From the IMG/VR virus record IMGVR_UViG_3300032235_000724, positions 1-55,845 of that record: DNA of 55,845 bases; one strand, written 5' to 3'. The notes under the pieces are model-generated. The model had not been told where the DNA came from. It did no database searches and was given only the letters and a program-made list of their open reading frames with translations. This stretch comes from a virus (Duplodnaviria; Caudoviricetes). Positions 1-55,845 of this stretch are shown here, in pieces; position 1 is the stretch's first letter, and each line of letters opens with the position of its first letter. Both the position numbers and the translations under genes were made by a program.

Positions 1-1
1 G

Positions 2-1036
2 TTCCCAATGTTTGGCGGATTCGACGGACTTGATATTAAAGAGGCAGAACCACTTGTTAACGAACGTCTATTAGCAGAACAAAGTGAAACAAGCGGACAT
101 GCATATCGCACAATCAAGCAAGCCCTTGAGATGACAAGAAACGTTGAAAGTATTGATATGAGCATACTTTGCGTTCCAGGGTTAAAGAAGGCTGATCTAA
201 CAAGTGCAATGATTGAAATCTGTGAATCACGCGGCGATTCAATCGCCCTAATCGATCTAGTTGGCGATTATCAACAGCCATATGAACTATATAGCGATAC
301 AGAAGGTAACACAACCGAGAGTATTGTAAACGGTCGTCCACGCTCGATTAAATCAGTTGTATCTAACTTAAAAGGTCGTTCAATCGATAGTAGCTACGGC
401 GCAGCATACTTCCCAGCTGTATTTTCACCAACAGAGGGGATCTTCCTACCAGCATCACTTGCAGCACTTGGAGCATTTGGTGGCACAGAAGGCCGTTCAG
501 CATTATGGTTTGCACCGGCAGGCTTTAATCGCGGTGGCTTAACAGAAGCAAACTCAGGCGTAAGCGTATCACGTGCAGCGCTAAGCCTAACCTCAACTGA
601 TCGCGATACACTATACGAAACAAACATCAATCCAATCGCTACATTCCCAGGCGAAGGCATTGTAATCTTTGGACAAAAGACACTAATGACCTCATCTGCT
701 ACAACAAGCGCACTTGATCGTATCAATGTTCGCCGCCTTATGAACTTCATCAAGAAGCAAATCAAGCGCGTAGCAGACCGCATCGTCTTTGAGCAAAACG
801 TCCCACAAACATGGGATCGCTTCAAGAATGTTGTAAATCCATTCCTTGCAGCAATCCGTAGCGGTAATGGCATTGAAGATGCTTATGTACAGCTTGACGA
901 AACAACAACAACACCAGATTATGTTGACCAGAATATCATGTATGCAAAAATATACGTAAAACCTGTTCACGCTATTGAGTATATCGCTATTGATTATGTT
1001 ATTACTCGTTCTGGCGCTTCATTTTTTGAACAATAA
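2..1036 (+). CDS. Contractile tail sheath protein, C-terminal part (5'-truncated by window)
   Basis: Sheath motifs WFAPAGFNRGGL, LYETNINPIATFPGEGIVIFGQKTL, ALDRINVRRL, IYVKPVHAIEYIAIDY; frame is open upstream of the ATG at 8. Confidence 0.93.
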   Translation, partial: FPMFGGFDGLDIKEAEPLVNERLLAEQSETSGHAYRTIKQALEMTRNVESIDMSILCVPGLKKADLTSAMIEICESRGDSIALIDLVGDYQQPYELYSDTEGNTTESIVNGRPRSIKSVVSNLKGRSIDSSYGAAYFPAVFSPTEGIFLPASLAALGAFGGTEGRSALWFAPAGFNRGGLTEANSGVSVSRAALSLTSTDRDTLYETNINPIATFPGEGIVIFGQKTLMTSSATTSALDRINVRRLMNFIKKQIKRVADRIVFEQNVPQTWDRFKNVVNPFLAAIRSGNGIEDAYVQLDETTTTPDYVDQNIMYAKIYVKPVHAIEYIAIDYVITRSGASFFEQ

Positions 1037-1060
1037 GATATAAAATAGGAGAATACAAAA

Positions 1061-1633
1061 ATGGCTTTCTGGAATGACACAAATTTAGATCCAAAGCGTA
1101 CATATAAGTTTTTAGTAAAGTTTGGAACTGCCGATACAGTCGGAAACAGAAATGTTCCAACGTTTCTTGCTCAAAAAGCAGACAGACCGGTATACACAAT
1201 CAGCGATAGCGCCAAGATTGATTTTCTTGAAAAGTCATTCTTTTTTCCTGGTAAGGTATCATGGAATACAGTAAAGATTGACTTCGTTGACGGCGCTACA
1301 GAAGGTACAAACGTCGCCAAAGCTTCATATGATTATCTAACAAACGCAGGATACATCGCAGCACCAGCTGTTTATACTGGCGGCGGTCAAGGAAGTTTTG
1401 GTACGCCAAATAAACAAGCTGCAACTGCCGGCTTAAGTGTTATTGTTGAGGGAATCGATTCAACCGGTGCAGTTATCGATACATGGACACTAAGAAATGC
1501 GTGGGTTAAAACGGTTGCATTAAATGGTTATGACTACACGGCAGAAAATATCATGACTGCCCAATATGAATTCCGTTATGATTGGGCAGAGCTTGGCACC
1601 TCCACTGTCGCAGGCGGACCAAGACCACAATAA
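1061..1633 (+). CDS. Tail tube protein (T4 gp19-like)
   Basis: Follows sheath; AGGAG RBS; PKRxxxF, FPGKVSWNTV, WTLRNAW, FRYDWA motifs. Confidence 0.88.
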   Translation: MAFWNDTNLDPKRTYKFLVKFGTADTVGNRNVPTFLAQKADRPVYTISDSAKIDFLEKSFFFPGKVSWNTVKIDFVDGATEGTNVAKASYDYLTNAGYIAAPAVYTGGGQGSFGTPNKQAATAGLSVIVEGIDSTGAVIDTWTLRNAWVKTVALNGYDYTAENIMTAQYEFRYDWAELGTSTVAGGPRPQ

Positions 1634-1655
1634 TAAGTAAACATTTTTTAACCAG

Positions 1656-1683
1656 CCTCTATATAGTATATAAACAATAGAGG
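1656..1683 (+). promoter_or_regulatory. Hairpin overlapping RBS, with putative late-promoter motif
   Basis: CCTCTAT (1656-1662) pairs with ATAGAGG (1677-1683); CTATATAGT at 1659. Confidence 0.4.
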
Positions 1684-1691
1684 GTATAAAA

Positions 1692-4283
1692 ATGGCATTT
1701 TGGGACAACCCAGCTGATTTTCTACCAAAACAGAAACATCGCTGGGTTGTTTCTTTTGGTAATAGCGATTTAAAAAATATCAGCGACCAAGGCAATAAGA
1801 TATATAATATAGCCGCAAAAAGCGTTGATCGCCCAAGCTATACAATAGGCAATGTTAAAACAAAATATGCTTATTCGCATACATTAAACTATCCTGGTAG
1901 GCTTGTTTGGAATCCAATAACTATTACGTTTAATGATATAATAATCAATAACTCTTCGCATACAGTTAAAGAACCAACAATAGAAATATTAGAACAAGGC
2001 AAAAAAGAGGGATCTTTTACTTCCAAACAAACAAGTACCGATATAGAAGATAACTCTATAAACCACTCAATACAAAACTTTTTTTATAGATTATTAAAAG
2101 AATCTGGCTATTCTGATATCGGAACGATAGAAACAGCATTTAGAAGATTCAACTTTAAAAAAACGTTTGTCGAATCTCTTGGGGATGTAGAAATTGCGGA
2201 ATATGATGGCGATGGGTTTAAGTCAGAATACTGGACTCTTTATAATACATATCCAACCGACGTAAAATCGGACACATTCAGCTACGGCTCAGATGAAATA
2301 ATGAGCATTACAGTAACGCTTGTCTATGATTATGCAAGACTTAGCTCTATAAGGTCACAAAGCAAGCCCCCGGAAGTAAAGTTACCAAAGCCAGCCAAGC
2401 AAGAAGGAAAATCTGAACTACCTCTTGTGACAGTAGAGAAAGCACAGACGCCGGATGAAATAAAAATAAAACAAGCAGAATTAACACTAAGGCTAATAGA
2501 ATCTGGGGCGGATGAGGCAACAAAGAAAAAAATAGAAGAACTAAGAAAAGATGGAATAAGCGCACAAGAAGCAAGTGATATATTAAAAGAATATACGCGT
2601 GAAGCAAGTTTAGCAAAAACTTTTATAGATAACGGAATAGAGCTTGATCAGCGGGAGCCAGCAACCACACCAGTGGTAGATAGTCAAGAAGCTGATGTGG
2701 CAGCAGAATTAGCAGCTGTTGATGGTGCGTTAGAAGCAGTTGAAGAGGCTGCGCTGGAGCCTCCCGCACAAGCAGATAAAAATACAGCCCTCGACTCAGC
2801 AAGAGCGCACTTAAACGAAGTATTGCAGGAATATCAAAAAAACGTTGTAGGCAAAATAGGGCAAGAATATATCGATGCGAGAGCTGAATACTCTCCTCAT
2901 TTAGAAGAAGCCGCAATGGCAGCAGCTATTGCCGCCGAAGCAGCTGGATTTAAGGACGCAAATAAATTATCGGAACTTGGGATAGCATCAGGTGCATTAA
3001 AAGCACTAACTGCTACCGCTGATGTTGATACATCTGTTAAGATTAACGCTGCCCCCGCTGCCCCCGCTGATTCTGGTGCATCTGTTGATGTTAATTCTGT
3101 CGAAGTTGTGTACTCGGCAACAGATAGGGCAGAAGGATTAGAGCCAAACGTCATAAGAGACTTTGCACCTGATCCTAACTATACAAGAGAAGACCTAGTT
3201 GTATTAAATGAGCAATACAAGAAAGCCTTAAAAGAAGGAACGCCGAAACAAGCAATTATATTTCAAGGAATGCAGGATTCTGCTGCCAAGAAAGGAACGC
3301 AGCTTGCATTAGATTATTTTAATATAAAGTTAGAACAAGAAGAATTAAATGCTACTCCACCTGGAACCGCACCAACCGGTAATCCTGCCTCTGGACTGGC
3401 AACCGATCTTCCCTCTGGTTCTATGGTTGAACTAGGACATGAATTTGATCATACCACAGTAGACGTACTCGATGGAACTAAAGCTGGAGACGTTACTCCC
3501 GCTGCCGTTCCTGTTGTTACCACTAACCCTTTTGCTGTCTCCGCCTTTGACGAAGGGCCAACTACAACTTTGTCGAAAGTTTTTAAAAGAGGTGGTTTTT
3601 ACGAAAAACCACAATATCTCTCAGATCAAGATTTTGCAAAACTAAGCACCGACGAAAGAGATTATTATAATGCATTATCAAAAAGAGTAAAAACGCTTAG
3701 CGAAAAAACATCCACCGTAGTGGACATGCCAGAAAACGCTGCTGTCGAGCCATTTAAAAGATTAAATGATTTTGTTGAAAGTCATAAAGCGCTCATTACA
3801 ACCAGCAACACAGCAACAGACACTAAGCCATCTGTAATAACACCACAATCACATAAAACCGACGATAAACCATGGTATACTGCTGTTGGCGATGCACTTA
3901 GTTCAGCGGGAGGTTCAATTGCAGATTTATTTAGCTGGGGAGGTAGTAAAGCAGCGGCTTCTGAACCAGATTTTAGTGACGTAAGAACCGGACATCCAAG
4001 AGTAGAAGTTGCAGAAAGCAGTGGAAAAAGACGTTTTACAGTGATAATACCAGAATCAAATATATCATCTCTTAACTTAAAAACAAACGCAGAAGAAGCT
4101 AGAGCGCGGAATGCCTTATCGGATTATTATGGTACTGTGCAAACATCAACAACGCAAGAGGGAAGTAGAACTACGAAAACACAACGTTCTCAGGCACAAA
4201 TCCCAGGTCTAAGTACAACAAAAATAGAGTATAAAGCAAGTAAAGGTAAAAAATACGCGATTGTCACATTGCAAGAAATCTAA
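1692..4283 (+). CDS. Tail-tube-like domain (about 217 aa) fused to a roughly 650-aa low-complexity extension
   Basis: N-terminus paralogous to tube gene (MAFW..PK..W, YPGRLVWNPITITF, WTLYNTYP, LVYDYA); remainder Ala/Glu/Pro/Thr-rich. Confidence 0.75.
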   Translation: MAFWDNPADFLPKQKHRWVVSFGNSDLKNISDQGNKIYNIAAKSVDRPSYTIGNVKTKYAYSHTLNYPGRLVWNPITITFNDIIINNSSHTVKEPTIEILEQGKKEGSFTSKQTSTDIEDNSINHSIQNFFYRLLKESGYSDIGTIETAFRRFNFKKTFVESLGDVEIAEYDGDGFKSEYWTLYNTYPTDVKSDTFSYGSDEIMSITVTLVYDYARLSSIRSQSKPPEVKLPKPAKQEGKSELPLVTVEKAQTPDEIKIKQAELTLRLIESGADEATKKKIEELRKDGISAQEASDILKEYTREASLAKTFIDNGIELDQREPATTPVVDSQEADVAAELAAVDGALEAVEEAALEPPAQADKNTALDSARAHLNEVLQEYQKNVVGKIGQEYIDARAEYSPHLEEAAMAAAIAAEAAGFKDANKLSELGIASGALKALTATADVDTSVKINAAPAAPADSGASVDVNSVEVVYSATDRAEGLEPNVIRDFAPDPNYTREDLVVLNEQYKKALKEGTPKQAIIFQGMQDSAAKKGTQLALDYFNIKLEQEELNATPPGTAPTGNPASGLATDLPSGSMVELGHEFDHTTVDVLDGTKAGDVTPAAVPVVTTNPFAVSAFDEGPTTTLSKVFKRGGFYEKPQYLSDQDFAKLSTDERDYYNALSKRVKTLSEKTSTVVDMPENAAVEPFKRLNDFVESHKALITTSNTATDTKPSVITPQSHKTDDKPWYTAVGDALSSAGGSIADLFSWGGSKAAASEPDFSDVRTGHPRVEVAESSGKRRFTVIIPESNISSLNLKTNAEEARARNALSDYYGTVQTSTTQEGSRTTKTQRSQAQIPGLSTTKIEYKASKGKKYAIVTLQEI

Positions 4284-4304
4284 TAAATAAGAAAGTAGGA
4301 CAAA

Positions 4305-5189
4305 ATGAAAAATAATTTTGAAGAACGTTTTGAGAAACTAAAAGCACAAGCAAGCCAGGTTACGCCAGAAATACAACAGGAAATAAAAAACGGAAATGGC
4401 TTAAGCTTCGTTGTACCAACAGAATTGGTTGATCTACCATCAAAAGGCAGATACTACCCAGAAGGCCATCCCCTTAAAGACAAACTAAGCGTTGAAATAC
4501 GCGAGATGACCGCAAAAGAGGAAGATATTCTTACAAACAAGAGCTTTATTAAAAAAGGCCTTGTTATTGATAAACTAGTAGAATCGATTATAGTCGATAG
4601 AAGCTTAGATCCCGAATCTATACTTGTTGGTGACCGTATTGCTATTGTTATAGCAGCCCGTGCGTCAGCGTATGGAGCAAGCTATAGGGTAAACTGTTTT
4701 TGCCAAGCATGTGCTGCAAAGAATACAAAAACAATAGACCTTCACGATGCAGCAGTTACAGACGCAGATATGTTAGAAAATATGATAACAGGCCATGAAC
4801 CGGCTAAATATCAACGGTTACCAGGCGGTAGTATACTTTTTGAAGCACCAAAGTCGGGATGGCTTGTTGAATGCCGCCTTCTAACAGGGCGTGATGAAAA
4901 AACGCTTGTAAACTATGTCGAAGCAAAAAGAAGCAAGAATCCTGATTATGAAATATCAATAACAGAACAGCTATTTACAATAGTGGATTCAATAAACGGG
5001 ATATCAGATAAAACTATATTAGCACAGGCATTACAAAGCATGCCAGCGTTTGATGCAAAGTTTATAAGAACAGAATATCAAAAGCTAATACCAAATATAA
5101 AGCTAATGTGTAAGTTTAAATGTTCGTCATGCCAATCCGAACAAGAAAGTGAGGTTCCTTTTACAGAGGAATTTTTTTGGCCTAAGTGA
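4305..5189 (+). CDS. Baseplate hub / tail assembly chaperone (T4 gp26-like)
   Basis: VPTELVDLPSKGRYYP, IREMTAKEEDIL, two CxxC motifs, C-terminal FFWP; upstream of tape measure. Confidence 0.75.
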   Translation: MKNNFEERFEKLKAQASQVTPEIQQEIKNGNGLSFVVPTELVDLPSKGRYYPEGHPLKDKLSVEIREMTAKEEDILTNKSFIKKGLVIDKLVESIIVDRSLDPESILVGDRIAIVIAARASAYGASYRVNCFCQACAAKNTKTIDLHDAAVTDADMLENMITGHEPAKYQRLPGGSILFEAPKSGWLVECRLLTGRDEKTLVNYVEAKRSKNPDYEISITEQLFTIVDSINGISDKTILAQALQSMPAFDAKFIRTEYQKLIPNIKLMCKFKCSSCQSEQESEVPFTEEFFWPK

Positions 5190-5352
5190 TGAGTATAGCG
5201 AAAGCCTGTACGAGCAGATATTTAATCTTAAATATTATGGTGGCTGGAGTCTTATAGAACTCTATAACTTACCAATACGTCTACGGGGCTGGTTTGCTAA
5301 AAAACTACTGGAACGTATAAAAGAAGAAGCAGAAGCCAGTAAAGGCAAATAA
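5149..5352 (+). CDS. Second tail chaperone segment (gp51/gpT-like), probably expressed by frameshift
   Basis: Overlaps upstream gene in the +1 frame, no ATG, contains LKYYGGWSLIELYNLPIRLRGWF; T7 run at 5172-5178. Confidence 0.65.
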   Translation: MRFLLQRNFFGLSDEYSESLYEQIFNLKYYGGWSLIELYNLPIRLRGWFAKKLLERIKEEAEASKGK

Positions 5353-5354
5353 AT

Positions 5355-5378
5355 AAAAGCGGGGTCACACCCGCTTTT
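5355..5378 (+). terminator. Rho-independent terminator (possibly bidirectional)
   Basis: AAAAGCGGG-gtcaca-CCCGCTTTT. Confidence 0.7.
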
Positions 5379-5419
5379 ATATTATGGATATATTTATATT
5401 AACATGAGGGCCGTATAAC

Positions 5420-8400
5420 ATGAATTCTGGCAGTCTAGATCCGCAAGTATTGTTGCTACGCGATAAAATAAGCAGCCTTGAGCAGCTTATGAAACAGCAA
5501 ACTGTTGCGCAAGCAACTGTATCAATAAATGAACTCTTAGCTCAAATGGAGTTATTAAAAAATACCTTTATTGATGATATGAGTGCAATAAAAGACGGAG
5601 GCAATGAGACTCTTAAACAGTTCTCGGACAATCTAGAAGTTAAGCTAAAAGACATCGATACAAAGTTAGCCGCCAATCAAAAAAAGCTAAAAGAAGATAC
5701 AGAAAAATTTGCTACAAATGCAGCGGCAATCTATGGATTATCTGCAAAAAATCTTGAGAAATTCCAAGAGCTTATGACTAAGAAAGTCAAAGCAACCGGA
5801 GATGACATCAAAAAAGCAGATGATGAACTGCAGGCATTTGTAAGAACAAACCTAGCAAACATTGGTAGCAACTTTGATGAATATAAAGAAAGATACAGTG
5901 AAACACTTAAGAGCATAATAAGCTCTACACCAGAAGCATGGAAAAATTTAGACCAGTTTGGCGAAGAGGTAAAAAAAGCATTATTGCAAATAAAGCCAGG
6001 TATGGCGTCTGCCAAAGATTTAGAAGAGGCACTTAAATCCCTAAATATTACAGAAGACATGGTACGCCAAAACCAAGCAAAGTTTGGCGAATCGCTTATC
6101 AATACAACAACGGCAATAAATAATCAAGGCAAGGCAATAGATTATTTAATAGACCAGCAAACAAAACTGAAAGAAGCTGGAGATAAAGTAAAGGAAAATG
6201 GCGAAGCTCAAGAAGCCGGCTTTAATGATATGACCGCTGCATTTCGTCGCTATGCAGATGTTCTTGGTAATGAACAACCAACCTTGCTTGGAGGCATATT
6301 AAAAAGCACATTATCGATAGCCCGAGAAAAAAACACATTATCAGACTTCTTCTCGTCCGTTGGCAAAGGCATCGGCAGCGTTGCGGCAGATATGTTTAGC
6401 TACGAAAAAATGATTGATCGTACAATCGGTTTTGTTGTTAAACGCGTTTATGAATCAACATTTGAAATGGCAAAGGCATTTGCAAGGCTAAACGAAACAA
6501 CGGGCGGTTTCGGACTTGAAGCAAAAAGTGCCTCTATGAGTAAATCTTTTCTTGGATTAAGTGGATTTAATGGCGCGCAACTTGCCATGTATGGCGTCAC
6601 GCTAGAGAAATTTGGCGAGGCATATGGCTCGCTAGCAAATACAATAGGTGGCTTTAATGATATGATGGATGAGCAGCGATTAATACTTGCTGCAAACGCA
6701 TCAGCACTAAAAAGTTTAGGCGTAAACGCAGAAACATATGGGAAGATAACTGCAAACCTCATGGGTACTGCTGGCAAGAGCGCATTGGATTCCCGTGATG
6801 CAATAGAGGGTCTTGCTCGTGACGCTATTGCGCTTGGTAAAAATGTTGGGCAATACCTAAATGAGTTTTCGTCAGGTCTATCAAAGATAAGTGGTTATGG
6901 TCGCGAAGCAACGCAGATATTTAAAGAACTAAATGGTCTTGTGCAGGCAACAAAAGGTGTTCTTACAACCGGCGACCTTGTTAGTTTTGCAGACCAGTTT
7001 AATACATTTGATACGGCAGCCGAATCGGTTTCTAAGTTAAACGCCATGCTTGGCGGAACATCAATAAATATTCTTGAAATGATGAAAGCCGATCCAACAG
7101 AAAAGTTGATGATGATCAAGCGTGCAGCTAACGATGCAAACCTTGAGTTTGATAAGTTAAATGTTGGCTATAAGCGTCTGCTTGCAGAATCATTTGGTGG
7201 CGATATGCAAAAAGCCGCTGCATTCTATAAAATGGATATGTCTGAGGCTTTGGATTATATGGAGCGCGCACAAGCCTCAGAAGAGGAGCTTGAAAAGCGT
7301 AAGCGCGCAAGTATAACAGCACAGGAGAGATTAAATACCGCTCTTGATAGCATGAAAGTAATGTTTACACCTATATTAGACTTTTTTAATCTTATAGCAA
7401 AAGGTATATTAAAACTTGAAAAAGGTATAGGTGTATTGCCAACAGTTGGTTTAGTATTCACAGGGATGCTTGTTGCTGCAACGGTTGCGTGGAATAGTTT
7501 CAAAGTCTCAGCGGTACAAGCGGTAAATCAAATCGCCGTTGCATTTGGTATGGCAAATGGTAATATAAATGTAGCGAATGGTGGAGTCGCAAGGTTCTTG
7601 GCGGAACTAAGAGCAGCATCAAGTCAAACAGCTATACTTAATAAAGAACTAACAATGACCTCTGGTCTAACAAAAACAGTTGGATTAAATGCTGGAGCGG
7701 GAAAGTTTGCTGGTCTTGGTGGTGCTGGAAAAATTGCCGGTATTGCGCTTGGGGTTGGCATGCTTGCCTCAATGGCAAATACGGCAACAGAATCTTCTAC
7801 TGCATACGACCACATGGAAGCAGGCGTTATTGGACCAGACGGCAAGGTACACAACACATCAAATAACTTTATCTATAAAGATGGTAAAATAACAACATTT
7901 AGCCCTCTTGATTCAGTCGGAGCAGCAAAACCAGGCGAAAGAGCAGTACTTGAGCCTGGATCTAAAGAATCTATCTTTTCATCTGTTTCAAACTTTACAA
8001 CGGAAAAAACAACAAATGCTTCAAAATATGGATCGGGTCCACAACTAACTCCAAATTTTGGCTTTGGTAACCTATTTAGTTCACTAGAAACAGGTATCAA
8101 GAGCATAGGAACAAATATTAATAGTGGCATGTCGGATGGCATGAAAAAACTAGCTCCAACCCTTGCAATGAAAGAAGATATAAGTATCCTTAACGCAGAA
8201 AAAAATATAAAGAGCGAAAACTTTATATCAAAAGAAATAGATAGAGCCTTGACCGTAGAGGGTACAAAACTAGAGTCTAAGTTTGAAAAAGAAAGTAGTA
8301 TTAAGAGTGAAAGAAACACCGGCCAAGAATTGCAGAGATTAAGTCAAGAAATACAGCGCACAAACACACAAAAAGAAACAGAAAAGCAATCAACGTTTGC

Positions 8401-8584
8401 GCAAACGATATCGGACAAGATGTCGGAAACAATAATCAATAATAAAACAGAACAACAGCCTCTTGCGGTTAATGCAACATTCCAGATGGACGGTAAACAG
8501 TTTGCGCAGCACGTTGTAACCAAGCACGGTGATATCTTAGCAGAAGATACAGCAAGACGCTGGCTAACAAATGGTATGGGATAA
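5420..8584 (+). CDS. Tape measure protein
   Basis: 1054 aa, helical/coiled-coil composition, hydrophobic Gly/Ala-rich segments, position after chaperones. Confidence 0.85.
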   Translation: MNSGSLDPQVLLLRDKISSLEQLMKQQTVAQATVSINELLAQMELLKNTFIDDMSAIKDGGNETLKQFSDNLEVKLKDIDTKLAANQKKLKEDTEKFATNAAAIYGLSAKNLEKFQELMTKKVKATGDDIKKADDELQAFVRTNLANIGSNFDEYKERYSETLKSIISSTPEAWKNLDQFGEEVKKALLQIKPGMASAKDLEEALKSLNITEDMVRQNQAKFGESLINTTTAINNQGKAIDYLIDQQTKLKEAGDKVKENGEAQEAGFNDMTAAFRRYADVLGNEQPTLLGGILKSTLSIAREKNTLSDFFSSVGKGIGSVAADMFSYEKMIDRTIGFVVKRVYESTFEMAKAFARLNETTGGFGLEAKSASMSKSFLGLSGFNGAQLAMYGVTLEKFGEAYGSLANTIGGFNDMMDEQRLILAANASALKSLGVNAETYGKITANLMGTAGKSALDSRDAIEGLARDAIALGKNVGQYLNEFSSGLSKISGYGREATQIFKELNGLVQATKGVLTTGDLVSFADQFNTFDTAAESVSKLNAMLGGTSINILEMMKADPTEKLMMIKRAANDANLEFDKLNVGYKRLLAESFGGDMQKAAAFYKMDMSEALDYMERAQASEEELEKRKRASITAQERLNTALDSMKVMFTPILDFFNLIAKGILKLEKGIGVLPTVGLVFTGMLVAATVAWNSFKVSAVQAVNQIAVAFGMANGNINVANGGVARFLAELRAASSQTAILNKELTMTSGLTKTVGLNAGAGKFAGLGGAGKIAGIALGVGMLASMANTATESSTAYDHMEAGVIGPDGKVHNTSNNFIYKDGKITTFSPLDSVGAAKPGERAVLEPGSKESIFSSVSNFTTEKTTNASKYGSGPQLTPNFGFGNLFSSLETGIKSIGTNINSGMSDGMKKLAPTLAMKEDISILNAEKNIKSENFISKEIDRALTVEGTKLESKFEKESSIKSERNTGQELQRLSQEIQRTNTQKETEKQSTFAQTISDKMSETIINNKTEQQPLAVNATFQMDGKQFAQHVVTKHGDILAEDTARRWLTNGMG

Positions 8585-8587
8585 AAT

Positions 8588-9850
8588 ATGAGTTTTGCAA
8601 ATATAGATGATGGCGCGTATGATGATTTAAAAATAATAATAAGAGACGAAACACCGCAAGGTTTAGCAAAAGCTAAATTAGGCCCTGACTTAAAATTTAA
8701 AGCATTATTAGAGAATCATAGCGTTGGTGTTCAACTAAAGGAGCAAAACCTATCTTTTACTCCCTTAAGTTTCGTAAACGATAAAGTTGCAACTCGTACA
8801 ACATACTCTATTAAGCTAAAATTTAATGTTTTTTCTGAAAATAGCGAAGATTGCTTTACAAATTATGCAAATTTGCATAATTTGCTTTATACAATAAAAC
8901 CAAAATTTATATTTACAAACGAGCAATATTTACCCGTAACGCAAAATAATACAGGCTTGATAACTATTAAGTTTAAAGGCTTACCGGCATTACGTAGCCT
9001 GACGAACAAACGACTTCCATATCTCGACCCCGCGGATCGGCTAACTATTCATTTAACTTCTTTTTCTTTTGATATAAATAACGAAATGGGATACTATAAT
9101 GCTCCATTTGGAAAAGATAAAATCAAAGATGAAGGTGACATGTATTTTGGAGAGGAAAATTATGTAATAAATGATGGTACAAATAACAGTCGCCTTGTGC
9201 CAATTGGTTATAGTTTAAATATAGAAGGAAATGTATTATTGCCATTTGAAGACACGGTTCGAATAGAGACCAGTAGTAGGGAAAGATATATGGAAACAGG
9301 AAGATCGACTGTTGCGCCACTCGATGACAGCGGAGAAACACCTTTCTGGAAAGGGCCTGGCGTTTTTGATTGGGTAAGAGACGGAAGTGCAACCGGAGAT
9401 GTTCCCGCTCTAAGACGAGTAGACGGCACTTGGACCGAACCAGACATGAGTGACGCTACAAAAATGGCTGATGCAGCAAAAACAATGACAGGCAGAGATG
9501 GAGTCCCCCTCGACCTTAAGCAGGGTCGAGGCAATACAACTCCTCTTGCCGAACAAGTTATCTCATCGCAAAGACTGGAGCGCTTTAAACTATATATTCA
9601 ATCAATAGAACCAGATATAAACATCGAAGAATATATTGCACGCGCAAATGGTAGCGAAATAAGCCAAAGCTTAAGACAATACGAGAATAGAGTAAGGCTT
9701 TTTCCTCAAGAATTCAACGATGATGGAACTTTTAAAGCAGATGTAATTTTAGATTCCGATGAATCTTGGTGGCATAGAGTTGAGAGAGAAAGATGGAGTC
9801 TTAGACGTAAATTGCTTAACGCTGCACGCAGATTTATAGATCTTTTTTAA
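8588..9850 (+). CDS. Putative baseplate / tube-initiator protein
   Basis: Between tape measure and LysM-like gene; beta-rich N-terminal half; no specific family recognised. Confidence 0.45.
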   Translation: MSFANIDDGAYDDLKIIIRDETPQGLAKAKLGPDLKFKALLENHSVGVQLKEQNLSFTPLSFVNDKVATRTTYSIKLKFNVFSENSEDCFTNYANLHNLLYTIKPKFIFTNEQYLPVTQNNTGLITIKFKGLPALRSLTNKRLPYLDPADRLTIHLTSFSFDINNEMGYYNAPFGKDKIKDEGDMYFGEENYVINDGTNNSRLVPIGYSLNIEGNVLLPFEDTVRIETSSRERYMETGRSTVAPLDDSGETPFWKGPGVFDWVRDGSATGDVPALRRVDGTWTEPDMSDATKMADAAKTMTGRDGVPLDLKQGRGNTTPLAEQVISSQRLERFKLYIQSIEPDINIEEYIARANGSEISQSLRQYENRVRLFPQEFNDDGTFKADVILDSDESWWHRVERERWSLRRKLLNAARRFIDLF

Positions 9851-9862
9851 TAGAGATAAATA

Positions 9863-10195
9863 ATGCATAATAGATACCTAAAATCACAAAAAATAATAAA
9901 TAATTCACAGGATTATCAGGAGTTATTTGATAGAAAAAAAATAAACTATATATTACAAAACTCTACTTTTGATTTCGGTAGACTTCGAGAAGTACCATAT
10001 TTAAATTTTGATAAACTGACGCATGTTGTTGGCCCACACGAAAGACTTGATCAGATATCTAGTAAATATTATGGTTCACCGGAATATGGTTGGGTTATAT
10101 TATTTTTAAATATGTATCGAAGTGAGTTTGAAATACAAACTGGAGACTTATTAGATATTTATATGCCTATTTCTGGTATATTGGAATTATTATGA
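9863..10195 (+). CDS. LysM-like baseplate wedge protein (gp53/gpX-like)
   Basis: HVVGPHERLDQISSKYYGSPEYGWVILFLN...GDLLDIY pattern. Confidence 0.8.
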   Translation: MHNRYLKSQKIINNSQDYQELFDRKKINYILQNSTFDFGRLREVPYLNFDKLTHVVGPHERLDQISSKYYGSPEYGWVILFLNMYRSEFEIQTGDLLDIYMPISGILELL

Positions 10196-13100
10196 GCGCA
10201 GACAGTTATGTAAAGCCACATATAGTACAAAGACTATTATCGACAACGGCAGATGTTATCGCAAATAAAATAATGACCAATCCCGCACTCGGGATTAGCC
10301 TACCTTCAAATAATAGCTTACTGTATCCAAGTAGAAGACAGAATACCGCAGCCCTACCAGTTATCGCCGCTGAGAATTTAAGCAAAGAAGAAGCGCAGAC
10401 GATGCTACATCGTCAGCATGATCTATTGTCCTCGACAATTGTGCCAGATGGCGAGTCAGCAAAAGAGATATTTGCAGACAATACCACAAATGAATCAAAG
10501 AATTTTAAATACACTCTTGGACATAATATTATATTACCAATTCGTAGAGATGTACTTAATGATAATAGCCCAGTCGATCTTTATTATTTTAATATAGATA
10601 GAGCAAATAGAGAAGTGAATATTTCGGGCGACGGTAAGTTTTTTATTAATAAAATAGCAATAAAAAATAAATCAAAAGATGCTTTTACGGCCCGCTCGAA
10701 TTATCAGGTAACAATAAGTTTAGCATTTAAATTCTTTGAGGATCTAACAAGAGATAATATAACTCTTTATAAAGTTGGCGATCCAAATAGTACAATTACA
10801 TTGCCGTTGTTATCAATAATTTATAGATATTTTAAAATACCTGGAAATCCAAATCCAACAACAGACGTATTTAGAGATAGAAGAGACCCAGAGGGAATAT
10901 ATTTAAATCAGGTTCTTAAGTTTGAAAATTTGGTGAATGATAACACTTTTGAACACACCAGACAAACATTAGCAGATGAACTGCATAGAACATTTCATTT
11001 AACTTATTATAAACATGAATTTAGTGTTTTTAGAAGCGAAGATCCCCTTTTAAAAGAATTTGAAAATGAATTAACGATCGACTTTGTTTCGTATGAAGCA
11101 GATTTAGTTACAGATTTAGAAAAAAAGAAAAAAGAAAATGTTCCAACATTGCTTCAGAATTTATATACACTGCTGCTAGATGTAAAGGCTGGGTCAAGCG
11201 CGGAGTATCTAACTGTGAATGCTTATGGTTATAATACAGATTTCAAAAGCTTTTCTGGTGATTTAAAAAGCGCATATAATCTTATAGAAGCTTTAAAAAA
11301 TGGTTTAGCTGTATTGCGTAGACAATTAAGTTGTAAAATAATATACGATAAAAAAAGCGCATCAAGCGATCAAAGAGAAAGAAAGGAGGCAAACGATTAC
11401 GCTGCATATAGATATATCGACCCAGACGAAGTAAAGGAGAAAATAAAAAATACAAGGGAGGCAATGTTAACCGCAAAGTACGAAATACAAAGACATCTTG
11501 TTAACTCCATATTAGCGCTTACAACTGTATATGAGTTAGAGACAACCTACGACGTACTTGATGATTATGTTACTGTTGAGTTTTGGAATGACTTTACTGA
11601 AAAATTTTCAATTGGCACAGCAGTTACAACAACGCTCATGGGCGCTCAAGCGGGAGGCACTTATGCTACTTTTGCTGGTGGCACAGCTGCAGGTGCTGTT
11701 GTTGGTGGCGCAGTTGGGTTAACCGGTTATGCGGCTACAGTTGCTTATGATGCGTTGCAAGGACATTATACCTCCGTAAAAAGAACAGAAGCAGAAATAC
11801 AATCCATAAGAAATAGAATACTTGGGGCTGGGACAATTAAAAAACTAGGTACAAGTGACCTAGTACATTTAATAGAAATAGGAAATGCAATAGCTGGCGG
11901 AACGATTAATAATATTATAGATGGTAATGGAAATATTACTTCGCAAACTATAAAAAATGCAAGTGGTTGGCAAAAATTTAATCTCTTTACGGGCTTAGGT
12001 GGAATGGCAGCAAACCAGATTATATGGACAGCAGACCAGGTTAAGGCATACTTTAGAGGCTTTCAAGCAAAGACAGGACTAGAGAGAAAAACACTTGAGT
12101 CGGTTGGGCTAATAGAAACAGTTAAAGCAGACGATATCGCGCAAACATTTGATACAATAATAAAAGTTCCGTTTATTTTATTTGGTGATATCATAAAAAT
12201 GCTAAATATAGCAGACCCAGACAGCATGATGCTTATTGGCGGAAAATTGATAGATAATTTTACAGTATCCAAAGAATATTCATATGTTAATTATTTTACA
12301 TATCCAATAAGCCTAACGATGTATCTTAAGTTTTTAAAAGATTTTATTTTAGAGCCTGATCGGGATTTAAGATATAATACGGAGGTTTTTCTAAAAGACG
12401 CTTTTGAGAATCTGTTAAAAAAAACTGTTATGTCTAGCGAGAATTCTATTCTTCAAATGTATAAAAATTATGTACCAACGCGCCTAGAGATGTCGGTTAC
12501 CGTTCATCAAGAAGATAATAATTTTAATACGCTTTTTAATGCTATCCGCGGTAATTTTGTACCAGTATCGGACCCTGATTACTTTAAAGAAATAAAAACT
12601 CGCCTAGGTAGATCTAGGAATATTAATTTCACGCAACCAATGAATAGACTAAAAAAAGTATATGTCCTCGCATCAGACGAAGATTTAAAAAAATATAATT
12701 TCTATGAAGAATATAAAAAATGGGTTGCGACGGAAAATACTAAAAGAGTTGCAAACAGTTTACCTACGCTCTCTAGTACAAATTTTTGTTCCCTTGGATT
12801 CCAAGAATATATTAACTCAGAACATTGGATACCATGCTCCTTAATACGCAATACATCGCTTTATGAAACAATAGTAAAGAAAAAAAACATGAGTTTCAAG
12901 CGCATGGATAATCCAAACCTAACAACAGGAAACATAATAGATAATGCATCGTTTATGAGACTCCCTTATCAATTTAGTGGAGATTTTCAAGCATATATGT
13001 CATTTTTTCTTGATACAGGTGGTTTGATGTTCGTTAGTCCTCCTGCAACCAAAGAAGGCGCAACAAATAATCAATTTGGATTTTCCGGTCTTTATGTTGT

Positions 13101-13338
13101 AAAATCTTCTAACTTTGAATATAGCTTCCAAAAACTTGTTACAAATAACATAACTCTACCAAATGAACAAGCGACGTATAATATTGAAGCCTATATGGTG
13201 AGTTATGGCGACGCGATGACGCTAGAGAAAGAGAATAGAGATAAAAGTTCTGACTGTACAGATCCACTACTTGCCAGCACAGACCCAGTAAGCTTACAGC
13301 GGCTAGATATAGCCAGGGGAGCCGTTAGAATTTGGTAA
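10192..13338 (+). CDS. Large virion protein, probable baseplate hub
   Basis: 1048 aa after LysM gene; C-terminal FGFSGLYVV motif typical of hub proteins; internal Gly-rich hydrophobic stretch. Confidence 0.55.
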   Translation: MSADSYVKPHIVQRLLSTTADVIANKIMTNPALGISLPSNNSLLYPSRRQNTAALPVIAAENLSKEEAQTMLHRQHDLLSSTIVPDGESAKEIFADNTTNESKNFKYTLGHNIILPIRRDVLNDNSPVDLYYFNIDRANREVNISGDGKFFINKIAIKNKSKDAFTARSNYQVTISLAFKFFEDLTRDNITLYKVGDPNSTITLPLLSIIYRYFKIPGNPNPTTDVFRDRRDPEGIYLNQVLKFENLVNDNTFEHTRQTLADELHRTFHLTYYKHEFSVFRSEDPLLKEFENELTIDFVSYEADLVTDLEKKKKENVPTLLQNLYTLLLDVKAGSSAEYLTVNAYGYNTDFKSFSGDLKSAYNLIEALKNGLAVLRRQLSCKIIYDKKSASSDQRERKEANDYAAYRYIDPDEVKEKIKNTREAMLTAKYEIQRHLVNSILALTTVYELETTYDVLDDYVTVEFWNDFTEKFSIGTAVTTTLMGAQAGGTYATFAGGTAAGAVVGGAVGLTGYAATVAYDALQGHYTSVKRTEAEIQSIRNRILGAGTIKKLGTSDLVHLIEIGNAIAGGTINNIIDGNGNITSQTIKNASGWQKFNLFTGLGGMAANQIIWTADQVKAYFRGFQAKTGLERKTLESVGLIETVKADDIAQTFDTIIKVPFILFGDIIKMLNIADPDSMMLIGGKLIDNFTVSKEYSYVNYFTYPISLTMYLKFLKDFILEPDRDLRYNTEVFLKDAFENLLKKTVMSSENSILQMYKNYVPTRLEMSVTVHQEDNNFNTLFNAIRGNFVPVSDPDYFKEIKTRLGRSRNINFTQPMNRLKKVYVLASDEDLKKYNFYEEYKKWVATENTKRVANSLPTLSSTNFCSLGFQEYINSEHWIPCSLIRNTSLYETIVKKKNMSFKRMDNPNLTTGNIIDNASFMRLPYQFSGDFQAYMSFFLDTGGLMFVSPPATKEGATNNQFGFSGLYVVKSSNFEYSFQKLVTNNITLPNEQATYNIEAYMVSYGDAMTLEKENRDKSSDCTDPLLASTDPVSLQRLDIARGAVRIW

Positions 13339-13344
13339 AATACA

Positions 13345-14604
13345 ATGAATAACTTTTTAATACCAGACATAATAAAAGGATACGATGCGCTATCGAAATA
13401 TATAGCAAACATGTATTATGATAATGTAACTTTTAATAAAGAATTCTTTCCATATTACATTGATACATGGAAAGAAAAAAATTGGTATGGCCTTCTTAAT
13501 GATGGCGGCGAATACATTTTTCCAAAAGATGGCGCACTTGGTAATTACACAAAAGACAATGGCACAAAACAAAAAAATATATTTTTCGTCCTAGAAGCAT
13601 TTACAGATTTAAAAAAATATCACGATGAATTAATCCAAACAAATCGATTTGATAAATCCTCTTCATTGTTTATTAAGTTAAATCCAACAAGCGGTTATAT
13701 CGATCCAACAGATTTATATATAGAATATGTAAAAAAAATAAGTACAATATTTATAGAAAATTATGCAAAAAATGCATATGCTAATAAAGTAAAAACAATA
13801 GATATTTTCCTAGAAGCTGTAATAAAATTTGTTGAACTTGTTGCTCCAAATAGTCCAATAACTCGCAGTGGATTCCTAAAGGATCGCAAATGTCCAATAG
13901 AGGCAAACGGGTTGACTATTTCACTCGATGAACCGCAATTCAGTGCTAACATAGAAAAAAAGATAGCAACGTACCTAAATGATCCAAACTTTAATAGTTT
14001 TGTCGATAGTGCAAAACGATTTGGTTTCTATGTTGACAAAAATATTCCATGGCGTATAATGGCGGATCTAGAATCCCCTGTAATGAAATCTTATTATACT
14101 AAATATAATCTTATTGGCACTAAAGATATTTTCGATAAGCTTTATTTTAAAGCTCATCTATATGATTTAGATATTATTAAAAAAATACTTCTTGGTATGT
14201 GGAATGTATTTGTAGCTGATCAAGAAATCGATCAGCGTGTAGATTACGTGGGAAGATGTAATGACTTATATACAAATACAACAACTAGAAATCAAATGAA
14301 TCTTGGAATGCTGGAACGACACCTTGGTAACGCTTGGTTTTTAAGGTTTTATCTTTTTATAAAAGTAAAAGAAAACAATATCATACTTTCACAAAGTAAG
14401 TTTGAAGCTATCCATAAAAAAGCTTGTATGTTATTTGATAATCTCTCTGAGATGCACAGTGTTGATTTTATTAATTCACAGGTTTTAAATCTTCTAAAAA
14501 AGTTAGGAGAGAACAAACAGATGCAGTTGACAACACCAGGAAGACAGGATACAGTTACTCGTCTAAACAACAGAGAAATAATAACTGATACTATTATTTT
14601 TTAG
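13345..14604 (+). CDS. Hypothetical protein (likely virion-associated)
   Basis: Long ORF ending the structural module, same AT-rich codon style; FGFYVDKNIPWRIMADLES motif. Confidence 0.6.
   Translation: MNNFLIPDIIKGYDALSKYIANMYYDNVTFNKEFFPYYIDTWKEKNWYGLLNDGGEYIFPKDGALGNYTKDNGTKQKNIFFVLEAFTDLKKYHDELIQTNRFDKSSSLFIKLNPTSGYIDPTDLYIEYVKKISTIFIENYAKNAYANKVKTIDIFLEAVIKFVELVAPNSPITRSGFLKDRKCPIEANGLTISLDEPQFSANIEKKIATYLNDPNFNSFVDSAKRFGFYVDKNIPWRIMADLESPVMKSYYTKYNLIGTKDIFDKLYFKAHLYDLDIIKKILLGMWNVFVADQEIDQRVDYVGRCNDLYTNTTTRNQMNLGMLERHLGNAWFLRFYLFIKVKENNIILSQSKFEAIHKKACMLFDNLSEMHSVDFINSQVLNLLKKLGENKQMQLTTPGRQDTVTRLNNREIITDTIIF
14527..14555 (+). promoter_or_regulatory. Sigma70-type promoter for the replication module
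   Basis: TTGACA-N17-TACAGT upstream of polA-like gene; same hexamers as at 16640. Confidence 0.7.
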
Positions 14605-14612
14605 AGGCAAAC

Positions 14613-15821
14613 ATGCTTTTTCAGGTTCTTGATGATAAGGGCGAGTGCATCGGTATCTACAAAGACGGCGAACTGTACTTTAGCGAGGCACCCGAAGGTT
14701 TACATAAGACTTGGAACTACTCGTCGGCACTTAGCGGACTTGATATCAAGTATGCAAGTATTTATGCTGGTGGTCGGAGTCTTGAAGAAGTTTGTCCACA
14801 GGAACTAAAGCGCGAATACGAGCGTGTTTCGCTTCGCGTCAAGGCGCATGTTGCAGCGTTCAAAACTGCTAAACTAAATCCAAAAGAAAACTGCATCTAT
14901 GACCTTATTCCTCACAAGACTTTAAAAGAGTACTGTGAGCTTAAAAATAGGATCTGCGAGCATGTCTTTTCTACATATGCTGAACCAAAAGAGTATAATC
15001 ATTTTAGAGACTTCGGCCAGTTTATTGGCGACATCGGTACGCGGAACCTTAAACTTAATCGGACATGGCTTAGCGGTAAGTTGTACGATATTCAAGCCCA
15101 GAAACTCTGGGAAAAAATAAACAGCAACACGCCACATATCAAGTATAACCAGTTTGGTAGCGTAACTGGACGGCTTACTGTTAGCGAAGATAGTTTCCCC
15201 ATTTTAAATCTAAATAAGAAACTTCGCGAAGTTGTCGAACCACATAACGATTGGTTTGTAGAGTTTGACCTCAACGCTGCGGAACTTCGTACAGCAATGG
15301 CCCTATTAGGCAAATCGCAGCCCGCTGGCGATCTCCACGAATGGAGTGCGGAGAATATCTTCCGTGGCGAACTAAACCGCTCAGAAGCCAAGGAAACCGC
15401 CACCAGTTGGCTTTATAATAGCACAAGCAAGAATGCACTAAAGTATGATAGCGAACTAAATGCGTTCTATAATAAGCCTGCCCTACTTGCTATGTATCAT
15501 GTCGACGGCAAGGTGCATACGCCATTTGGACGGGAGATTGAGTGCGATACGTACCACGCGATTTCATATCTAAATCAAAGCACCCTTATTGATCTATTCC
15601 ACCGGCAGATCCTGCAAGCCAATAAACTATTAGATGGCAGAAAAAGCTTTATTCCTTTTCTTGTCCATGATAGCGTTGTTCTGGATCTTTCAGAAAGCGA
15701 AAAGGGTATGCTACCGGATCTTATCCGCACACTATCGGATACAAAGTGGGGAACATTTCCTGTAAATGTAAAGATTGGCCGTAACTACGGCGATATGAAA
15801 AAAATTAAAATAAAGGTATAG
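14613..15821 (+). CDS. Compact family A DNA polymerase-like protein (no recognisable exonuclease domain)
   Basis: GSVTGRL; motif A FDLNAAELR; motif B RSEAKETATSWLY; TPFGR; motif C VHDS. Confidence 0.8.
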   Translation: MLFQVLDDKGECIGIYKDGELYFSEAPEGLHKTWNYSSALSGLDIKYASIYAGGRSLEEVCPQELKREYERVSLRVKAHVAAFKTAKLNPKENCIYDLIPHKTLKEYCELKNRICEHVFSTYAEPKEYNHFRDFGQFIGDIGTRNLKLNRTWLSGKLYDIQAQKLWEKINSNTPHIKYNQFGSVTGRLTVSEDSFPILNLNKKLREVVEPHNDWFVEFDLNAAELRTAMALLGKSQPAGDLHEWSAENIFRGELNRSEAKETATSWLYNSTSKNALKYDSELNAFYNKPALLAMYHVDGKVHTPFGREIECDTYHAISYLNQSTLIDLFHRQILQANKLLDGRKSFIPFLVHDSVVLDLSESEKGMLPDLIRTLSDTKWGTFPVNVKIGRNYGDMKKIKIKV

Positions 15822-15822
15822 C

Positions 15823-16653
15823 ATGGATACGGTTATTGGATTAGGAAACGCTGGCTGCGCCATAGTAGATCTGTTCAAACAAAAATATAACGACATGTAT
15901 AATGTCTATAAGATTGATGTTGACTGCGAGGACGGGTTTGCACTACAGTATCAACCTTCACCGGAGGCATACGAGGCAAACTGCCCAGATCTACGGGGAT
16001 ATCTAAAGGACATTGACGACGATATCCTATTTGTTGTAGGTGGCGGCGGACAAGTTAGCGGCGCGTCACTACGCATACTCCACCAGATAAAAGATAAGAA
16101 TATAAATATTCTTTATATCTGCCCCGAAACTGACCAAATAGGCCAAAAGGCTCTTTTACAACACCGCCTTGCTTTTAATGTATTTCAAGAATATGCTTTT
16201 TCTGGACTATTCCGCAGGCTTTTTCTTGTGCATAACAAAAACTTAGCAAATATAATAGGCGATGTGCCTATTTTTGAGTATAATAACCGCATAAATAACC
16301 TACTTGTAGATTCCGTCCATTACCACAATATCTATAACAATGTAAGAGCGGTAATGAGTACACTTGGGAAACTAAAAGATAATAATAGAGTATGCACTTT
16401 TGGACTCTATGATAGCGAAAATAATAGCGAATCCGTGTTTTTTGACATGCAAAATATAGACGAAAAACGGTATCATTTTTTCGTAAATAACGAAGTCCTG
16501 AAGACGGACGCGAAACTATATAAGAATATAAAGGAGACTATAAGCCGCCAAGAAATCCGTTCCTCATACCAAATATTAACAACCCAGCATCCGCAAAGTT
16601 TTTGCTACATCGAAGGTTACACAAACCAAAATCAAGCACTTGACAGCAACTAA
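15823..16653 (+). CDS. Divergent tubulin/FtsZ-like protein
   Basis: N-terminal VIGLGNAGCAIVD; degenerate signature GGGGQVSG; LVHN motif. Confidence 0.75.
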   Translation: MDTVIGLGNAGCAIVDLFKQKYNDMYNVYKIDVDCEDGFALQYQPSPEAYEANCPDLRGYLKDIDDDILFVVGGGGQVSGASLRILHQIKDKNINILYICPETDQIGQKALLQHRLAFNVFQEYAFSGLFRRLFLVHNKNLANIIGDVPIFEYNNRINNLLVDSVHYHNIYNNVRAVMSTLGKLKDNNRVCTFGLYDSENNSESVFFDMQNIDEKRYHFFVNNEVLKTDAKLYKNIKETISRQEIRSSYQILTTQHPQSFCYIEGYTNQNQALDSN

Positions 16654-16668
16654 GACTTGGGTTACAGT
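16640..16668 (+). promoter_or_regulatory. Sigma70-type promoter
   Basis: TTGACA-N17-TACAGT followed by AAGGAGG RBS. Confidence 0.72.
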
Positions 16669-16688
16669 ACGGTTCATAAGGAGGTAAC

Positions 16689-16925
16689 ATGAAGGCTTAT
16701 CAAGGTACGTTCGTGAAGAAGACTGGTGAACGGCGCACGATGCGATTCGTAAAGTTGTCTGACCTACCTGCTGATTTTCTATCGGGTAAGGTTAAGGGCG
16801 TCGAAAAGCATAATCTCCCTGCGGGTAGCGAACTTGTATGGGATATTGATGCGCAAGAATTCAGAATCTTCAATAATAATACGGTAGTTGACACACCCAG
16901 AGAGTTCGAGTATACTCTCTCATAA
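16689..16925 (+). CDS. Small SH3/WYL-like protein
   Basis: FVKKTGERRTM and VWDIDAQEFRIF resemble phage WYL-like (DUF2693-type) proteins. Confidence 0.55.
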   Translation: MKAYQGTFVKKTGERRTMRFVKLSDLPADFLSGKVKGVEKHNLPAGSELVWDIDAQEFRIFNNNTVVDTPREFEYTLS

Positions 16926-16973
16926 CAAGTCGGCAGGAGATTAACTGACTGACTAACACAAAGGAGCAAGACC

Positions 16974-17726
16974 ATGGCGATTGATATCAAGAAGATGAAG
17001 GCGAAGCTAGCGGCACTACAAAACAAGGGCGGTGGTAAGACCAACTTCTTCAAGCCCGAAGAAGGCAAGAAGTACGGTATTCGTGTAGTAGGTACAGCTG
17101 ACGGTGATCCATTCAAGGAGTTTTGGTTCCACTACGAAATCGGAAAGAACAGTATTCTTTGTCCAAAGAAGAACTTCCAAGAAGAGTGTGCAATCTGTAA
17201 CTTTGCGAGCAAGCTATACAAGGAAAACACCGAAGACAGTGCCAAGATGGCTAAGAAGTTTCTTGCTCGTCAACGCTTCTTCTCACCAATCGTAGTTCGC
17301 GGTGAAGAGAAGGACGGCGTCAAGATCTGGGGTTACGGTAAGAATGTCTATCAAGACCTTATCAACCTTGTTCTCAATCCAGACTACGGCGATATCTGTG
17401 ATCCAGAAAGCGGTACTGATCTAAGTCTCCAAACTGGTAAGGCTCCTGGTGCGCAGTTCCCAACCACCAAGCTTACCCCAGCCCGTAATACAAGCCGCCT
17501 ATGCCAAGGCACCACTGAAGAGTGTCATGACCTCATGGAAAGTGTACCAAACTTTGCCGAGATTCATGAGCGCAAGACCAGCGCAGAAGTTTCTGCTGCT
17601 CTTGACGAGTACCTAAACGCCTCATCGACTGATGCGGAAGCCGAATCTGCTTCAACTGAAACCGTAAAGTATGGCGCTAAGCCAACCAACGCGGTTGATG
17701 CTGCTTTCGCTGATCTAATGGGCTAA
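16974..17726 (+). CDS. Single-stranded DNA-binding protein (gp32-like, Zn-binding)
   Basis: H..CPK..CAIC Zn site, KIWGYGK, DYGDICDPESGTDL, acidic tail ending DAAFADLMG. Confidence 0.8.
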   Translation: MAIDIKKMKAKLAALQNKGGGKTNFFKPEEGKKYGIRVVGTADGDPFKEFWFHYEIGKNSILCPKKNFQEECAICNFASKLYKENTEDSAKMAKKFLARQRFFSPIVVRGEEKDGVKIWGYGKNVYQDLINLVLNPDYGDICDPESGTDLSLQTGKAPGAQFPTTKLTPARNTSRLCQGTTEECHDLMESVPNFAEIHERKTSAEVSAALDEYLNASSTDAEAESASTETVKYGAKPTNAVDAAFADLMG

Positions 17727-17743
17727 TATGTTAGGCTAAAAAT

Positions 17744-17784
17744 AGGGCGGCGAGGGTGCTATACTGCCCTCGCCGTTCTTGTTT
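17744..17784 (+). terminator. Terminator hairpin with extended -10 (TGcTATACT) in the loop
   Basis: AGGGCGGCGAGGGT / GCCCTCGCCGTTCT followed by TGTTT. Confidence 0.65.
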
Positions 17785-17805
17785 ATTACACAGGAGAAAC
17801 ACACA

Positions 17806-18747
17806 ATGGCAAAAGCGTTTGATTTAGCAAGTTACAAAAAAACTATCGAAGTAAACAATGTAGAAAAAAAGAAAGATAAATATGTCGTAGTAGACGAATG
17901 CTTACAGGAAGTTATTGGTATTCCAGGTATTCCACTTGGTCACATTACCCAAATCTATGGCAAAAGTGATACGGGCAAGACCTCACTACTATTCCATGCT
18001 GCCGCAAAGGCACAGGAGCAGGGGGTACTACCAGTATTTATTATGACCGAAGGCAAGGTTGACTGGAATCGTGCGGCCAAGATGGGCGTCAATATCGATC
18101 AATGCATTAAAAACGAAGAATGTATGTATCTTGAAGAAGCATTTACCTTTATCGACAAGATTGTCAGCGATGTTTCAATGGGCGAGTTGCCACAAGATGT
18201 GCTTATCCTATGGGATTCGGTAGGTTCATTGCCAAGTAAGGACGAAGTCAAGGAAAGCGACGACGGCACAACTGAAAAGAAAGCCAGCATGATGCGTGCA
18301 GCCAAGGCTATTCGCGAAAATATGCGTATCGTCCAACGAAAGATCAACGCTACCCGTAACTACAGTTATCCTAAGTATGTTGGCCTTATGATCCTTAACC
18401 AAGCATACACCCAGCCACCTTCTTTCGTTGGTGGACATAGCAAGATGGTGCCATATGGCGGCGATGCTATCTGGTACGCAGCCAGCGCAGTGTGGAAGAT
18501 GGTAGGCAAGGGTAAGTTAAGTGCCACCAAGGACGGCAAGAGTTTTGACTTTGGTCTTATCAGCAAGATCAGCGTTGAAAAGAACCATATCAGCGACCTT
18601 GCAATGGAAGGCGAGTTTGTAGTAACGCCCGATGCGTTCCTACCTAATGAAGCGGGTAGTATTAAGAAGTATAAGGATACTCACCGTGAACAATGGGGCG
18701 AGGCAACTATTATGTCTGCCGAAACAGGCGAAGTTTTAGACGACTAA
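17806..18747 (+). CDS. recA: RecA/UvsX-like recombinase
   Basis: Walker A YGKSDTGKT, Walker B ILWDSVGSL, ILNQ, PYGG, KN motifs; start placed at the ATG after AGGAG. Confidence 0.88.
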   Translation: MAKAFDLASYKKTIEVNNVEKKKDKYVVVDECLQEVIGIPGIPLGHITQIYGKSDTGKTSLLFHAAAKAQEQGVLPVFIMTEGKVDWNRAAKMGVNIDQCIKNEECMYLEEAFTFIDKIVSDVSMGELPQDVLILWDSVGSLPSKDEVKESDDGTTEKKASMMRAAKAIRENMRIVQRKINATRNYSYPKYVGLMILNQAYTQPPSFVGGHSKMVPYGGDAIWYAASAVWKMVGKGKLSATKDGKSFDFGLISKISVEKNHISDLAMEGEFVVTPDAFLPNEAGSIKKYKDTHREQWGEATIMSAETGEVLDD

Positions 18748-18754
18748 CCTGCCC

Positions 18755-18809
18755 TTGACAAGCATCAACCGCCAGTGTAGAGTTCTCTCTGCATTGGCGG
18801 TTTTCTTTT
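18755..18809 (+). promoter_or_regulatory. Overlapping sigma70 promoter and terminator
   Basis: TTGACA-N17-TAGAGT; hairpin AACCGCCAGTGTAGAG / CTCTGCATTGGCGGTT plus T-rich tail. Confidence 0.7.
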
Positions 18810-18820
18810 GGAGGTTACCT

Positions 18821-19750
18821 ATGGCGACGGGCTTGATGTGTCAATATCTTTTCCCAAGAAAAAAGAAAGATGGCACTACTATTTATGAAAATATTATCGA
18901 AGAAAAATCACTCCAGTTAGGTCAATACAAGGCAGAAAAATACAGTGAAGAACGCATCCGTGACACGTATCGTCACAATGTTGAAGAACATATTAAAATC
19001 TTTCCTAACCTCCTTAAAAACAACATCCGAAGTTTCCGAATTAGCAGCTCGTTATTCCCACTATTTGAATTTGCTGGAGACATTGCTCGTAATGATCAAG
19101 TACTCATTGGGAAACTTGCAGTACTTGGAAGCCTCTTCCGAGAGAATGGTATAAGGGTCACGACCCACCCAGGTCAGTTTACTGTATTGAGCAGTGATCG
19201 TGACCAAGTTGTAATGAACAGCATTAAGGAACTTGAATACCATGCATGGGTTTTCGACTGCATGGGTCTATCACAAACGCCATACAACGCCATCAATATC
19301 CACGGTGGCAAGGCCGATAGGAGCAGTCGGCTTATACAGGTTATCAAGACGCTACCGCCAAACGTCCGCAACCGTTTGACGCTTGAGAACGACGAGAAAT
19401 GCTATAATGTTAAAAGTCTTCTACAAATTAGCCATGAGTGCGATATTCCTGTCGTCCTTGACAGTCATCATTACAGTTTCGGTTCCGGTGATATTAGTTA
19501 CGATGACGCTTTTACGGAAACGATCAAGACTTGGAAAGATATCAAGCCCCTCCAGCATCTAAGCAATACCGAACCTGGTATGGAGAACGGATCTTTCAAT
19601 GAAAAGCGTACTCATTCAAACTTTATTCACTATATTAATCAGCATCAGCTTGATGCTCTACGCAATGACACGATTGATGTAGACCTTGAAGCAAAGATGA
19701 AAAATATTGCCCTCTTGAAGTTCCGAGAGGACTATGGTATTGTACTCTAA
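18821..19750 (+). CDS. uvsE: UV damage endonuclease
   Basis: FRISSSLFP, HPGQFTVLSS, INIHGG, LTLENDEK, VLDSHH, DVDLEAKMK. Confidence 0.92.
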   Translation: MATGLMCQYLFPRKKKDGTTIYENIIEEKSLQLGQYKAEKYSEERIRDTYRHNVEEHIKIFPNLLKNNIRSFRISSSLFPLFEFAGDIARNDQVLIGKLAVLGSLFRENGIRVTTHPGQFTVLSSDRDQVVMNSIKELEYHAWVFDCMGLSQTPYNAINIHGGKADRSSRLIQVIKTLPPNVRNRLTLENDEKCYNVKSLLQISHECDIPVVLDSHHYSFGSGDISYDDAFTETIKTWKDIKPLQHLSNTEPGMENGSFNEKRTHSNFIHYINQHQLDALRNDTIDVDLEAKMKNIALLKFREDYGIVL

Positions 19751-19767
19751 ATAACTGGGAGGTCCAC

Positions 19768-20304
19768 ATGAAGGAAGAACTGGAAAACAAGATTCGTGAA
19801 AAATATCCTAAAATGTTCGTTAAGGAAACCGTCACAAAGCGGGATGGTACTACTTTTGAACGGAATGCCTGTTGGGAAATCGCTGTTGGTGACGGCTGGT
19901 ATGACCTTGTTGATTCCCTATGCGGCGTCATCCAGAACGAAGTAGATAACGATATTATCCAGCATGGCTATCGTGTAAAGCGTGGCGAAGCCAAGGAAGA
20001 GGATAAGCCACAACAGGTAATCCCTGTTCAGATAAAAGAAAAGTTTGGTGGTCTGCGGTTCTATATCAACGGCGGCAATGACCGTGTTTACGGCGCTATC
20101 CATGCAGCAGAAAGTATGAGTTACCGTATCTGCGAGAACTGCGGTAATCCTGGTAAACCTAATAGCGACGGCTGGATTAAAGTTTATTGTGATCCATGCA
20201 ATGAACTTGACAAGCGCCGCAGGGAAGAGTATAACGCCGAAATGGAAGCGCGAGCAGCGCAATATAGGGCGGAACGAGCCGCCAAGGAGCAGACAGATGG
20301 ATAA
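19768..20304 (+). CDS. Conserved phage hypothetical protein with Zn finger
   Basis: QIKEKFGGLRFY, CENCGNPG, GWI..CDPC; GGAGG RBS. Confidence 0.7.
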   Translation: MKEELENKIREKYPKMFVKETVTKRDGTTFERNACWEIAVGDGWYDLVDSLCGVIQNEVDNDIIQHGYRVKRGEAKEEDKPQQVIPVQIKEKFGGLRFYINGGNDRVYGAIHAAESMSYRICENCGNPGKPNSDGWIKVYCDPCNELDKRRREEYNAEMEARAAQYRAERAAKEQTDG

Positions 20305-20383
20305 CGATGGCCCGCAGAACGAGATCATTATGAAGAAGACCGAGATTAGTAAGAAGCAACGGAGGTTACTCCCAGCTGGCTAA
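20297..20383 (+). CDS. Probable N-terminal segment of the deaminase, out of frame by one base
   Basis: AAGGAG RBS; removing one C near 20371 gives ISKKQRRLLQLAKKMATTS continuing into the 20388 frame. Confidence 0.45.
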   Translation: MDNDGPQNEIIMKKTEISKKQRRLLPAG

Positions 20384-20387
20384 AAAA

Positions 20388-20744
20388 ATGGCCACCACTT
20401 CCCAGTACGGTAACTTTCGGCATGGTGCCGTCCTTGTTGGAGGAGGTAATGCTATTCTTGGTATTGGCGTAAATAATGAGAAGTATTGTTCTGTTGGTGC
20501 AAAACATCGTCATCCCAACAAGGGTGTTAGCACCTATCACGCAGAAATTTCTTGTATTTTAGGGATTGAGAGAAAGGCTATTCGTGGTTCTACTATATAT
20601 GTGGCAAGAGCCTCTAAAGCATCAGGGGAAGATCGTATGAGTAAGCCCTGTCCAATGTGTCATGCTGTGCTTGCCTCTCAGGGTGTTAGAAAGGTCTTTT
20701 ACACTGTCGACAAAGACAATGTTGGTTTTTATAGAATATATTAG
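20388..20744 (+). CDS. Zn-dependent cytidine/dCMP deaminase-like protein
   Basis: HGAVLV, HAE, PCPMC motifs. Confidence 0.85.
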   Translation: MATTSQYGNFRHGAVLVGGGNAILGIGVNNEKYCSVGAKHRHPNKGVSTYHAEISCILGIERKAIRGSTIYVARASKASGEDRMSKPCPMCHAVLASQGVRKVFYTVDKDNVGFYRIY

Positions 20745-20752
20745 AGCCTTTA

Positions 20753-20785
20753 TTAACCTTCCTACTATATATTAAAGGAGGTTAA
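20753..20785 (+). promoter_or_regulatory. RBS-sequestering hairpin with CTATATATT motif in the loop
   Basis: TTAACCTTCCT pairs with AGGAGGTTAA (one bulge) just before ATG 20790. Confidence 0.7.
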
Positions 20786-20789
20786 ATCT

Positions 20790-21566
20790 ATGATAGGCAT
20801 TTATCAAATAAAAAATAAAGTGAATGGAAAAATTTATATAGGTAGCTCTGTTAACATAGATAAAAGATGGAAATACCATAGATATTATTTAAATAAAAAT
20901 GAACATCACAATGTTTTGCTACAGCGTTCTTGGAACTTATATGGCGAATCAAATTTTGAATTTGAAATAATAGAACAGTTTGATGACCCAGCCCTCCTAT
21001 TAGAGAGAGAACAACATTATCTGGATACATTACAGACAACAAAACCAGAAAATGGTTATAATCTTTGCCCAAACGCTAATAGTATGAGAGGTTATAAGTA
21101 TTCAGAAGAGCAAAAACAAAAAATGAGCGAGTTAAGAAAAGGCCAAGGAAATCAGCACTATGGCAAGAAACACTCAGAAGAGACAAAGAAAAAGATTGGG
21201 CAAATAAATAGCACAAAAGTCAGAACAGAAGAAACAAAAAGAAAACTTGCCGAAATAACCAGAGAGAGAATGGCAAACTTGAAAGAAACCAACCCAGAAA
21301 AATTTGAAGCGATTGTGTCAAATATAAAAAAAGCAAGAATTGGTAAACCGTTAACAGAACAGGCAAAGAAAAAACTTTCTGAAAGTGCCAAGAAAAGGGT
21401 TGGTGATGATAGCAGCAATGCAAAATTAAATACCGAACAAGTTATAGAAATAAGGAAAGCATATGCTGCTGGTAATAAGATAGGAAAACTGGCAAAACGT
21501 TATAATGTAACAAAAACAACAATAAGTTATATTGTTAAATATAAAAGCTGGAAGCATATTCCATAA
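20790..21566 (+). mobile_element. Free-standing GIY-YIG homing endonuclease with NUMOD3 repeats and C-terminal HTH
   Basis: GIYQIKNKVNGKIYIGSS, LLEREQ, GYN; HSEETKKKI-type repeats; NAKL..EIR..LAKRYNV..W. Confidence 0.93.
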
Positions 21567-21567
21567 T

Positions 21568-21747
21568 AACCTGCCCCGTAGTGCCACAAAGGGTGCAGTT
21601 ATGTATGTTGCCCGTGCAAGTAAAGGCAGTCACGAAGATCGTATGAGTCGGCCTTGTCCCATGTGCCATGCCGTTATGGAGGAGCGCGGGATCAAGGCCG
21701 TTTTTTATTCTGTCGATGACGAGCGTATCGGAACCTACAAGTTTTAG
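21568..21747 (+). pseudogene. Stranded second copy of the deaminase 3' half
   Basis: NLPRSATKGAVMYVARASKGSHEDRMSRPCPMCHAV aligns without gaps to GIERKAIRGSTIYVARASKASGEDRMSKPCPMCHAV; lacks HAE. Confidence 0.85.
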
Positions 21748-21755
21748 AGGATAAA

Positions 21756-22070
21756 ATGAAAAATAAACTACTTTATGAAGCCCTATATAAAGCCTATAAT
21801 ATTGCAGAAGGCCAGTTTTCGGGCATACCGGACTGTTGCATCATGGAGTTCAATAATGGAAGAACTTGGCAAACAATGATCAACAGGATAAAATCTCAAA
21901 AAGAGAAAGCAGAGATTACCAAAAACTGGTCATATGTTCCCTGTCAAGATTGTATTGACAATAAACGATATGGACAAGTAAAAGAAGGCAGTTCGCATAT
22001 TGGAGAATTGCTACTATTCCTAATGGAAAAGGTGACAAAACAAGATGAAGAGAATATTGGTAATCGATAG
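21756..22070 (+). CDS. Hypothetical protein
   Basis: GAGG RBS; GIPDCCI and YVPCQDC motifs. Confidence 0.6.
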   Translation: MKNKLLYEALYKAYNIAEGQFSGIPDCCIMEFNNGRTWQTMINRIKSQKEKAEITKNWSYVPCQDCIDNKRYGQVKEGSSHIGELLLFLMEKVTKQDEENIGNR

Positions 22071-23013
22071 CCTAAATGCATTCGTCAGAGCCTACAGCGC
22101 AGATCCAACCGTAAATGCAAAAGGTATACCCGTTGGCGGCATTCGTGGATATCTAAAAATCCTACAAAAAATGCTAAGAGTTACCAACCCAGACAAAGTT
22201 ATTATTTGCTGGGACGGCGAAGGCGGTAGCAAGAAGCGTAAGAATATGTTTGAGGGTTACAAGGCTGGGCGTAATCCTCTTACAATCAATAGCAGCATCA
22301 AGGCAAGTGCCGAAGACGAACTAAAAAACCGTATCTGGCAGGAAACTCGCCTTGTAGAGTATCTAAATACGCTGCCAATCATACAGATTATGACAGACGG
22401 CGTAGAGGCAGACGATCTTATTGCACTTGTCTGCAAGGACATAAAATATGTTCATTATCAAAAAGTTATTGTAAGCAACGACAAGGACTTTATCCAGTTG
22501 TGCGACAAGGATACAATCCTGTATCGTCCAGTAAAGGAGCAGATTTTAAATATTAAATCTGTTGTTGAAGAATATGGAATACATCCCTACAATTTTGCTG
22601 TTGCTCGGGCTATCGTCGGTGACACATCTGATAATCTACCCGGCGTTAAGGGGGCTGGCCTCGCTACTATTGCAAAACGCTTCCCGTTTCTTGCAGAAGA
22701 AAAAGAATACAGCCTTGACGACATATACCTACACTGTCGCGAACATACGGGCGAAGTCAAGATTTATAAGGGAATATTATCAGAACAAAAACAAATAAAA
22801 CTAAATCACCGTATGATGCAGTTGCAGTATCGCCTTGTCCCAACTGAAACAAAGAAACAAATCTTTAGGGATATAAAGGACGCAGAATGCATATACAATA
22901 AAGACAAGTATATAAAGTACTGTACGGAAGATGGCTTTATGGACATAAACTTCACTGAACTATTCAGCCACATGGAAAAGATACACCTTGAAAACTGCAG
23001 CGAGAAGCAGTAG
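22045..23013 (+). CDS. 5'-3' exonuclease / flap endonuclease (RNase H-like)
   Basis: ILVIDSLN, YKAGR, VEADDLIA, IVSNDKDFIQL, GDTSDNLPGVKGAG. Confidence 0.92.
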   Translation: MKRILVIDSLNAFVRAYSADPTVNAKGIPVGGIRGYLKILQKMLRVTNPDKVIICWDGEGGSKKRKNMFEGYKAGRNPLTINSSIKASAEDELKNRIWQETRLVEYLNTLPIIQIMTDGVEADDLIALVCKDIKYVHYQKVIVSNDKDFIQLCDKDTILYRPVKEQILNIKSVVEEYGIHPYNFAVARAIVGDTSDNLPGVKGAGLATIAKRFPFLAEEKEYSLDDIYLHCREHTGEVKIYKGILSEQKQIKLNHRMMQLQYRLVPTETKKQIFRDIKDAECIYNKDKYIKYCTEDGFMDINFTELFSHMEKIHLENCSEKQ

Positions 23014-23016
23014 TAT
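22988..23016 (+). promoter_or_regulatory. Sigma70-type promoter
   Basis: TTGAAA-N17-TAGTAT upstream of the helicase GGAGG RBS. Confidence 0.55.
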
Positions 23017-23034
23017 GCAACACATGGAGGATAC

Positions 23035-24408
23035 ATGAGCGAGCGACAAGACTTTTCAGTCTACGGAACGAAGTTTCAAGAAAACCTGTGTACACTTATC
23101 TTAGACGACAGCCAGTTTGCTGCGCAAATCGGCGAGGTTCTGGATTTCAACTTCCTGGAACTAAAATATCTACGTACCTTTACTCAAAAGGTATATGACT
23201 ACCGTAAGCGTTATGGTGTTCATCCATCACGCGATACAATGATGACCGTTATTAAAGCCGAACTTGGCAACGAAAACGAAGTTGTCCAAAAGCAAACCCG
23301 TGAGTTCTTTGCCCGTATCATCAGCGATGGCATGATCTCAGACGGTCATGAATATATTAAAGAAACCTCACTTGATTTCTGTAAGAAGCAGAAGTTGAAG
23401 GAGGCCATGATCAAGAGCGTTGAACTTATTAAGAGTTCTTCCTATGACGAGGTTAGCAAAACTATCAATGACGCACTTAAACTTGGTACAGATAACAATC
23501 ATGGTTATGATTATGTCGTTGATTTTGAGAAGCGTTTCGAGCTTAAGGCCCGCAATCCAGTATCTATGGGATGGGATCTTATTGACAACATTACTCGGGG
23601 TGGTTTGGGCCGTGGTGAACTTGGTGTCGTCATTGCTCCTACAGGGGCTGGCAAGAGTATGGCACTTGTCCATTTGGGTGCGAATGCTCTACGCCTTGGA
23701 TATAACGTTGTTCACTACACTTTGGAACTTTCTGACAAGGTAATCGGCACCCGTTATGACAGTTGCCTTACTGGCCTTGGGTTGACCGATGTCTTTAACC
23801 ATAAGGAACAAGTTCTTGAAATGGTCAAGAACCTAAAGGGCCACCTTATTGTCAAGGAATATCCTACAAAGAGCGCCAGTACAAACACGATCAAGGCCCA
23901 TCTTGATAAGTTGAAGGCTCATGGACACCGTGTAGACTTTGTAATCGTGGATTACGGCGATCTCCTAAAGCCAACAAGCAAGGAAAAGGAGAAGCGCGCC
24001 GAACTTGAGAGCATTTATGAAGAAATGCGCGGCATTGCCCAACTTCATAACTGCACTCTATGGACGGCGTCACAGACCAACCGTACCGGCCTAAATGCAG
24101 AAGTTATTACTATGGAAAGCATCAGCGAAGCGTTCAACAAGTGCTTCGTTGCAGACTTTATCTGCACGATTTCTCGTACAATCAAGGACAAGGCAAGCAA
24201 CGAAGGACGTATGTATATTGCAAAGAACCGCAACGGACCAGACGGCATGGTTTATCCAATCTTTATGGATACAAAGAATGTAAAGATTAAAGTCCTACAG
24301 GAAAGCAATGAAAGTGCAAGTGAGATTATTGCACGTTCTACAAAGGACCAAGAAGAGAATCTCCGAAAGAAATATAAGGAGTTCAAGAAGGAAAAGAAGA
24401 CTACTTAA
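23035..24408 (+). CDS. Replicative DNA helicase (DnaB/gp41-like)
   Basis: APTGAGKS, YTLELS, KEYPT, IVDYGDL, WTASQTNR, KNRNGPDG. Confidence 0.92.
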   Translation: MSERQDFSVYGTKFQENLCTLILDDSQFAAQIGEVLDFNFLELKYLRTFTQKVYDYRKRYGVHPSRDTMMTVIKAELGNENEVVQKQTREFFARIISDGMISDGHEYIKETSLDFCKKQKLKEAMIKSVELIKSSSYDEVSKTINDALKLGTDNNHGYDYVVDFEKRFELKARNPVSMGWDLIDNITRGGLGRGELGVVIAPTGAGKSMALVHLGANALRLGYNVVHYTLELSDKVIGTRYDSCLTGLGLTDVFNHKEQVLEMVKNLKGHLIVKEYPTKSASTNTIKAHLDKLKAHGHRVDFVIVDYGDLLKPTSKEKEKRAELESIYEEMRGIAQLHNCTLWTASQTNRTGLNAEVITMESISEAFNKCFVADFICTISRTIKDKASNEGRMYIAKNRNGPDGMVYPIFMDTKNVKIKVLQESNESASEIIARSTKDQEENLRKKYKEFKKEKKTT

Positions 24409-24433
24409 TAAACCATCAGAGAAAGGTCTGGTT

Positions 24434-25396
24434 ATGTCAATTATAACTCCTCGCCCAAGTTACGGGCCGCACGAATACCCAAAGGCGTATGAATATTTTC
24501 AAAAGCAACAAATGGCCCACTGGTTACCTTGGGAAATCCAAATGGGTAGTGACATCAACGATTGGATGCTTAAACTAAGTGAAACCGACCGCCATGTTAT
24601 CGGTTCAATCCTTAAAGGTTTCACGCAAACAGAAATCTTTATCCAGGATTACTGGTCCAATAAGGTTGCAAACTGGTTTAAGAAACCAGAAATCCAGATG
24701 ATGGCTAATAGCTTTGCTGGTTTTGAGAGCATCCACGCTGCTGGTTATTCCTATCTTGAAGAATCACTAGGTATTCAGAACTATGAAGCGTTCTTGCATG
24801 AACCAACAGCAAAAGCCAAGATTGACCGCCTTATGGAAACAAAAGGCAAGTCGCGTAGAGATATTGCATTATCGCTTGCTATCTTTTCGGCATTTAATGA
24901 GGGAGTAAATTTGTTTTCCTCATTTGCCGTACTGATGAGCTTTCCACAGCGCAATATGCTTAAGGGACTTGGACAAATTGTAAGTTGGTCTATCAAGGAT
25001 GAAAGTTTACATAGTGAGGCCGGATGCTGGCTATTCCGCCAACTTATTGAGGAGTTCCCAGAGCTACTTGATGACGAACTAAAAGAGGCTATTTATGAGG
25101 CTGCACGCCTGACAGTTAAACTTGAAGATGAGTTTATCGATAAGGCATTCATGAAGGGCGATCTGCCAAACCTATCAGCACACGACCTTAAAAACTATAT
25201 TCGTCACCGTGCAAATACAAAACTTCAAGACCTTGGACTAAAGAGTAACTGGAAAAACTTAGATAAAGAATCGCTTGAAAGACTGGAGTGGTTTAGTGTA
25301 CTATCTAGCGGCGTTGAACTACAGGATTTCTTTGCTGGACGCGTTTCCGATTATGCCAAATCAACAGCTGAATTTGAAGGAGTATGGGATGAGTAA
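24434..25396 (+). CDS. nrdB: Ribonucleotide reductase class I beta subunit
   Basis: HWLPWEI, ESIHAAGYS, EGVNLFSSF, DESLH, DFFAGRVSDY. Confidence 0.93.
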   Translation: MSIITPRPSYGPHEYPKAYEYFQKQQMAHWLPWEIQMGSDINDWMLKLSETDRHVIGSILKGFTQTEIFIQDYWSNKVANWFKKPEIQMMANSFAGFESIHAAGYSYLEESLGIQNYEAFLHEPTAKAKIDRLMETKGKSRRDIALSLAIFSAFNEGVNLFSSFAVLMSFPQRNMLKGLGQIVSWSIKDESLHSEAGCWLFRQLIEEFPELLDDELKEAIYEAARLTVKLEDEFIDKAFMKGDLPNLSAHDLKNYIRHRANTKLQDLGLKSNWKNLDKESLERLEWFSVLSSGVELQDFFAGRVSDYAKSTAEFEGVWDE

Positions 25397-25688
25397 AATT
25401 GAAGAAATTGATGAAATCAGTAAGACCAAGAAAGTAGTTGTAATGGTTGCTGCATGTGCATGGTGCAATCCATGCAAGCTAAAGAAACCAACCTTCCTTG
25501 CACTTAAGGAAAAGTATCCTGATATCCATATGGAAATCGTTGATAGCGATGATGAACCAGAGTTCAAGCAGGAACATATGGTAAAGACACTGCCAACATT
25601 TATCAAGCTTCAGAACACAGAAGAAACTGGACGAATGGAGGGCGCAAAGCAGACGATGGCTCAACTTGAAGAGTGGATTTTGGCATGA
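25389..25688 (+). CDS. Thioredoxin
   Basis: WCNPC active site, VKTLPTFI; next to nrdB. Confidence 0.85.
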   Translation: MSKIEEIDEISKTKKVVVMVAACAWCNPCKLKKPTFLALKEKYPDIHMEIVDSDDEPEFKQEHMVKTLPTFIKLQNTEETGRMEGAKQTMAQLEEWILA

Positions 25689-26230
25689 GAATGATTTTAA
25701 AAGAAGTATCTGGACGGGATTATGTCTATCACAATTCGCCCAATCCAGATATAGATGTATTCGTGCCAAGACCTTTTTGGCATAGTGAAGATTGGAGCGA
25801 ATCTACAGGAGACGAAACACCAGATTTTATAAAAGATGATGTTGTTTTTGCTATAGATAAAAACAAAGTTCCTTTTTATGCCCTACCAAGGGATACACCT
25901 AGAATACTTTTAAATCAATTTCATGATGCGTCAAAAAAGTTTTTAAAACTGACAAGCGCAAGTATTATGCTCTTGCCAAAAGCAGAGAAAACAAGTATAG
26001 TATCTCATTCTTGGACCGAATATCGTTTTGATAAAAAAGATTTTGAGAAAATGCCAACAGATGAATGGATTTCAAGAAAAGCAGTAAAACCAATTGGTAA
26101 AACATCCCATAAAGATCCTATTTCCTTTTTAAAAAAAAGTGGTTATAAGGTAATTTGGGTTGATAATTTATCAAAGATAGCAAGCCTACTTATTAATAAA
26201 AATCTGCCATTCGATGCAGAAAATATCTAA
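25685..26230 (+). CDS. Hypothetical protein resembling DUF6886 / ADP-ribosyltransferase-like fold
   Basis: YVYHNS..DIDVFVPR, VFAID..Y.LPRDTPRI; N-terminal ILKE leader. Confidence 0.5.
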   Translation: MRMILKEVSGRDYVYHNSPNPDIDVFVPRPFWHSEDWSESTGDETPDFIKDDVVFAIDKNKVPFYALPRDTPRILLNQFHDASKKFLKLTSASIMLLPKAEKTSIVSHSWTEYRFDKKDFEKMPTDEWISRKAVKPIGKTSHKDPISFLKKSGYKVIWVDNLSKIASLLINKNLPFDAENI

Positions 26231-26475
26231 TGATAGAACCAATAGTTATATCTTGCCGGATATGCAAAAAGGAACTACTACAACTAACTGATCAAAAACA
26301 AATAGATTTTCACAATCGTGATATTGCCCCGCATGAACCACGGGGCATTAAAATTTCAGAAATATATATGTGTAGCGAGTGTTCACACAAAATAACAGAA
26401 AAGTGGGATAAAAATGGAAAACGTACAAGGACTAGTAGAAAAGTGGGAACAAAGCGGTCTTCTGGAGGGAGTTAA
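26230..26475 (+). CDS. Small Zn-ribbon protein
   Basis: CRIC and CSEC; start overlaps upstream stop (TAATG). Confidence 0.5.
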   Translation: MIEPIVISCRICKKELLQLTDQKQIDFHNRDIAPHEPRGIKISEIYMCSECSHKITEKWDKNGKRTRTSRKVGTKRSSGGS

Positions 26476-26839
26476 GGATAGAGTTTTTATGTCACAAGCA
26501 CTAGAAATGTCAGCAGTTGAACTTGTAAATAAAGTTGAAAGTGGTAAGATAACATCTGAGCAACTAAAGTCTTGTGGTCCACTGCTATTTCCGCTAGTAT
26601 ACAAGGCGTTCTGGGATAAGAGTTATAGGGTACAAACTGAGACTGCGGAATCCGCAGCAGCTGTTTCTGTGTTTGTAGGTACAAACGGTATGACAGTGGA
26701 TACCGAACCAGATGTCGTTCATAAATATGGAACACATCTGAGTCGCTTACTTGATGAAGTTCAAGATGTGGCAACACTGTGCAAGATTGAAGTTCAACCG
26801 CGTGAAACCGGCTTTCATCTAGTTACGCATCTACTATAA
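26414..26839 (+). CDS. Protein resembling the N-terminus of gp23-type major capsid proteins
   Basis: LVEKWEQSGLLEG..MSQALE..LFPLVYKAF. Confidence 0.55.
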   Translation: MENVQGLVEKWEQSGLLEGVKDRVFMSQALEMSAVELVNKVESGKITSEQLKSCGPLLFPLVYKAFWDKSYRVQTETAESAAAVSVFVGTNGMTVDTEPDVVHKYGTHLSRLLDEVQDVATLCKIEVQPRETGFHLVTHLL

Positions 26840-26849
26840 AGGCATAAAA

Positions 26850-28580
26850 ATGACTCTTGAAGAACTAAAAGAAAGCGGAAAAGCACCAAGCTGGCTAACC
26901 GATGAAGGGTTCCAGACCCTCTCTGCCGGTTACCTACTACAAGGTGAAACTCCTCTTGATATGTATAAGCGTGTTGCCCATGCAGCAGCATCGCAATACG
27001 ATGAACCATTACGGGGCCAACTAGAAGCACGCTTCCTAAAATATATCTATAATAACTGGCTATGTCTTGCTACTCCTGTTGCGAGCAACGCAGGCACAGA
27101 GCGTGGTCTACCTATTAGTTGCTATGGTCAGTATATGGGTGATAGCGTAAGTGATATTTTTAAGACCTATCATGAAGCAGCTATGCTTACAAAGAACGGC
27201 GGTGGTGTTGGCACCTACGTTGGCAAGATCCGTGCGCGTGGCTCCCAGATCAAGGGAAACGGCCATAGCGAAGGCGTTGTGCCTTGGTTGCGTGTACATG
27301 AGCAGACGTTCCAATCAGTAGGCCAAGGCGGCGTCCGTCGTGGCGCTACAGCAGTTTATCTAGACGCAGAACACGGTGACATTGATGAATTTATTGATAT
27401 TAGAAGACCTACAGGCGATATTAGTAGGCGGTGTCTTTCTAACAATTTCCACCATGCTGTTGTATATGGTGATGGATTTATTAATCGAGCAATCGACGGA
27501 GACAGCCATGCACGCGGAGTCTGGGAAAAAGGACTCCGAACAAGACTAGAAACCGGCGAACACTATATGATGTTCCGCGATAATGCTAACCGTGACCTCC
27601 CAGCCGGTTATGTCAAGAATGGACTAAAAGTTTCAACTTCACAACTTTGCAATGAGATTTATTTATACAATGATGAACAACATACATTTGTATGCTGCCT
27701 TAGCAGCGTCAACCTTGCCAGATACGACGAATGGAAGAATGATGGTCAGTTTCTTAAGGACTGTATTTATTTCCTTGATGCAATTATGGAAGAGTTTATC
27801 CAGAAGGCTTCAAAGATCGAAGGATTTGAGAAAGCTGTACGATTCTCTGTTAAGTCTCGCGCACTCGGTCTTGGCGTACTCGGCTGGCATACGCTATTAC
27901 AAAGCAAGTTAATCCCATTTGATAGTTTTGAAGCAATGGAACTTAATGCTCAGATTTTCCGCACTCTTGATAAGAAAACACTAGAAGCCAGCAAGGAACT
28001 AGGTGTCCTAAAAGGCGTACCAGAATGGTGTGTAGATACCCGCAATAGCCACCGTCTTGCTGTTGCTCCAACGGTAAGCAACTCGCTTATCAGCGGCGGA
28101 GTCTCACAGGGTATTGAACCTATTATTGCAAACTACTACGCCCAAAAGAGCGCAAAGGGTACATTCGTTCGTAAGAACCCAGCACTCCAAGGTTTATTAT
28201 GGTCCAAGGGTATGGATAACTTTGACACATGGCAACAAATCAACAGCGATGGTGGAAGTGTAGCCGGTCTAAAGGGCTTAAGCGAACTTGAGAAAGAAGT
28301 GTTTGCAACTGCCCGTGAAGTAAACCAGCACGCCATTATTAAGCAAGCAGCCCAGCGTCAACGCTGGATTGACCAAGGCCAAAGCGTAAATCTATTTTTT
28401 GCTGCACCTGCATCATTAAGCATAGATGATAAGAAGCAGCTTGGTAAGTATATTCATGAAGTACATATGGAAGCGTGGCGTGGTGGATTAAAGGGTCTTT
28501 ATTATCTACGAGGTGAGTCAATTTTGAAAGCAGATAATATTTATAGAAGTAGCGGCGAATGCAAGGCATGTGAAGGTTAG
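26850..28580 (+). CDS. nrdA: Ribonucleotide reductase class I alpha subunit (no ATP cone)
   Basis: ATPVASN, GLPISC, QGGVRRGA, SQLCNEI, CCLSSVN, APTVSNS, IDQGQSVNL, LYYLR, C-terminal CKACEG. Confidence 0.93.
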   Translation: MTLEELKESGKAPSWLTDEGFQTLSAGYLLQGETPLDMYKRVAHAAASQYDEPLRGQLEARFLKYIYNNWLCLATPVASNAGTERGLPISCYGQYMGDSVSDIFKTYHEAAMLTKNGGGVGTYVGKIRARGSQIKGNGHSEGVVPWLRVHEQTFQSVGQGGVRRGATAVYLDAEHGDIDEFIDIRRPTGDISRRCLSNNFHHAVVYGDGFINRAIDGDSHARGVWEKGLRTRLETGEHYMMFRDNANRDLPAGYVKNGLKVSTSQLCNEIYLYNDEQHTFVCCLSSVNLARYDEWKNDGQFLKDCIYFLDAIMEEFIQKASKIEGFEKAVRFSVKSRALGLGVLGWHTLLQSKLIPFDSFEAMELNAQIFRTLDKKTLEASKELGVLKGVPEWCVDTRNSHRLAVAPTVSNSLISGGVSQGIEPIIANYYAQKSAKGTFVRKNPALQGLLWSKGMDNFDTWQQINSDGGSVAGLKGLSELEKEVFATAREVNQHAIIKQAAQRQRWIDQGQSVNLFFAAPASLSIDDKKQLGKYIHEVHMEAWRGGLKGLYYLRGESILKADNIYRSSGECKACEG

Positions 28581-28591
28581 ATTAAGGATAC

Positions 28592-28634
28592 ACCCACCCC
28601 GCCTCTTAACAATGCGCCTCTGGGTGGGTTTTTT
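28592..28634 (+). terminator. Terminator-like hairpin with a 22-nt loop
   Basis: ACCCACCC / GGGTGGGT plus T run; loop contains CGCCTCTTAACA. Confidence 0.55.
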
Positions 28635-28645
28635 ATGGAGATAAA

Positions 28646-30196
28646 ATGAAAAAACTACTACTACTTGCTTTACTCTGTGTGGCGTGTACGCCAAGTGCAG
28701 AAGACATTAATAGTTCAGATATTGACCAATATGTAAGTAATGCCGGTCATCTTTCGGTCGCAGAAGAACAACCTAAAACAGAGGTTACTTGCGATCTGGA
28801 GTGTCTTCAGCCAGAGCAAGACGGAGATATGCTCTGCTCTTACCGAAAGTTTAAGCAAACCAGCCGGTACGATCAGTTTGTGGCACTACAGCCAAACAGC
28901 GCTACTCTGTGGCCAGGAAATGTTGTCAGTGGTCGCGGAGCCAGCGTGGGAATGCTCACTCCTCTTGGACTCTCCCTAGCGCCTGTAACATTCTCCTTTT
29001 CTCTTGAGGGCATGCGTGGTAAGGTGGGCGGTACACTAAGCGAACCAAACCTGCTAACCTTTCGTCAACTACGAAATGATATCCTAAATGACGGTGTAAA
29101 AGGCAGCACCCCAGCCGCTATTGACCTACAAATAAGCGAAGTCCATAGCCTCTCCCAAGTAGGCGTAAAACTTGGCGCTGGCGTAAGCTGGCCAGGGGGT
29201 GGTAAAGTAGCGGGATCATTCGACTTTTCGTCCACCAATAAAAAAACAAAGGTTCTTGTTGACTTTACCCAAGCCTACTATACAATCGACATCAACGCAC
29301 CACTCCGACCATCAGACTTCTTCTTAAAAAGTGTAAGGTCCGAAGATGTCCAGAAGGTAGTTGAACGTGGTAATCCACCTGTGTATATTCAAAGCGTTAC
29401 ATATGGTCGCCGTGTTATCTTTGCAGTAGAAAGTGATAAGAGTTCACAAGATATTGAAACAGCCATCAAGGCTGCGTATAATGCAAAGGCAGCAGAGGGT
29501 GAAGTGAGCGTAGATGTAAATACAAAAAAGACACTTGATGAAAGTTCTATCCGCGCCTTTATCCTTGGCGGTAGTGGCGAGGATGCAGTTGGTGCAGTTG
29601 CCGGTTTTGAGGGCGTAGTTGAATATATTAAAAACGGCGGTAACTATAGTAAGGACAGCCCAGGTTCACCAATAGCTTATAAGCTTGCCTATCTTGATAA
29701 TGAAGTAACCCAATTAGCATTTACTACCGAGTTTGCAGAAAAGTCTTGCACCCGTAACCGTGGTCCACTAAAAGCAACACTTGATAGCATCACCCATGTA
29801 GGCGGTGATGACCTAAGACTATATGGCGGCGTTGTTCTTGGGGTATCCAAGGTTGGCAATGAAAGTGTGGACTGTGGAGAGGGCGAAGATTATGTCCTAT
29901 GGCAACTTGATCCAAACCAATGGCAGCCTATTCCGCATCTTGGTACTTGGCGTCCAAGTAGCCCAATAGAAATACAAATAATTGATGCCAAGTATGGTAA
30001 AAATACAGAAATGTGCCTTATGGGTAAACTCTACAGCAGCAATGCGGATAGCTGGTGGGATAAACCTGACCTTGAATTCAACGAAGTTATGAAAAGTATA
30101 TATTCTGGGGATAGTTGGAACGGGCTATATACAATACAATTTCGTGGTGCAGGTGACCTTGCCGCAGATGTAACAATAAAGTTGTCGCAAGAGTAA
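28646..30196 (+). CDS. Thiol-activated / cholesterol-dependent cytolysin-like (CDCL) lipoprotein
   Basis: Lipoprotein-type signal MKKLLLLALLCVAC; LWPGN, QAYYTIDINAP..PSDFF, PPVYIQSVTYGR, FILGG, SPGSPIAY match CDC domain 1-3 motifs; no ECTGLAWEWWR undecapeptide. Confidence 0.88.
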   Translation: MKKLLLLALLCVACTPSAEDINSSDIDQYVSNAGHLSVAEEQPKTEVTCDLECLQPEQDGDMLCSYRKFKQTSRYDQFVALQPNSATLWPGNVVSGRGASVGMLTPLGLSLAPVTFSFSLEGMRGKVGGTLSEPNLLTFRQLRNDILNDGVKGSTPAAIDLQISEVHSLSQVGVKLGAGVSWPGGGKVAGSFDFSSTNKKTKVLVDFTQAYYTIDINAPLRPSDFFLKSVRSEDVQKVVERGNPPVYIQSVTYGRRVIFAVESDKSSQDIETAIKAAYNAKAAEGEVSVDVNTKKTLDESSIRAFILGGSGEDAVGAVAGFEGVVEYIKNGGNYSKDSPGSPIAYKLAYLDNEVTQLAFTTEFAEKSCTRNRGPLKATLDSITHVGGDDLRLYGGVVLGVSKVGNESVDCGEGEDYVLWQLDPNQWQPIPHLGTWRPSSPIEIQIIDAKYGKNTEMCLMGKLYSSNADSWWDKPDLEFNEVMKSIYSGDSWNGLYTIQFRGAGDLAADVTIKLSQE

Positions 30197-30203
30197 AAAG
30201 CGA

Positions 30204-30212
30204 CTATTTATA
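30204..30212 (+). promoter_or_regulatory. Putative phage late promoter motif
   Basis: CTATTTATA upstream of AGGAG RBS; similar motifs at 45102, 53731, 54691 and in the endonuclease hairpins. Confidence 0.55.
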
Positions 30213-30230
30213 GTATTTAGGAGCGACTAA

Positions 30231-30503
30231 ATGAAAGTAACAAAAAGCTATTTAAAACAGCTTATCAAGGAAGAGTTAGAAAATATACCAACAGTTGAGG
30301 ATGATATGGCTGTCTTTGGGTTAAATAAAAATAACTTGGAAGGCGATATTCAAGTGTTAAATATGGTAAAAGCCCAGATCAACGAGGTGATGCAGCAATT
30401 CAACGCCCACTTCAAGAAAAAGCCTGTTATGGAACCGGAAGATCTTTATAACCGTATTGCACATTTAGAAGAACTCATCGAAGAATATATGTCAGAAAGA
30501 TAG
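30231..30503 (+). CDS. Small protein with MKVTKSYLKQLIKEEL leader (putative head-packaged protein)
   Basis: Own promoter motif, RBS and downstream terminator; LIKEE motif. Confidence 0.65.
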   Translation: MKVTKSYLKQLIKEELENIPTVEDDMAVFGLNKNNLEGDIQVLNMVKAQINEVMQQFNAHFKKKPVMEPEDLYNRIAHLEELIEEYMSER

Positions 30504-30518
30504 ACGACGCCTTTCTGC

Positions 30519-30569
30519 TTTACACCCAACCCACAATCTGCTACTATGCCGGTTGTGGGTTTTTTATTT
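30519..30569 (+). promoter_or_regulatory. Overlapping sigma70 promoter and terminator
   Basis: TTTACA-N17-TACTAT with extended TG; hairpin AACCCACAATC / GGTTGTGGGTT plus T run. Confidence 0.7.
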
Positions 30570-30578
30570 GGAGGTCCA

Positions 30579-30824
30579 ATGTGGGACACGCTTGAGAAGA
30601 TAGAAGATGAACTAACAAAAAATTTAAACAAGACAGTACGATTTAGTAAAGAAAGTTTCTATAGCGGCGAGGAGCGCCTGCTTTATAAGCGCATCACCGT
30701 TGACGACAAGCCAACAGGCATCAAGTTTAATATAATGGACTTGCAAGCGGGTGAAAGACCTGTTAGAGTGGAACACAAGATCGCAAGCATCATGAAGATG
30801 CTTCAACTCACAAAGGGAGTCTAA
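30579..30824 (+). CDS. Hypothetical protein
   Basis: GGAGG RBS, ATG 30579. Confidence 0.65.
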   Translation: MWDTLEKIEDELTKNLNKTVRFSKESFYSGEERLLYKRITVDDKPTGIKFNIMDLQAGERPVRVEHKIASIMKMLQLTKGV

Positions 30825-30825
30825 A

Positions 30826-31152
30826 ATGTCAGAACAACAATTTCCAACAATGTATGCAAAAGTAGACCGTGTACCATATCTTATCGGAGCACCTTTCCCA
30901 GAAATTGACTTTGCACCACCAGTTAAAGAAGACTCACTTCTTTGTTCTGTGCAAGGCTTTCAGCGTCAAGTTGACGAATGGAAGAAGCAATTCCCAGACA
31001 AGAATGAAATGAACCTTTATTTTATGCGTTATATGACAGAAGCTGAGACAGAGAAATATAAAAATTCAGATAAACACGAACGCATTGATGGCGCGACCAT
31101 TAAAGGTATTGTTGACGCGATTGCTAACTCAAACACCACAAAGGGGCTATAA
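30826..31152 (+). CDS. Hypothetical protein
   Basis: GGAG RBS, tight packing. Confidence 0.65.
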   Translation: MSEQQFPTMYAKVDRVPYLIGAPFPEIDFAPPVKEDSLLCSVQGFQRQVDEWKKQFPDKNEMNLYFMRYMTEAETEKYKNSDKHERIDGATIKGIVDAIANSNTTKGL

Positions 31153-31153
31153 A

Positions 31154-31489
31154 ATGGATAACTTTGACTCACTACAAAATGCGCTTGGCGGCAAGACTGT
31201 TACAAAGACTCTACGCGAAGTTACAACCGGCAATGGTTATGTTGAAAATGTTGAGGAAGAGGTCAAGAGCAAGGAAGAGCGTATGCGGGATTTCGTCAAG
31301 AGCCTAAATGCGATTGAAGAATGCATTGAGCCATACAAGGAGCAGCGCAAGGATCTAAAGAAGGAATATGTCGAGAACGGTTGGCTTGATAAGAAGGATA
31401 TGAAGACCCTTATCAAGGCTCTACGACTCGTCAAGGACGATACCGATATCGAAGAACTACTCAAGGTTTATGATAACCTAAAGAAGTAA
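31154..31489 (+). CDS. Putative dsDNA-binding protein (T4 DsbA / GapR-like)
   Basis: FVKSLNAIE..YKEQRKDLKKEY..GWLDKKDMKTLIK helical pattern. Confidence 0.55.
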   Translation: MDNFDSLQNALGGKTVTKTLREVTTGNGYVENVEEEVKSKEERMRDFVKSLNAIEECIEPYKEQRKDLKKEYVENGWLDKKDMKTLIKALRLVKDDTDIEELLKVYDNLKK

Positions 31490-31498
31490 GGAGAAACC

Positions 31499-31783
31499 AT
31501 GTTTTCGCTTGAACCAAGAAATAAGTTACTGCTTGTTGAAAAAATCGAATCAAAGAAGAAGGAAGAACGATCCTTCTATGTACCAGAAAATATGTCCGTT
31601 GAGCCACGACATATTGTTGTCAAACTAACAGGTGCAGGCAGCGAATCGCAATACCACAGCGATATTGGCTCCCTGCTTCTTGTGCAAAGTCACCTTGTGG
31701 AAAAGGTAACATACGAGATTGATAACTTTTATGTCCTAAGTGAGTCAGGCGTCGTAGGAGTCCTGAGAAAGAATGAACTATAA
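31499..31783 (+). CDS. GroES-like co-chaperonin
   Basis: LEPRNKLLLVE, VV..GAG, YVLSESGVVGVL; size about 94 aa. Confidence 0.7.
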   Translation: MFSLEPRNKLLLVEKIESKKKEERSFYVPENMSVEPRHIVVKLTGAGSESQYHSDIGSLLLVQSHLVEKVTYEIDNFYVLSESGVVGVLRKNEL

Positions 31784-32415
31784 TGGCTGCGCAGGATAAT
31801 ACAGTTGAACTACTTGGCACATACGGAGACGACCTTACTCACGGTTTATCTGCGTGGACAAGCACAAGCCGAGAAATCAGCGAAGAGAAGCGTAACCGGC
31901 TACCCAAGTTGCTCGATATGCTTGGCGAGGAAGGCCACCATACTCCGTATGAGAAGTCAATGATCCACTTCCTTGTTACAACCGATATTGCCACCCATAT
32001 TCATTTGCTCAAGCACCGTATCGGTGTTTCTATCAATGGCGAAAGCGCACGTTACAAGGAACTAAAAGACGATAAGTTTTATGTTCCTGTTGATTGGGAT
32101 AGCGATGAGAAGGCGCAATATGTTGCATTTCTCGAAGACGCACTACAAAAGTACCACCAGTGCCTTGCACGCCTTGTAACAAAGGGTGCACCGCGCAAGC
32201 GTGCAAAGGAAAGCGCACGGTTCTATCTACCATATGGTAATCAGATTACGGCAGATATTTCATTCAACTGGCGTTCGTTTATGCACTTCCAAGGGCTACG
32301 TAATAGCGAACATGCACAACTGGAAGTTAGGGAACTGGCACAGGAAATGTTGCGGCAAGTACGGGAAACAGGTAAGTTTCCGCTATCACTAAAAGCCTTT
32401 GGCTACGGAGAATAA
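31783..32415 (+). CDS. thyX: Flavin-dependent thymidylate synthase
   Basis: GHHTPYE, LLKHR..SINGESARY, KESARFYLP, NWRSFMHF, HAQLEVR. Confidence 0.92.
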   Translation: MAAQDNTVELLGTYGDDLTHGLSAWTSTSREISEEKRNRLPKLLDMLGEEGHHTPYEKSMIHFLVTTDIATHIHLLKHRIGVSINGESARYKELKDDKFYVPVDWDSDEKAQYVAFLEDALQKYHQCLARLVTKGAPRKRAKESARFYLPYGNQITADISFNWRSFMHFQGLRNSEHAQLEVRELAQEMLRQVRETGKFPLSLKAFGYGE

Positions 32416-32619
32416 ATGGATTATTCTACCACACACATTCCAGATAGTAACGGCACAAACCAAGAATATTATATCACAGCATGTAATAAATGCAGCACGC
32501 AAATGCACTACAATAAATATTCAGTAGATAATGGTATTGAGCAGGGTTGGTATACTGTAGATAAGTTCAAGGAAGAACTATATTGTATGGAATGTCGTAA
32601 AGGTAGATACCGCAGATGA
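32416..32619 (+). CDS. Small Zn-finger protein
   Basis: CNKC...GW...CMEC; GGAG RBS. Confidence 0.55.
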   Translation: MDYSTTHIPDSNGTNQEYYITACNKCSTQMHYNKYSVDNGIEQGWYTVDKFKEELYCMECRKGRYRR

Positions 32620-33428
32620 GCCACAGCGAACGGACCCTAGACTTATACTATGACCAACTGGTATTAGGCTCTTGTTTAGGGTCCGTTCTTTTTGCATATC
32701 ACTCAAATACTCCATATATTTATCTACATTTAGACCGCCCCCAATGGTTTCAACAATATAGTTATGATTTCGGACTTGGCTACAGCATGGAACGATCTAT
32801 GGATTACATGCTATCGCATATGGGTCTTGCAGGATTATTACCATTAGACGATAAATGCAGCAGGGCACGAATGATCGATGGCAACAACATTCGTATTGTT
32901 ACAACCGGCGATTTTATTATAAACGTAAAGTTCAATAACCTCTACATTTTCAGCGACTATAATATTGACGGCCTGCCAGACCCAACAGAACAGGTACAGG
33001 AATATGAAGTTATTTATGATAGTTTCCTTGTAAACTGCGCAAAAGAAAGTGTGTTGCAGTTTGATCTATCCGGCGAGCAGTACATAAAAGAGTTGCACCA
33101 CGCAGAAAACAAGAAATCGGCACGAAAAGAGTGCGTACTTGTTTCACACATACCAGCCGGTGCAGAGTACCCAGAATACTTCGTCCGCGCCCGTCTTGAG
33201 AGCATGATTCGGGAAGCGGGTATAAAGAAAAGGCACGGCAGCGAGTTCGTAACGCACATAGAGCGCCAAAAGGCAAACCCTATGACAAACTTTTATACGG
33301 ATTACGGCGGAGTAAAGTTTGTATACCCAGATATAGAAAATATAATAAACTACCGCAATATGCACAAGCGCAATGATTACCTTGGATATCTAAAATGTCG
33401 ATCGCCTCTACCCACCTCGCAGGTATAA
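32616..33428 (+). CDS. Hypothetical protein
   Basis: 270-aa ORF coupled by ATGA overlap; N-terminal LVLGSCLGS faintly Rossmann-like. Confidence 0.6.
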   Translation: MSHSERTLDLYYDQLVLGSCLGSVLFAYHSNTPYIYLHLDRPQWFQQYSYDFGLGYSMERSMDYMLSHMGLAGLLPLDDKCSRARMIDGNNIRIVTTGDFIINVKFNNLYIFSDYNIDGLPDPTEQVQEYEVIYDSFLVNCAKESVLQFDLSGEQYIKELHHAENKKSARKECVLVSHIPAGAEYPEYFVRARLESMIREAGIKKRHGSEFVTHIERQKANPMTNFYTDYGGVKFVYPDIENIINYRNMHKRNDYLGYLKCRSPLPTSQV

Positions 33429-34204
33429 TCTCAACAGTAGGCGCACCGCTGGCATATAATATGCCATGGCACGATTGCCTTATGCCTGTTGGTGAAAACT
33501 ACCACGCAATCGAGCGTGCGGTACATACAGCAGCATCCGCTGGCTGTACAACAATATGGATTGTGCTTGATCGTGCGGCACCACCAATAATAAAAAAGAA
33601 GGTAGGTGAATGGGCATACGACCCCTCGACAATATGGGATCCATATAAGCCCTTTATGAAAAAGGTACAGATCCCAATATATTACTTATGCGTACAACCA
33701 AAAGATATAGGACGCCGCGATAGCCAAGGTTGGGGTGCGCTGTATGCAAGCAAGGTTATATATTATGTAAGCAGTAAAATGAGCATGTGGTCGGCACCAA
33801 AGCGTTATCTTTTTGTTTCACCGTATGGAGTAAGTAACGAGGAAGATATAAAAAATGCCCGAACCTTACTAAAAGGCAAAAATGAAGTTGCGTTTATATA
33901 TGATAATAAAAGTTTCTTGGATAACACACACTTACCCTTTACATTTGGCTGGAGTCAGTATAAGGTGCTGCAACAACATGCACTTGATACCTTCCGCGGC
34001 AAAGAAGATAAACTAAAAAGGATAAGTGAAGTATACAGTCCGCTAAAACTGGAAGAAATGGAAAAGGTATCACTGTCCAGTCATATAGATATAAGCGGCT
34101 GGGACGGGTATCGTGAACTAATGGGTGGACCGGCAATAAAACGACCAGGACACCTTGTAACCCACAAATGGATAGGATTGGTAAAAGATGGAAAACTGGG
34201 ATAA
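33395..34204 (+). CDS. Degenerate nucleotidyltransferase-like (NTP_transferase fold) protein
   Basis: LAGII, CLMPVG..AIERAV..A..AGC..IWIV, C-terminal HIDISGWDGY. Confidence 0.5.
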   Translation: MSIASTHLAGIISTVGAPLAYNMPWHDCLMPVGENYHAIERAVHTAASAGCTTIWIVLDRAAPPIIKKKVGEWAYDPSTIWDPYKPFMKKVQIPIYYLCVQPKDIGRRDSQGWGALYASKVIYYVSSKMSMWSAPKRYLFVSPYGVSNEEDIKNARTLLKGKNEVAFIYDNKSFLDNTHLPFTFGWSQYKVLQQHALDTFRGKEDKLKRISEVYSPLKLEEMEKVSLSSHIDISGWDGYRELMGGPAIKRPGHLVTHKWIGLVKDGKLG

Positions 34205-34601
34205 ATACTTTCTTGATATTGCAAAAACGGTAAGCACCCGTGGGACATGCCCGCGGCTACAAGTAGGCGCTGTCATCATTCGTGACCGCAATATTCTCTG
34301 CACGGGCTACAACGGCTCTATACGCGGTTCCGCGCACTGCAACGAGGTTGGCTGCTACATGGTTGACGGACACTGCGCCCGAACCGTCCATGCAGAAACA
34401 AATGCTATTCTGCAAGCCGCAAAGAACGGCGTTGACATCAACGGATCAACGATATACACAACAGCGTTCCCTTGCTGGAATTGTTTTAAATATTGTGTAA
34501 ACGCAGGAATTTACCGGATTGTATATACAGAAGAATACAAAAAAGATCCAATGGTAATCCAAACAGCAGAATCTTTAAAAATAATTATAGAGAAAATATA
34601 G
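34188..34601 (+). CDS. dCMP deaminase (ComEB-like)
   Basis: WDKYFL, RGTCPRLQVGAVI, TGYNG, VHAETNAI, FPCWNC, NAGI. Confidence 0.92.
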   Translation: MENWDKYFLDIAKTVSTRGTCPRLQVGAVIIRDRNILCTGYNGSIRGSAHCNEVGCYMVDGHCARTVHAETNAILQAAKNGVDINGSTIYTTAFPCWNCFKYCVNAGIYRIVYTEEYKKDPMVIQTAESLKIIIEKI

Positions 34602-34628
34602 TTTCCTCCTATATATTGGAGGAGGAAA
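34602..34628 (+). promoter_or_regulatory. RBS-sequestering hairpin with CTATATATT motif
   Basis: TTTCCTCCT / AGGAGGAAA perfect 9-bp stem before ATG 34633. Confidence 0.72.
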
Positions 34629-34632
34629 TAAA

Positions 34633-35388
34633 ATGAAGATATGTAATATATGTAAAATAGACAAGGAACTTGATTTCTTCGGTGTGCTAAAAACTGCAAA
34701 AGACGGAAGAAATAAAACATGTAAAGAATGTAGAAATAAAAGAAATCACACGAATTCAGATAAAAATAAAAAGAAATATAAAGAATATTATGTAAAAAAC
34801 AAAGAAAGAAAAAAGCAAATCTGGTCAGAAAGTAAAAAGAAATATACTGCAAAAAATAAAGAAAGAAAAAAAGAGTATGATAGAGAATATGCAAAAAGAC
34901 CGGAAGTTATAAAAAGAATAAAAAATTATCATAGAACTGAAGAAGTAATAGAACGGAGAAAGAAACGCAATCAAAGACCTGATATAAAGAAAAAAGCAGC
35001 AGAATATATTAAAAAGAAAATGCAGGATCCTAAAAAACATCTTGATAAAGTTTTCTCCCAAGGTATTAGAGAATCTCTAAAAAAGAAAAAGATATTTAAA
35101 AATAATAAAAAATGGGAAACTATATTGGGTTATTCTATACTGGATCTTATGTCTCACTTGGAATCAAAATTTACCCCCGAAATGAGCTGGGATAACTATG
35201 GAAAATATTGGCATATTGATCACATAAAACCAAAAAGTTTATTTATATATTCGTCTATGGAAGACGAAGAATTTAAAAAATGCTGGAGTCTTGATAACTT
35301 ACAGCCATTAGAAGCGGTGGAGAATATAAGAAAAGGAAATAAATATCTTGAACCAGCCAAACTTGACAAAGACATGCTCTCGTTGTAA
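34633..35388 (+). mobile_element. HNH homing endonuclease
   Basis: N-terminal CNIC/CKEC, Lys-rich linker, MSWDNYG..WHIDHIKP..NLQPL..ENIRKG. Confidence 0.88.
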
Positions 35389-35587
35389 GATAGAAAAACA
35401 ATCAGACGAATTTAAAAAAATAAAAAAAACACAAAAAATTCTATCTCATTGTAATGATTGTGAAAAGAAAGATCGTTTAGAGAAAAAAGAAAAATATAAA
35501 AAATATCGACAAAAGTATAATGCAAAAAAAAGAGAAGAAAAGCAAAAAAAGAAATACGAAGAACTTAAACTTAAATACGAAACATAA
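35348..35587 (+). pseudogene. Fragment resembling an HNH endonuclease N-terminal Zn finger
   Basis: KTCSRCKIEK..F...CNDC parallels KICNICKIDK..F...CKEC of the upstream gene; no nuclease domain. Confidence 0.55.
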
Positions 35588-35605
35588 ATGCTGGTGAGGT
35601 CCAAA

Positions 35606-35806
35606 ATGGAAGAAGAGAAGCTTGAAACCCAGCGCGAACTTGATAAGCTAAGGTTAAGCATCGCTAAACTTGATGATTTTAACCTTTCCCTGTATCGTGT
35701 ATACAATGAGGCAAAGCGTCTCCGAACCATGAAAGACCGACCACCAGAACTCGATAGGTTATTACAGACTGTATCCATGACGGAACAGTTTATAAAGGGA
35801 GACTAA
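35606..35806 (+). CDS. Hypothetical protein
   Basis: GAGG RBS, ATG 35606. Confidence 0.6.
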   Translation: MEEEKLETQRELDKLRLSIAKLDDFNLSLYRVYNEAKRLRTMKDRPPELDRLLQTVSMTEQFIKGD

Positions 35807-35807
35807 C

Positions 35808-36056
35808 ATGGATACACGCTGGTTTGATTGCTCATGCCGCTCAGCACACCACGCAGTTCGCGCTACATACGAAGCGGAATACAATGAAGTATTTTTTGAA
35901 ATGCGGGTCAACAACTATAAAAGTTTTTGGAAGCGGTTGGTGGCCGCATATAAATATCTCTTCAACAGAGATAATAATGACTGCTCGTACGACACTTTTA
36001 TCTTGTCTCCCGAAGATAGAGAGATTATGATGGCTGTCCTTGGAAGAATGAAATGA
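35808..36056 (+). CDS. Hypothetical protein
   Basis: GGAG RBS; CSC..HH and FWKRLVAAYKYLF motifs seen in phage small proteins. Confidence 0.65.
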   Translation: MDTRWFDCSCRSAHHAVRATYEAEYNEVFFEMRVNNYKSFWKRLVAAYKYLFNRDNNDCSYDTFILSPEDREIMMAVLGRMK

Positions 36057-36265
36057 ATAAAGCGTTTTTTATATTTCTAATACTCCTTCTTGTAACCGCA
36101 AGTGATTGTAAGTCGCCATACGAAAAGGCATTAGAAAAATGTCAAACTCGCTGCGCCCCCAACATTGCAACGGCGGTAGACTATAACTATAACAATAACC
36201 GTTATGATAAGTGCATTTGCGCTGTTCACTATAGGGAAGATGAGGTAGCCGATGACCAAGAGTAG
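36053..36265 (+). CDS. Secreted/lipoprotein-like Cys-rich peptide (CxxxC..CxC)
   Basis: Hydrophobic N-terminus; CQTRC and CIC. Confidence 0.6.
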   Translation: MNKAFFIFLILLLVTASDCKSPYEKALEKCQTRCAPNIATAVDYNYNNNRYDKCICAVHYREDEVADDQE

Positions 36266-36437
36266 ACAGGAAGTGTTTGATATCTGTATGATCATCATTC
36301 TCTTTGCGCTTGTAGTAGCCGCTGTTGGGTGGTATGCTGCGCAGGAAGTTGACCGGCCATGTAAGTATGTGTCGCCCTATAAAAACACCCTGCAAGGGGA
36401 TATCCATCGCGAACTGCGATGCAAGGATAAGCCATGA
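36252..36437 (+). CDS. Small membrane protein
   Basis: GAGG RBS; one hydrophobic segment. Confidence 0.55.
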   Translation: MTKSRQEVFDICMIIILFALVVAAVGWYAAQEVDRPCKYVSPYKNTLQGDIHRELRCKDKP

Positions 36438-36628
36438 GTGAAGGCATAGGTTTTACTATTGGTTTTGCTGCTGGTGTCATTGCTGCCATTGTTGTTATGG
36501 TGGGTCAAGCAGGACAGCATATTGAAAAATATGAAATCTGCCAGCGTACCATTCAATATCAACTTGACAAGACACCCGAAGAGGTGCAAACTCTTATGCA
36601 AACAGAGAAGAAGCGAGAAGGCCGATAA
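36434..36628 (+). CDS. Small membrane protein
   Basis: N-terminal GFTIGFAAGVIAAIVV; ATGA coupling. Confidence 0.55.
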   Translation: MSEGIGFTIGFAAGVIAAIVVMVGQAGQHIEKYEICQRTIQYQLDKTPEEVQTLMQTEKKREGR

Positions 36629-36891
36629 TGTCTATGAACCTAAACCTCTACGATCAAGTTAGCGGTTGTGATTGCCGCCTTTATCAAACTCCAACTGCGG
36701 ATACCTACCGCATCCTTGAGGGGGGTAATAAAGAAGAAGTTTTTAAAAACTATATTGCTTGGCTGAAGGAATACCGCAAGGATGGCAGAAAACGCTTGCG
36801 GAAGGACGACCTTGACGATATAAGGGACCACGAAGAGCGAGTACGCCGCTTTCTTGATGGCCACCCAAGCTGCCAGTTTGGAGCAATCTAA
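36628..36891 (+). CDS. Hypothetical protein
   Basis: MSMNL..LYQTPT motif; TAATG coupling. Confidence 0.6.
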   Translation: MSMNLNLYDQVSGCDCRLYQTPTADTYRILEGGNKEEVFKNYIAWLKEYRKDGRKRLRKDDLDDIRDHEERVRRFLDGHPSCQFGAI

Positions 36892-37094
36892 TGGAAAACC
36901 GTCTATCAATAGCCGATAAGTTTCTACTTGGTGTTTGCTTTAGTGCTATCGCAGGTTTTATATATCTTATTTATCTTGGAATAACTTATGTTGATCCATG
37001 CGATAAGATCTGCTCACCAGGAGTTAATGTACGACCAGCAAATGGAGTATGCATTTGCGCAACAACCATTGAGGTTAAGGTGAAAAATGATTAA
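36891..37094 (+). CDS. Membrane-anchored Cys-rich peptide (CxxxC..CxC)
   Basis: Hydrophobic segment then CDKIC and CIC. Confidence 0.6.
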   Translation: MENRLSIADKFLLGVCFSAIAGFIYLIYLGITYVDPCDKICSPGVNVRPANGVCICATTIEVKVKND

Positions 37095-37329
37095 AAACTT
37101 TCTTGACGCAGTAGAAGAAAACTTCAACGCAGCAGTAATGTTATTTATATTTATTGTTATTATTGCTGGTATCGCGGCAGGGGTTTTCGTTGATATACGA
37201 AACGACAACCACGATATTGAAATGGCAAAGTTGGGTTGTTCACAGGAAATCGCATCAACCAATAGTATACCATACTCCAACTACTATATTATTTGGAAGT
37301 GCGGTAACAGCGTGCAGGAGTCAAAATGA
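37087..37329 (+). CDS. Small membrane protein
   Basis: AAGGTG RBS; hydrophobic segment; two Cys. Confidence 0.6.
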   Translation: MIKNFLDAVEENFNAAVMLFIFIVIIAGIAAGVFVDIRNDNHDIEMAKLGCSQEIASTNSIPYSNYYIIWKCGNSVQESK

Positions 37330-37529
37330 TTAAGTTTCTTATATGCCTATTTGGCGTCCACCATTGGAAGCTTATAGACCGAACAAGTTATCCGCCTTCT
37401 GTAAAAGCAGAAAAGATATGGGGTGATGTACCATTTGTAGCCCAATGTGCCTTACTTGGATATTCAAAAAGTGTATCACTGTGCGAATACTGCCGCAAAA
37501 CAGAAGAAAGGATTGATCTTGGACCATAA
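37326..37529 (+). CDS. Hypothetical protein (DUF1660-like)
   Basis: LICLFGVHHW...CEYC pattern. Confidence 0.55.
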   Translation: MIKFLICLFGVHHWKLIDRTSYPPSVKAEKIWGDVPFVAQCALLGYSKSVSLCEYCRKTEERIDLGP

Positions 37530-37530
37530 A

Positions 37531-37731
37531 ATGAAAAAGATTCCCTGCGGTAATCCCGAATGTTGCACCCGCCGTATCCACCACGAACGACAGGATGAAA
37601 TGCGTCCGCAACAAACCGTAGAAGTCCCCGATGACTACAATGGCAAGAGTTTTTGTTCTATAACTTGTGCTTGCCAAGCGGGCTACTACAATGTAAGGTC
37701 TGGGTGGATCAAGGATCCTTCAAAGGAGTAA
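37531..37731 (+). CDS. Small Cys-rich protein
   Basis: CGNPECC, FCSITC. Confidence 0.55.
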   Translation: MKKIPCGNPECCTRRIHHERQDEMRPQQTVEVPDDYNGKSFCSITCACQAGYYNVRSGWIKDPSKE

Positions 37732-37736
37732 GACAG

Positions 37737-37973
37737 GTGAAAATACAACTAAACCGCGCTCCCTATATGTGTCCCGTGATTGACGACCATACAGGTGCAG
37801 GATCGGCACATTATATTTTTCATGAAGGTTGGACGCATATTGTTATCAACTTCCAAAAGGAAAGTGAAGACGATATGTCTTGGAAAGGTAAAGTTATTAC
37901 AACCTACGAAGGTGCAGAAGGTTGGCTACAAGTTGAACTGCTAAAAGAATGTTTTAACATTATTGAGGAGTAG
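37737..37973 (+). CDS. Hypothetical protein
   Basis: AAGGAG RBS, GTG start. Confidence 0.5.
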   Translation: MKIQLNRAPYMCPVIDDHTGAGSAHYIFHEGWTHIVINFQKESEDDMSWKGKVITTYEGAEGWLQVELLKECFNIIEE

Positions 37974-37975
37974 CC

Positions 37976-38209
37976 GTGATAAAGAAACGCCTGTCTGTCA
38001 ACCATCCACATATTTGGGGTAGTTGTGACTATTGCGGTATGGACTTTTGGGGGCGTAGCAAGCGGCACGATTCCCGACACTTTCTTCTTGCCAACGATGC
38101 GGTAACCCTGTATATTGACCATCTCGTAAGGCAAGGCGATCTTCCTTGCCAGCACTTTGTAAGGATGAACATATTGGACTCGCTAAATATGGCGAAGGAG
38201 ATAAAATGA
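37976..38209 (+). CDS. Hypothetical protein
   Basis: GAGGAG RBS, GTG start, CDYC. Confidence 0.55.
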   Translation: MIKKRLSVNHPHIWGSCDYCGMDFWGRSKRHDSRHFLLANDAVTLYIDHLVRQGDLPCQHFVRMNILDSLNMAKEIK

Positions 38210-38376
38210 CTTTTGGATTTACTTGTGAGTGCGGTGGTTTCAACGAAAAGCTTGATACCGATTTTGCCCTTCAAGTTGACACTAGCGGCTATGCTGGCGA
38301 CATAGATACCGTCTGTGTAAAGTTCTTTTGCCACTTCTGCCAAAACTGGATTCTCGTAAAGAAGGAGGTAGTATGA
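38206..38376 (+). CDS. Small Zn-ribbon protein
   Basis: AAGGAG RBS; CECG...CHFC. Confidence 0.55.
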   Translation: MTFGFTCECGGFNEKLDTDFALQVDTSGYAGDIDTVCVKFFCHFCQNWILVKKEVV

Positions 38377-38540
38377 CCCGCGACGAACTGAAAACTTGGC
38401 TTGCCTCGCTTGACCCTATGACCGACTGGGATATTGATAATATCCCAAATCTTGAAGAACAGGTTGTTCGTGTTATCAAAGGGTCCGGTTTTGTAAATAT
38501 TTTCTATCTTATTAACAAGGAGAAACAAAATGAAGATTGA
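38373..38540 (+). CDS. Hypothetical protein
   Basis: AAGGAGG RBS, ATG 38373. Confidence 0.55.
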   Translation: MTRDELKTWLASLDPMTDWDIDNIPNLEEQVVRVIKGSGFVNIFYLINKEKQNED

Positions 38541-38751
38541 ACGCGAAAATAACTTTGAGTTTGTTAATTTTGAAGATGTTCCACCCAATACAACTTTCCT
38601 TTATGGTAATGACCTATTCCTTGCAATCCGGCCTGTAAAAAATAAGGAAACGGTCATCGTCAATTGCATCAATCTAGTAGATGCTTCTCCGCATTATATT
38701 GGAGAATGTATTGAAGTTCGTCTTGTTGAGAATGCCAAGATCATATTTTGA
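38530..38751 (+). CDS. Hypothetical protein
   Basis: AAGGAG RBS. Confidence 0.6.
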   Translation: MKIERENNFEFVNFEDVPPNTTFLYGNDLFLAIRPVKNKETVIVNCINLVDASPHYIGECIEVRLVENAKIIF

Positions 38752-38759
38752 GGTAATAG

Positions 38760-39041
38760 ATGCCGCTAACTAAAAAGATGCAACTACGCCACGCAGAAGA
38801 AATAGGTCGTGCGGTTGCAAAAAGTCACTATGAAATGTTCCTGCAAGACAAGTTCCGAGGTCCACAGTTTAAATGGGAAAATGTGCCAGGTCTTTGTGAA
38901 AGGATGGCAAGAGCACATATTCCTATTTCTATGCCGCACGGTTCCAAGATAATGGACCAACTTGTTGACATCGCTGGCAAGGTAGCATATGAAGAGGCAA
39001 ACCGGCTATTGGAGAATATAGATGACCAAACAGGAACTTAA
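38760..39041 (+). CDS. Hypothetical protein
   Basis: GAGG RBS. Confidence 0.6.
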   Translation: MPLTKKMQLRHAEEIGRAVAKSHYEMFLQDKFRGPQFKWENVPGLCERMARAHIPISMPHGSKIMDQLVDIAGKVAYEEANRLLENIDDQTGT

Positions 39042-39375
39042 GGATATTGAAAATGCTGCTCGCAAGGCGTATCATTGGCCAAGTCCAGGTCAAACAGAAC
39101 AAGACCGAGAAGTTATTGCTTCTATGGCTAAACTTTTTGATGAGATTGAGCGGCTTACCGCCGAACGCGATGCAGCACGAAATATGCTTGAAGGTATCTG
39201 CTCCGAGTTTGAAGGAGCCGTAGCCCATGCCGATTGGAGGGCAGAAGGTTCAAAGGGTATGAATGTGCCATTCCACGGTGACTTTGCAAGTGCAGTACAG
39301 TTACCAAGCATCGTCAGCAAGATGCGATGGTGGTCACGCCAAATGCGTAAGGTTATTGGCGAAAAGGCGGAATAA
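39022..39375 (+). CDS. Hypothetical protein, Ead/Ea22-like N-terminus
   Basis: MTKQELKDIE..LFDEIERL..ERDAA; paralogous to 41374. Confidence 0.55.
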   Translation: MTKQELKDIENAARKAYHWPSPGQTEQDREVIASMAKLFDEIERLTAERDAARNMLEGICSEFEGAVAHADWRAEGSKGMNVPFHGDFASAVQLPSIVSKMRWWSRQMRKVIGEKAE

Positions 39376-39564
39376 ATGCAATATCTTATCTACCATGAAC
39401 CTCACGAAATACATGGGTATAATACTATTCGTATAAGCGAAGCGGACGCCATTGCAAAGCAGCGAGCAAGTTGCGTTCGCGCAAGAGGTGTTGATTTATA
39501 CGAGAGCGATAGCGAAGCACTAAATGATTTTATTGCCGTCCATTGGGCGGAATGGGAGGCGTAA
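39376..39564 (+). CDS. Hypothetical protein
   Basis: C-terminal ALNDFIAVHWA motif. Confidence 0.6.
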   Translation: MQYLIYHEPHEIHGYNTIRISEADAIAKQRASCVRARGVDLYESDSEALNDFIAVHWAEWEA

Positions 39565-39719
39565 TGAACGAATCAATTAAACGAATAGGGAGACAGAACC
39601 TACAAAATATTATTGAGGTTCTACAAGACAACCCCGATCTCGTAAACGCATTAAGAAATATGCTTGGCAACTCTATCAACTTCCCAGCCGAACTTACTGT
39701 CAAGTTAAAAAAGGACTAA
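39564..39719 (+). CDS. Hypothetical protein (51 aa, not in ORF track)
   Basis: GGAGG RBS, TAATG coupling, MNESIKRIGRQ...VKLKKD fills the gap exactly. Confidence 0.55.
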   Translation: MNESIKRIGRQNLQNIIEVLQDNPDLVNALRNMLGNSINFPAELTVKLKKD

Positions 39720-39720
39720 A

Positions 39721-40014
39721 ATGAAACCTTTAGGTACAGTCAAGAAGACAAAAACAAAAGTTGAAGGCCACCAAGAATGTGGTGTTTGCCATCCGCAAAT
39801 AAAAGGTAGCAGAACATCAGAAAATCGCGAAGCTGAACAAGACATACAGGAACAAATAGAAGAATTAAGGGAGTCAATTTCAGATATTGAATCCAATATT
39901 CGTCAGTTGACATACAAGTTTGAGGATGCTATGGAATCACTCAAAAGTTTGTTAGAAGGCTATATTGATAATCTAAGAGATAGTATCGATTCACGATTTG
40001 ATGAAAGAGAATAA
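39721..40014 (+). CDS. Hypothetical coiled-coil protein
   Basis: HQECGVCHP followed by acidic coiled coil. Confidence 0.55.
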   Translation: MKPLGTVKKTKTKVEGHQECGVCHPQIKGSRTSENREAEQDIQEQIEELRESISDIESNIRQLTYKFEDAMESLKSLLEGYIDNLRDSIDSRFDERE

Positions 40015-40015
40015 A

Positions 40016-40366
40016 ATGACAATGATATCAACAAATGCCCAAATTGGAACCATGATGACTATGAAAGTAGAAGAACCAAGCAAGGGGGCTATTCCTTGCC
40101 AATGTGGCAAACTGGCGGATGTAGACTTGTGCGATATCCTTACAAGTAACCCACCTATGTATGGAACCTACTGCCAATCGTGTCATGCAAGAAATTATAT
40201 CTATACCAGTGAATATCATAAGTATTATTCTGACCTAAAGTGGCAAGCAACAGCTTCAAAAGAACGGGCGGCACAGGATAAGATTGACGACCTTACACGC
40301 CGCCTTGAAGAAGCCGAAAAGAAGATAGAACGCCTTTGGAATAGAACTGGTTTAGGTGGCTTTTAA
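40016..40366 (+). CDS. Zn-finger plus coiled-coil protein
   Basis: CQCG..LTSNPPMY..CQSC. Confidence 0.6.
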   Translation: MTMISTNAQIGTMMTMKVEEPSKGAIPCQCGKLADVDLCDILTSNPPMYGTYCQSCHARNYIYTSEYHKYYSDLKWQATASKERAAQDKIDDLTRRLEEAEKKIERLWNRTGLGGF

Positions 40367-40680
40367 TGGCTAAAACACTTAAAGATAAAAGTATTGAGGC
40401 ATACGAAAACTATATCCGCGATTGCCTCTCTTGGGAAGAAGACCCACAGTTTTATATCTCTCTCGTCCGAGGGATGAAGAACCATCCAAACAACTTTGAA
40501 GATATCCTAAAATATACTATTACCTTTATGAAACGGCATAGCGATAAACTTGACGAGTTGACAGACGAGGAACTTGCTGCTATACATCTCCAAGTCAGAG
40601 AGAAGTTCAACCGGCCAAGGGAAGTAAGGGCGGCAAGAAAGCGACCAGCAGATAAGGTAGCAACCGTAAAGGAGGAGTAA
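40366..40680 (+). CDS. Hypothetical protein
   Basis: TAATG coupling. Confidence 0.6.
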   Translation: MAKTLKDKSIEAYENYIRDCLSWEEDPQFYISLVRGMKNHPNNFEDILKYTITFMKRHSDKLDELTDEELAAIHLQVREKFNRPREVRAARKRPADKVATVKEE

Positions 40681-40998
40681 ATGACCGACCCGTGGAAGTT
40701 ACTTGAAGAAGTAAAGCAGAAGCTAAATGAAAAAGCATGGGACGAAGATAAAATCGATCTTGCTCATCGACTCGCGCTTGCACTTGATGAGCATAATAAG
40801 GTTGACGATCCATTTTATGAGCTAACCAGCTACAAAGGTTTTGTTGGTAATATTGAGATAACCATTCGCAGACGAGATCTAAAAGTTTGGGATTGGTTTG
40901 CTTGGATGGAAGGCAAGGGTAATATTGGAAGAGGTGCAACTTGGTCGCTTGAAGACGCAAAGAAGAAGTCGCGTGACTTTGCAGAGGAGTATAAGTAA
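40681..40998 (+). CDS. Hypothetical protein
   Basis: AAGGAGGAG RBS; C-terminal G..SLEDAKK motif. Confidence 0.65.
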   Translation: MTDPWKLLEEVKQKLNEKAWDEDKIDLAHRLALALDEHNKVDDPFYELTSYKGFVGNIEITIRRRDLKVWDWFAWMEGKGNIGRGATWSLEDAKKKSRDFAEEYK

Positions 40999-41195
40999 TG
41001 CCATTAAATATTATTATATTTATGAACGATGAAGGCGATATCCTTGACTATGTTTCAAGGAATAACACAAGCGATCATATCTTCTCTATCGCCCGTGAAC
41101 TTGCAAAGACTCACGGCGAAGAAGTAACGCCCTACTACGCCAGTATCGAAGTCGGTGACGAGTATACGGATAAAATCCACAAGGATCTTAAATGA
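40998..41195 (+). CDS. Hypothetical protein
   Basis: GAGGAG RBS, TAATG coupling. Confidence 0.55.
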   Translation: MPLNIIIFMNDEGDILDYVSRNNTSDHIFSIARELAKTHGEEVTPYYASIEVGDEYTDKIHKDLK

Positions 41196-41371
41196 AGACT
41201 TTACTTCTTGTCTCGATGATGCTACTGTCTGCTTGTGGCGATGGAACGCCCGATCCCGAAGGAGATGAATATGTAAAGTGTTCTAACTTCTGTGGCGAGG
41301 ATGGCGTAAGGGAGTTCAAGAAGAGTGATAGCGGATATAACTGCTATTGCTATAATATGCGGAAGGCGTAA
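41192..41371 (+). CDS. Small lipoprotein with CxxxC..CxC (59 aa, not in ORF track)
   Basis: MKTLLLVSMMLLSAC lipobox; CSNFC and CYC. Confidence 0.65.
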   Translation: MKTLLLVSMMLLSACGDGTPDPEGDEYVKCSNFCGEDGVREFKKSDSGYNCYCYNMRKA

Positions 41372-41373
41372 AC

Positions 41374-41577
41374 ATGACAGACAAGGAACTAAAAGATATT
41401 GAGGCAGGACTTAAACGTTGGCATTCTATGTCAACGGAAACAGGTCAGAAACTACTTGACGAGATTTATAGATTGAAACACCATATTGGTATGGACCAAA
41501 TGCATCTCAACTTGCTTTATAAGGAGCGGGACGAAGCGATCCAGCAACTTGAACTATGGCAGGGGAATAAATCATGA
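41374..41577 (+). CDS. Hypothetical protein, Ead/Ea22-like
   Basis: MTDKELKDIE..LLDEIYRL..ERDEA. Confidence 0.55.
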   Translation: MTDKELKDIEAGLKRWHSMSTETGQKLLDEIYRLKHHIGMDQMHLNLLYKERDEAIQQLELWQGNKS

Positions 41578-41810
41578 CGCGTGAAGAAGAAGAGCAGTTC
41601 CTATTTGATAAAATCGTAGCGCTCAAACACCTTTATGAAGAACTTGACAGTCTTGTGAAGAGCGGGTATGATGGTCCCTTCATTGGCGAGGAAATCCGTC
41701 CTCTAATGGAAGCCTACTTCAAGGCAAAATGGGGTAATAAAAATGCAGACATTTCCGACAATCTACAAGCAGACAAAGGGAGGCAAGACGCAGGAGTGGA
41801 TAGCAAGTAA
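41574..41810 (+). CDS. Hypothetical protein
   Basis: ATGA coupling. Confidence 0.55.
   Translation: MTREEEEQFLFDKIVALKHLYEELDSLVKSGYDGPFIGEEIRPLMEAYFKAKWGNKNADISDNLQADKGRQDAGVDSK
41743..41799 (+). pseudogene. Stranded 5' end of DNA ligase (frame stays open to 42018 in unrelated sequence)
   Basis: MQTFPTIYKQTKGGKTQEW aligns without gaps to ligase N-terminus MNKLPEIYKKTKTGATQTW. Confidence 0.78.
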
Positions 41811-42064
41811 AAGTTATCCTATTTATTTCTCGCAGTCATTTTCTTTTCCTCCGCGACATATAAAGAAAGCGCTTTTTCCATCTTTTCGCCACAGGAAAGC
41901 AGATTATAGAAATGGGCACGCTTATAGCCAAGCGTGCCATTCTTTTGAATGGCTATGCTTTAGATTCTCAATAGTTTGGAGTAATCCGAAAGATAAGCAA
42001 GATTGTCAATATTGTTAAATATTGGCGGACAGATATTTTTAAATATAAAAAAATAATATGGACA

Positions 42065-42099
42065 GTTCTCCTATAACCAACTATATATTATAGGAGGAC
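42065..42099 (+). promoter_or_regulatory. RBS-sequestering hairpin with CTATATATT motif
   Basis: GTTCTCCTATAA / TTATAGGAGGAC (12 bp, one G-U) before ATG 42106. Confidence 0.72.
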
Positions 42100-42105
42100 A
42101 AAAAA

Positions 42106-42633
42106 ATGTCACAATTAGAAAATTTACAAGGGAAAACATTTGGTTATCTTTCTGTATTAGAAATAGGCCAAAAAAAGTTTTCTAGAACGCATTGGAAATG
42201 TCTATGCATCTGTGGTAATACCAAAGATATAATGGCAAAACATTTAAAAACTGGTGCGATAACAAGCTGCGGTTGTATGAAGCTTGCAAAGGGAAAAAAG
42301 TCTAGGACTTGGAAAGGTCACGGAGATATTAGCGCACATTATTGGTCTAGAATAAAAAGATGTGCTTCCGAAAGAAATCTAGAGTTCTCCATAGCAATAG
42401 AAGAGATATGGAATTTGTTTATAAAACAAAATAAAAAATGCGCCTTGACTGGGCTTGACATCTCAATAGAAGGGGAGCATACTGCATCTCTTGACAGGGT
42501 TGATAGTAAAAAAGGTTATGAAATCTCTAATGTACAATGGGTTCACAAAGATGTAAATCTAATGAAGATGGATTTTGACCTTAATGAATTTTTCTCTTAC
42601 TGCAAGTTAATCACGGAGTTTAATAGACTATGA
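42106..42633 (+). mobile_element. HNH-type homing endonuclease
   Basis: GKTFGYLSV, WKCLCICG, SCGC; CALTG, SLDRVDSKKGYEISNVQWVHKDVNLMK. Confidence 0.88.
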
Positions 42634-43745
42634 ACAAACTTCCAGAAATTTATAAGAAGACTAAAACTGGTGCGACTCAAACTTGGTCTGTAGAGATTGA
42701 TAATGATCGCTATAGGACTTATAGTGGTCAGCTTGACGGAAAAATTCAAATTAGCGAGTACACGATCTGTCAGCCGAAGAACCTGGGTAAGAAGAACGCC
42801 ACGACCGCCGAGGAACAGGCGGTCATTGAAGCCGAGGCTCTTCGCAAGAAGAAACTGGAGCATGGCTATTTTGAGGATATTGGCAACATTAACCAGAGGC
42901 AGTATTTTGAGCCTATGCTTGCCAAGGACTACCTTGATTACAAGGACGAGATCAAGTTTCCTGTTTATAGCCAGCCCAAGTTGGACGGCGTTCGCTGCAT
43001 TGTAAATAAGGATGGCATGTGGACCCGCAACGGCAAGGAAATCATTAGCGCGCCGCATATCCGTAAGAGCCTCCAGCGTGTTTTTGATATGGAGCCAGAA
43101 CTTATCCTTGACGGTGAACTTTATAACCATGAATTGAAAAATGATTTCAATACTATCGTCTCGCTTATCAAGAAGACAAAGCCTACCGACGAGGATTTGA
43201 AGGAAAGCGCAGAGAAGATCCAGTATCATATTTATGATATTCCCTCTGCACAGAACTATTTTCCAACATTCGGTAGCCGTCTAAAGTCACTTGCAAGTTA
43301 TTGGTATAATAATGTTATGCCCGATTGCTGTGTGCTTGTTCGTACCGATGTTGCCATCAATGATGCTGCCATTGAGCGTCTTTATGGCGAATATGTTGAC
43401 GACGGTTACGAAGGTCAAATGATCCGTTTGGATAAGCCCTATGAGAACAAGCGCAGCAAGTTTCTCCTCAAGCACAAGACCTTCCAAGACGAGGAGTTTA
43501 CGATTCTTGATATTGTTGAGGGCGAGGGTAACCGTACCGGCGCAGCAGGATATATGACCTTTCAGCGGGAAGGTAAGCCGTTCAAAAGCAACATCAAGGG
43601 TACATGGGAGTATCTTGTTGACATTCTCCAAAATCGTGATAGTATCATTGGCAAGAAGGCAACAATAAAGTATTTCAATCTTACACCAGACGGTATCCCG
43701 AGGTTCCCATATGTCATCAACATCAACCGCGCTCAATATGAGTGA
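42630..43745 (+). CDS. ATP-dependent DNA ligase
   Basis: PMLA, QPKLDGVRC, LDGELY, YHIYD, YEGQMIR, KRS..LLK, G.PRFP. Confidence 0.93.
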   Translation: MNKLPEIYKKTKTGATQTWSVEIDNDRYRTYSGQLDGKIQISEYTICQPKNLGKKNATTAEEQAVIEAEALRKKKLEHGYFEDIGNINQRQYFEPMLAKDYLDYKDEIKFPVYSQPKLDGVRCIVNKDGMWTRNGKEIISAPHIRKSLQRVFDMEPELILDGELYNHELKNDFNTIVSLIKKTKPTDEDLKESAEKIQYHIYDIPSAQNYFPTFGSRLKSLASYWYNNVMPDCCVLVRTDVAINDAAIERLYGEYVDDGYEGQMIRLDKPYENKRSKFLLKHKTFQDEEFTILDIVEGEGNRTGAAGYMTFQREGKPFKSNIKGTWEYLVDILQNRDSIIGKKATIKYFNLTPDGIPRFPYVININRAQYE

Positions 43746-44001
43746 TATACGCGTTGGCAATCTGGTACAGTATTTTATTGACTATACTGGTGAGTGGCAC
43801 GATATGGTTATTGTAGATATCGTGCCTCCAAGAACGCGTAAACTATATTCAATGCATGATACCCGTAACTGGGTCGTCGTTATGACCTATATAGAAGACC
43901 TGCAAAATACAAAAATGTATTTTCATCGCAGGCATATGCTATGGACATTTAAAGATCGTTTCCGTAAGTTGGAGAATCCATATGACAATGGTGGAATTTA
44001 A
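43738..44001 (+). CDS. Hypothetical protein
   Basis: Overlaps ligase stop; IRVGNLV start. Confidence 0.5.
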   Translation: MSDIRVGNLVQYFIDYTGEWHDMVIVDIVPPRTRKLYSMHDTRNWVVVMTYIEDLQNTKMYFHRRHMLWTFKDRFRKLENPYDNGGI

Positions 44002-44212
44002 TGACGAAGTCCAAGTAAGGATGACAAAGCATCGTGATTGCCGCACGGGACAGGCAATGTTTCTTGTTGCTTGGGACCATGTAGGCGAGAAAATCAACCA
44101 TATCCTTGGGTCAGATCGTGACCCGTTCTATAACGACGAACGAATCCCAGAATTCCTTGTTTATCTTGTTGATAATAACTTTTTTAGCGATATGCAAAGG
44201 CAGGAGACATAA
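43982..44212 (+). CDS. Hypothetical protein
   Basis: GGAG RBS; R.GQA.F and DPFYND motifs. Confidence 0.6.
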   Translation: MTMVEFNDEVQVRMTKHRDCRTGQAMFLVAWDHVGEKINHILGSDRDPFYNDERIPEFLVYLVDNNFFSDMQRQET

Positions 44213-44213
44213 A

Positions 44214-45098
44214 ATGGGCTACATGAAGATCGACAATCTCTATAAAAACAACCAAATCATGAACTTCAAAAAGTGTTATGCGCTTGAAAAGGTGCATGGC
44301 ACCAGCGCACACATTCAATGGAGCAAGGGCAAGCTATCTTTTTATAGTGGTGGCGAAAGCCATGATCCATTTGTTGCCCTGTTTGACCAAGAACGCCTAA
44401 CTGAATACTTTAGGAGCCGGGAATACGACGAGGAATGCGTTGTACGAATCCATGGCGAAGCCTATGGCGGCAAGCAACAGGGTATGAGTAAGACTTATGG
44501 CCCTAAGTTGCATTTTATTGTTTTTGATGTCCTCATTGGTGGATCTTGGCTCGATGTACCGGCGGCAGAAAGTTATGCAACTGCACTTGGGCTTGAGTTT
44601 GTACCATATGAACTTGTACCCACCGAAGTAGAAGACCTAAACCGTGAGCGTGACAGGGATTCTATTGTTGCCATTCGTCGTGGTATGGGCGAGGGCCATA
44701 TTCGTGAAGGTGTTGTCTTACGCCCACCGTTTGAAGTAAAAAACAATGGCGGTGGTCGATGCATGAGCAAGTATAAGCGTGACGAGTTTAGAGAACATAA
44801 GTCTCCACGGGATATTGACCCCGATAAACAAAAAGTTCTTGACGATGCCGCCGCCATTGCTGAAGAATGGTGCGTACCTATGCGCCTTGAGCATGTCATT
44901 GGACAACTGACCGTTGACGGCAAGGAACCAGACATGAAGGATATCCCACGCCTTATCTCCACTATGGTAAATGATATTTATGTGGAGGGTAAGGGTGAAA
45001 TCGTTGAGGGTGACGAGGTTCGTAAGGCCATTGGCACCCGTACAGTCAAACTTTTCAAGGCCAGACTGGCAAAAAAAGCCGGTCTAACCTCCGAATAG
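44214..45098 (+). CDS. RNA ligase (Rnl2-like)
   Basis: EKVHGTS, IHGEAYG, FIVFDV, EGVVLRP, KYK; AGGAG RBS. Confidence 0.85.
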   Translation: MGYMKIDNLYKNNQIMNFKKCYALEKVHGTSAHIQWSKGKLSFYSGGESHDPFVALFDQERLTEYFRSREYDEECVVRIHGEAYGGKQQGMSKTYGPKLHFIVFDVLIGGSWLDVPAAESYATALGLEFVPYELVPTEVEDLNRERDRDSIVAIRRGMGEGHIREGVVLRPPFEVKNNGGGRCMSKYKRDEFREHKSPRDIDPDKQKVLDDAAAIAEEWCVPMRLEHVIGQLTVDGKEPDMKDIPRLISTMVNDIYVEGKGEIVEGDEVRKAIGTRTVKLFKARLAKKAGLTSE

Positions 45099-45101
45099 AG
45101 A

Positions 45102-45110
45102 CTATTTATC
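45102..45110 (+). promoter_or_regulatory. Putative phage late promoter motif
   Basis: CTATTTATC ending 3 nt before ATG 45114. Confidence 0.5.
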
Positions 45111-45113
45111 GTT

Positions 45114-45902
45114 ATGAAACTTATATTAAAAGAGCGCAAGATCTTAAAAGAGAATGTATCGTCCGAACCAAGGACAAGTTGGAAGGTAACAACAGACCCA
45201 TCCAACTTTCTTGCATTAGCTAATGCCGATACTACTGGTAATGTCCAAAGCAGAGCATCGGCGTATGGAAAATTTGATCCAGATAAAGCAGGCCATATGC
45301 AACTCGTTATTGATCCTACATATGGTAAAGTAACATCGCACGATGGGCGTGGTAGGTCGCAGACAGCAGTAAACTCAGGCGTAAAAGAAGTAGAGATTAC
45401 GATAAGAATAAATACAGAAAAGGAAAGCAGAACTTTTTCATGGGATAAGTTACCAGAATACTTTACACCAGAAGATGGTAGAGAAGGAAGTGTTCCAAAG
45501 TCCTCTTTTAAGCTTAAAGAGGAAGAAAAAGAAGCTAACTTTGAAGATATTCTAAAACTAGGCGGTAAAGAAAAAGTATTTCAATATGAAGCCATAGAAA
45601 GCAAGCGCGGTCTATATGTAAGACAAGATCCAAATAAGGATGCACCTAACTGGGTCGGTGCAAGATATTCAGAATACTTTACTCCAATGTTACGAAAATC
45701 AGCGGGTATGCCAGAAATAGAGGGCGGGCTACCAATTCCTGTTATGGAGGCTGCAAAACAATATCGTGATCTTGTAAATAAACAATATAAGTTTGTAGAC
45801 GAGCAAGGCGAACTAAAAATAGTACAAAATAATCCTCCTTTTGGCACAACGCTTAAGTTTGATCGCCAAGCAGTTGGAAATGTAACAATGTCCACAAGAT
45901 AA
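45114..45902 (+). CDS. Protein with ILKE leader and ParB/Srx-like domain
   Basis: MKLILKERKILKEN; VTSHDGRGR..A...GVKEVEI resembles the ParB-N DGHHR region. Confidence 0.55.
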   Translation: MKLILKERKILKENVSSEPRTSWKVTTDPSNFLALANADTTGNVQSRASAYGKFDPDKAGHMQLVIDPTYGKVTSHDGRGRSQTAVNSGVKEVEITIRINTEKESRTFSWDKLPEYFTPEDGREGSVPKSSFKLKEEEKEANFEDILKLGGKEKVFQYEAIESKRGLYVRQDPNKDAPNWVGARYSEYFTPMLRKSAGMPEIEGGLPIPVMEAAKQYRDLVNKQYKFVDEQGELKIVQNNPPFGTTLKFDRQAVGNVTMSTR

Positions 45903-45911
45903 AAATAGAAC

Positions 45912-45962
45912 TTTACAAGGCTTAGACGGGATGGTACACTCTGTACTGTCCCGTTTTCTTTT
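45912..45962 (+). promoter_or_regulatory. Overlapping sigma70 promoter and terminator
   Basis: TTTACA-N17-TACACT; hairpin GACGGGATGGTACA / TGTACTGTCCCGTT plus T-rich tail. Confidence 0.7.
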
Positions 45963-45972
45963 GGAGGTACGC

Positions 45973-46206
45973 ATGGATGATCGTAACTGGCAGGAAGAAT
46001 ACAGTAAACTTAAGATTAACTTTGACAGGCTTGACAGAATGAACGATGTCCTGTATAGGTACTGGTACACCGTTCACAAAAAGAAGGGTGGCGTGTGGAC
46101 GCACGAAATCACAGAAGCCCGCGAAGCAGTTGAAAAATACTTTGAGGAACTTGAAAATGAATATCAAAGACGACGAAACGCCGAAACACCGAAGCAAGAA
46201 GGATAA
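45973..46206 (+). CDS. Hypothetical protein
   Basis: GGAGG RBS, ATG 45973. Confidence 0.6.
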   Translation: MDDRNWQEEYSKLKINFDRLDRMNDVLYRYWYTVHKKKGGVWTHEITEAREAVEKYFEELENEYQRRRNAETPKQEG

Positions 46207-46468
46207 GCGTAGATGGTGCGGAGGAAAACCTGGGCGTGAACATGATCCTATGTGGCAGCATAGTAAAAAAACAGGTGGAAGCCCTAATTCCGTGTGTTGG
46301 CTAGAATATATCTGCCAACGCTGTCATAAATCATTAGATACATTTTGGAGATTTGAGGCTTGGCCGCAATCTCTTTCGCATCATCATACATATGAACAAC
46401 CGGAGGTTGGCTCACGCGAACCCCTAAAGAAAAGAGAAAAAGATGGCGGACCTAAAGTGGACAAGTGA
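46157..46468 (+). CDS. Hypothetical protein with Zn-binding motif
   Basis: KKDKRRWCGGKPGREH..CQRC; GAGG RBS. Confidence 0.6.
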   Translation: MNIKDDETPKHRSKKDKRRWCGGKPGREHDPMWQHSKKTGGSPNSVCWLEYICQRCHKSLDTFWRFEAWPQSLSHHHTYEQPEVGSREPLKKREKDGGPKVDK

Positions 46469-46712
46469 AGCGGACGATTATTATAAAGAGGTACATTTTC
46501 TAAAAGTTGGTAATTTTGAGGTTGTGATCAACCAGATTGACGAAAATAACTTTGACTGGTTTGTAAACAATCATGATGACAACGGCGATATCTTGTGGCA
46601 TAGTCTCATTGAAGGCACGGGCAGCAGCCTACGCCAATGTAAAAAAGACTCACTTGAGTGCATGGAAAAGTTAGCCAAGGATTTTAAAGTATACGCAAAG
46701 GAGACGAAGTAA
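46443..46712 (+). CDS. Hypothetical protein
   Basis: Packing; C-terminal G..SLRQCKK resembles 40681. Confidence 0.55.
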   Translation: MADLKWTSEADDYYKEVHFLKVGNFEVVINQIDENNFDWFVNNHDDNGDILWHSLIEGTGSSLRQCKKDSLECMEKLAKDFKVYAKETK

Positions 46713-46729
46713 ATATACATGACCACATT

Positions 46730-46777
46730 TCTCCCTTTAGATACTACTTATTGTATGGTAATGTATCTAAAGGGAGA
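46730..46777 (+). promoter_or_regulatory. RBS-sequestering hairpin with CTACTTATT motif
   Basis: Perfect 15-bp stem TCTCCCTTTAGATAC / GTATCTAAAGGGAGA before ATG 46786. Confidence 0.78.
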
Positions 46778-46785
46778 TTCTTATT

Positions 46786-47577
46786 ATGCGTGAAGAAACA
46801 AAAGCAAGAAGAGAACAGGGTCGTCATAAGATTTGTCCAAACTGTCAAGTAGAGTTTTGTTCGCTGACGCCTACTGGATATAGGACTCCAAAAGAAGTTG
46901 CATGCACAAAAGAGTGCGCATACAAATATGGCGTACAGATTCGGTACGATAAAGGTTCTTATGTTAGAACAGAAGAGGCCATAAAAAAAGATTTTGCAAC
47001 GAAAGTCTCAAAGAACTCCGAGCATGGTAAAAAATGGGCAAAGACTCTACAAGATAGAAAAGATCGTGGCCTCGGTAACTACGATAAAGAAAAATATAAA
47101 CATTGGTCACAGACTCCCAAGGGAAGACAAAAGATAAGTGAAACTCATAAAGGTCGTGAAGTTTCTGCGTACGCAAGGAAGCTTATGAGCGAGAGAATGA
47201 AAAAACTCTTGCATGACAACCCAGAAAAAGTATATTCAAATGCTAATGGTGGCAAAAGAGCAGATCTAAACAATCAATACTTTCGTAGTAACTGGGAAGC
47301 GAACTACGCAAGAATATTGAACGAACAAAATATATCATGGCAATATGAACCAGAGACTTTTGATTTATCTAATGGAACAACATACACGCCAGATTTCAAG
47401 ATAGGCGATAATAAATTCGTTGAGATAAAAGGCTGGTACGATAAAGACTCTCGACAAAAAATATCTTCATTTTTGAAAGAATACCCGCAATACGAGCTTG
47501 ACTTGATTGGCGAGTCAGAGTACTATTCTCTTCGTTCGCTATTCAAACATAAAATAACAGGATGGGAAGGTAAATAA
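46786..47577 (+). mobile_element. Putative homing endonuclease: Zn finger, NUMOD3-like repeat and PD-(D/E)XK nuclease
   Basis: CPNC..CTKEC; KISETHKG; FRSNWEAN..YEPETF..YTPDF..VEIKGW. Confidence 0.8.
47498..47526 (+). promoter_or_regulatory. Sigma70-type promoter inside the nuclease 3' end, upstream of dnaE
   Basis: TTGACT-N17-TACTAT. Confidence 0.55.
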
Positions 47578-50500
47578 TGTCTGAGAGAAAGAAGCCGTCA
47601 ATTCCTTTTGCTTCACTTCATTCACACGATACATTTTCGATTTTTGATGGCCTCGGTTATCCAGAGGAACATTGCGAATTTGCCTATAAAAATGGCCTCG
47701 TTGGATATGCTCAAACTAATCACGGAAACATGAATGGTTTTGGTTATGCTTTTCAGCAAGCTAAAAAAATGCAAGCAGATGGGCGTAGTGACTTCAAGAT
47801 TATTTATGGTATTGAAGCCTATGTCCATCCCTCTATTGAGGAATGGAAGGTTGAGCGCGAGAAGCACAAGGAAGATGCAAAACTTGCCAAGCAGGTTGAC
47901 GAAGATGTCGGCCTTGTTGTAGAGGATGAAAATGAAAGCAAACGTGTTGTCAAGTCCACGCTCAACCAGCGCAGCCATCTTGTACTTACAGCCCAAAACC
48001 AAACCGGCCTCAACAACCTTTTTAGACTCGTTAGCAACTCTTATCGTGGTGACAACTTTTATCGCTTTCCTCGGATGGATTATAACGATCTTCGCAAGAA
48101 TAGTGACGGGATTATTGCTTCAAGTGCATGTATCGGTGGCGTGCTGGGCAATGATTACTGGTGCAATAGAGATCTGGGCGATAAGGCGGTTCTTGAGGCA
48201 ATGAGCAAGACCGTAGAATCCATGATGGATATCTTTGGTGATCGCTTTTATGGCGAACTCCAATGGGCCAACTATGCCGAGCAACATATCATTAATCAAA
48301 AGATTATTGAGTTGAGCAAGGTTTATGGATTCAAACTAATTAGCACCTGCGATGCCCACTTTCCTAATCCAGATGTCTGGAAGGACCGTGAAATCTATAA
48401 GATGATCGGCTGGATGGGTAAGAAAAAGGACGAACAGAAAATCGATGCGCTACCTTCAACACTTGCGGAAATGGAGTATCAACTTTATCCTAAAAATGGA
48501 GATGAGTTATTTGCAGCATACCGACATTTTTCACAGCGTCTTGGATTTACTTACGATGATCGGCTTGTCGAAGACTCTATTACTCGCACCGTTGATATTG
48601 CACATAACCGTATCACTTCTTACACACCCGATACAAACATTAAACTTCCGTCCTTTGTTGTTCCCGAAGGTGAAACGGCTGATACTGCCCTTGCTAAACT
48701 TGCGGTTACTTCCTTAAAGGATAGCGGACTATATAAGGATCAAACCTATATTGACCGTCTAAAGGAAGAACTCCATACAATCAAGGATCGTGGATTCTCT
48801 AAATACTTCCTTACAATGAAGACGATTACGGATAAGGCAAAGGCCAACCAACTTTGCGGCGATGGTCGTGGAAGCGGCGCTGGTTCGCTTGTTTCATATC
48901 TTCTTGATATTACGGCGGTTGACCCAATCAAGTATAAACTACAGTTCAGCCGGTTTATCCGTAAGACGGATAAGTCATATCCCGATATTGACTTTGATGT
49001 CAGCGACCCAATGGAACTAAAGGAAATGTTTATTCGGGAGTATGGGGAGAACACGGTTGTACCTATCAGCAACTTCAATACCTTAAAGGCTCGTTCGCTT
49101 ATCAAGGATATTAGCAAACTATATGATATCCCATTTCAAGAGGTCAACGATGTCACCAGTAAAATGATCTTTGAGGCCAAAGGACCGGCAATGAAAGAGC
49201 ATGGTATGACTGCCGGTGCATATGAGCCTACTTGGGAAGAACTAAAAAAATATAGCCCTACGCTTGCCAACTATCTCCTAAAGTATCCCGATGTTGCGAC
49301 CCATGTAGAAACCCTACAACGCCAGATCAGGAGCATCAGTCGTCATGCTGGCGGTGTATTATTTGCAGATAACCTTGATGAAAAGATGCCGCTTATCAAT
49401 AGCGGTGGTGTAGTCCAGACTCCTTGGACGGAAGGACAAACTGTACGCCATCTTGAGCCGCTTGGATTTATTAAGTTTGATATCCTTGGTCTTGCTTCTC
49501 TCCGAATGTTAGAGACGGCCATCAGCCATATTCTAAAAAACCATCACGGCATAAAGGAACCAACCTTTGCGGATATCAAGAAATATTATGACGAGAACCT
49601 GCATAACGAGAAACTAAATCTTGACGATCAAGCCGTATACGAAAATGTTTTCCATAATGGCAACTTCCTTGGGACATTCCAGTTTACAAACGATGGCGCA
49701 CAGGATTTCTGTAAGCAAAGTAAGCCAAGAAGCATTGTAGATATTGCGGCTATTACGAGTATTTATCGTCCAGGTCCGCTGTCCGCAAATGTAGATAAAA
49801 AGTATGTAGAGGCAAAGGAAAACCCAAATGCCGTACATTATCTAAATGATATCGTAGAGGAGGTTACAAAGGAGACTTATGGATTTATTGTTTTCCAAGA
49901 GCAACTTTCGCTACTTGCACATAAACTTGGACGAGATATTTCGCTTGACGAAGGCAATGAACTACGCAAGGTCTTAACGAAGAAGGGTACTGGCAAGGAG
50001 GCACAGGTAAAGGCCGCACTATATGATAAGTTTATTGCAGGCTGCGTAGACAAGGGTATCCACGAAAAGGATGCAGATAAACTCTGGAAAACAATGGAGT
50101 TTTTCAGCGGTTATGGCTTCAATCTTGCCCACGCCGTATGTTATTCAATCCTGTCATATCAATGTGCATGGTTGTGGCACTATTACCCAGCCGAATGGGC
50201 GTGTGCATTTCTTGATAAGGAACCAGAAGACCGTAAGGAAAGTGCTATTTCGGCAGTCAAGGGATATGGGCTAAAGATCAAGCCACTGGATATCAATATG
50301 TCTGGTACTGTATGGACCGTCGCAGAGGGCGACGATAAAACTCTTGTCCAGCCCCTATCGTCAATCAAGGGTCTTGGAGATACCGCTATTAGTGAGATTA
50401 TGAATAACCGTCCATTCAAGGATATTGAGGACTTGCTATTCAACGACAATGTGAAGTATAACAAGCTAAACAAGCGGGGTCTTGACGCCCTGTCCAGAAG

Positions 50501-51008
50501 CGGCGCACTAAACTGCCTTATGGATAACCGCTTCACAGGTATGAAGCATTTTTGGAGTGCCGTAGCAGTAGACCGCCCAAAGACAAAAAAGAAGTTCCTA
50601 GAGAACATTGAACGCTATAAGCCAGAGGGAGATTTCAGCGACGAGGAAAAGATTGAGCATGTTACTGCGCTAACGGGCGTATATCCCTTGAGCCTTGTTG
50701 TGACACCAGAGATTAGCAAGCGCCTAACAGAAAAGAATATCAAGCCACTTGGCGAGGCAGCCGAGGAACAAGGTGGACTATGCTGGTTCGTACCACGCAA
50801 AAAGGAAGTAAAGCAGACAAAAACAGGCAAGCCATACTGGATTGTTAGTGCTACGGACAGCACAAATCAGTTGACAGACATCAAGTGTTGGGGTATTATG
50901 ACTACCGATGTTATCCATATGAACCGTCCGTACCTTGGACAAGTCCAAAAGGATAACTTCGGACTTTCAATTCGCAGTCTTAAGTCGCAACTTAAGTTAC
51001 TTGCATAG
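47577..51008 (+). CDS. dnaE: DNA polymerase III alpha subunit (family C)
   Basis: PHP domain LHSHD..TNHG; GRGSGAGSLV, YPDIDFD, SRHAGG, KFDILGL, YRPGP, VFQEQ, YGFN.AHA. Confidence 0.95.
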   Translation: MSERKKPSIPFASLHSHDTFSIFDGLGYPEEHCEFAYKNGLVGYAQTNHGNMNGFGYAFQQAKKMQADGRSDFKIIYGIEAYVHPSIEEWKVEREKHKEDAKLAKQVDEDVGLVVEDENESKRVVKSTLNQRSHLVLTAQNQTGLNNLFRLVSNSYRGDNFYRFPRMDYNDLRKNSDGIIASSACIGGVLGNDYWCNRDLGDKAVLEAMSKTVESMMDIFGDRFYGELQWANYAEQHIINQKIIELSKVYGFKLISTCDAHFPNPDVWKDREIYKMIGWMGKKKDEQKIDALPSTLAEMEYQLYPKNGDELFAAYRHFSQRLGFTYDDRLVEDSITRTVDIAHNRITSYTPDTNIKLPSFVVPEGETADTALAKLAVTSLKDSGLYKDQTYIDRLKEELHTIKDRGFSKYFLTMKTITDKAKANQLCGDGRGSGAGSLVSYLLDITAVDPIKYKLQFSRFIRKTDKSYPDIDFDVSDPMELKEMFIREYGENTVVPISNFNTLKARSLIKDISKLYDIPFQEVNDVTSKMIFEAKGPAMKEHGMTAGAYEPTWEELKKYSPTLANYLLKYPDVATHVETLQRQIRSISRHAGGVLFADNLDEKMPLINSGGVVQTPWTEGQTVRHLEPLGFIKFDILGLASLRMLETAISHILKNHHGIKEPTFADIKKYYDENLHNEKLNLDDQAVYENVFHNGNFLGTFQFTNDGAQDFCKQSKPRSIVDIAAITSIYRPGPLSANVDKKYVEAKENPNAVHYLNDIVEEVTKETYGFIVFQEQLSLLAHKLGRDISLDEGNELRKVLTKKGTGKEAQVKAALYDKFIAGCVDKGIHEKDADKLWKTMEFFSGYGFNLAHAVCYSILSYQCAWLWHYYPAEWACAFLDKEPEDRKESAISAVKGYGLKIKPLDINMSGTVWTVAEGDDKTLVQPLSSIKGLGDTAISEIMNNRPFKDIEDLLFNDNVKYNKLNKRGLDALSRSGALNCLMDNRFTGMKHFWSAVAVDRPKTKKKFLENIERYKPEGDFSDEEKIEHVTALTGVYPLSLVVTPEISKRLTEKNIKPLGEAAEEQGGLCWFVPRKKEVKQTKTGKPYWIVSATDSTNQLTDIKCWGIMTTDVIHMNRPYLGQVQKDNFGLSIRSLKSQLKLLA

Positions 51009-51016
51009 GAGAAAAC

Positions 51017-51355
51017 ATGAAACATTTGTTTAGTAATCAAATAAACGGCACATGGAAAAATCCATTGCCACAACAGTCTAGACCAAAGTGTTCTTATTTC
51101 GGAAAGCCGATTTCGACAAATGATTTTATTTATTATGCGGCTTCTGTGGAGTTGGCGTATATTCCAGAAGATGATAGCAAAGATGCAAAAATGATACCAA
51201 TCAATACAATGGTATTGATTCCTTGCCTCGAATCAGAATTTGATACATTAAATCACGCTTTTGAGTATATCGATTTAGGAGAAAATACTAAACAGTTAGA
51301 GTCAACCTTGGCAAAAGATATTCCTCTTTTTGTCAACCGCTCAAGAAAGGTATAA
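51017..51355 (+). CDS. Hypothetical protein
   Basis: AGGAG RBS. Confidence 0.6.
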   Translation: MKHLFSNQINGTWKNPLPQQSRPKCSYFGKPISTNDFIYYAASVELAYIPEDDSKDAKMIPINTMVLIPCLESEFDTLNHAFEYIDLGENTKQLESTLAKDIPLFVNRSRKV

Positions 51356-51356
51356 A

Positions 51357-51902
51357 ATGGGCAAAATGGCAGATTTGTACGATCAAGAACAAGAAAACAG
51401 GAAACGCGCTCTACAAGAACTTATTGAAATCAGCGAAAACTACGGAGGATATGACATGGAACCAATCAAACTAGAGTACAAACCACTAAGCGAAACCGCC
51501 AAGAAGCCCGAAAAAGCCCACAGTTATGATGCTGCGTGGGATCTATTTGCGGACTGCCCAAATCAAATCCTTGCTATTGAGCCTGGACAAACAAAGATCG
51601 TGCCAACTAATATTGCCATCCGTCCACCTCGCGGTTATTCATGCGATATTCGTGGCCGCAGTGGCATGAATAGCAAGGGCAAGTTGGCTATCCTTGGCCT
51701 TGTTGATGCGGATTATACTGGTCCTTGGGGCGTTGTACTTCACAATAGCACTAATGATACAATCCGTATTGGTCATCATGATAAGATCGCTCAGTTTACC
51801 GTAAACCGTGTTATTGAGAGTTACCTATCCGATGTTGACGATTTCCGTCTACAGGACGGCGCACGGGGTACAGGTGGCTTTGGAAGCACAGGTGCCAAGT
51901 GA
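51357..51902 (+). CDS. dut: Trimeric dUTPase (alternative start at 51456)
   Basis: DAAWDL, IRGRSG, GLVDADYTG, KIAQ, RGTGGFGSTG. Confidence 0.92.
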   Translation: MGKMADLYDQEQENRKRALQELIEISENYGGYDMEPIKLEYKPLSETAKKPEKAHSYDAAWDLFADCPNQILAIEPGQTKIVPTNIAIRPPRGYSCDIRGRSGMNSKGKLAILGLVDADYTGPWGVVLHNSTNDTIRIGHHDKIAQFTVNRVIESYLSDVDDFRLQDGARGTGGFGSTGAK

Positions 51903-52129
51903 ACCGTAAGCAGCGGCGTCAAATAGAAAAAATGGTAGGCAAGGGTACTGCCACGAAGTTAGATATGATGCTCAATCTACCAGACAAATGCCATAAATGC
52001 CTTACGCCATATGATAAAAAAAGCAAAGAAATGGCAATGTCATGGTTTGTAGATATTTACGAACAACAGCGCCTAACCGTTCTAACCTGCCCAACCTGCC
52101 GAGAAAAGAGAGAAGATGAGCCACTTTAA
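51899..52129 (+). CDS. Small Zn-finger protein
   Basis: MNRKQRR start; CHKC..CPTC. Confidence 0.6.
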   Translation: MNRKQRRQIEKMVGKGTATKLDMMLNLPDKCHKCLTPYDKKSKEMAMSWFVDIYEQQRLTVLTCPTCREKREDEPL

Positions 52130-53141
52130 AGAATATCTAACATATGACGATGTACTGATGGTCCCGCAATACAGCGAGATCAAGAGCCGCAGTGAATGTG
52201 ATACCCGCGTATATTTAGACAAGACTTTGTATCTTGACATCCCCATTATTGCCAGCCCAATGGATACAATCAGCGGCCCAGAAATGGCTTATGGCATGGA
52301 TAAACTTGGCGGCATGGCAGTTATCCACCGTTATAATACCATCGATGAACAAGTAGCCTTGGTAAAATCTACCCTTACCCGTGGTAAAAAGAATATCGGT
52401 GCCGCTATTGGTGCAACCGGCGACTACCTTGAGCGTTCACAAGAACTTGTAAAGGCTGGCGCAAATCTACTATGTGTAGATGTTGCACACGGCCACCATA
52501 TTCTTGTGGAGGACGCTCTATCTGACCTTCGCCGCCAACATGGAAGCCATATTCATATCATGGCTGGCAATGTTGCTACCGCCCGAGGCTTTGCAGACCT
52601 TGAGGCTTGGGGCGCAGACAGCATCCGTATTGGGGTAGGTAATGGATCTATCTGTAGCACCCGCCTACAAACAGGTCACGGCGTACCAAGTTTTACCTTA
52701 TTGCAGGAATGCGCGAATATTACCAAGGGTGCAAAGCTTATTGCTGACGGTGGTTTGAAGACCAGCGGCGATATCGTAAAAGCCCTTGCAGCAGGAGCCG
52801 ATGCTGTTATGCTTGGTTCTATGTTGAGCGGAACCGATGCCTGCCCCGGTGATTTCATTGAGCGGGACGGTAAACTTTATAAAACCTACCGTGGCATGGC
52901 GTCAAGCGAAGCGCAAAATGATTGGCGCGGCAAATCATCAGCACCCGAAGGTATTAGCGCAACTGTGCCATATAAGGGTAAGTTGGAAGATGTTGTTGCC
53001 AATATCGTTGGCGGTATTCGTTCTGGCATGAGTTATAGTAATGCCAAGTTCTTATCTGAACTGCAAGCCAAGGCCCAGTTTATTCGTCAAACCGGCGCAG
53101 GACAGGTAGAAAGTTCTACCCATATCCTAAACAGGGTATAA
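52116..53141 (+). CDS. guaB: IMP dehydrogenase / GMP reductase family protein (no CBS domains)
   Basis: LTYDDVL, SPMDT, DVAHGH, AGNVAT, GNGSICSTR, IADGG, YRGMAS, PEG, GIRSGMSY. Confidence 0.88.
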   Translation: MSHFKEYLTYDDVLMVPQYSEIKSRSECDTRVYLDKTLYLDIPIIASPMDTISGPEMAYGMDKLGGMAVIHRYNTIDEQVALVKSTLTRGKKNIGAAIGATGDYLERSQELVKAGANLLCVDVAHGHHILVEDALSDLRRQHGSHIHIMAGNVATARGFADLEAWGADSIRIGVGNGSICSTRLQTGHGVPSFTLLQECANITKGAKLIADGGLKTSGDIVKALAAGADAVMLGSMLSGTDACPGDFIERDGKLYKTYRGMASSEAQNDWRGKSSAPEGISATVPYKGKLEDVVANIVGGIRSGMSYSNAKFLSELQAKAQFIRQTGAGQVESSTHILNRV

Positions 53142-53142
53142 T

Positions 53143-53469
53143 ATGAGCGATATCTATAAAAACCGTACAAAGAAAATAGTTTTCTATGAAAATACGCAAC
53201 TTCACGCCCAAGCCCTCACAAAAATGAAGGTGGACGGGGTGAAGCAGCGTATCCTTTTTAGGGTTTTCTTAGAAGCATTTATTGCCGACGAACCAGCAAT
53301 ACGGGATCTTATAGAGCGCCACCCAGAAGTAAAAATGCGTAAGCAGCGTAAAAAGCGCATATTGCGCGAAGAACGCAAGGCAAGTAAACAAAGCACAGAA
53401 CTCAACCTTGACAGGGAGTTTATTGAGAACCTCTTTGATATTATCGCAGAGGAGAATGGTGACCTATGA
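53143..53469 (+). CDS. Hypothetical, possible ribbon-helix-helix DNA-binding protein
   Basis: KKIVFY strand followed by two predicted helices; basic C-terminal region. Confidence 0.45.
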   Translation: MSDIYKNRTKKIVFYENTQLHAQALTKMKVDGVKQRILFRVFLEAFIADEPAIRDLIERHPEVKMRKQRKKRILREERKASKQSTELNLDREFIENLFDIIAEENGDL

Positions 53470-53702
53470 GTTGTAAAAATGAATGTGTTGATAGTGGAGT
53501 ATCATGTTTATCCCAAAAATGCCGACATTGGATCGAATATGACGAAGATTATAACTGTTCGCTTGTAAGTGCCGACAAGGGTCCGCTTACACTGGACGAA
53601 ATATCAAAACGATTAGGCTTGAGCCTTGTGCGAGTAAAGCAAATAGAAGATAAAGCACTAGTCAAACTTAAAAAAAGAGTAGCAAAAACTTTACATGAGT
53701 AA
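53466..53702 (+). CDS. Stand-alone sigma70 region-4 HTH protein with Cys-rich N-terminus
   Basis: LTLDEISKRLGLSLVRVKQIEDKALVKLK; five N-terminal Cys. Confidence 0.8.
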   Translation: MSCKNECVDSGVSCLSQKCRHWIEYDEDYNCSLVSADKGPLTLDEISKRLGLSLVRVKQIEDKALVKLKKRVAKTLHE

Positions 53703-53730
53703 CTTTTTTGTGCTTTTAGAGCAAGGTGTA

Positions 53731-53765
53731 CTATTTATTAGTATAAAATAGGTGTATGCATACAC
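53731..53765 (+). promoter_or_regulatory. Putative late promoter motif plus 14-bp palindrome
   Basis: CTATTTATT at 53731; GTGTATGCATACAC at 53752-53765. Confidence 0.5.
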
Positions 53766-53796
53766 ATCCTATCAACATTATCCCTAGGAGATAAAA

Positions 53797-54621
53797 ATGT
53801 CAGACAAGAAGAAGTTACTTGAAGAAAGCACTATTCGTCGCTTTATGAAGCTTGCGAATATTAAGCCACTAAACGAAATGGATATGGCAGGCGGTGTTCC
53901 ATCGTCTGATCCAAGCCGTTTTGCAGGACACTCATCTGTTGCAAATGAACGCAACAATGTATCAGGTCTTCGTGAAGAAGAAGAACCAGCCGAAGAACCA
54001 GAAATGGACGGCGAAGAAGCCGGTGAGGAAGCACCAGAAGAATTACCAGCCCCAGAAATGGGCGGCATGGAAGGAGGTGACCTCAAGGCCAAAGTTGACG
54101 CTCTCGTTGACGCATTTAATGCACTATTAACAGACCTACCAGGAATGGAAGGAACTGAAGTTGGCGTTGAAGACGAAGCTGGCGAAGAGGGTGGTGAAAT
54201 GCCAGACCTAGGCGGCGAAGGTCCAGAAATGGAAGAAGAAGGCCTCTATGAAGAACTCGAAGAAGAAGGTCTAACCGAAGAACTTGAAGAAGAAGGCTAC
54301 AAGCAAGAAGAAGGCAAGAAGCCAGATTTCCTAAAGAAAGGTGAAGAAAAAAAGAAAGAGGTCAAAGAAGAAGGCAAAGAGAAGCTAGATAAAGAAGAAC
54401 TTGCCGAAGAACTTACCCGTCGCGTTGCTGCTCGTCTTATGGCAGAAATGACCAAGCACAGCAAATTCGTCAAGAAAGGCACTACTGGTCCAAAAGCCCT
54501 AACCGGCGCAGGAACCAAGAGCCACGGCCCAGTTAAGGGTCACGGTCCAAAGAAAGTTGCTCCATACAACAAGCACGTTGGAGTCAAGGGACTTGGCGGC
54601 AAGGGCGGAAAAGGCAAGTAA
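53797..54621 (+). CDS. Highly acidic scaffold / prohead-core-like protein
   Basis: LLEESTIRRFMKLANI; Glu/Pro/Gly-rich; repeated LxE; basic Gly/Lys tail. Confidence 0.6.
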   Translation: MSDKKKLLEESTIRRFMKLANIKPLNEMDMAGGVPSSDPSRFAGHSSVANERNNVSGLREEEEPAEEPEMDGEEAGEEAPEELPAPEMGGMEGGDLKAKVDALVDAFNALLTDLPGMEGTEVGVEDEAGEEGGEMPDLGGEGPEMEEEGLYEELEEEGLTEELEEEGYKQEEGKKPDFLKKGEEKKKEVKEEGKEKLDKEELAEELTRRVAARLMAEMTKHSKFVKKGTTGPKALTGAGTKSHGPVKGHGPKKVAPYNKHVGVKGLGGKGGKGK

Positions 54622-54648
54622 TATATAGCCTCGCAGTAATATAATATT

Positions 54649-54677
54649 GGCAGTTGGCTTTGGCCAACTGCCTTTTT
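54649..54677 (+). terminator. Rho-independent terminator
   Basis: GGCAGTTGGC / GCCAACTGCC plus TTTTT. Confidence 0.8.
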
Positions 54678-54753
54678 ATTTTTATTGATTCTATTTATTA
54701 TCTGGTGTAACATAGCCCAGTTATGCACTACTTACAATATTAGGAGATAAACC

Positions 54754-54939
54754 ATGAATCGCGACGAACAAACAATAAAAATCATAAGAAGTCTTATAAA
54801 TGAGGTGACAGAGGAACTGAAGTCGGGTATCATCACTGAATCAGTCCAAGCAGCAGTCCGCGAGGAAAGCGAAGAGAAGTTACTAAAGGAGCATGTAACT
54901 CGCAGGGTTGTCAAACTTCTAAAAGAATCTGGGGACTAA
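54754..54939 (+). CDS. Small protein with repeated (I/L)xE motifs
   Basis: AGGAG RBS; LINE, IITE, LLKE twice; CTATTTATT at 54691. Confidence 0.6.
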   Translation: MNRDEQTIKIIRSLINEVTEELKSGIITESVQAAVREESEEKLLKEHVTRRVVKLLKESGD

Positions 54940-55214
54940 TGACCGTAAAAGATCCGCAAACCATTATCCGTAACCTTTATCAAAAATATGCTAAACGCAC
55001 AGACAATGTTATACATGCTAAAAAAATCTTTGTTATCAACTCTATAATAAAGGATATATTTAGCGGAGTAGACGCCAATAGCGTAGATAAACGCTTATTG
55101 TCGCAGTATGCGGAACTAATCGACCGTTATCTAAAAGACGAGGTTGACATTCGTTGGAAAGATGGTAAACTCGTGGTGGAGGAAACTAACCTTGGAGGGT
55201 CCAATGGCAGCTAA
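54939..55214 (+). CDS. Hypothetical protein
   Basis: TAATG coupling. Confidence 0.6.
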   Translation: MTVKDPQTIIRNLYQKYAKRTDNVIHAKKIFVINSIIKDIFSGVDANSVDKRLLSQYAELIDRYLKDEVDIRWKDGKLVVEETNLGGSNGS

Positions 55215-55509
55215 TCTAAGCACGGTAGCATGGAAGGGTGATGAAAGTAACGACGGTGTTGTGTATAATGTTCAAATAAGCCAGATTACATACAAGTTCC
55301 GTAAACCAATCGAAGATGCCATGAAGGATTGGAAGAAGGTTTCGTATGGTTGGAACCTAAAAGACTCCACGGAAATTTTTATTTATCGTAAGACATTCAG
55401 TAGCGAGCAGGAATGGGTAAAATGGGCGCAGAAGTTCCCGCTACCAGTAAAAGAAAAGCGCTATTGGGGTAATAAAGAGAAGTCTATCACTCACAAGAAA
55501 GTAGGATAA
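55204..55509 (+). CDS. Hypothetical protein
   Basis: GGAGG RBS, ATG 55204. Confidence 0.6.
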   Translation: MAANLSTVAWKGDESNDGVVYNVQISQITYKFRKPIEDAMKDWKKVSYGWNLKDSTEIFIYRKTFSSEQEWVKWAQKFPLPVKEKRYWGNKEKSITHKKVG

Positions 55510-55510
55510 T

Positions 55511-55845
55511 ATGCGTAAGAACAAACTAAACAATGAAGTTGAAGTAGAAGAAGGCGAACTTGCTATGCCACCATTTATGCTTATGCAGCCCCCTGCACAA
55601 GACGAGGGTCCAAAAATGCGCAAGATTGGACTTATTGGTGACGTAAACGAAGAAAAGACAAACGACCTTATCTATGGTCTATATGCCCTAAAGGAAATGG
55701 GTAAGATTACAACCGAAGGCAAGGGCAAGAAGAAGCCCAAGGTTACTTACGATCCAATCGAACTTATTATCAGTACGCATGGTGGCAGTGCAAGCGAAAT
55801 GTTTGCTATCTTTGATGTTATGCGCGATGTCCGCAAGGATTGCGA
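55511..55845 (+). CDS. clpP: ClpP-family protease, N-terminal part (3'-truncated by window; not in ORF track)
   Basis: Manual translation: RKIGLIGDVNEE...PIELIISTHGGSASEMFAIFDVMR. Confidence 0.8.
   Translation, partial: MRKNKLNNEVEVEEGELAMPPFMLMQPPAQDEGPKMRKIGLIGDVNEEKTNDLIYGLYALKEMGKITTEGKGKKKPKVTYDPIELIISTHGGSASEMFAIFDVMRDVRKDC

Follow-up and report, generated by a model that had tools for sequence, protein, structure and literature searches.

The window analysed here, a stretch of 55,845 nucleotides, is part of the genome of a large myovirus, recovered as a metagenome-assembled viral contig that is classed as linear and 25% complete. It carries four nuclease genes, at 20790, 34633, 42106 and 46786, each adjoining the gene of an enzyme of replication or nucleotide metabolism:

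20388-20744, plus strand: CDA-fold deaminase of 118 aa (PF00383, profile positions 17-101 of 102), adjoining the GIY-YIG gene
20790-21566, plus strand: homing endonuclease gene with GIY-YIG, NUMOD3 and HTH domains (Pfam PF01541, 6.2e-14; HTH weak)
34188-34601, plus strand: dCMP deaminase of 137 aa (profile matches), adjoining the nuclease at 34633
34633-35388, plus strand: HNH/His-Me nuclease of 251 aa (phrog_1035 'endonuclease VII', 3.1e-17)
42106-42633, plus strand: HNH nuclease of 175 aa (phrog_374 HNH, 3.3e-24)
42630-43745, plus strand: ATP-dependent DNA ligase (profile matches), adjoining the HNH gene at 42106
46786-47577, plus strand: endonuclease-I-like PD-(D/E)XK nuclease of 263 aa (PF05367 Phage_endo_I, 31.3 bits, cut-off 29.1)
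47577-51008, plus strand: DnaE-type DNA polymerase III alpha (profile matches), its start overlapping the stop of the PD-(D/E)XK nuclease

An earlier note on this DNA had described four nuclease genes, each abutting a conserved enzyme gene, and this holds at all four coordinates, with every neighbour matched by profiles. The nuclease genes have a G+C content of 0.28-0.34. The GIY-YIG gene (0.318) has a domain architecture like that of I-TevI. The nuclease at 34633-35388 (0.282) matches Pfam His_Me_b4a2 at 2e-4, under its cut-off; direct reading of its translation reveals an H-x-D-H...N motif, and it has an N-terminal CxxC...CxxC finger and Lys-rich repeats. A Pfam search gave zero matches for the HNH gene at 42106-42633, whose stop overlaps the ligase start (ATGA), and a P-D...E-I-K motif is readable in the sequence of the nuclease at 46786-47577. 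Sequence comparison shows the four nucleases to be mutually unrelated. Close relatives of the window lack three of the four, the GIY-YIG gene being missing from L003 and L004, the gene at 34633 from G001 and the HNH gene at 42106 from L084. Beside the first three nucleases lie the following pieces:

20537-20744, plus strand: deaminase replacement 3' end, foreign and recoded (53% aa identity to L003)
21568-21747, plus strand: stranded native deaminase 3' end, codons 59 to stop, duplicating the attached end
34442-34601, plus strand: replaced dCMP deaminase 3' end, the last 52 codons, diverged from G001
35348-35587, plus strand: 79-aa ORF after the second nuclease (phrog_2340, 1.6e-5; phrog_1035, 5.8e-5; G+C 0.216)
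41743-41800, plus strand: stranded native ligase 5' end, 19 codons (tblastx to the ligase start, E 3.9e-4)
41801-42060, no strand: spacer of about 260 bp inside the ligase cassette (G+C 0.338)
42630-42752, plus strand: ligase replacement 5' end, the first ~41 codons, foreign; DNA homology to L084 resumes at 42753

The GIY-YIG cassette (~20537-21567) sits after deaminase codon 59, just past the HAE zinc-site codons, with a new deaminase 3' end upstream of the nuclease and the native 3' end stranded downstream. The native core ends at ~20536 and the foreign 3' end runs from ~20537, yet the chimeric gene is complete, with HAE and PCxxC motifs, an entire CDA domain and a stop of its own. The empty allele of L003 aligns on both sides (1-4161 with window 16386-20548, and 4175-4367 with 21568-21758), and differs 3' of the deaminase in an extra 179-aa ORF. 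Against it the N-terminal core is identical at 54/54 aa, the codon differences being 18 synonymous and 0 nonsynonymous. The last five of these occupy the consecutive Y-H-A-E-I codons (20537-20549), a run that begins 28 nt 5' of the insertion point. The stranded end, still an open reading frame (21532-21747), matches L003 at 55/59 aa, with 16 synonymous and 4 nonsynonymous codon differences. It repeats deaminase residues 60-116 at 56% identity (tblastn, E 6.6e-21), and the DNA core of the duplicate (20628-20668 versus 21634-21674) is 85% identical. A quick tree of the deaminase C-terminal end unites the stranded end with L003 (SH-aLRT 99) and leaves the attached end outside this pair. The attached end, with a G+C of 0.40 versus 0.52 in the stranded end and native part, has its best match in L005 (67% aa identity), the next best being 61% identical (12 matches in a search of 5.8 billion proteins). 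A second deaminase fragment was found at 0 of 80 other deaminase loci.

The ligase cassette has the opposite polarity. Here the HNH cassette (41801-42752) sits after ligase codon 19, a new start and ~41 codons lie downstream of the nuclease, and the native start is stranded upstream, where it overlaps the 3' end of the gene at 41574-41810 in a different frame. The empty ligase allele of L084 opens with the stranded 19 residues (19/19 aa identical, all 5 nucleotide differences being synonymous in the ligase frame), unlike the attached start; the window's ligase agrees with it at 22/40 residues in the first 40 aa and at 37-40/40 from residue 81 on. The attached end has a G+C of 0.35 versus 0.46-0.50 in the native part (0.455 in the rest of the gene), and the attached ORF has its own start and full length. 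L084 949-1559 corresponds to window 41189-41800 and 1628-6617 to 42753-47752, so that 68 bp present in the empty allele are absent from the window, not duplicated in it. The spacer has no blastn or tblastx match to any fetched locus and no Rfam match, and the stranded start recurs at 0 of 8 other ligase loci.

Thus the diverged duplicates that had been proposed to flank two of the nucleases, of a 3' end at 21568-21747 and a 5' end at 41743-41800, are borne out, and in relatives without the nuclease the empty alleles match the stranded deaminase and ligase ends, not the attached ones, with the deaminase tree in agreement. Judging from codon comparison, both strandings are recent, the differences in the stranded ends being mostly (deaminase, 16 versus 4) or all (ligase, 5) synonymous.

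At the second HNH nuclease the last 52 dCMP deaminase codons have been replaced outright and no stranded copy is left. The protein agrees with that of G001 up to residue 85 and then diverges, and window 34442-35583 (1142 bp) stands where G001 has 173 bp; the G+C of the end is 0.319 versus 0.52 in the core. This case is equally explained by ordinary co-conversion beside a free-standing nuclease gene. The attached ends of the deaminase, the dCMP deaminase and the ligase all have the G+C of the nuclease, not that of the gene. The ORF at 35348-35587, on which the earlier note is silent, is not a piece of dCMP deaminase; it bears a weak likeness to the zinc-finger part of HNH/endo VII-type nucleases (BLASTP E 0.011 to the neighbouring nuclease), and is possibly a remnant N-terminal zinc finger of an older nuclease of this type, a weak assignment.

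The PD-(D/E)XK nuclease is free-standing, with an 89-aa ORF on one side and DnaE on the other; a replaced end was not detected. It is present in G005 (95% aa identity), at the left edge of a block of 93-98% identity to that genome (46500-51000), and absent from L160, L161, L162 and G004. It belongs to the ordinary free-standing genes of homing type and occupies the intergenic gap ahead of DnaE. The related phage G004 itself has a stranded DnaE start (MTERKKPSV...), followed by a GIY-YIG and NUMOD3 gene and then by DnaE with a different start; in three nuclease-free relatives DnaE starts with MT(D/E)(I/N/R)KKPS. This locus has the same 5' design as the window's ligase cassette. The proposal of a single design across all the cassettes is upheld by the stranded deaminase and ligase ends, but not by the dCMP deaminase, which has no copy, nor by DnaE, which has no replaced end.

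All four nuclease leaders fold into a hairpin with the SD in its 3' arm and a CTAYWTAT-type motif in its loop, each fold being compared with 200 shuffles:

20753-20785, plus strand: hairpin with the AGGAGG SD of the GIY-YIG gene and CTATATAT (20765-20772) in the loop (-8.8 kcal/mol, z -1.1, 27/200 shuffles as good)
34601-34629, plus strand: SD-sequestering hairpin with CTATATAT in the loop (-13.4 kcal/mol, z -3.2, 0/200)
42065-42099, plus strand: SD-sequestering hairpin with CTATATAT in the loop (-16.0 kcal/mol, z -4.4, 0/200)
46730-46777, plus strand: long hairpin pairing the AGGGAG SD, with CTACTTAT in the loop (-25.8 kcal/mol, z -7.2, 0/200)

Three of the leaders share CC-N-CTATATATT-N-AGGAGG (repeat family D5), and the fourth hairpin shows one compensatory change in G005, from G-C to U-A. 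The earlier note had seen the same hairpin-plus-CTA(T/C)WTAT unit at all four genes. The folding part of this claim stands for all of them; however, the loop motif at the PD-(D/E)XK nuclease, CTACTTAT, differs from the other three, the GIY-YIG hairpin is not significant alone because 27/200 shuffles fold as well, and the unit is also found ahead of a tail gene at 1692. CTAYWTAT occurs 21 times versus 11.6 expected, a count reached by 1/100 shuffles, and the control unit combines an SD hairpin with a promoter-like motif general to the phage. It mirrors the hairpin-plus-promoter logic documented for T4 I-TevI, I-TevII, I-TevIII and segB and for Aeh1 mobE (PMC2988022). By this logic the hairpin would hide the ribosome-binding site of the nuclease on read-through transcripts, and the CTATWTAT promoter-like loop motif would start a shorter transcript unable to form the hairpin, so that synthesis of the nuclease would be delayed, as in T4. 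With the loop motif this near the SD, transcription starting as in T4 would begin at or within the SD itself.

Natural polymorphism was followed by comparing contigs across four metagenome runs at 85% likeness. X1, the likely source run, holds the full cassette form in one contig along with a contig of 280 nt in which 20548 is joined to 21580. In X3, from another study, a 1030-nt contig passes from 20542 to 21568 through 19 letters of the empty allele (side 255). X4 has two joins, one between 20549 and 21568 (with a side of just 21) and one between 20551 and 21585 (side 63). X2, a different sample of the same study as X1, has contigs over the deaminase cassette with 6/353 and 10/512 differences, a contig bridging the left junction (20284-20641, 28/358 differences) and 32/236 differences in the upstream flank, making the cassette ~98% and the flanks 86-92% identical; its right junction was not bridged, the contig ending 8 nt past it.

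In our view this environmental myovirus probably carries homing endonuclease cassettes without introns; for three of the four, the mobile unit would consist of the nuclease gene together with that gene's own translational control and a foreign substitute for the gene end that is displaced. In a mixed infection, the nuclease would cut the cassette-free allele near the insertion point, and the phage's own recombination system (the window has a UvsX-like gene at 17779 and a gp32-like gene at 16974) would repair the break from the cassette-bearing genome, guided on one side by homology to the gene core and on the other by homology to the stranded fragment and the sequence beyond it. The cassette would thus home as a unit, and the outcome would be a chimeric yet complete gene whose recoded junction lacks the nuclease target and should resist cleavage. 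Similar end replacement marks the yeast WHO elements (PMC7282813) and the mobile ORFs of Glomus and Allomyces mitochondria (PMC3630166). Hence the view of a little-described system needs narrowing: the gene-end-replacing design is known from those fungal elements, but its phage version has apparently not been described, and for the 5' polarity we found no description in the literature, in any system. Nor do the cassettes, which the earlier note called a family, form one by descent; the nucleases are unrelated, and the shared layout is convergent.

The chief alternative, which we regard as unlikely, is that these are ordinary free-standing nuclease genes and that a single accident of illegitimate recombination lay behind every insertion into an ORF, one-sided-homology repair having duplicated a gene end; the ends would then be by-products, with no mobility of end plus nuclease. 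Since the gene-end-replacing structure is rare in the surveyed loci, such one-off accidents retain some probability: of 80 deaminase and 9 ligase loci, only those of this window have it. A donor cassette is unsampled, the closest IMG/VR relatives of the GIY-YIG nuclease being 50% identical, over the catalytic domain only, and those of the HNH nuclease at 42106 45-51%. Around distant nuclease homologues, flank-to-flank similarity was seen at 1 of 37 distinct loci, and that one looks like a 75-nt DNA repeat. The 260 bp of unexplained filler in the ligase cassette and the 68 bp lost rather than duplicated would also suit an accident, as would the extra ORF of L003, on account of which homology may have been lacking at invasion. 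However, the layout is seen three times in this phage group, at the deaminase, the ligase and the G004 DnaE, with different nucleases and genes; every attached end matches its nuclease in G+C; and the contrast between cassette and flanks in X2 is as expected for recent transfer to another background. Even a first accident would yield a unit able to home afterwards, with homology on both sides.

That assembly stitched together two strains' versions of the deaminase or the ligase region, giving false duplicates, is very improbable, even though the window is an incomplete metagenome contig and cassette-free variants coexist in X1: no k-mer path would make the deaminase junction, because this junction, leading from the nuclease stop into mid-gene codon 59, has no more than 2-3 nt in common with the empty allele, the left junction is bridged in the independent sample X2, the exact chimeric 118-aa protein is recorded from 2 contigs (the longest of 192,879 nt) in the search of 5.8 billion proteins, and each of the two attached ORFs is complete and in frame. 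Introns often encode phage nucleases of these families, and the stranded deaminase end remains an open frame; but that the nucleases lie in self-splicing introns or split host genes, with the stranded pieces still in use, is just as improbable, for no Rfam family, introns included, matched anywhere in the window at gathering thresholds, nor around the deaminase and ligase cassettes when E values up to 1 were allowed, and the completeness of both attached ORFs agrees with the earlier proposal that the genes are restored instead of spliced, the stranded pieces duplicating the attached ends and not complementing them.

The structural genes for tail sheath, tube and baseplate proteins, taken with a replication gene set comprising a UvsX-like recombinase, a gp32-like SSB, a DnaB-like helicase, DNA and RNA ligases and a DnaE polymerase, identify the window as part of a large myovirus. 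It also encodes the nucleotide-metabolism enzymes ribonucleotide reductase and thymidylate synthase, and nearly all of its genes lie on the + strand. The window is the entire IMG/VR record, which is classed as linear with an estimated completeness of 25%; its chimeric deaminase is also encoded, as an identical protein, in an assembly of up to 192,879 nt. Among GenBank phages no close DNA relative was found by megablast, and the best tblastn match to the DnaE is below 31% identity. The relatives used for comparison are listed below.

Related phage genomes, their fetched loci and nucleotide identity to the window
G001/G002: loci L003, L004, L092 and L093; ~87%
G005: loci L084 and L094; ~82-88%
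G004: loci L055, L083 and L158; more distant from the window

Four nuclease genes adjoin conserved enzyme genes, with the folds and neighbours that the earlier note had described.

Nuclease genes and adjoining enzyme genes
20388-20744: CDA-fold deaminase
20790-21566: GIY-YIG nuclease (nuclease 1)
34188-34601: dCMP deaminase
34633-35388: HNH nuclease (nuclease 2)
42106-42633: HNH nuclease (nuclease 3)
42630-43745: ATP DNA ligase
46786-47577: endonuclease-I-like PD-(D/E)XK nuclease (nuclease 4)
47577-51008: DnaE

Nuclease 1 combines GIY-YIG, NUMOD3 and HTH modules and two others are HNH-type proteins by PHROGs, placing them in recognised homing families, and nuclease 4 matches Phage_endo_I above the Pfam cut-off. 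All four are present or absent at fixed sites among relatives: nuclease 1 is missing from L003 and L004, nuclease 2 from G001 and nuclease 3 from L084, and nuclease 4 is found in G005 and missing from L160, L161, L162 and G004. They had been regarded as one family of cassettes; they are a convergent set rather than a family.

Two of the neighbouring genes have a duplicated end, and the two duplications have opposite polarities, as had been claimed. In the first, the 3' end of the deaminase gene is repeated beyond the GIY-YIG gene (E 6.6e-21). The nuclease-free (empty) allele L003 can be aligned to the window through 20548 and again from 21568, and the window therefore holds ~1,019 additional bases. 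Deaminase residues 1-54 are the same in both. The stranded end, that is, the native remnant beyond the nuclease gene, is 55/59 identical to L003, and the attached end, the foreign end now on the gene, has 53% identity to L003 and at best 67% among 80 related loci, none of which contains a second deaminase fragment. Separate trees for the parts of the gene, a check proposed beforehand, give the same picture: the core is the same as that of L003, whose allele also groups with the stranded end (SH-aLRT 99), and the attached end falls outside this pair, within a wider five-row clade (98), in a quick tree of C-terminal ends. The stranded copy begins at codon 59, a few codons past the H-A-E zinc-site motif, and 16 of its 20 codon differences from L003 are synonymous.

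In the attached deaminase allele, moreover, each of the Y-H-A-E-I codons carries a synonymous difference, five in a row that begin 28 nt upstream of the insertion point; in the rest of the core synonymous differences are ~10 nt apart. If the nuclease were to cut ~25-30 nt upstream of its insertion site, with the interval always co-converted, recoding of Y-H-A-E-I would be the expected outcome. I-TevI, whose domain architecture is the same as that of nuclease 1, cuts 23-25 nt from its insertion site. An I-TevI-like operator was sought by comparing the empty target with the sequence 5' of the GIY-YIG gene, and the likeness by eye was unconvincing. Within L003 an additional 179-aa ORF (4275-4814) lies between the deaminase and the next gene; it is absent from the window, so the region 3' of the deaminase is variable even with the nuclease cassette left aside.

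In the second cassette it is the start of the ligase gene that is repeated, upstream of the HNH gene at 42106. The empty ligase allele L084 can be aligned through window position 41800 and again from 42753, with 952 window bases between these points against 68 in L084. All 19 residues of the stranded piece match the ligase N-terminus of L084 (19/19). The attached start matches it at 22/40 over residues 1-40, and agreement rises to 37-40/40 from residue 81. The stranded copy stops one base past codon 19, and the foreign tract extends as far as codon ~41. The new ligase start and the stop of the nuclease gene overlap in ATGA, with GGAG inside the end of the nuclease gene. The stranded start has no counterpart in 8 other ligase loci, and a search for the origin of the 260-bp spacer at 41801-42060 gave no match. 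The five nucleotide differences in the stranded start are all synonymous in the ligase frame; in the frame of the upstream gene, which overlaps here, the same five alter four residues. That gene (41574-41810) overlaps the stranded ligase start in another frame and, because of the insertion, has a C-terminal tail unlike that of L084; the overlap may help to retain the stranded piece. In a more distant phage, locus L088 has a 177-aa HNH-type ORF with NUMOD-like repeats (2812-3345) ~650 nt upstream of the ligase, a hint that nuclease genes are drawn to the surroundings of the ligase in several lineages.

The earlier note had held that empty alleles resembling the attached rather than the stranded ends would contradict end replacement. 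In both the deaminase and the ligase, the empty alleles match the stranded ends, so that outcome is absent. The mostly synonymous changes in the stranded ends indicate that, for most of the period after divergence from the relatives, both still belonged to functioning genes; the two insertions are recent. Low G+C is common to the attached ends and the nuclease genes, which argues that end and nuclease came together from an AT-richer donor.

G+C content of attached ends, native sequence and nuclease genes
Deaminase: attached end 0.40, native 0.52
dCMP deaminase: attached end 0.32, native 0.52
Ligase: attached end 0.35, native 0.46-0.50
Nuclease genes: 0.28-0.34

No such donor was found in IMG/VR, nor in the protein collection (12 hits, next best 61%). 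Flank-to-flank similarity around nuclease homologues was detected at 1 of 37 distinct loci (L129), after identical nuclease ORFs had been collapsed and 3 loci with short flanks dropped. The similarity at L129 is a direct DNA repeat of ~75 nt (1661-1737 and 4358-4434), matching in all three frames, at a distance around a GIY-YIG homologue.

Contigs from four public metagenome runs were placed on 19800-22400 at 85% likeness, and those of X1 (the likely source of the window), X3 and X4 include the empty deaminase allele. In X1 a single contig spans the whole stretch with no differences, and a 280-nt contig joins 20548 to 21580. In X3, from another study, a 1030-nt contig connects 20542 with 21568 through 19 letters of the empty allele (side 255), and in X4 there are joints from 20549 to 21568 (side 21, weak) and from 20551 to 21585 (side 63). 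Filled and empty alleles therefore coexist in nature (depths 3-6). X2, another sample of the X1 study, contains the cassette with 6/353 and 10/512 differences; its left-junction contig has 28/358 differences and its upstream flank 32/236, and no contig bridges the right junction. At depths of 3-6, the cassette looks younger than its flanks in this second background.

The same organisation can be traced in part elsewhere. A chimera of native core and foreign end beside a nuclease gene is seen in the deaminase, the dCMP deaminase and the ligase but not in the DnaE of the window, and a native end left beyond the nuclease and matching empty alleles is seen in the deaminase, the ligase and the DnaE of G004 but not in the dCMP deaminase. 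In G004 an ATG overlapping the ligase stop begins the reading frame MTERKKPSV, which reads on into a stop; there follow a hairpin across the SD and start codon (-15.1 kcal/mol), a GIY-YIG+NUMOD3 gene, and a DnaE starting MSDKKKVSIPF. DnaE proteins of three nuclease-free relatives start MTDIKKPS, MTENKKPS and MTERKKPS. The stranded MTERKKPSV together with the changed DnaE start thus gives G004 a 5'-replacement layout, with a nuclease of another fold. The finding is real, and its core reading holds for two cassettes and plausibly for three; a relative shows it as well.

At the nuclease 2 site G001 has no nuclease, and 173 bases stand where the window has 34442-35583. The dCMP deaminases of the two agree through residue 85 and then have different C-termini, with PCxxC kept in both; no stranded end was found in the window beyond ~20 nt at the very end of the gene. 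This is replacement without stranding which, taken alone, is indistinguishable from plain co-conversion beside a free-standing nuclease gene. To the left of nuclease 2, at 32750-34250, identity to G001 falls to 0.59-0.78 from a background of 0.85-0.92. Nearby, a 79-aa ORF (35348-35587) weakly resembles the zinc-finger N-terminus of HNH/endo VII-type nucleases, and may be a relic of an earlier invader. Nuclease 4 occupies the gap between an 89-aa ORF and DnaE, two genes that overlap directly in L160. Its homologue in G005 has 95% aa identity, and it stands at the left edge of a block (46500-51000) that is 93-98% identical to G005, flanked by regions of 0.61-0.77 identity (43750-46500 and 51000-51250). 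This block fits, by analogy with phage ICP1, a recently exchanged tract with a nuclease gene at its boundary, and no replaced DnaE end was found in the window. Directly after the stop of the 89-aa ORF and directly before the nuclease 4 hairpin is ATGACC (46719-46724), which corresponds to the first two DnaE codons of L160 and to ACGACC in G005; as a possible two-codon relic of a native DnaE start it is far too short to be significant.

For the deaminase and ligase, a split of the Aeh1 nrdA type would leave pieces that complement one another, and the stranded pieces instead overlap the attached ends in alignment. Nor are the nucleases encoded by group I or group II introns, as no flanking ribozyme fold is recognised by Rfam (0 matches in the window at gathering thresholds and 0 at E up to 1 around both cassettes) and the attached deaminase and ligase ORFs are complete without splicing, in keeping with their original description as intron-less.

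The end-replacing design itself is already known, and the phage version is a variant of it. The WHO elements of Torulaspora and Lachancea yeasts (Coughlan et al. 2020) combine an endonuclease gene with a substitute 3' end that makes the target gene resistant; homing leaves a full-length chimeric gene with the old 3' end as a fragment beyond the nuclease gene, where it supplies homology for repair (PMC7282813). Phylogenies of the gene's 5' and 3' parts disagree, and splicing is not involved; WHO proteins are intein-like, and their site is yeast nuclear FBA1, during meiosis (PMC7282813). The window elements similarly pair a nuclease gene with a replacement end, a chimeric gene and a stranded fragment, without splicing. 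They differ in being phage elements with GIY-YIG and HNH nucleases and in showing no clusters of repeated invasion, except for the possible remnant at 35348. Homology to the intein-like WHO/HO nucleases is not supported, Pfam and PHROGs giving GIY-YIG, HNH and PD-(D/E)XK folds; the elements thus act like WHO elements but are outside the WHO family.

Similarly, the mobile ORFs of Allomyces atp6 and of Glomus atp6, atp9, cox2 and nad3 join a LAGLIDADG or GIY-YIG gene to a foreign C-terminal part, with the native C-terminus downstream and matching a close relative (Beaudet et al. 2013, PMC3630166). In Glomus atp9 the native end is completely replaced (PMC3630166), which resembles the dCMP deaminase of the window. 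Unlike the window elements, these mobile ORFs reside in organelle genomes, are in many cases in-frame fusions with the host gene and, in the available text, have the 3' polarity only and no described SD-hairpin control (PMC3630166). Among phages, the free-standing seg and mob genes of T4-like phages ('intronless homing') encode GIY-YIG and HNH nucleases and lie next to, or between, genes for replication and nucleotide metabolism; their presence varies from one related phage to another, and break repair, which co-converts the flanks, lets them spread (PMC2988022). Placement and polymorphism are shared with the window nucleases. For insertions into ORFs, as in Aeh1 nrdA, T4 gene 39/60 and phage 25 gene 43, the only outcome described is a gene split into two polypeptides (PMC2988022). 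In contrast, the host gene in the window stays whole because a substitute end is supplied. Neither 'duplicat' nor 'pseudogene' occurs in the accessible text of this review (PMC2988022). In ICP1 and other phages, nuclease genes lie at genetic-exchange boundaries (Barth et al. 2023, PMC10448857), comparable to the sharp identity changes at the window nucleases (93-98% in 46500-51000, 59-78% in 32750-34250), but the available text describes no cassettes with replacement gene ends or stranded fragments (PMC10448857). The accessible part of a 2026 bioRxiv follow-up on WHO mentions bacteriophages only in a general sentence. Neither phage end-replacing cassettes nor 5'-end replacement was found described in the searchable full-text literature, which does not extend to subscription journals and supplements.

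We regard it as somewhat probable that these elements are a distinct class of phage homing element, which invades ORFs without an intron, intein or gene splitting, carries a recoded substitute end, exists in mirror-image 3' and 5' polarities, and has arisen convergently around GIY-YIG and HNH nucleases. The specificity of cleavage, the protection of the attached ends from it, movement as one unit and expression timing are all inferred. If true, the 5' polarity would be without a reported counterpart among WHO and mitochondrial elements: in it, the 3' end of the nuclease gene bears the RBS and the new start of the host gene, and this shows how an enzyme's translation start can be captured by a selfish gene. 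The usual assumption is that a homing endonuclease persists in phage genomes only within a splicing element, at a site between genes or where a split of the gene is tolerated; a cassette that rebuilds the gene it cuts would widen the set of invadable sites. Such cassettes would directly drive the evolution of chimeric genes for phage replication and nucleotide metabolism, and they would explain why conserved phage genes can have short foreign stretches with sharp borders at their ends. Such stretches mislead annotation, gene trees and pangenome clustering, because stranded fragments are called as small ORFs. The junctions also predict target sites of four uncharacterised nucleases, and the elements would tie phages mechanistically to the yeast WHO/HO lineage and the fungal mitochondrial mobile ORFs.

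A shared hairpin-plus-motif control unit had been proposed upstream of the four nuclease genes. A hairpin with the motif is indeed present at all four, with the Shine-Dalgarno in the 3' arm and CTATATAT or CTACTTAT in the loop, and three upstream regions have in common CC-N-CTATATATT-N-AGGAGG (repeat family D5). However, the first hairpin is not significant on its own, the other three being more stable than all 200 shuffles, and the unit is not specific to nucleases.

Hairpins upstream of the nuclease genes: folding energy and dinucleotide shuffles folding as well
Hairpin 1: -8.8 kcal/mol; 27/200
Hairpin 2: -13.4 kcal/mol; 0/200
Hairpin 3: -16.0 kcal/mol; 0/200
Hairpin 4: -25.8 kcal/mol; 0/200; one compensatory G-C to U-A change in G005

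CTAYWTAT occurs 21 times in the window against 11.6 expected; of the 17 hits on the + strand, 7 lie in listed intergenic gaps (4.9% of the window), some of them before tail genes, and 1 more in a 15-nt gap. The motif also precedes the genes at 30231, 45114, 53797 and 54754, with a near-match before the tail gene at 5420. The full unit stands upstream (1634-1691) of an 863-aa tail-tube-like ORF (1692-4283). Its hairpin, CCUCUAU...AUAGAGG (-11.7 kcal/mol, z -2.2), has CTATATAG in the loop and the SD in the 3' arm, so that genes other than nuclease genes use the device too. Motif and tail-gene hairpin together show the unit to be a general promoter-like element of this phage combined with SD sequestration. 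The T4 late promoter motif is TATAAATA; that of the window, unlike it, is CTATWTAT, a putative promoter lying 1-4 nt from the SD in three cases. The device otherwise resembles that of T4 in that the SD immediately before each nuclease gene is paired within a hairpin that also contains the promoter-like motif, and in that a non-nuclease gene, here the tail gene at 1692, uses it. [quoted passage not shown]

A further difference from G001 is a segment of ~570 bp at 25693-26262, present in the window, where it is flanked by a thioredoxin-like ORF and by the gene for the large subunit of ribonucleotide reductase; it carries a 185-aa ORF with no PHROG match and no nuclease signature, at a location that is a classic mobile-gene site.
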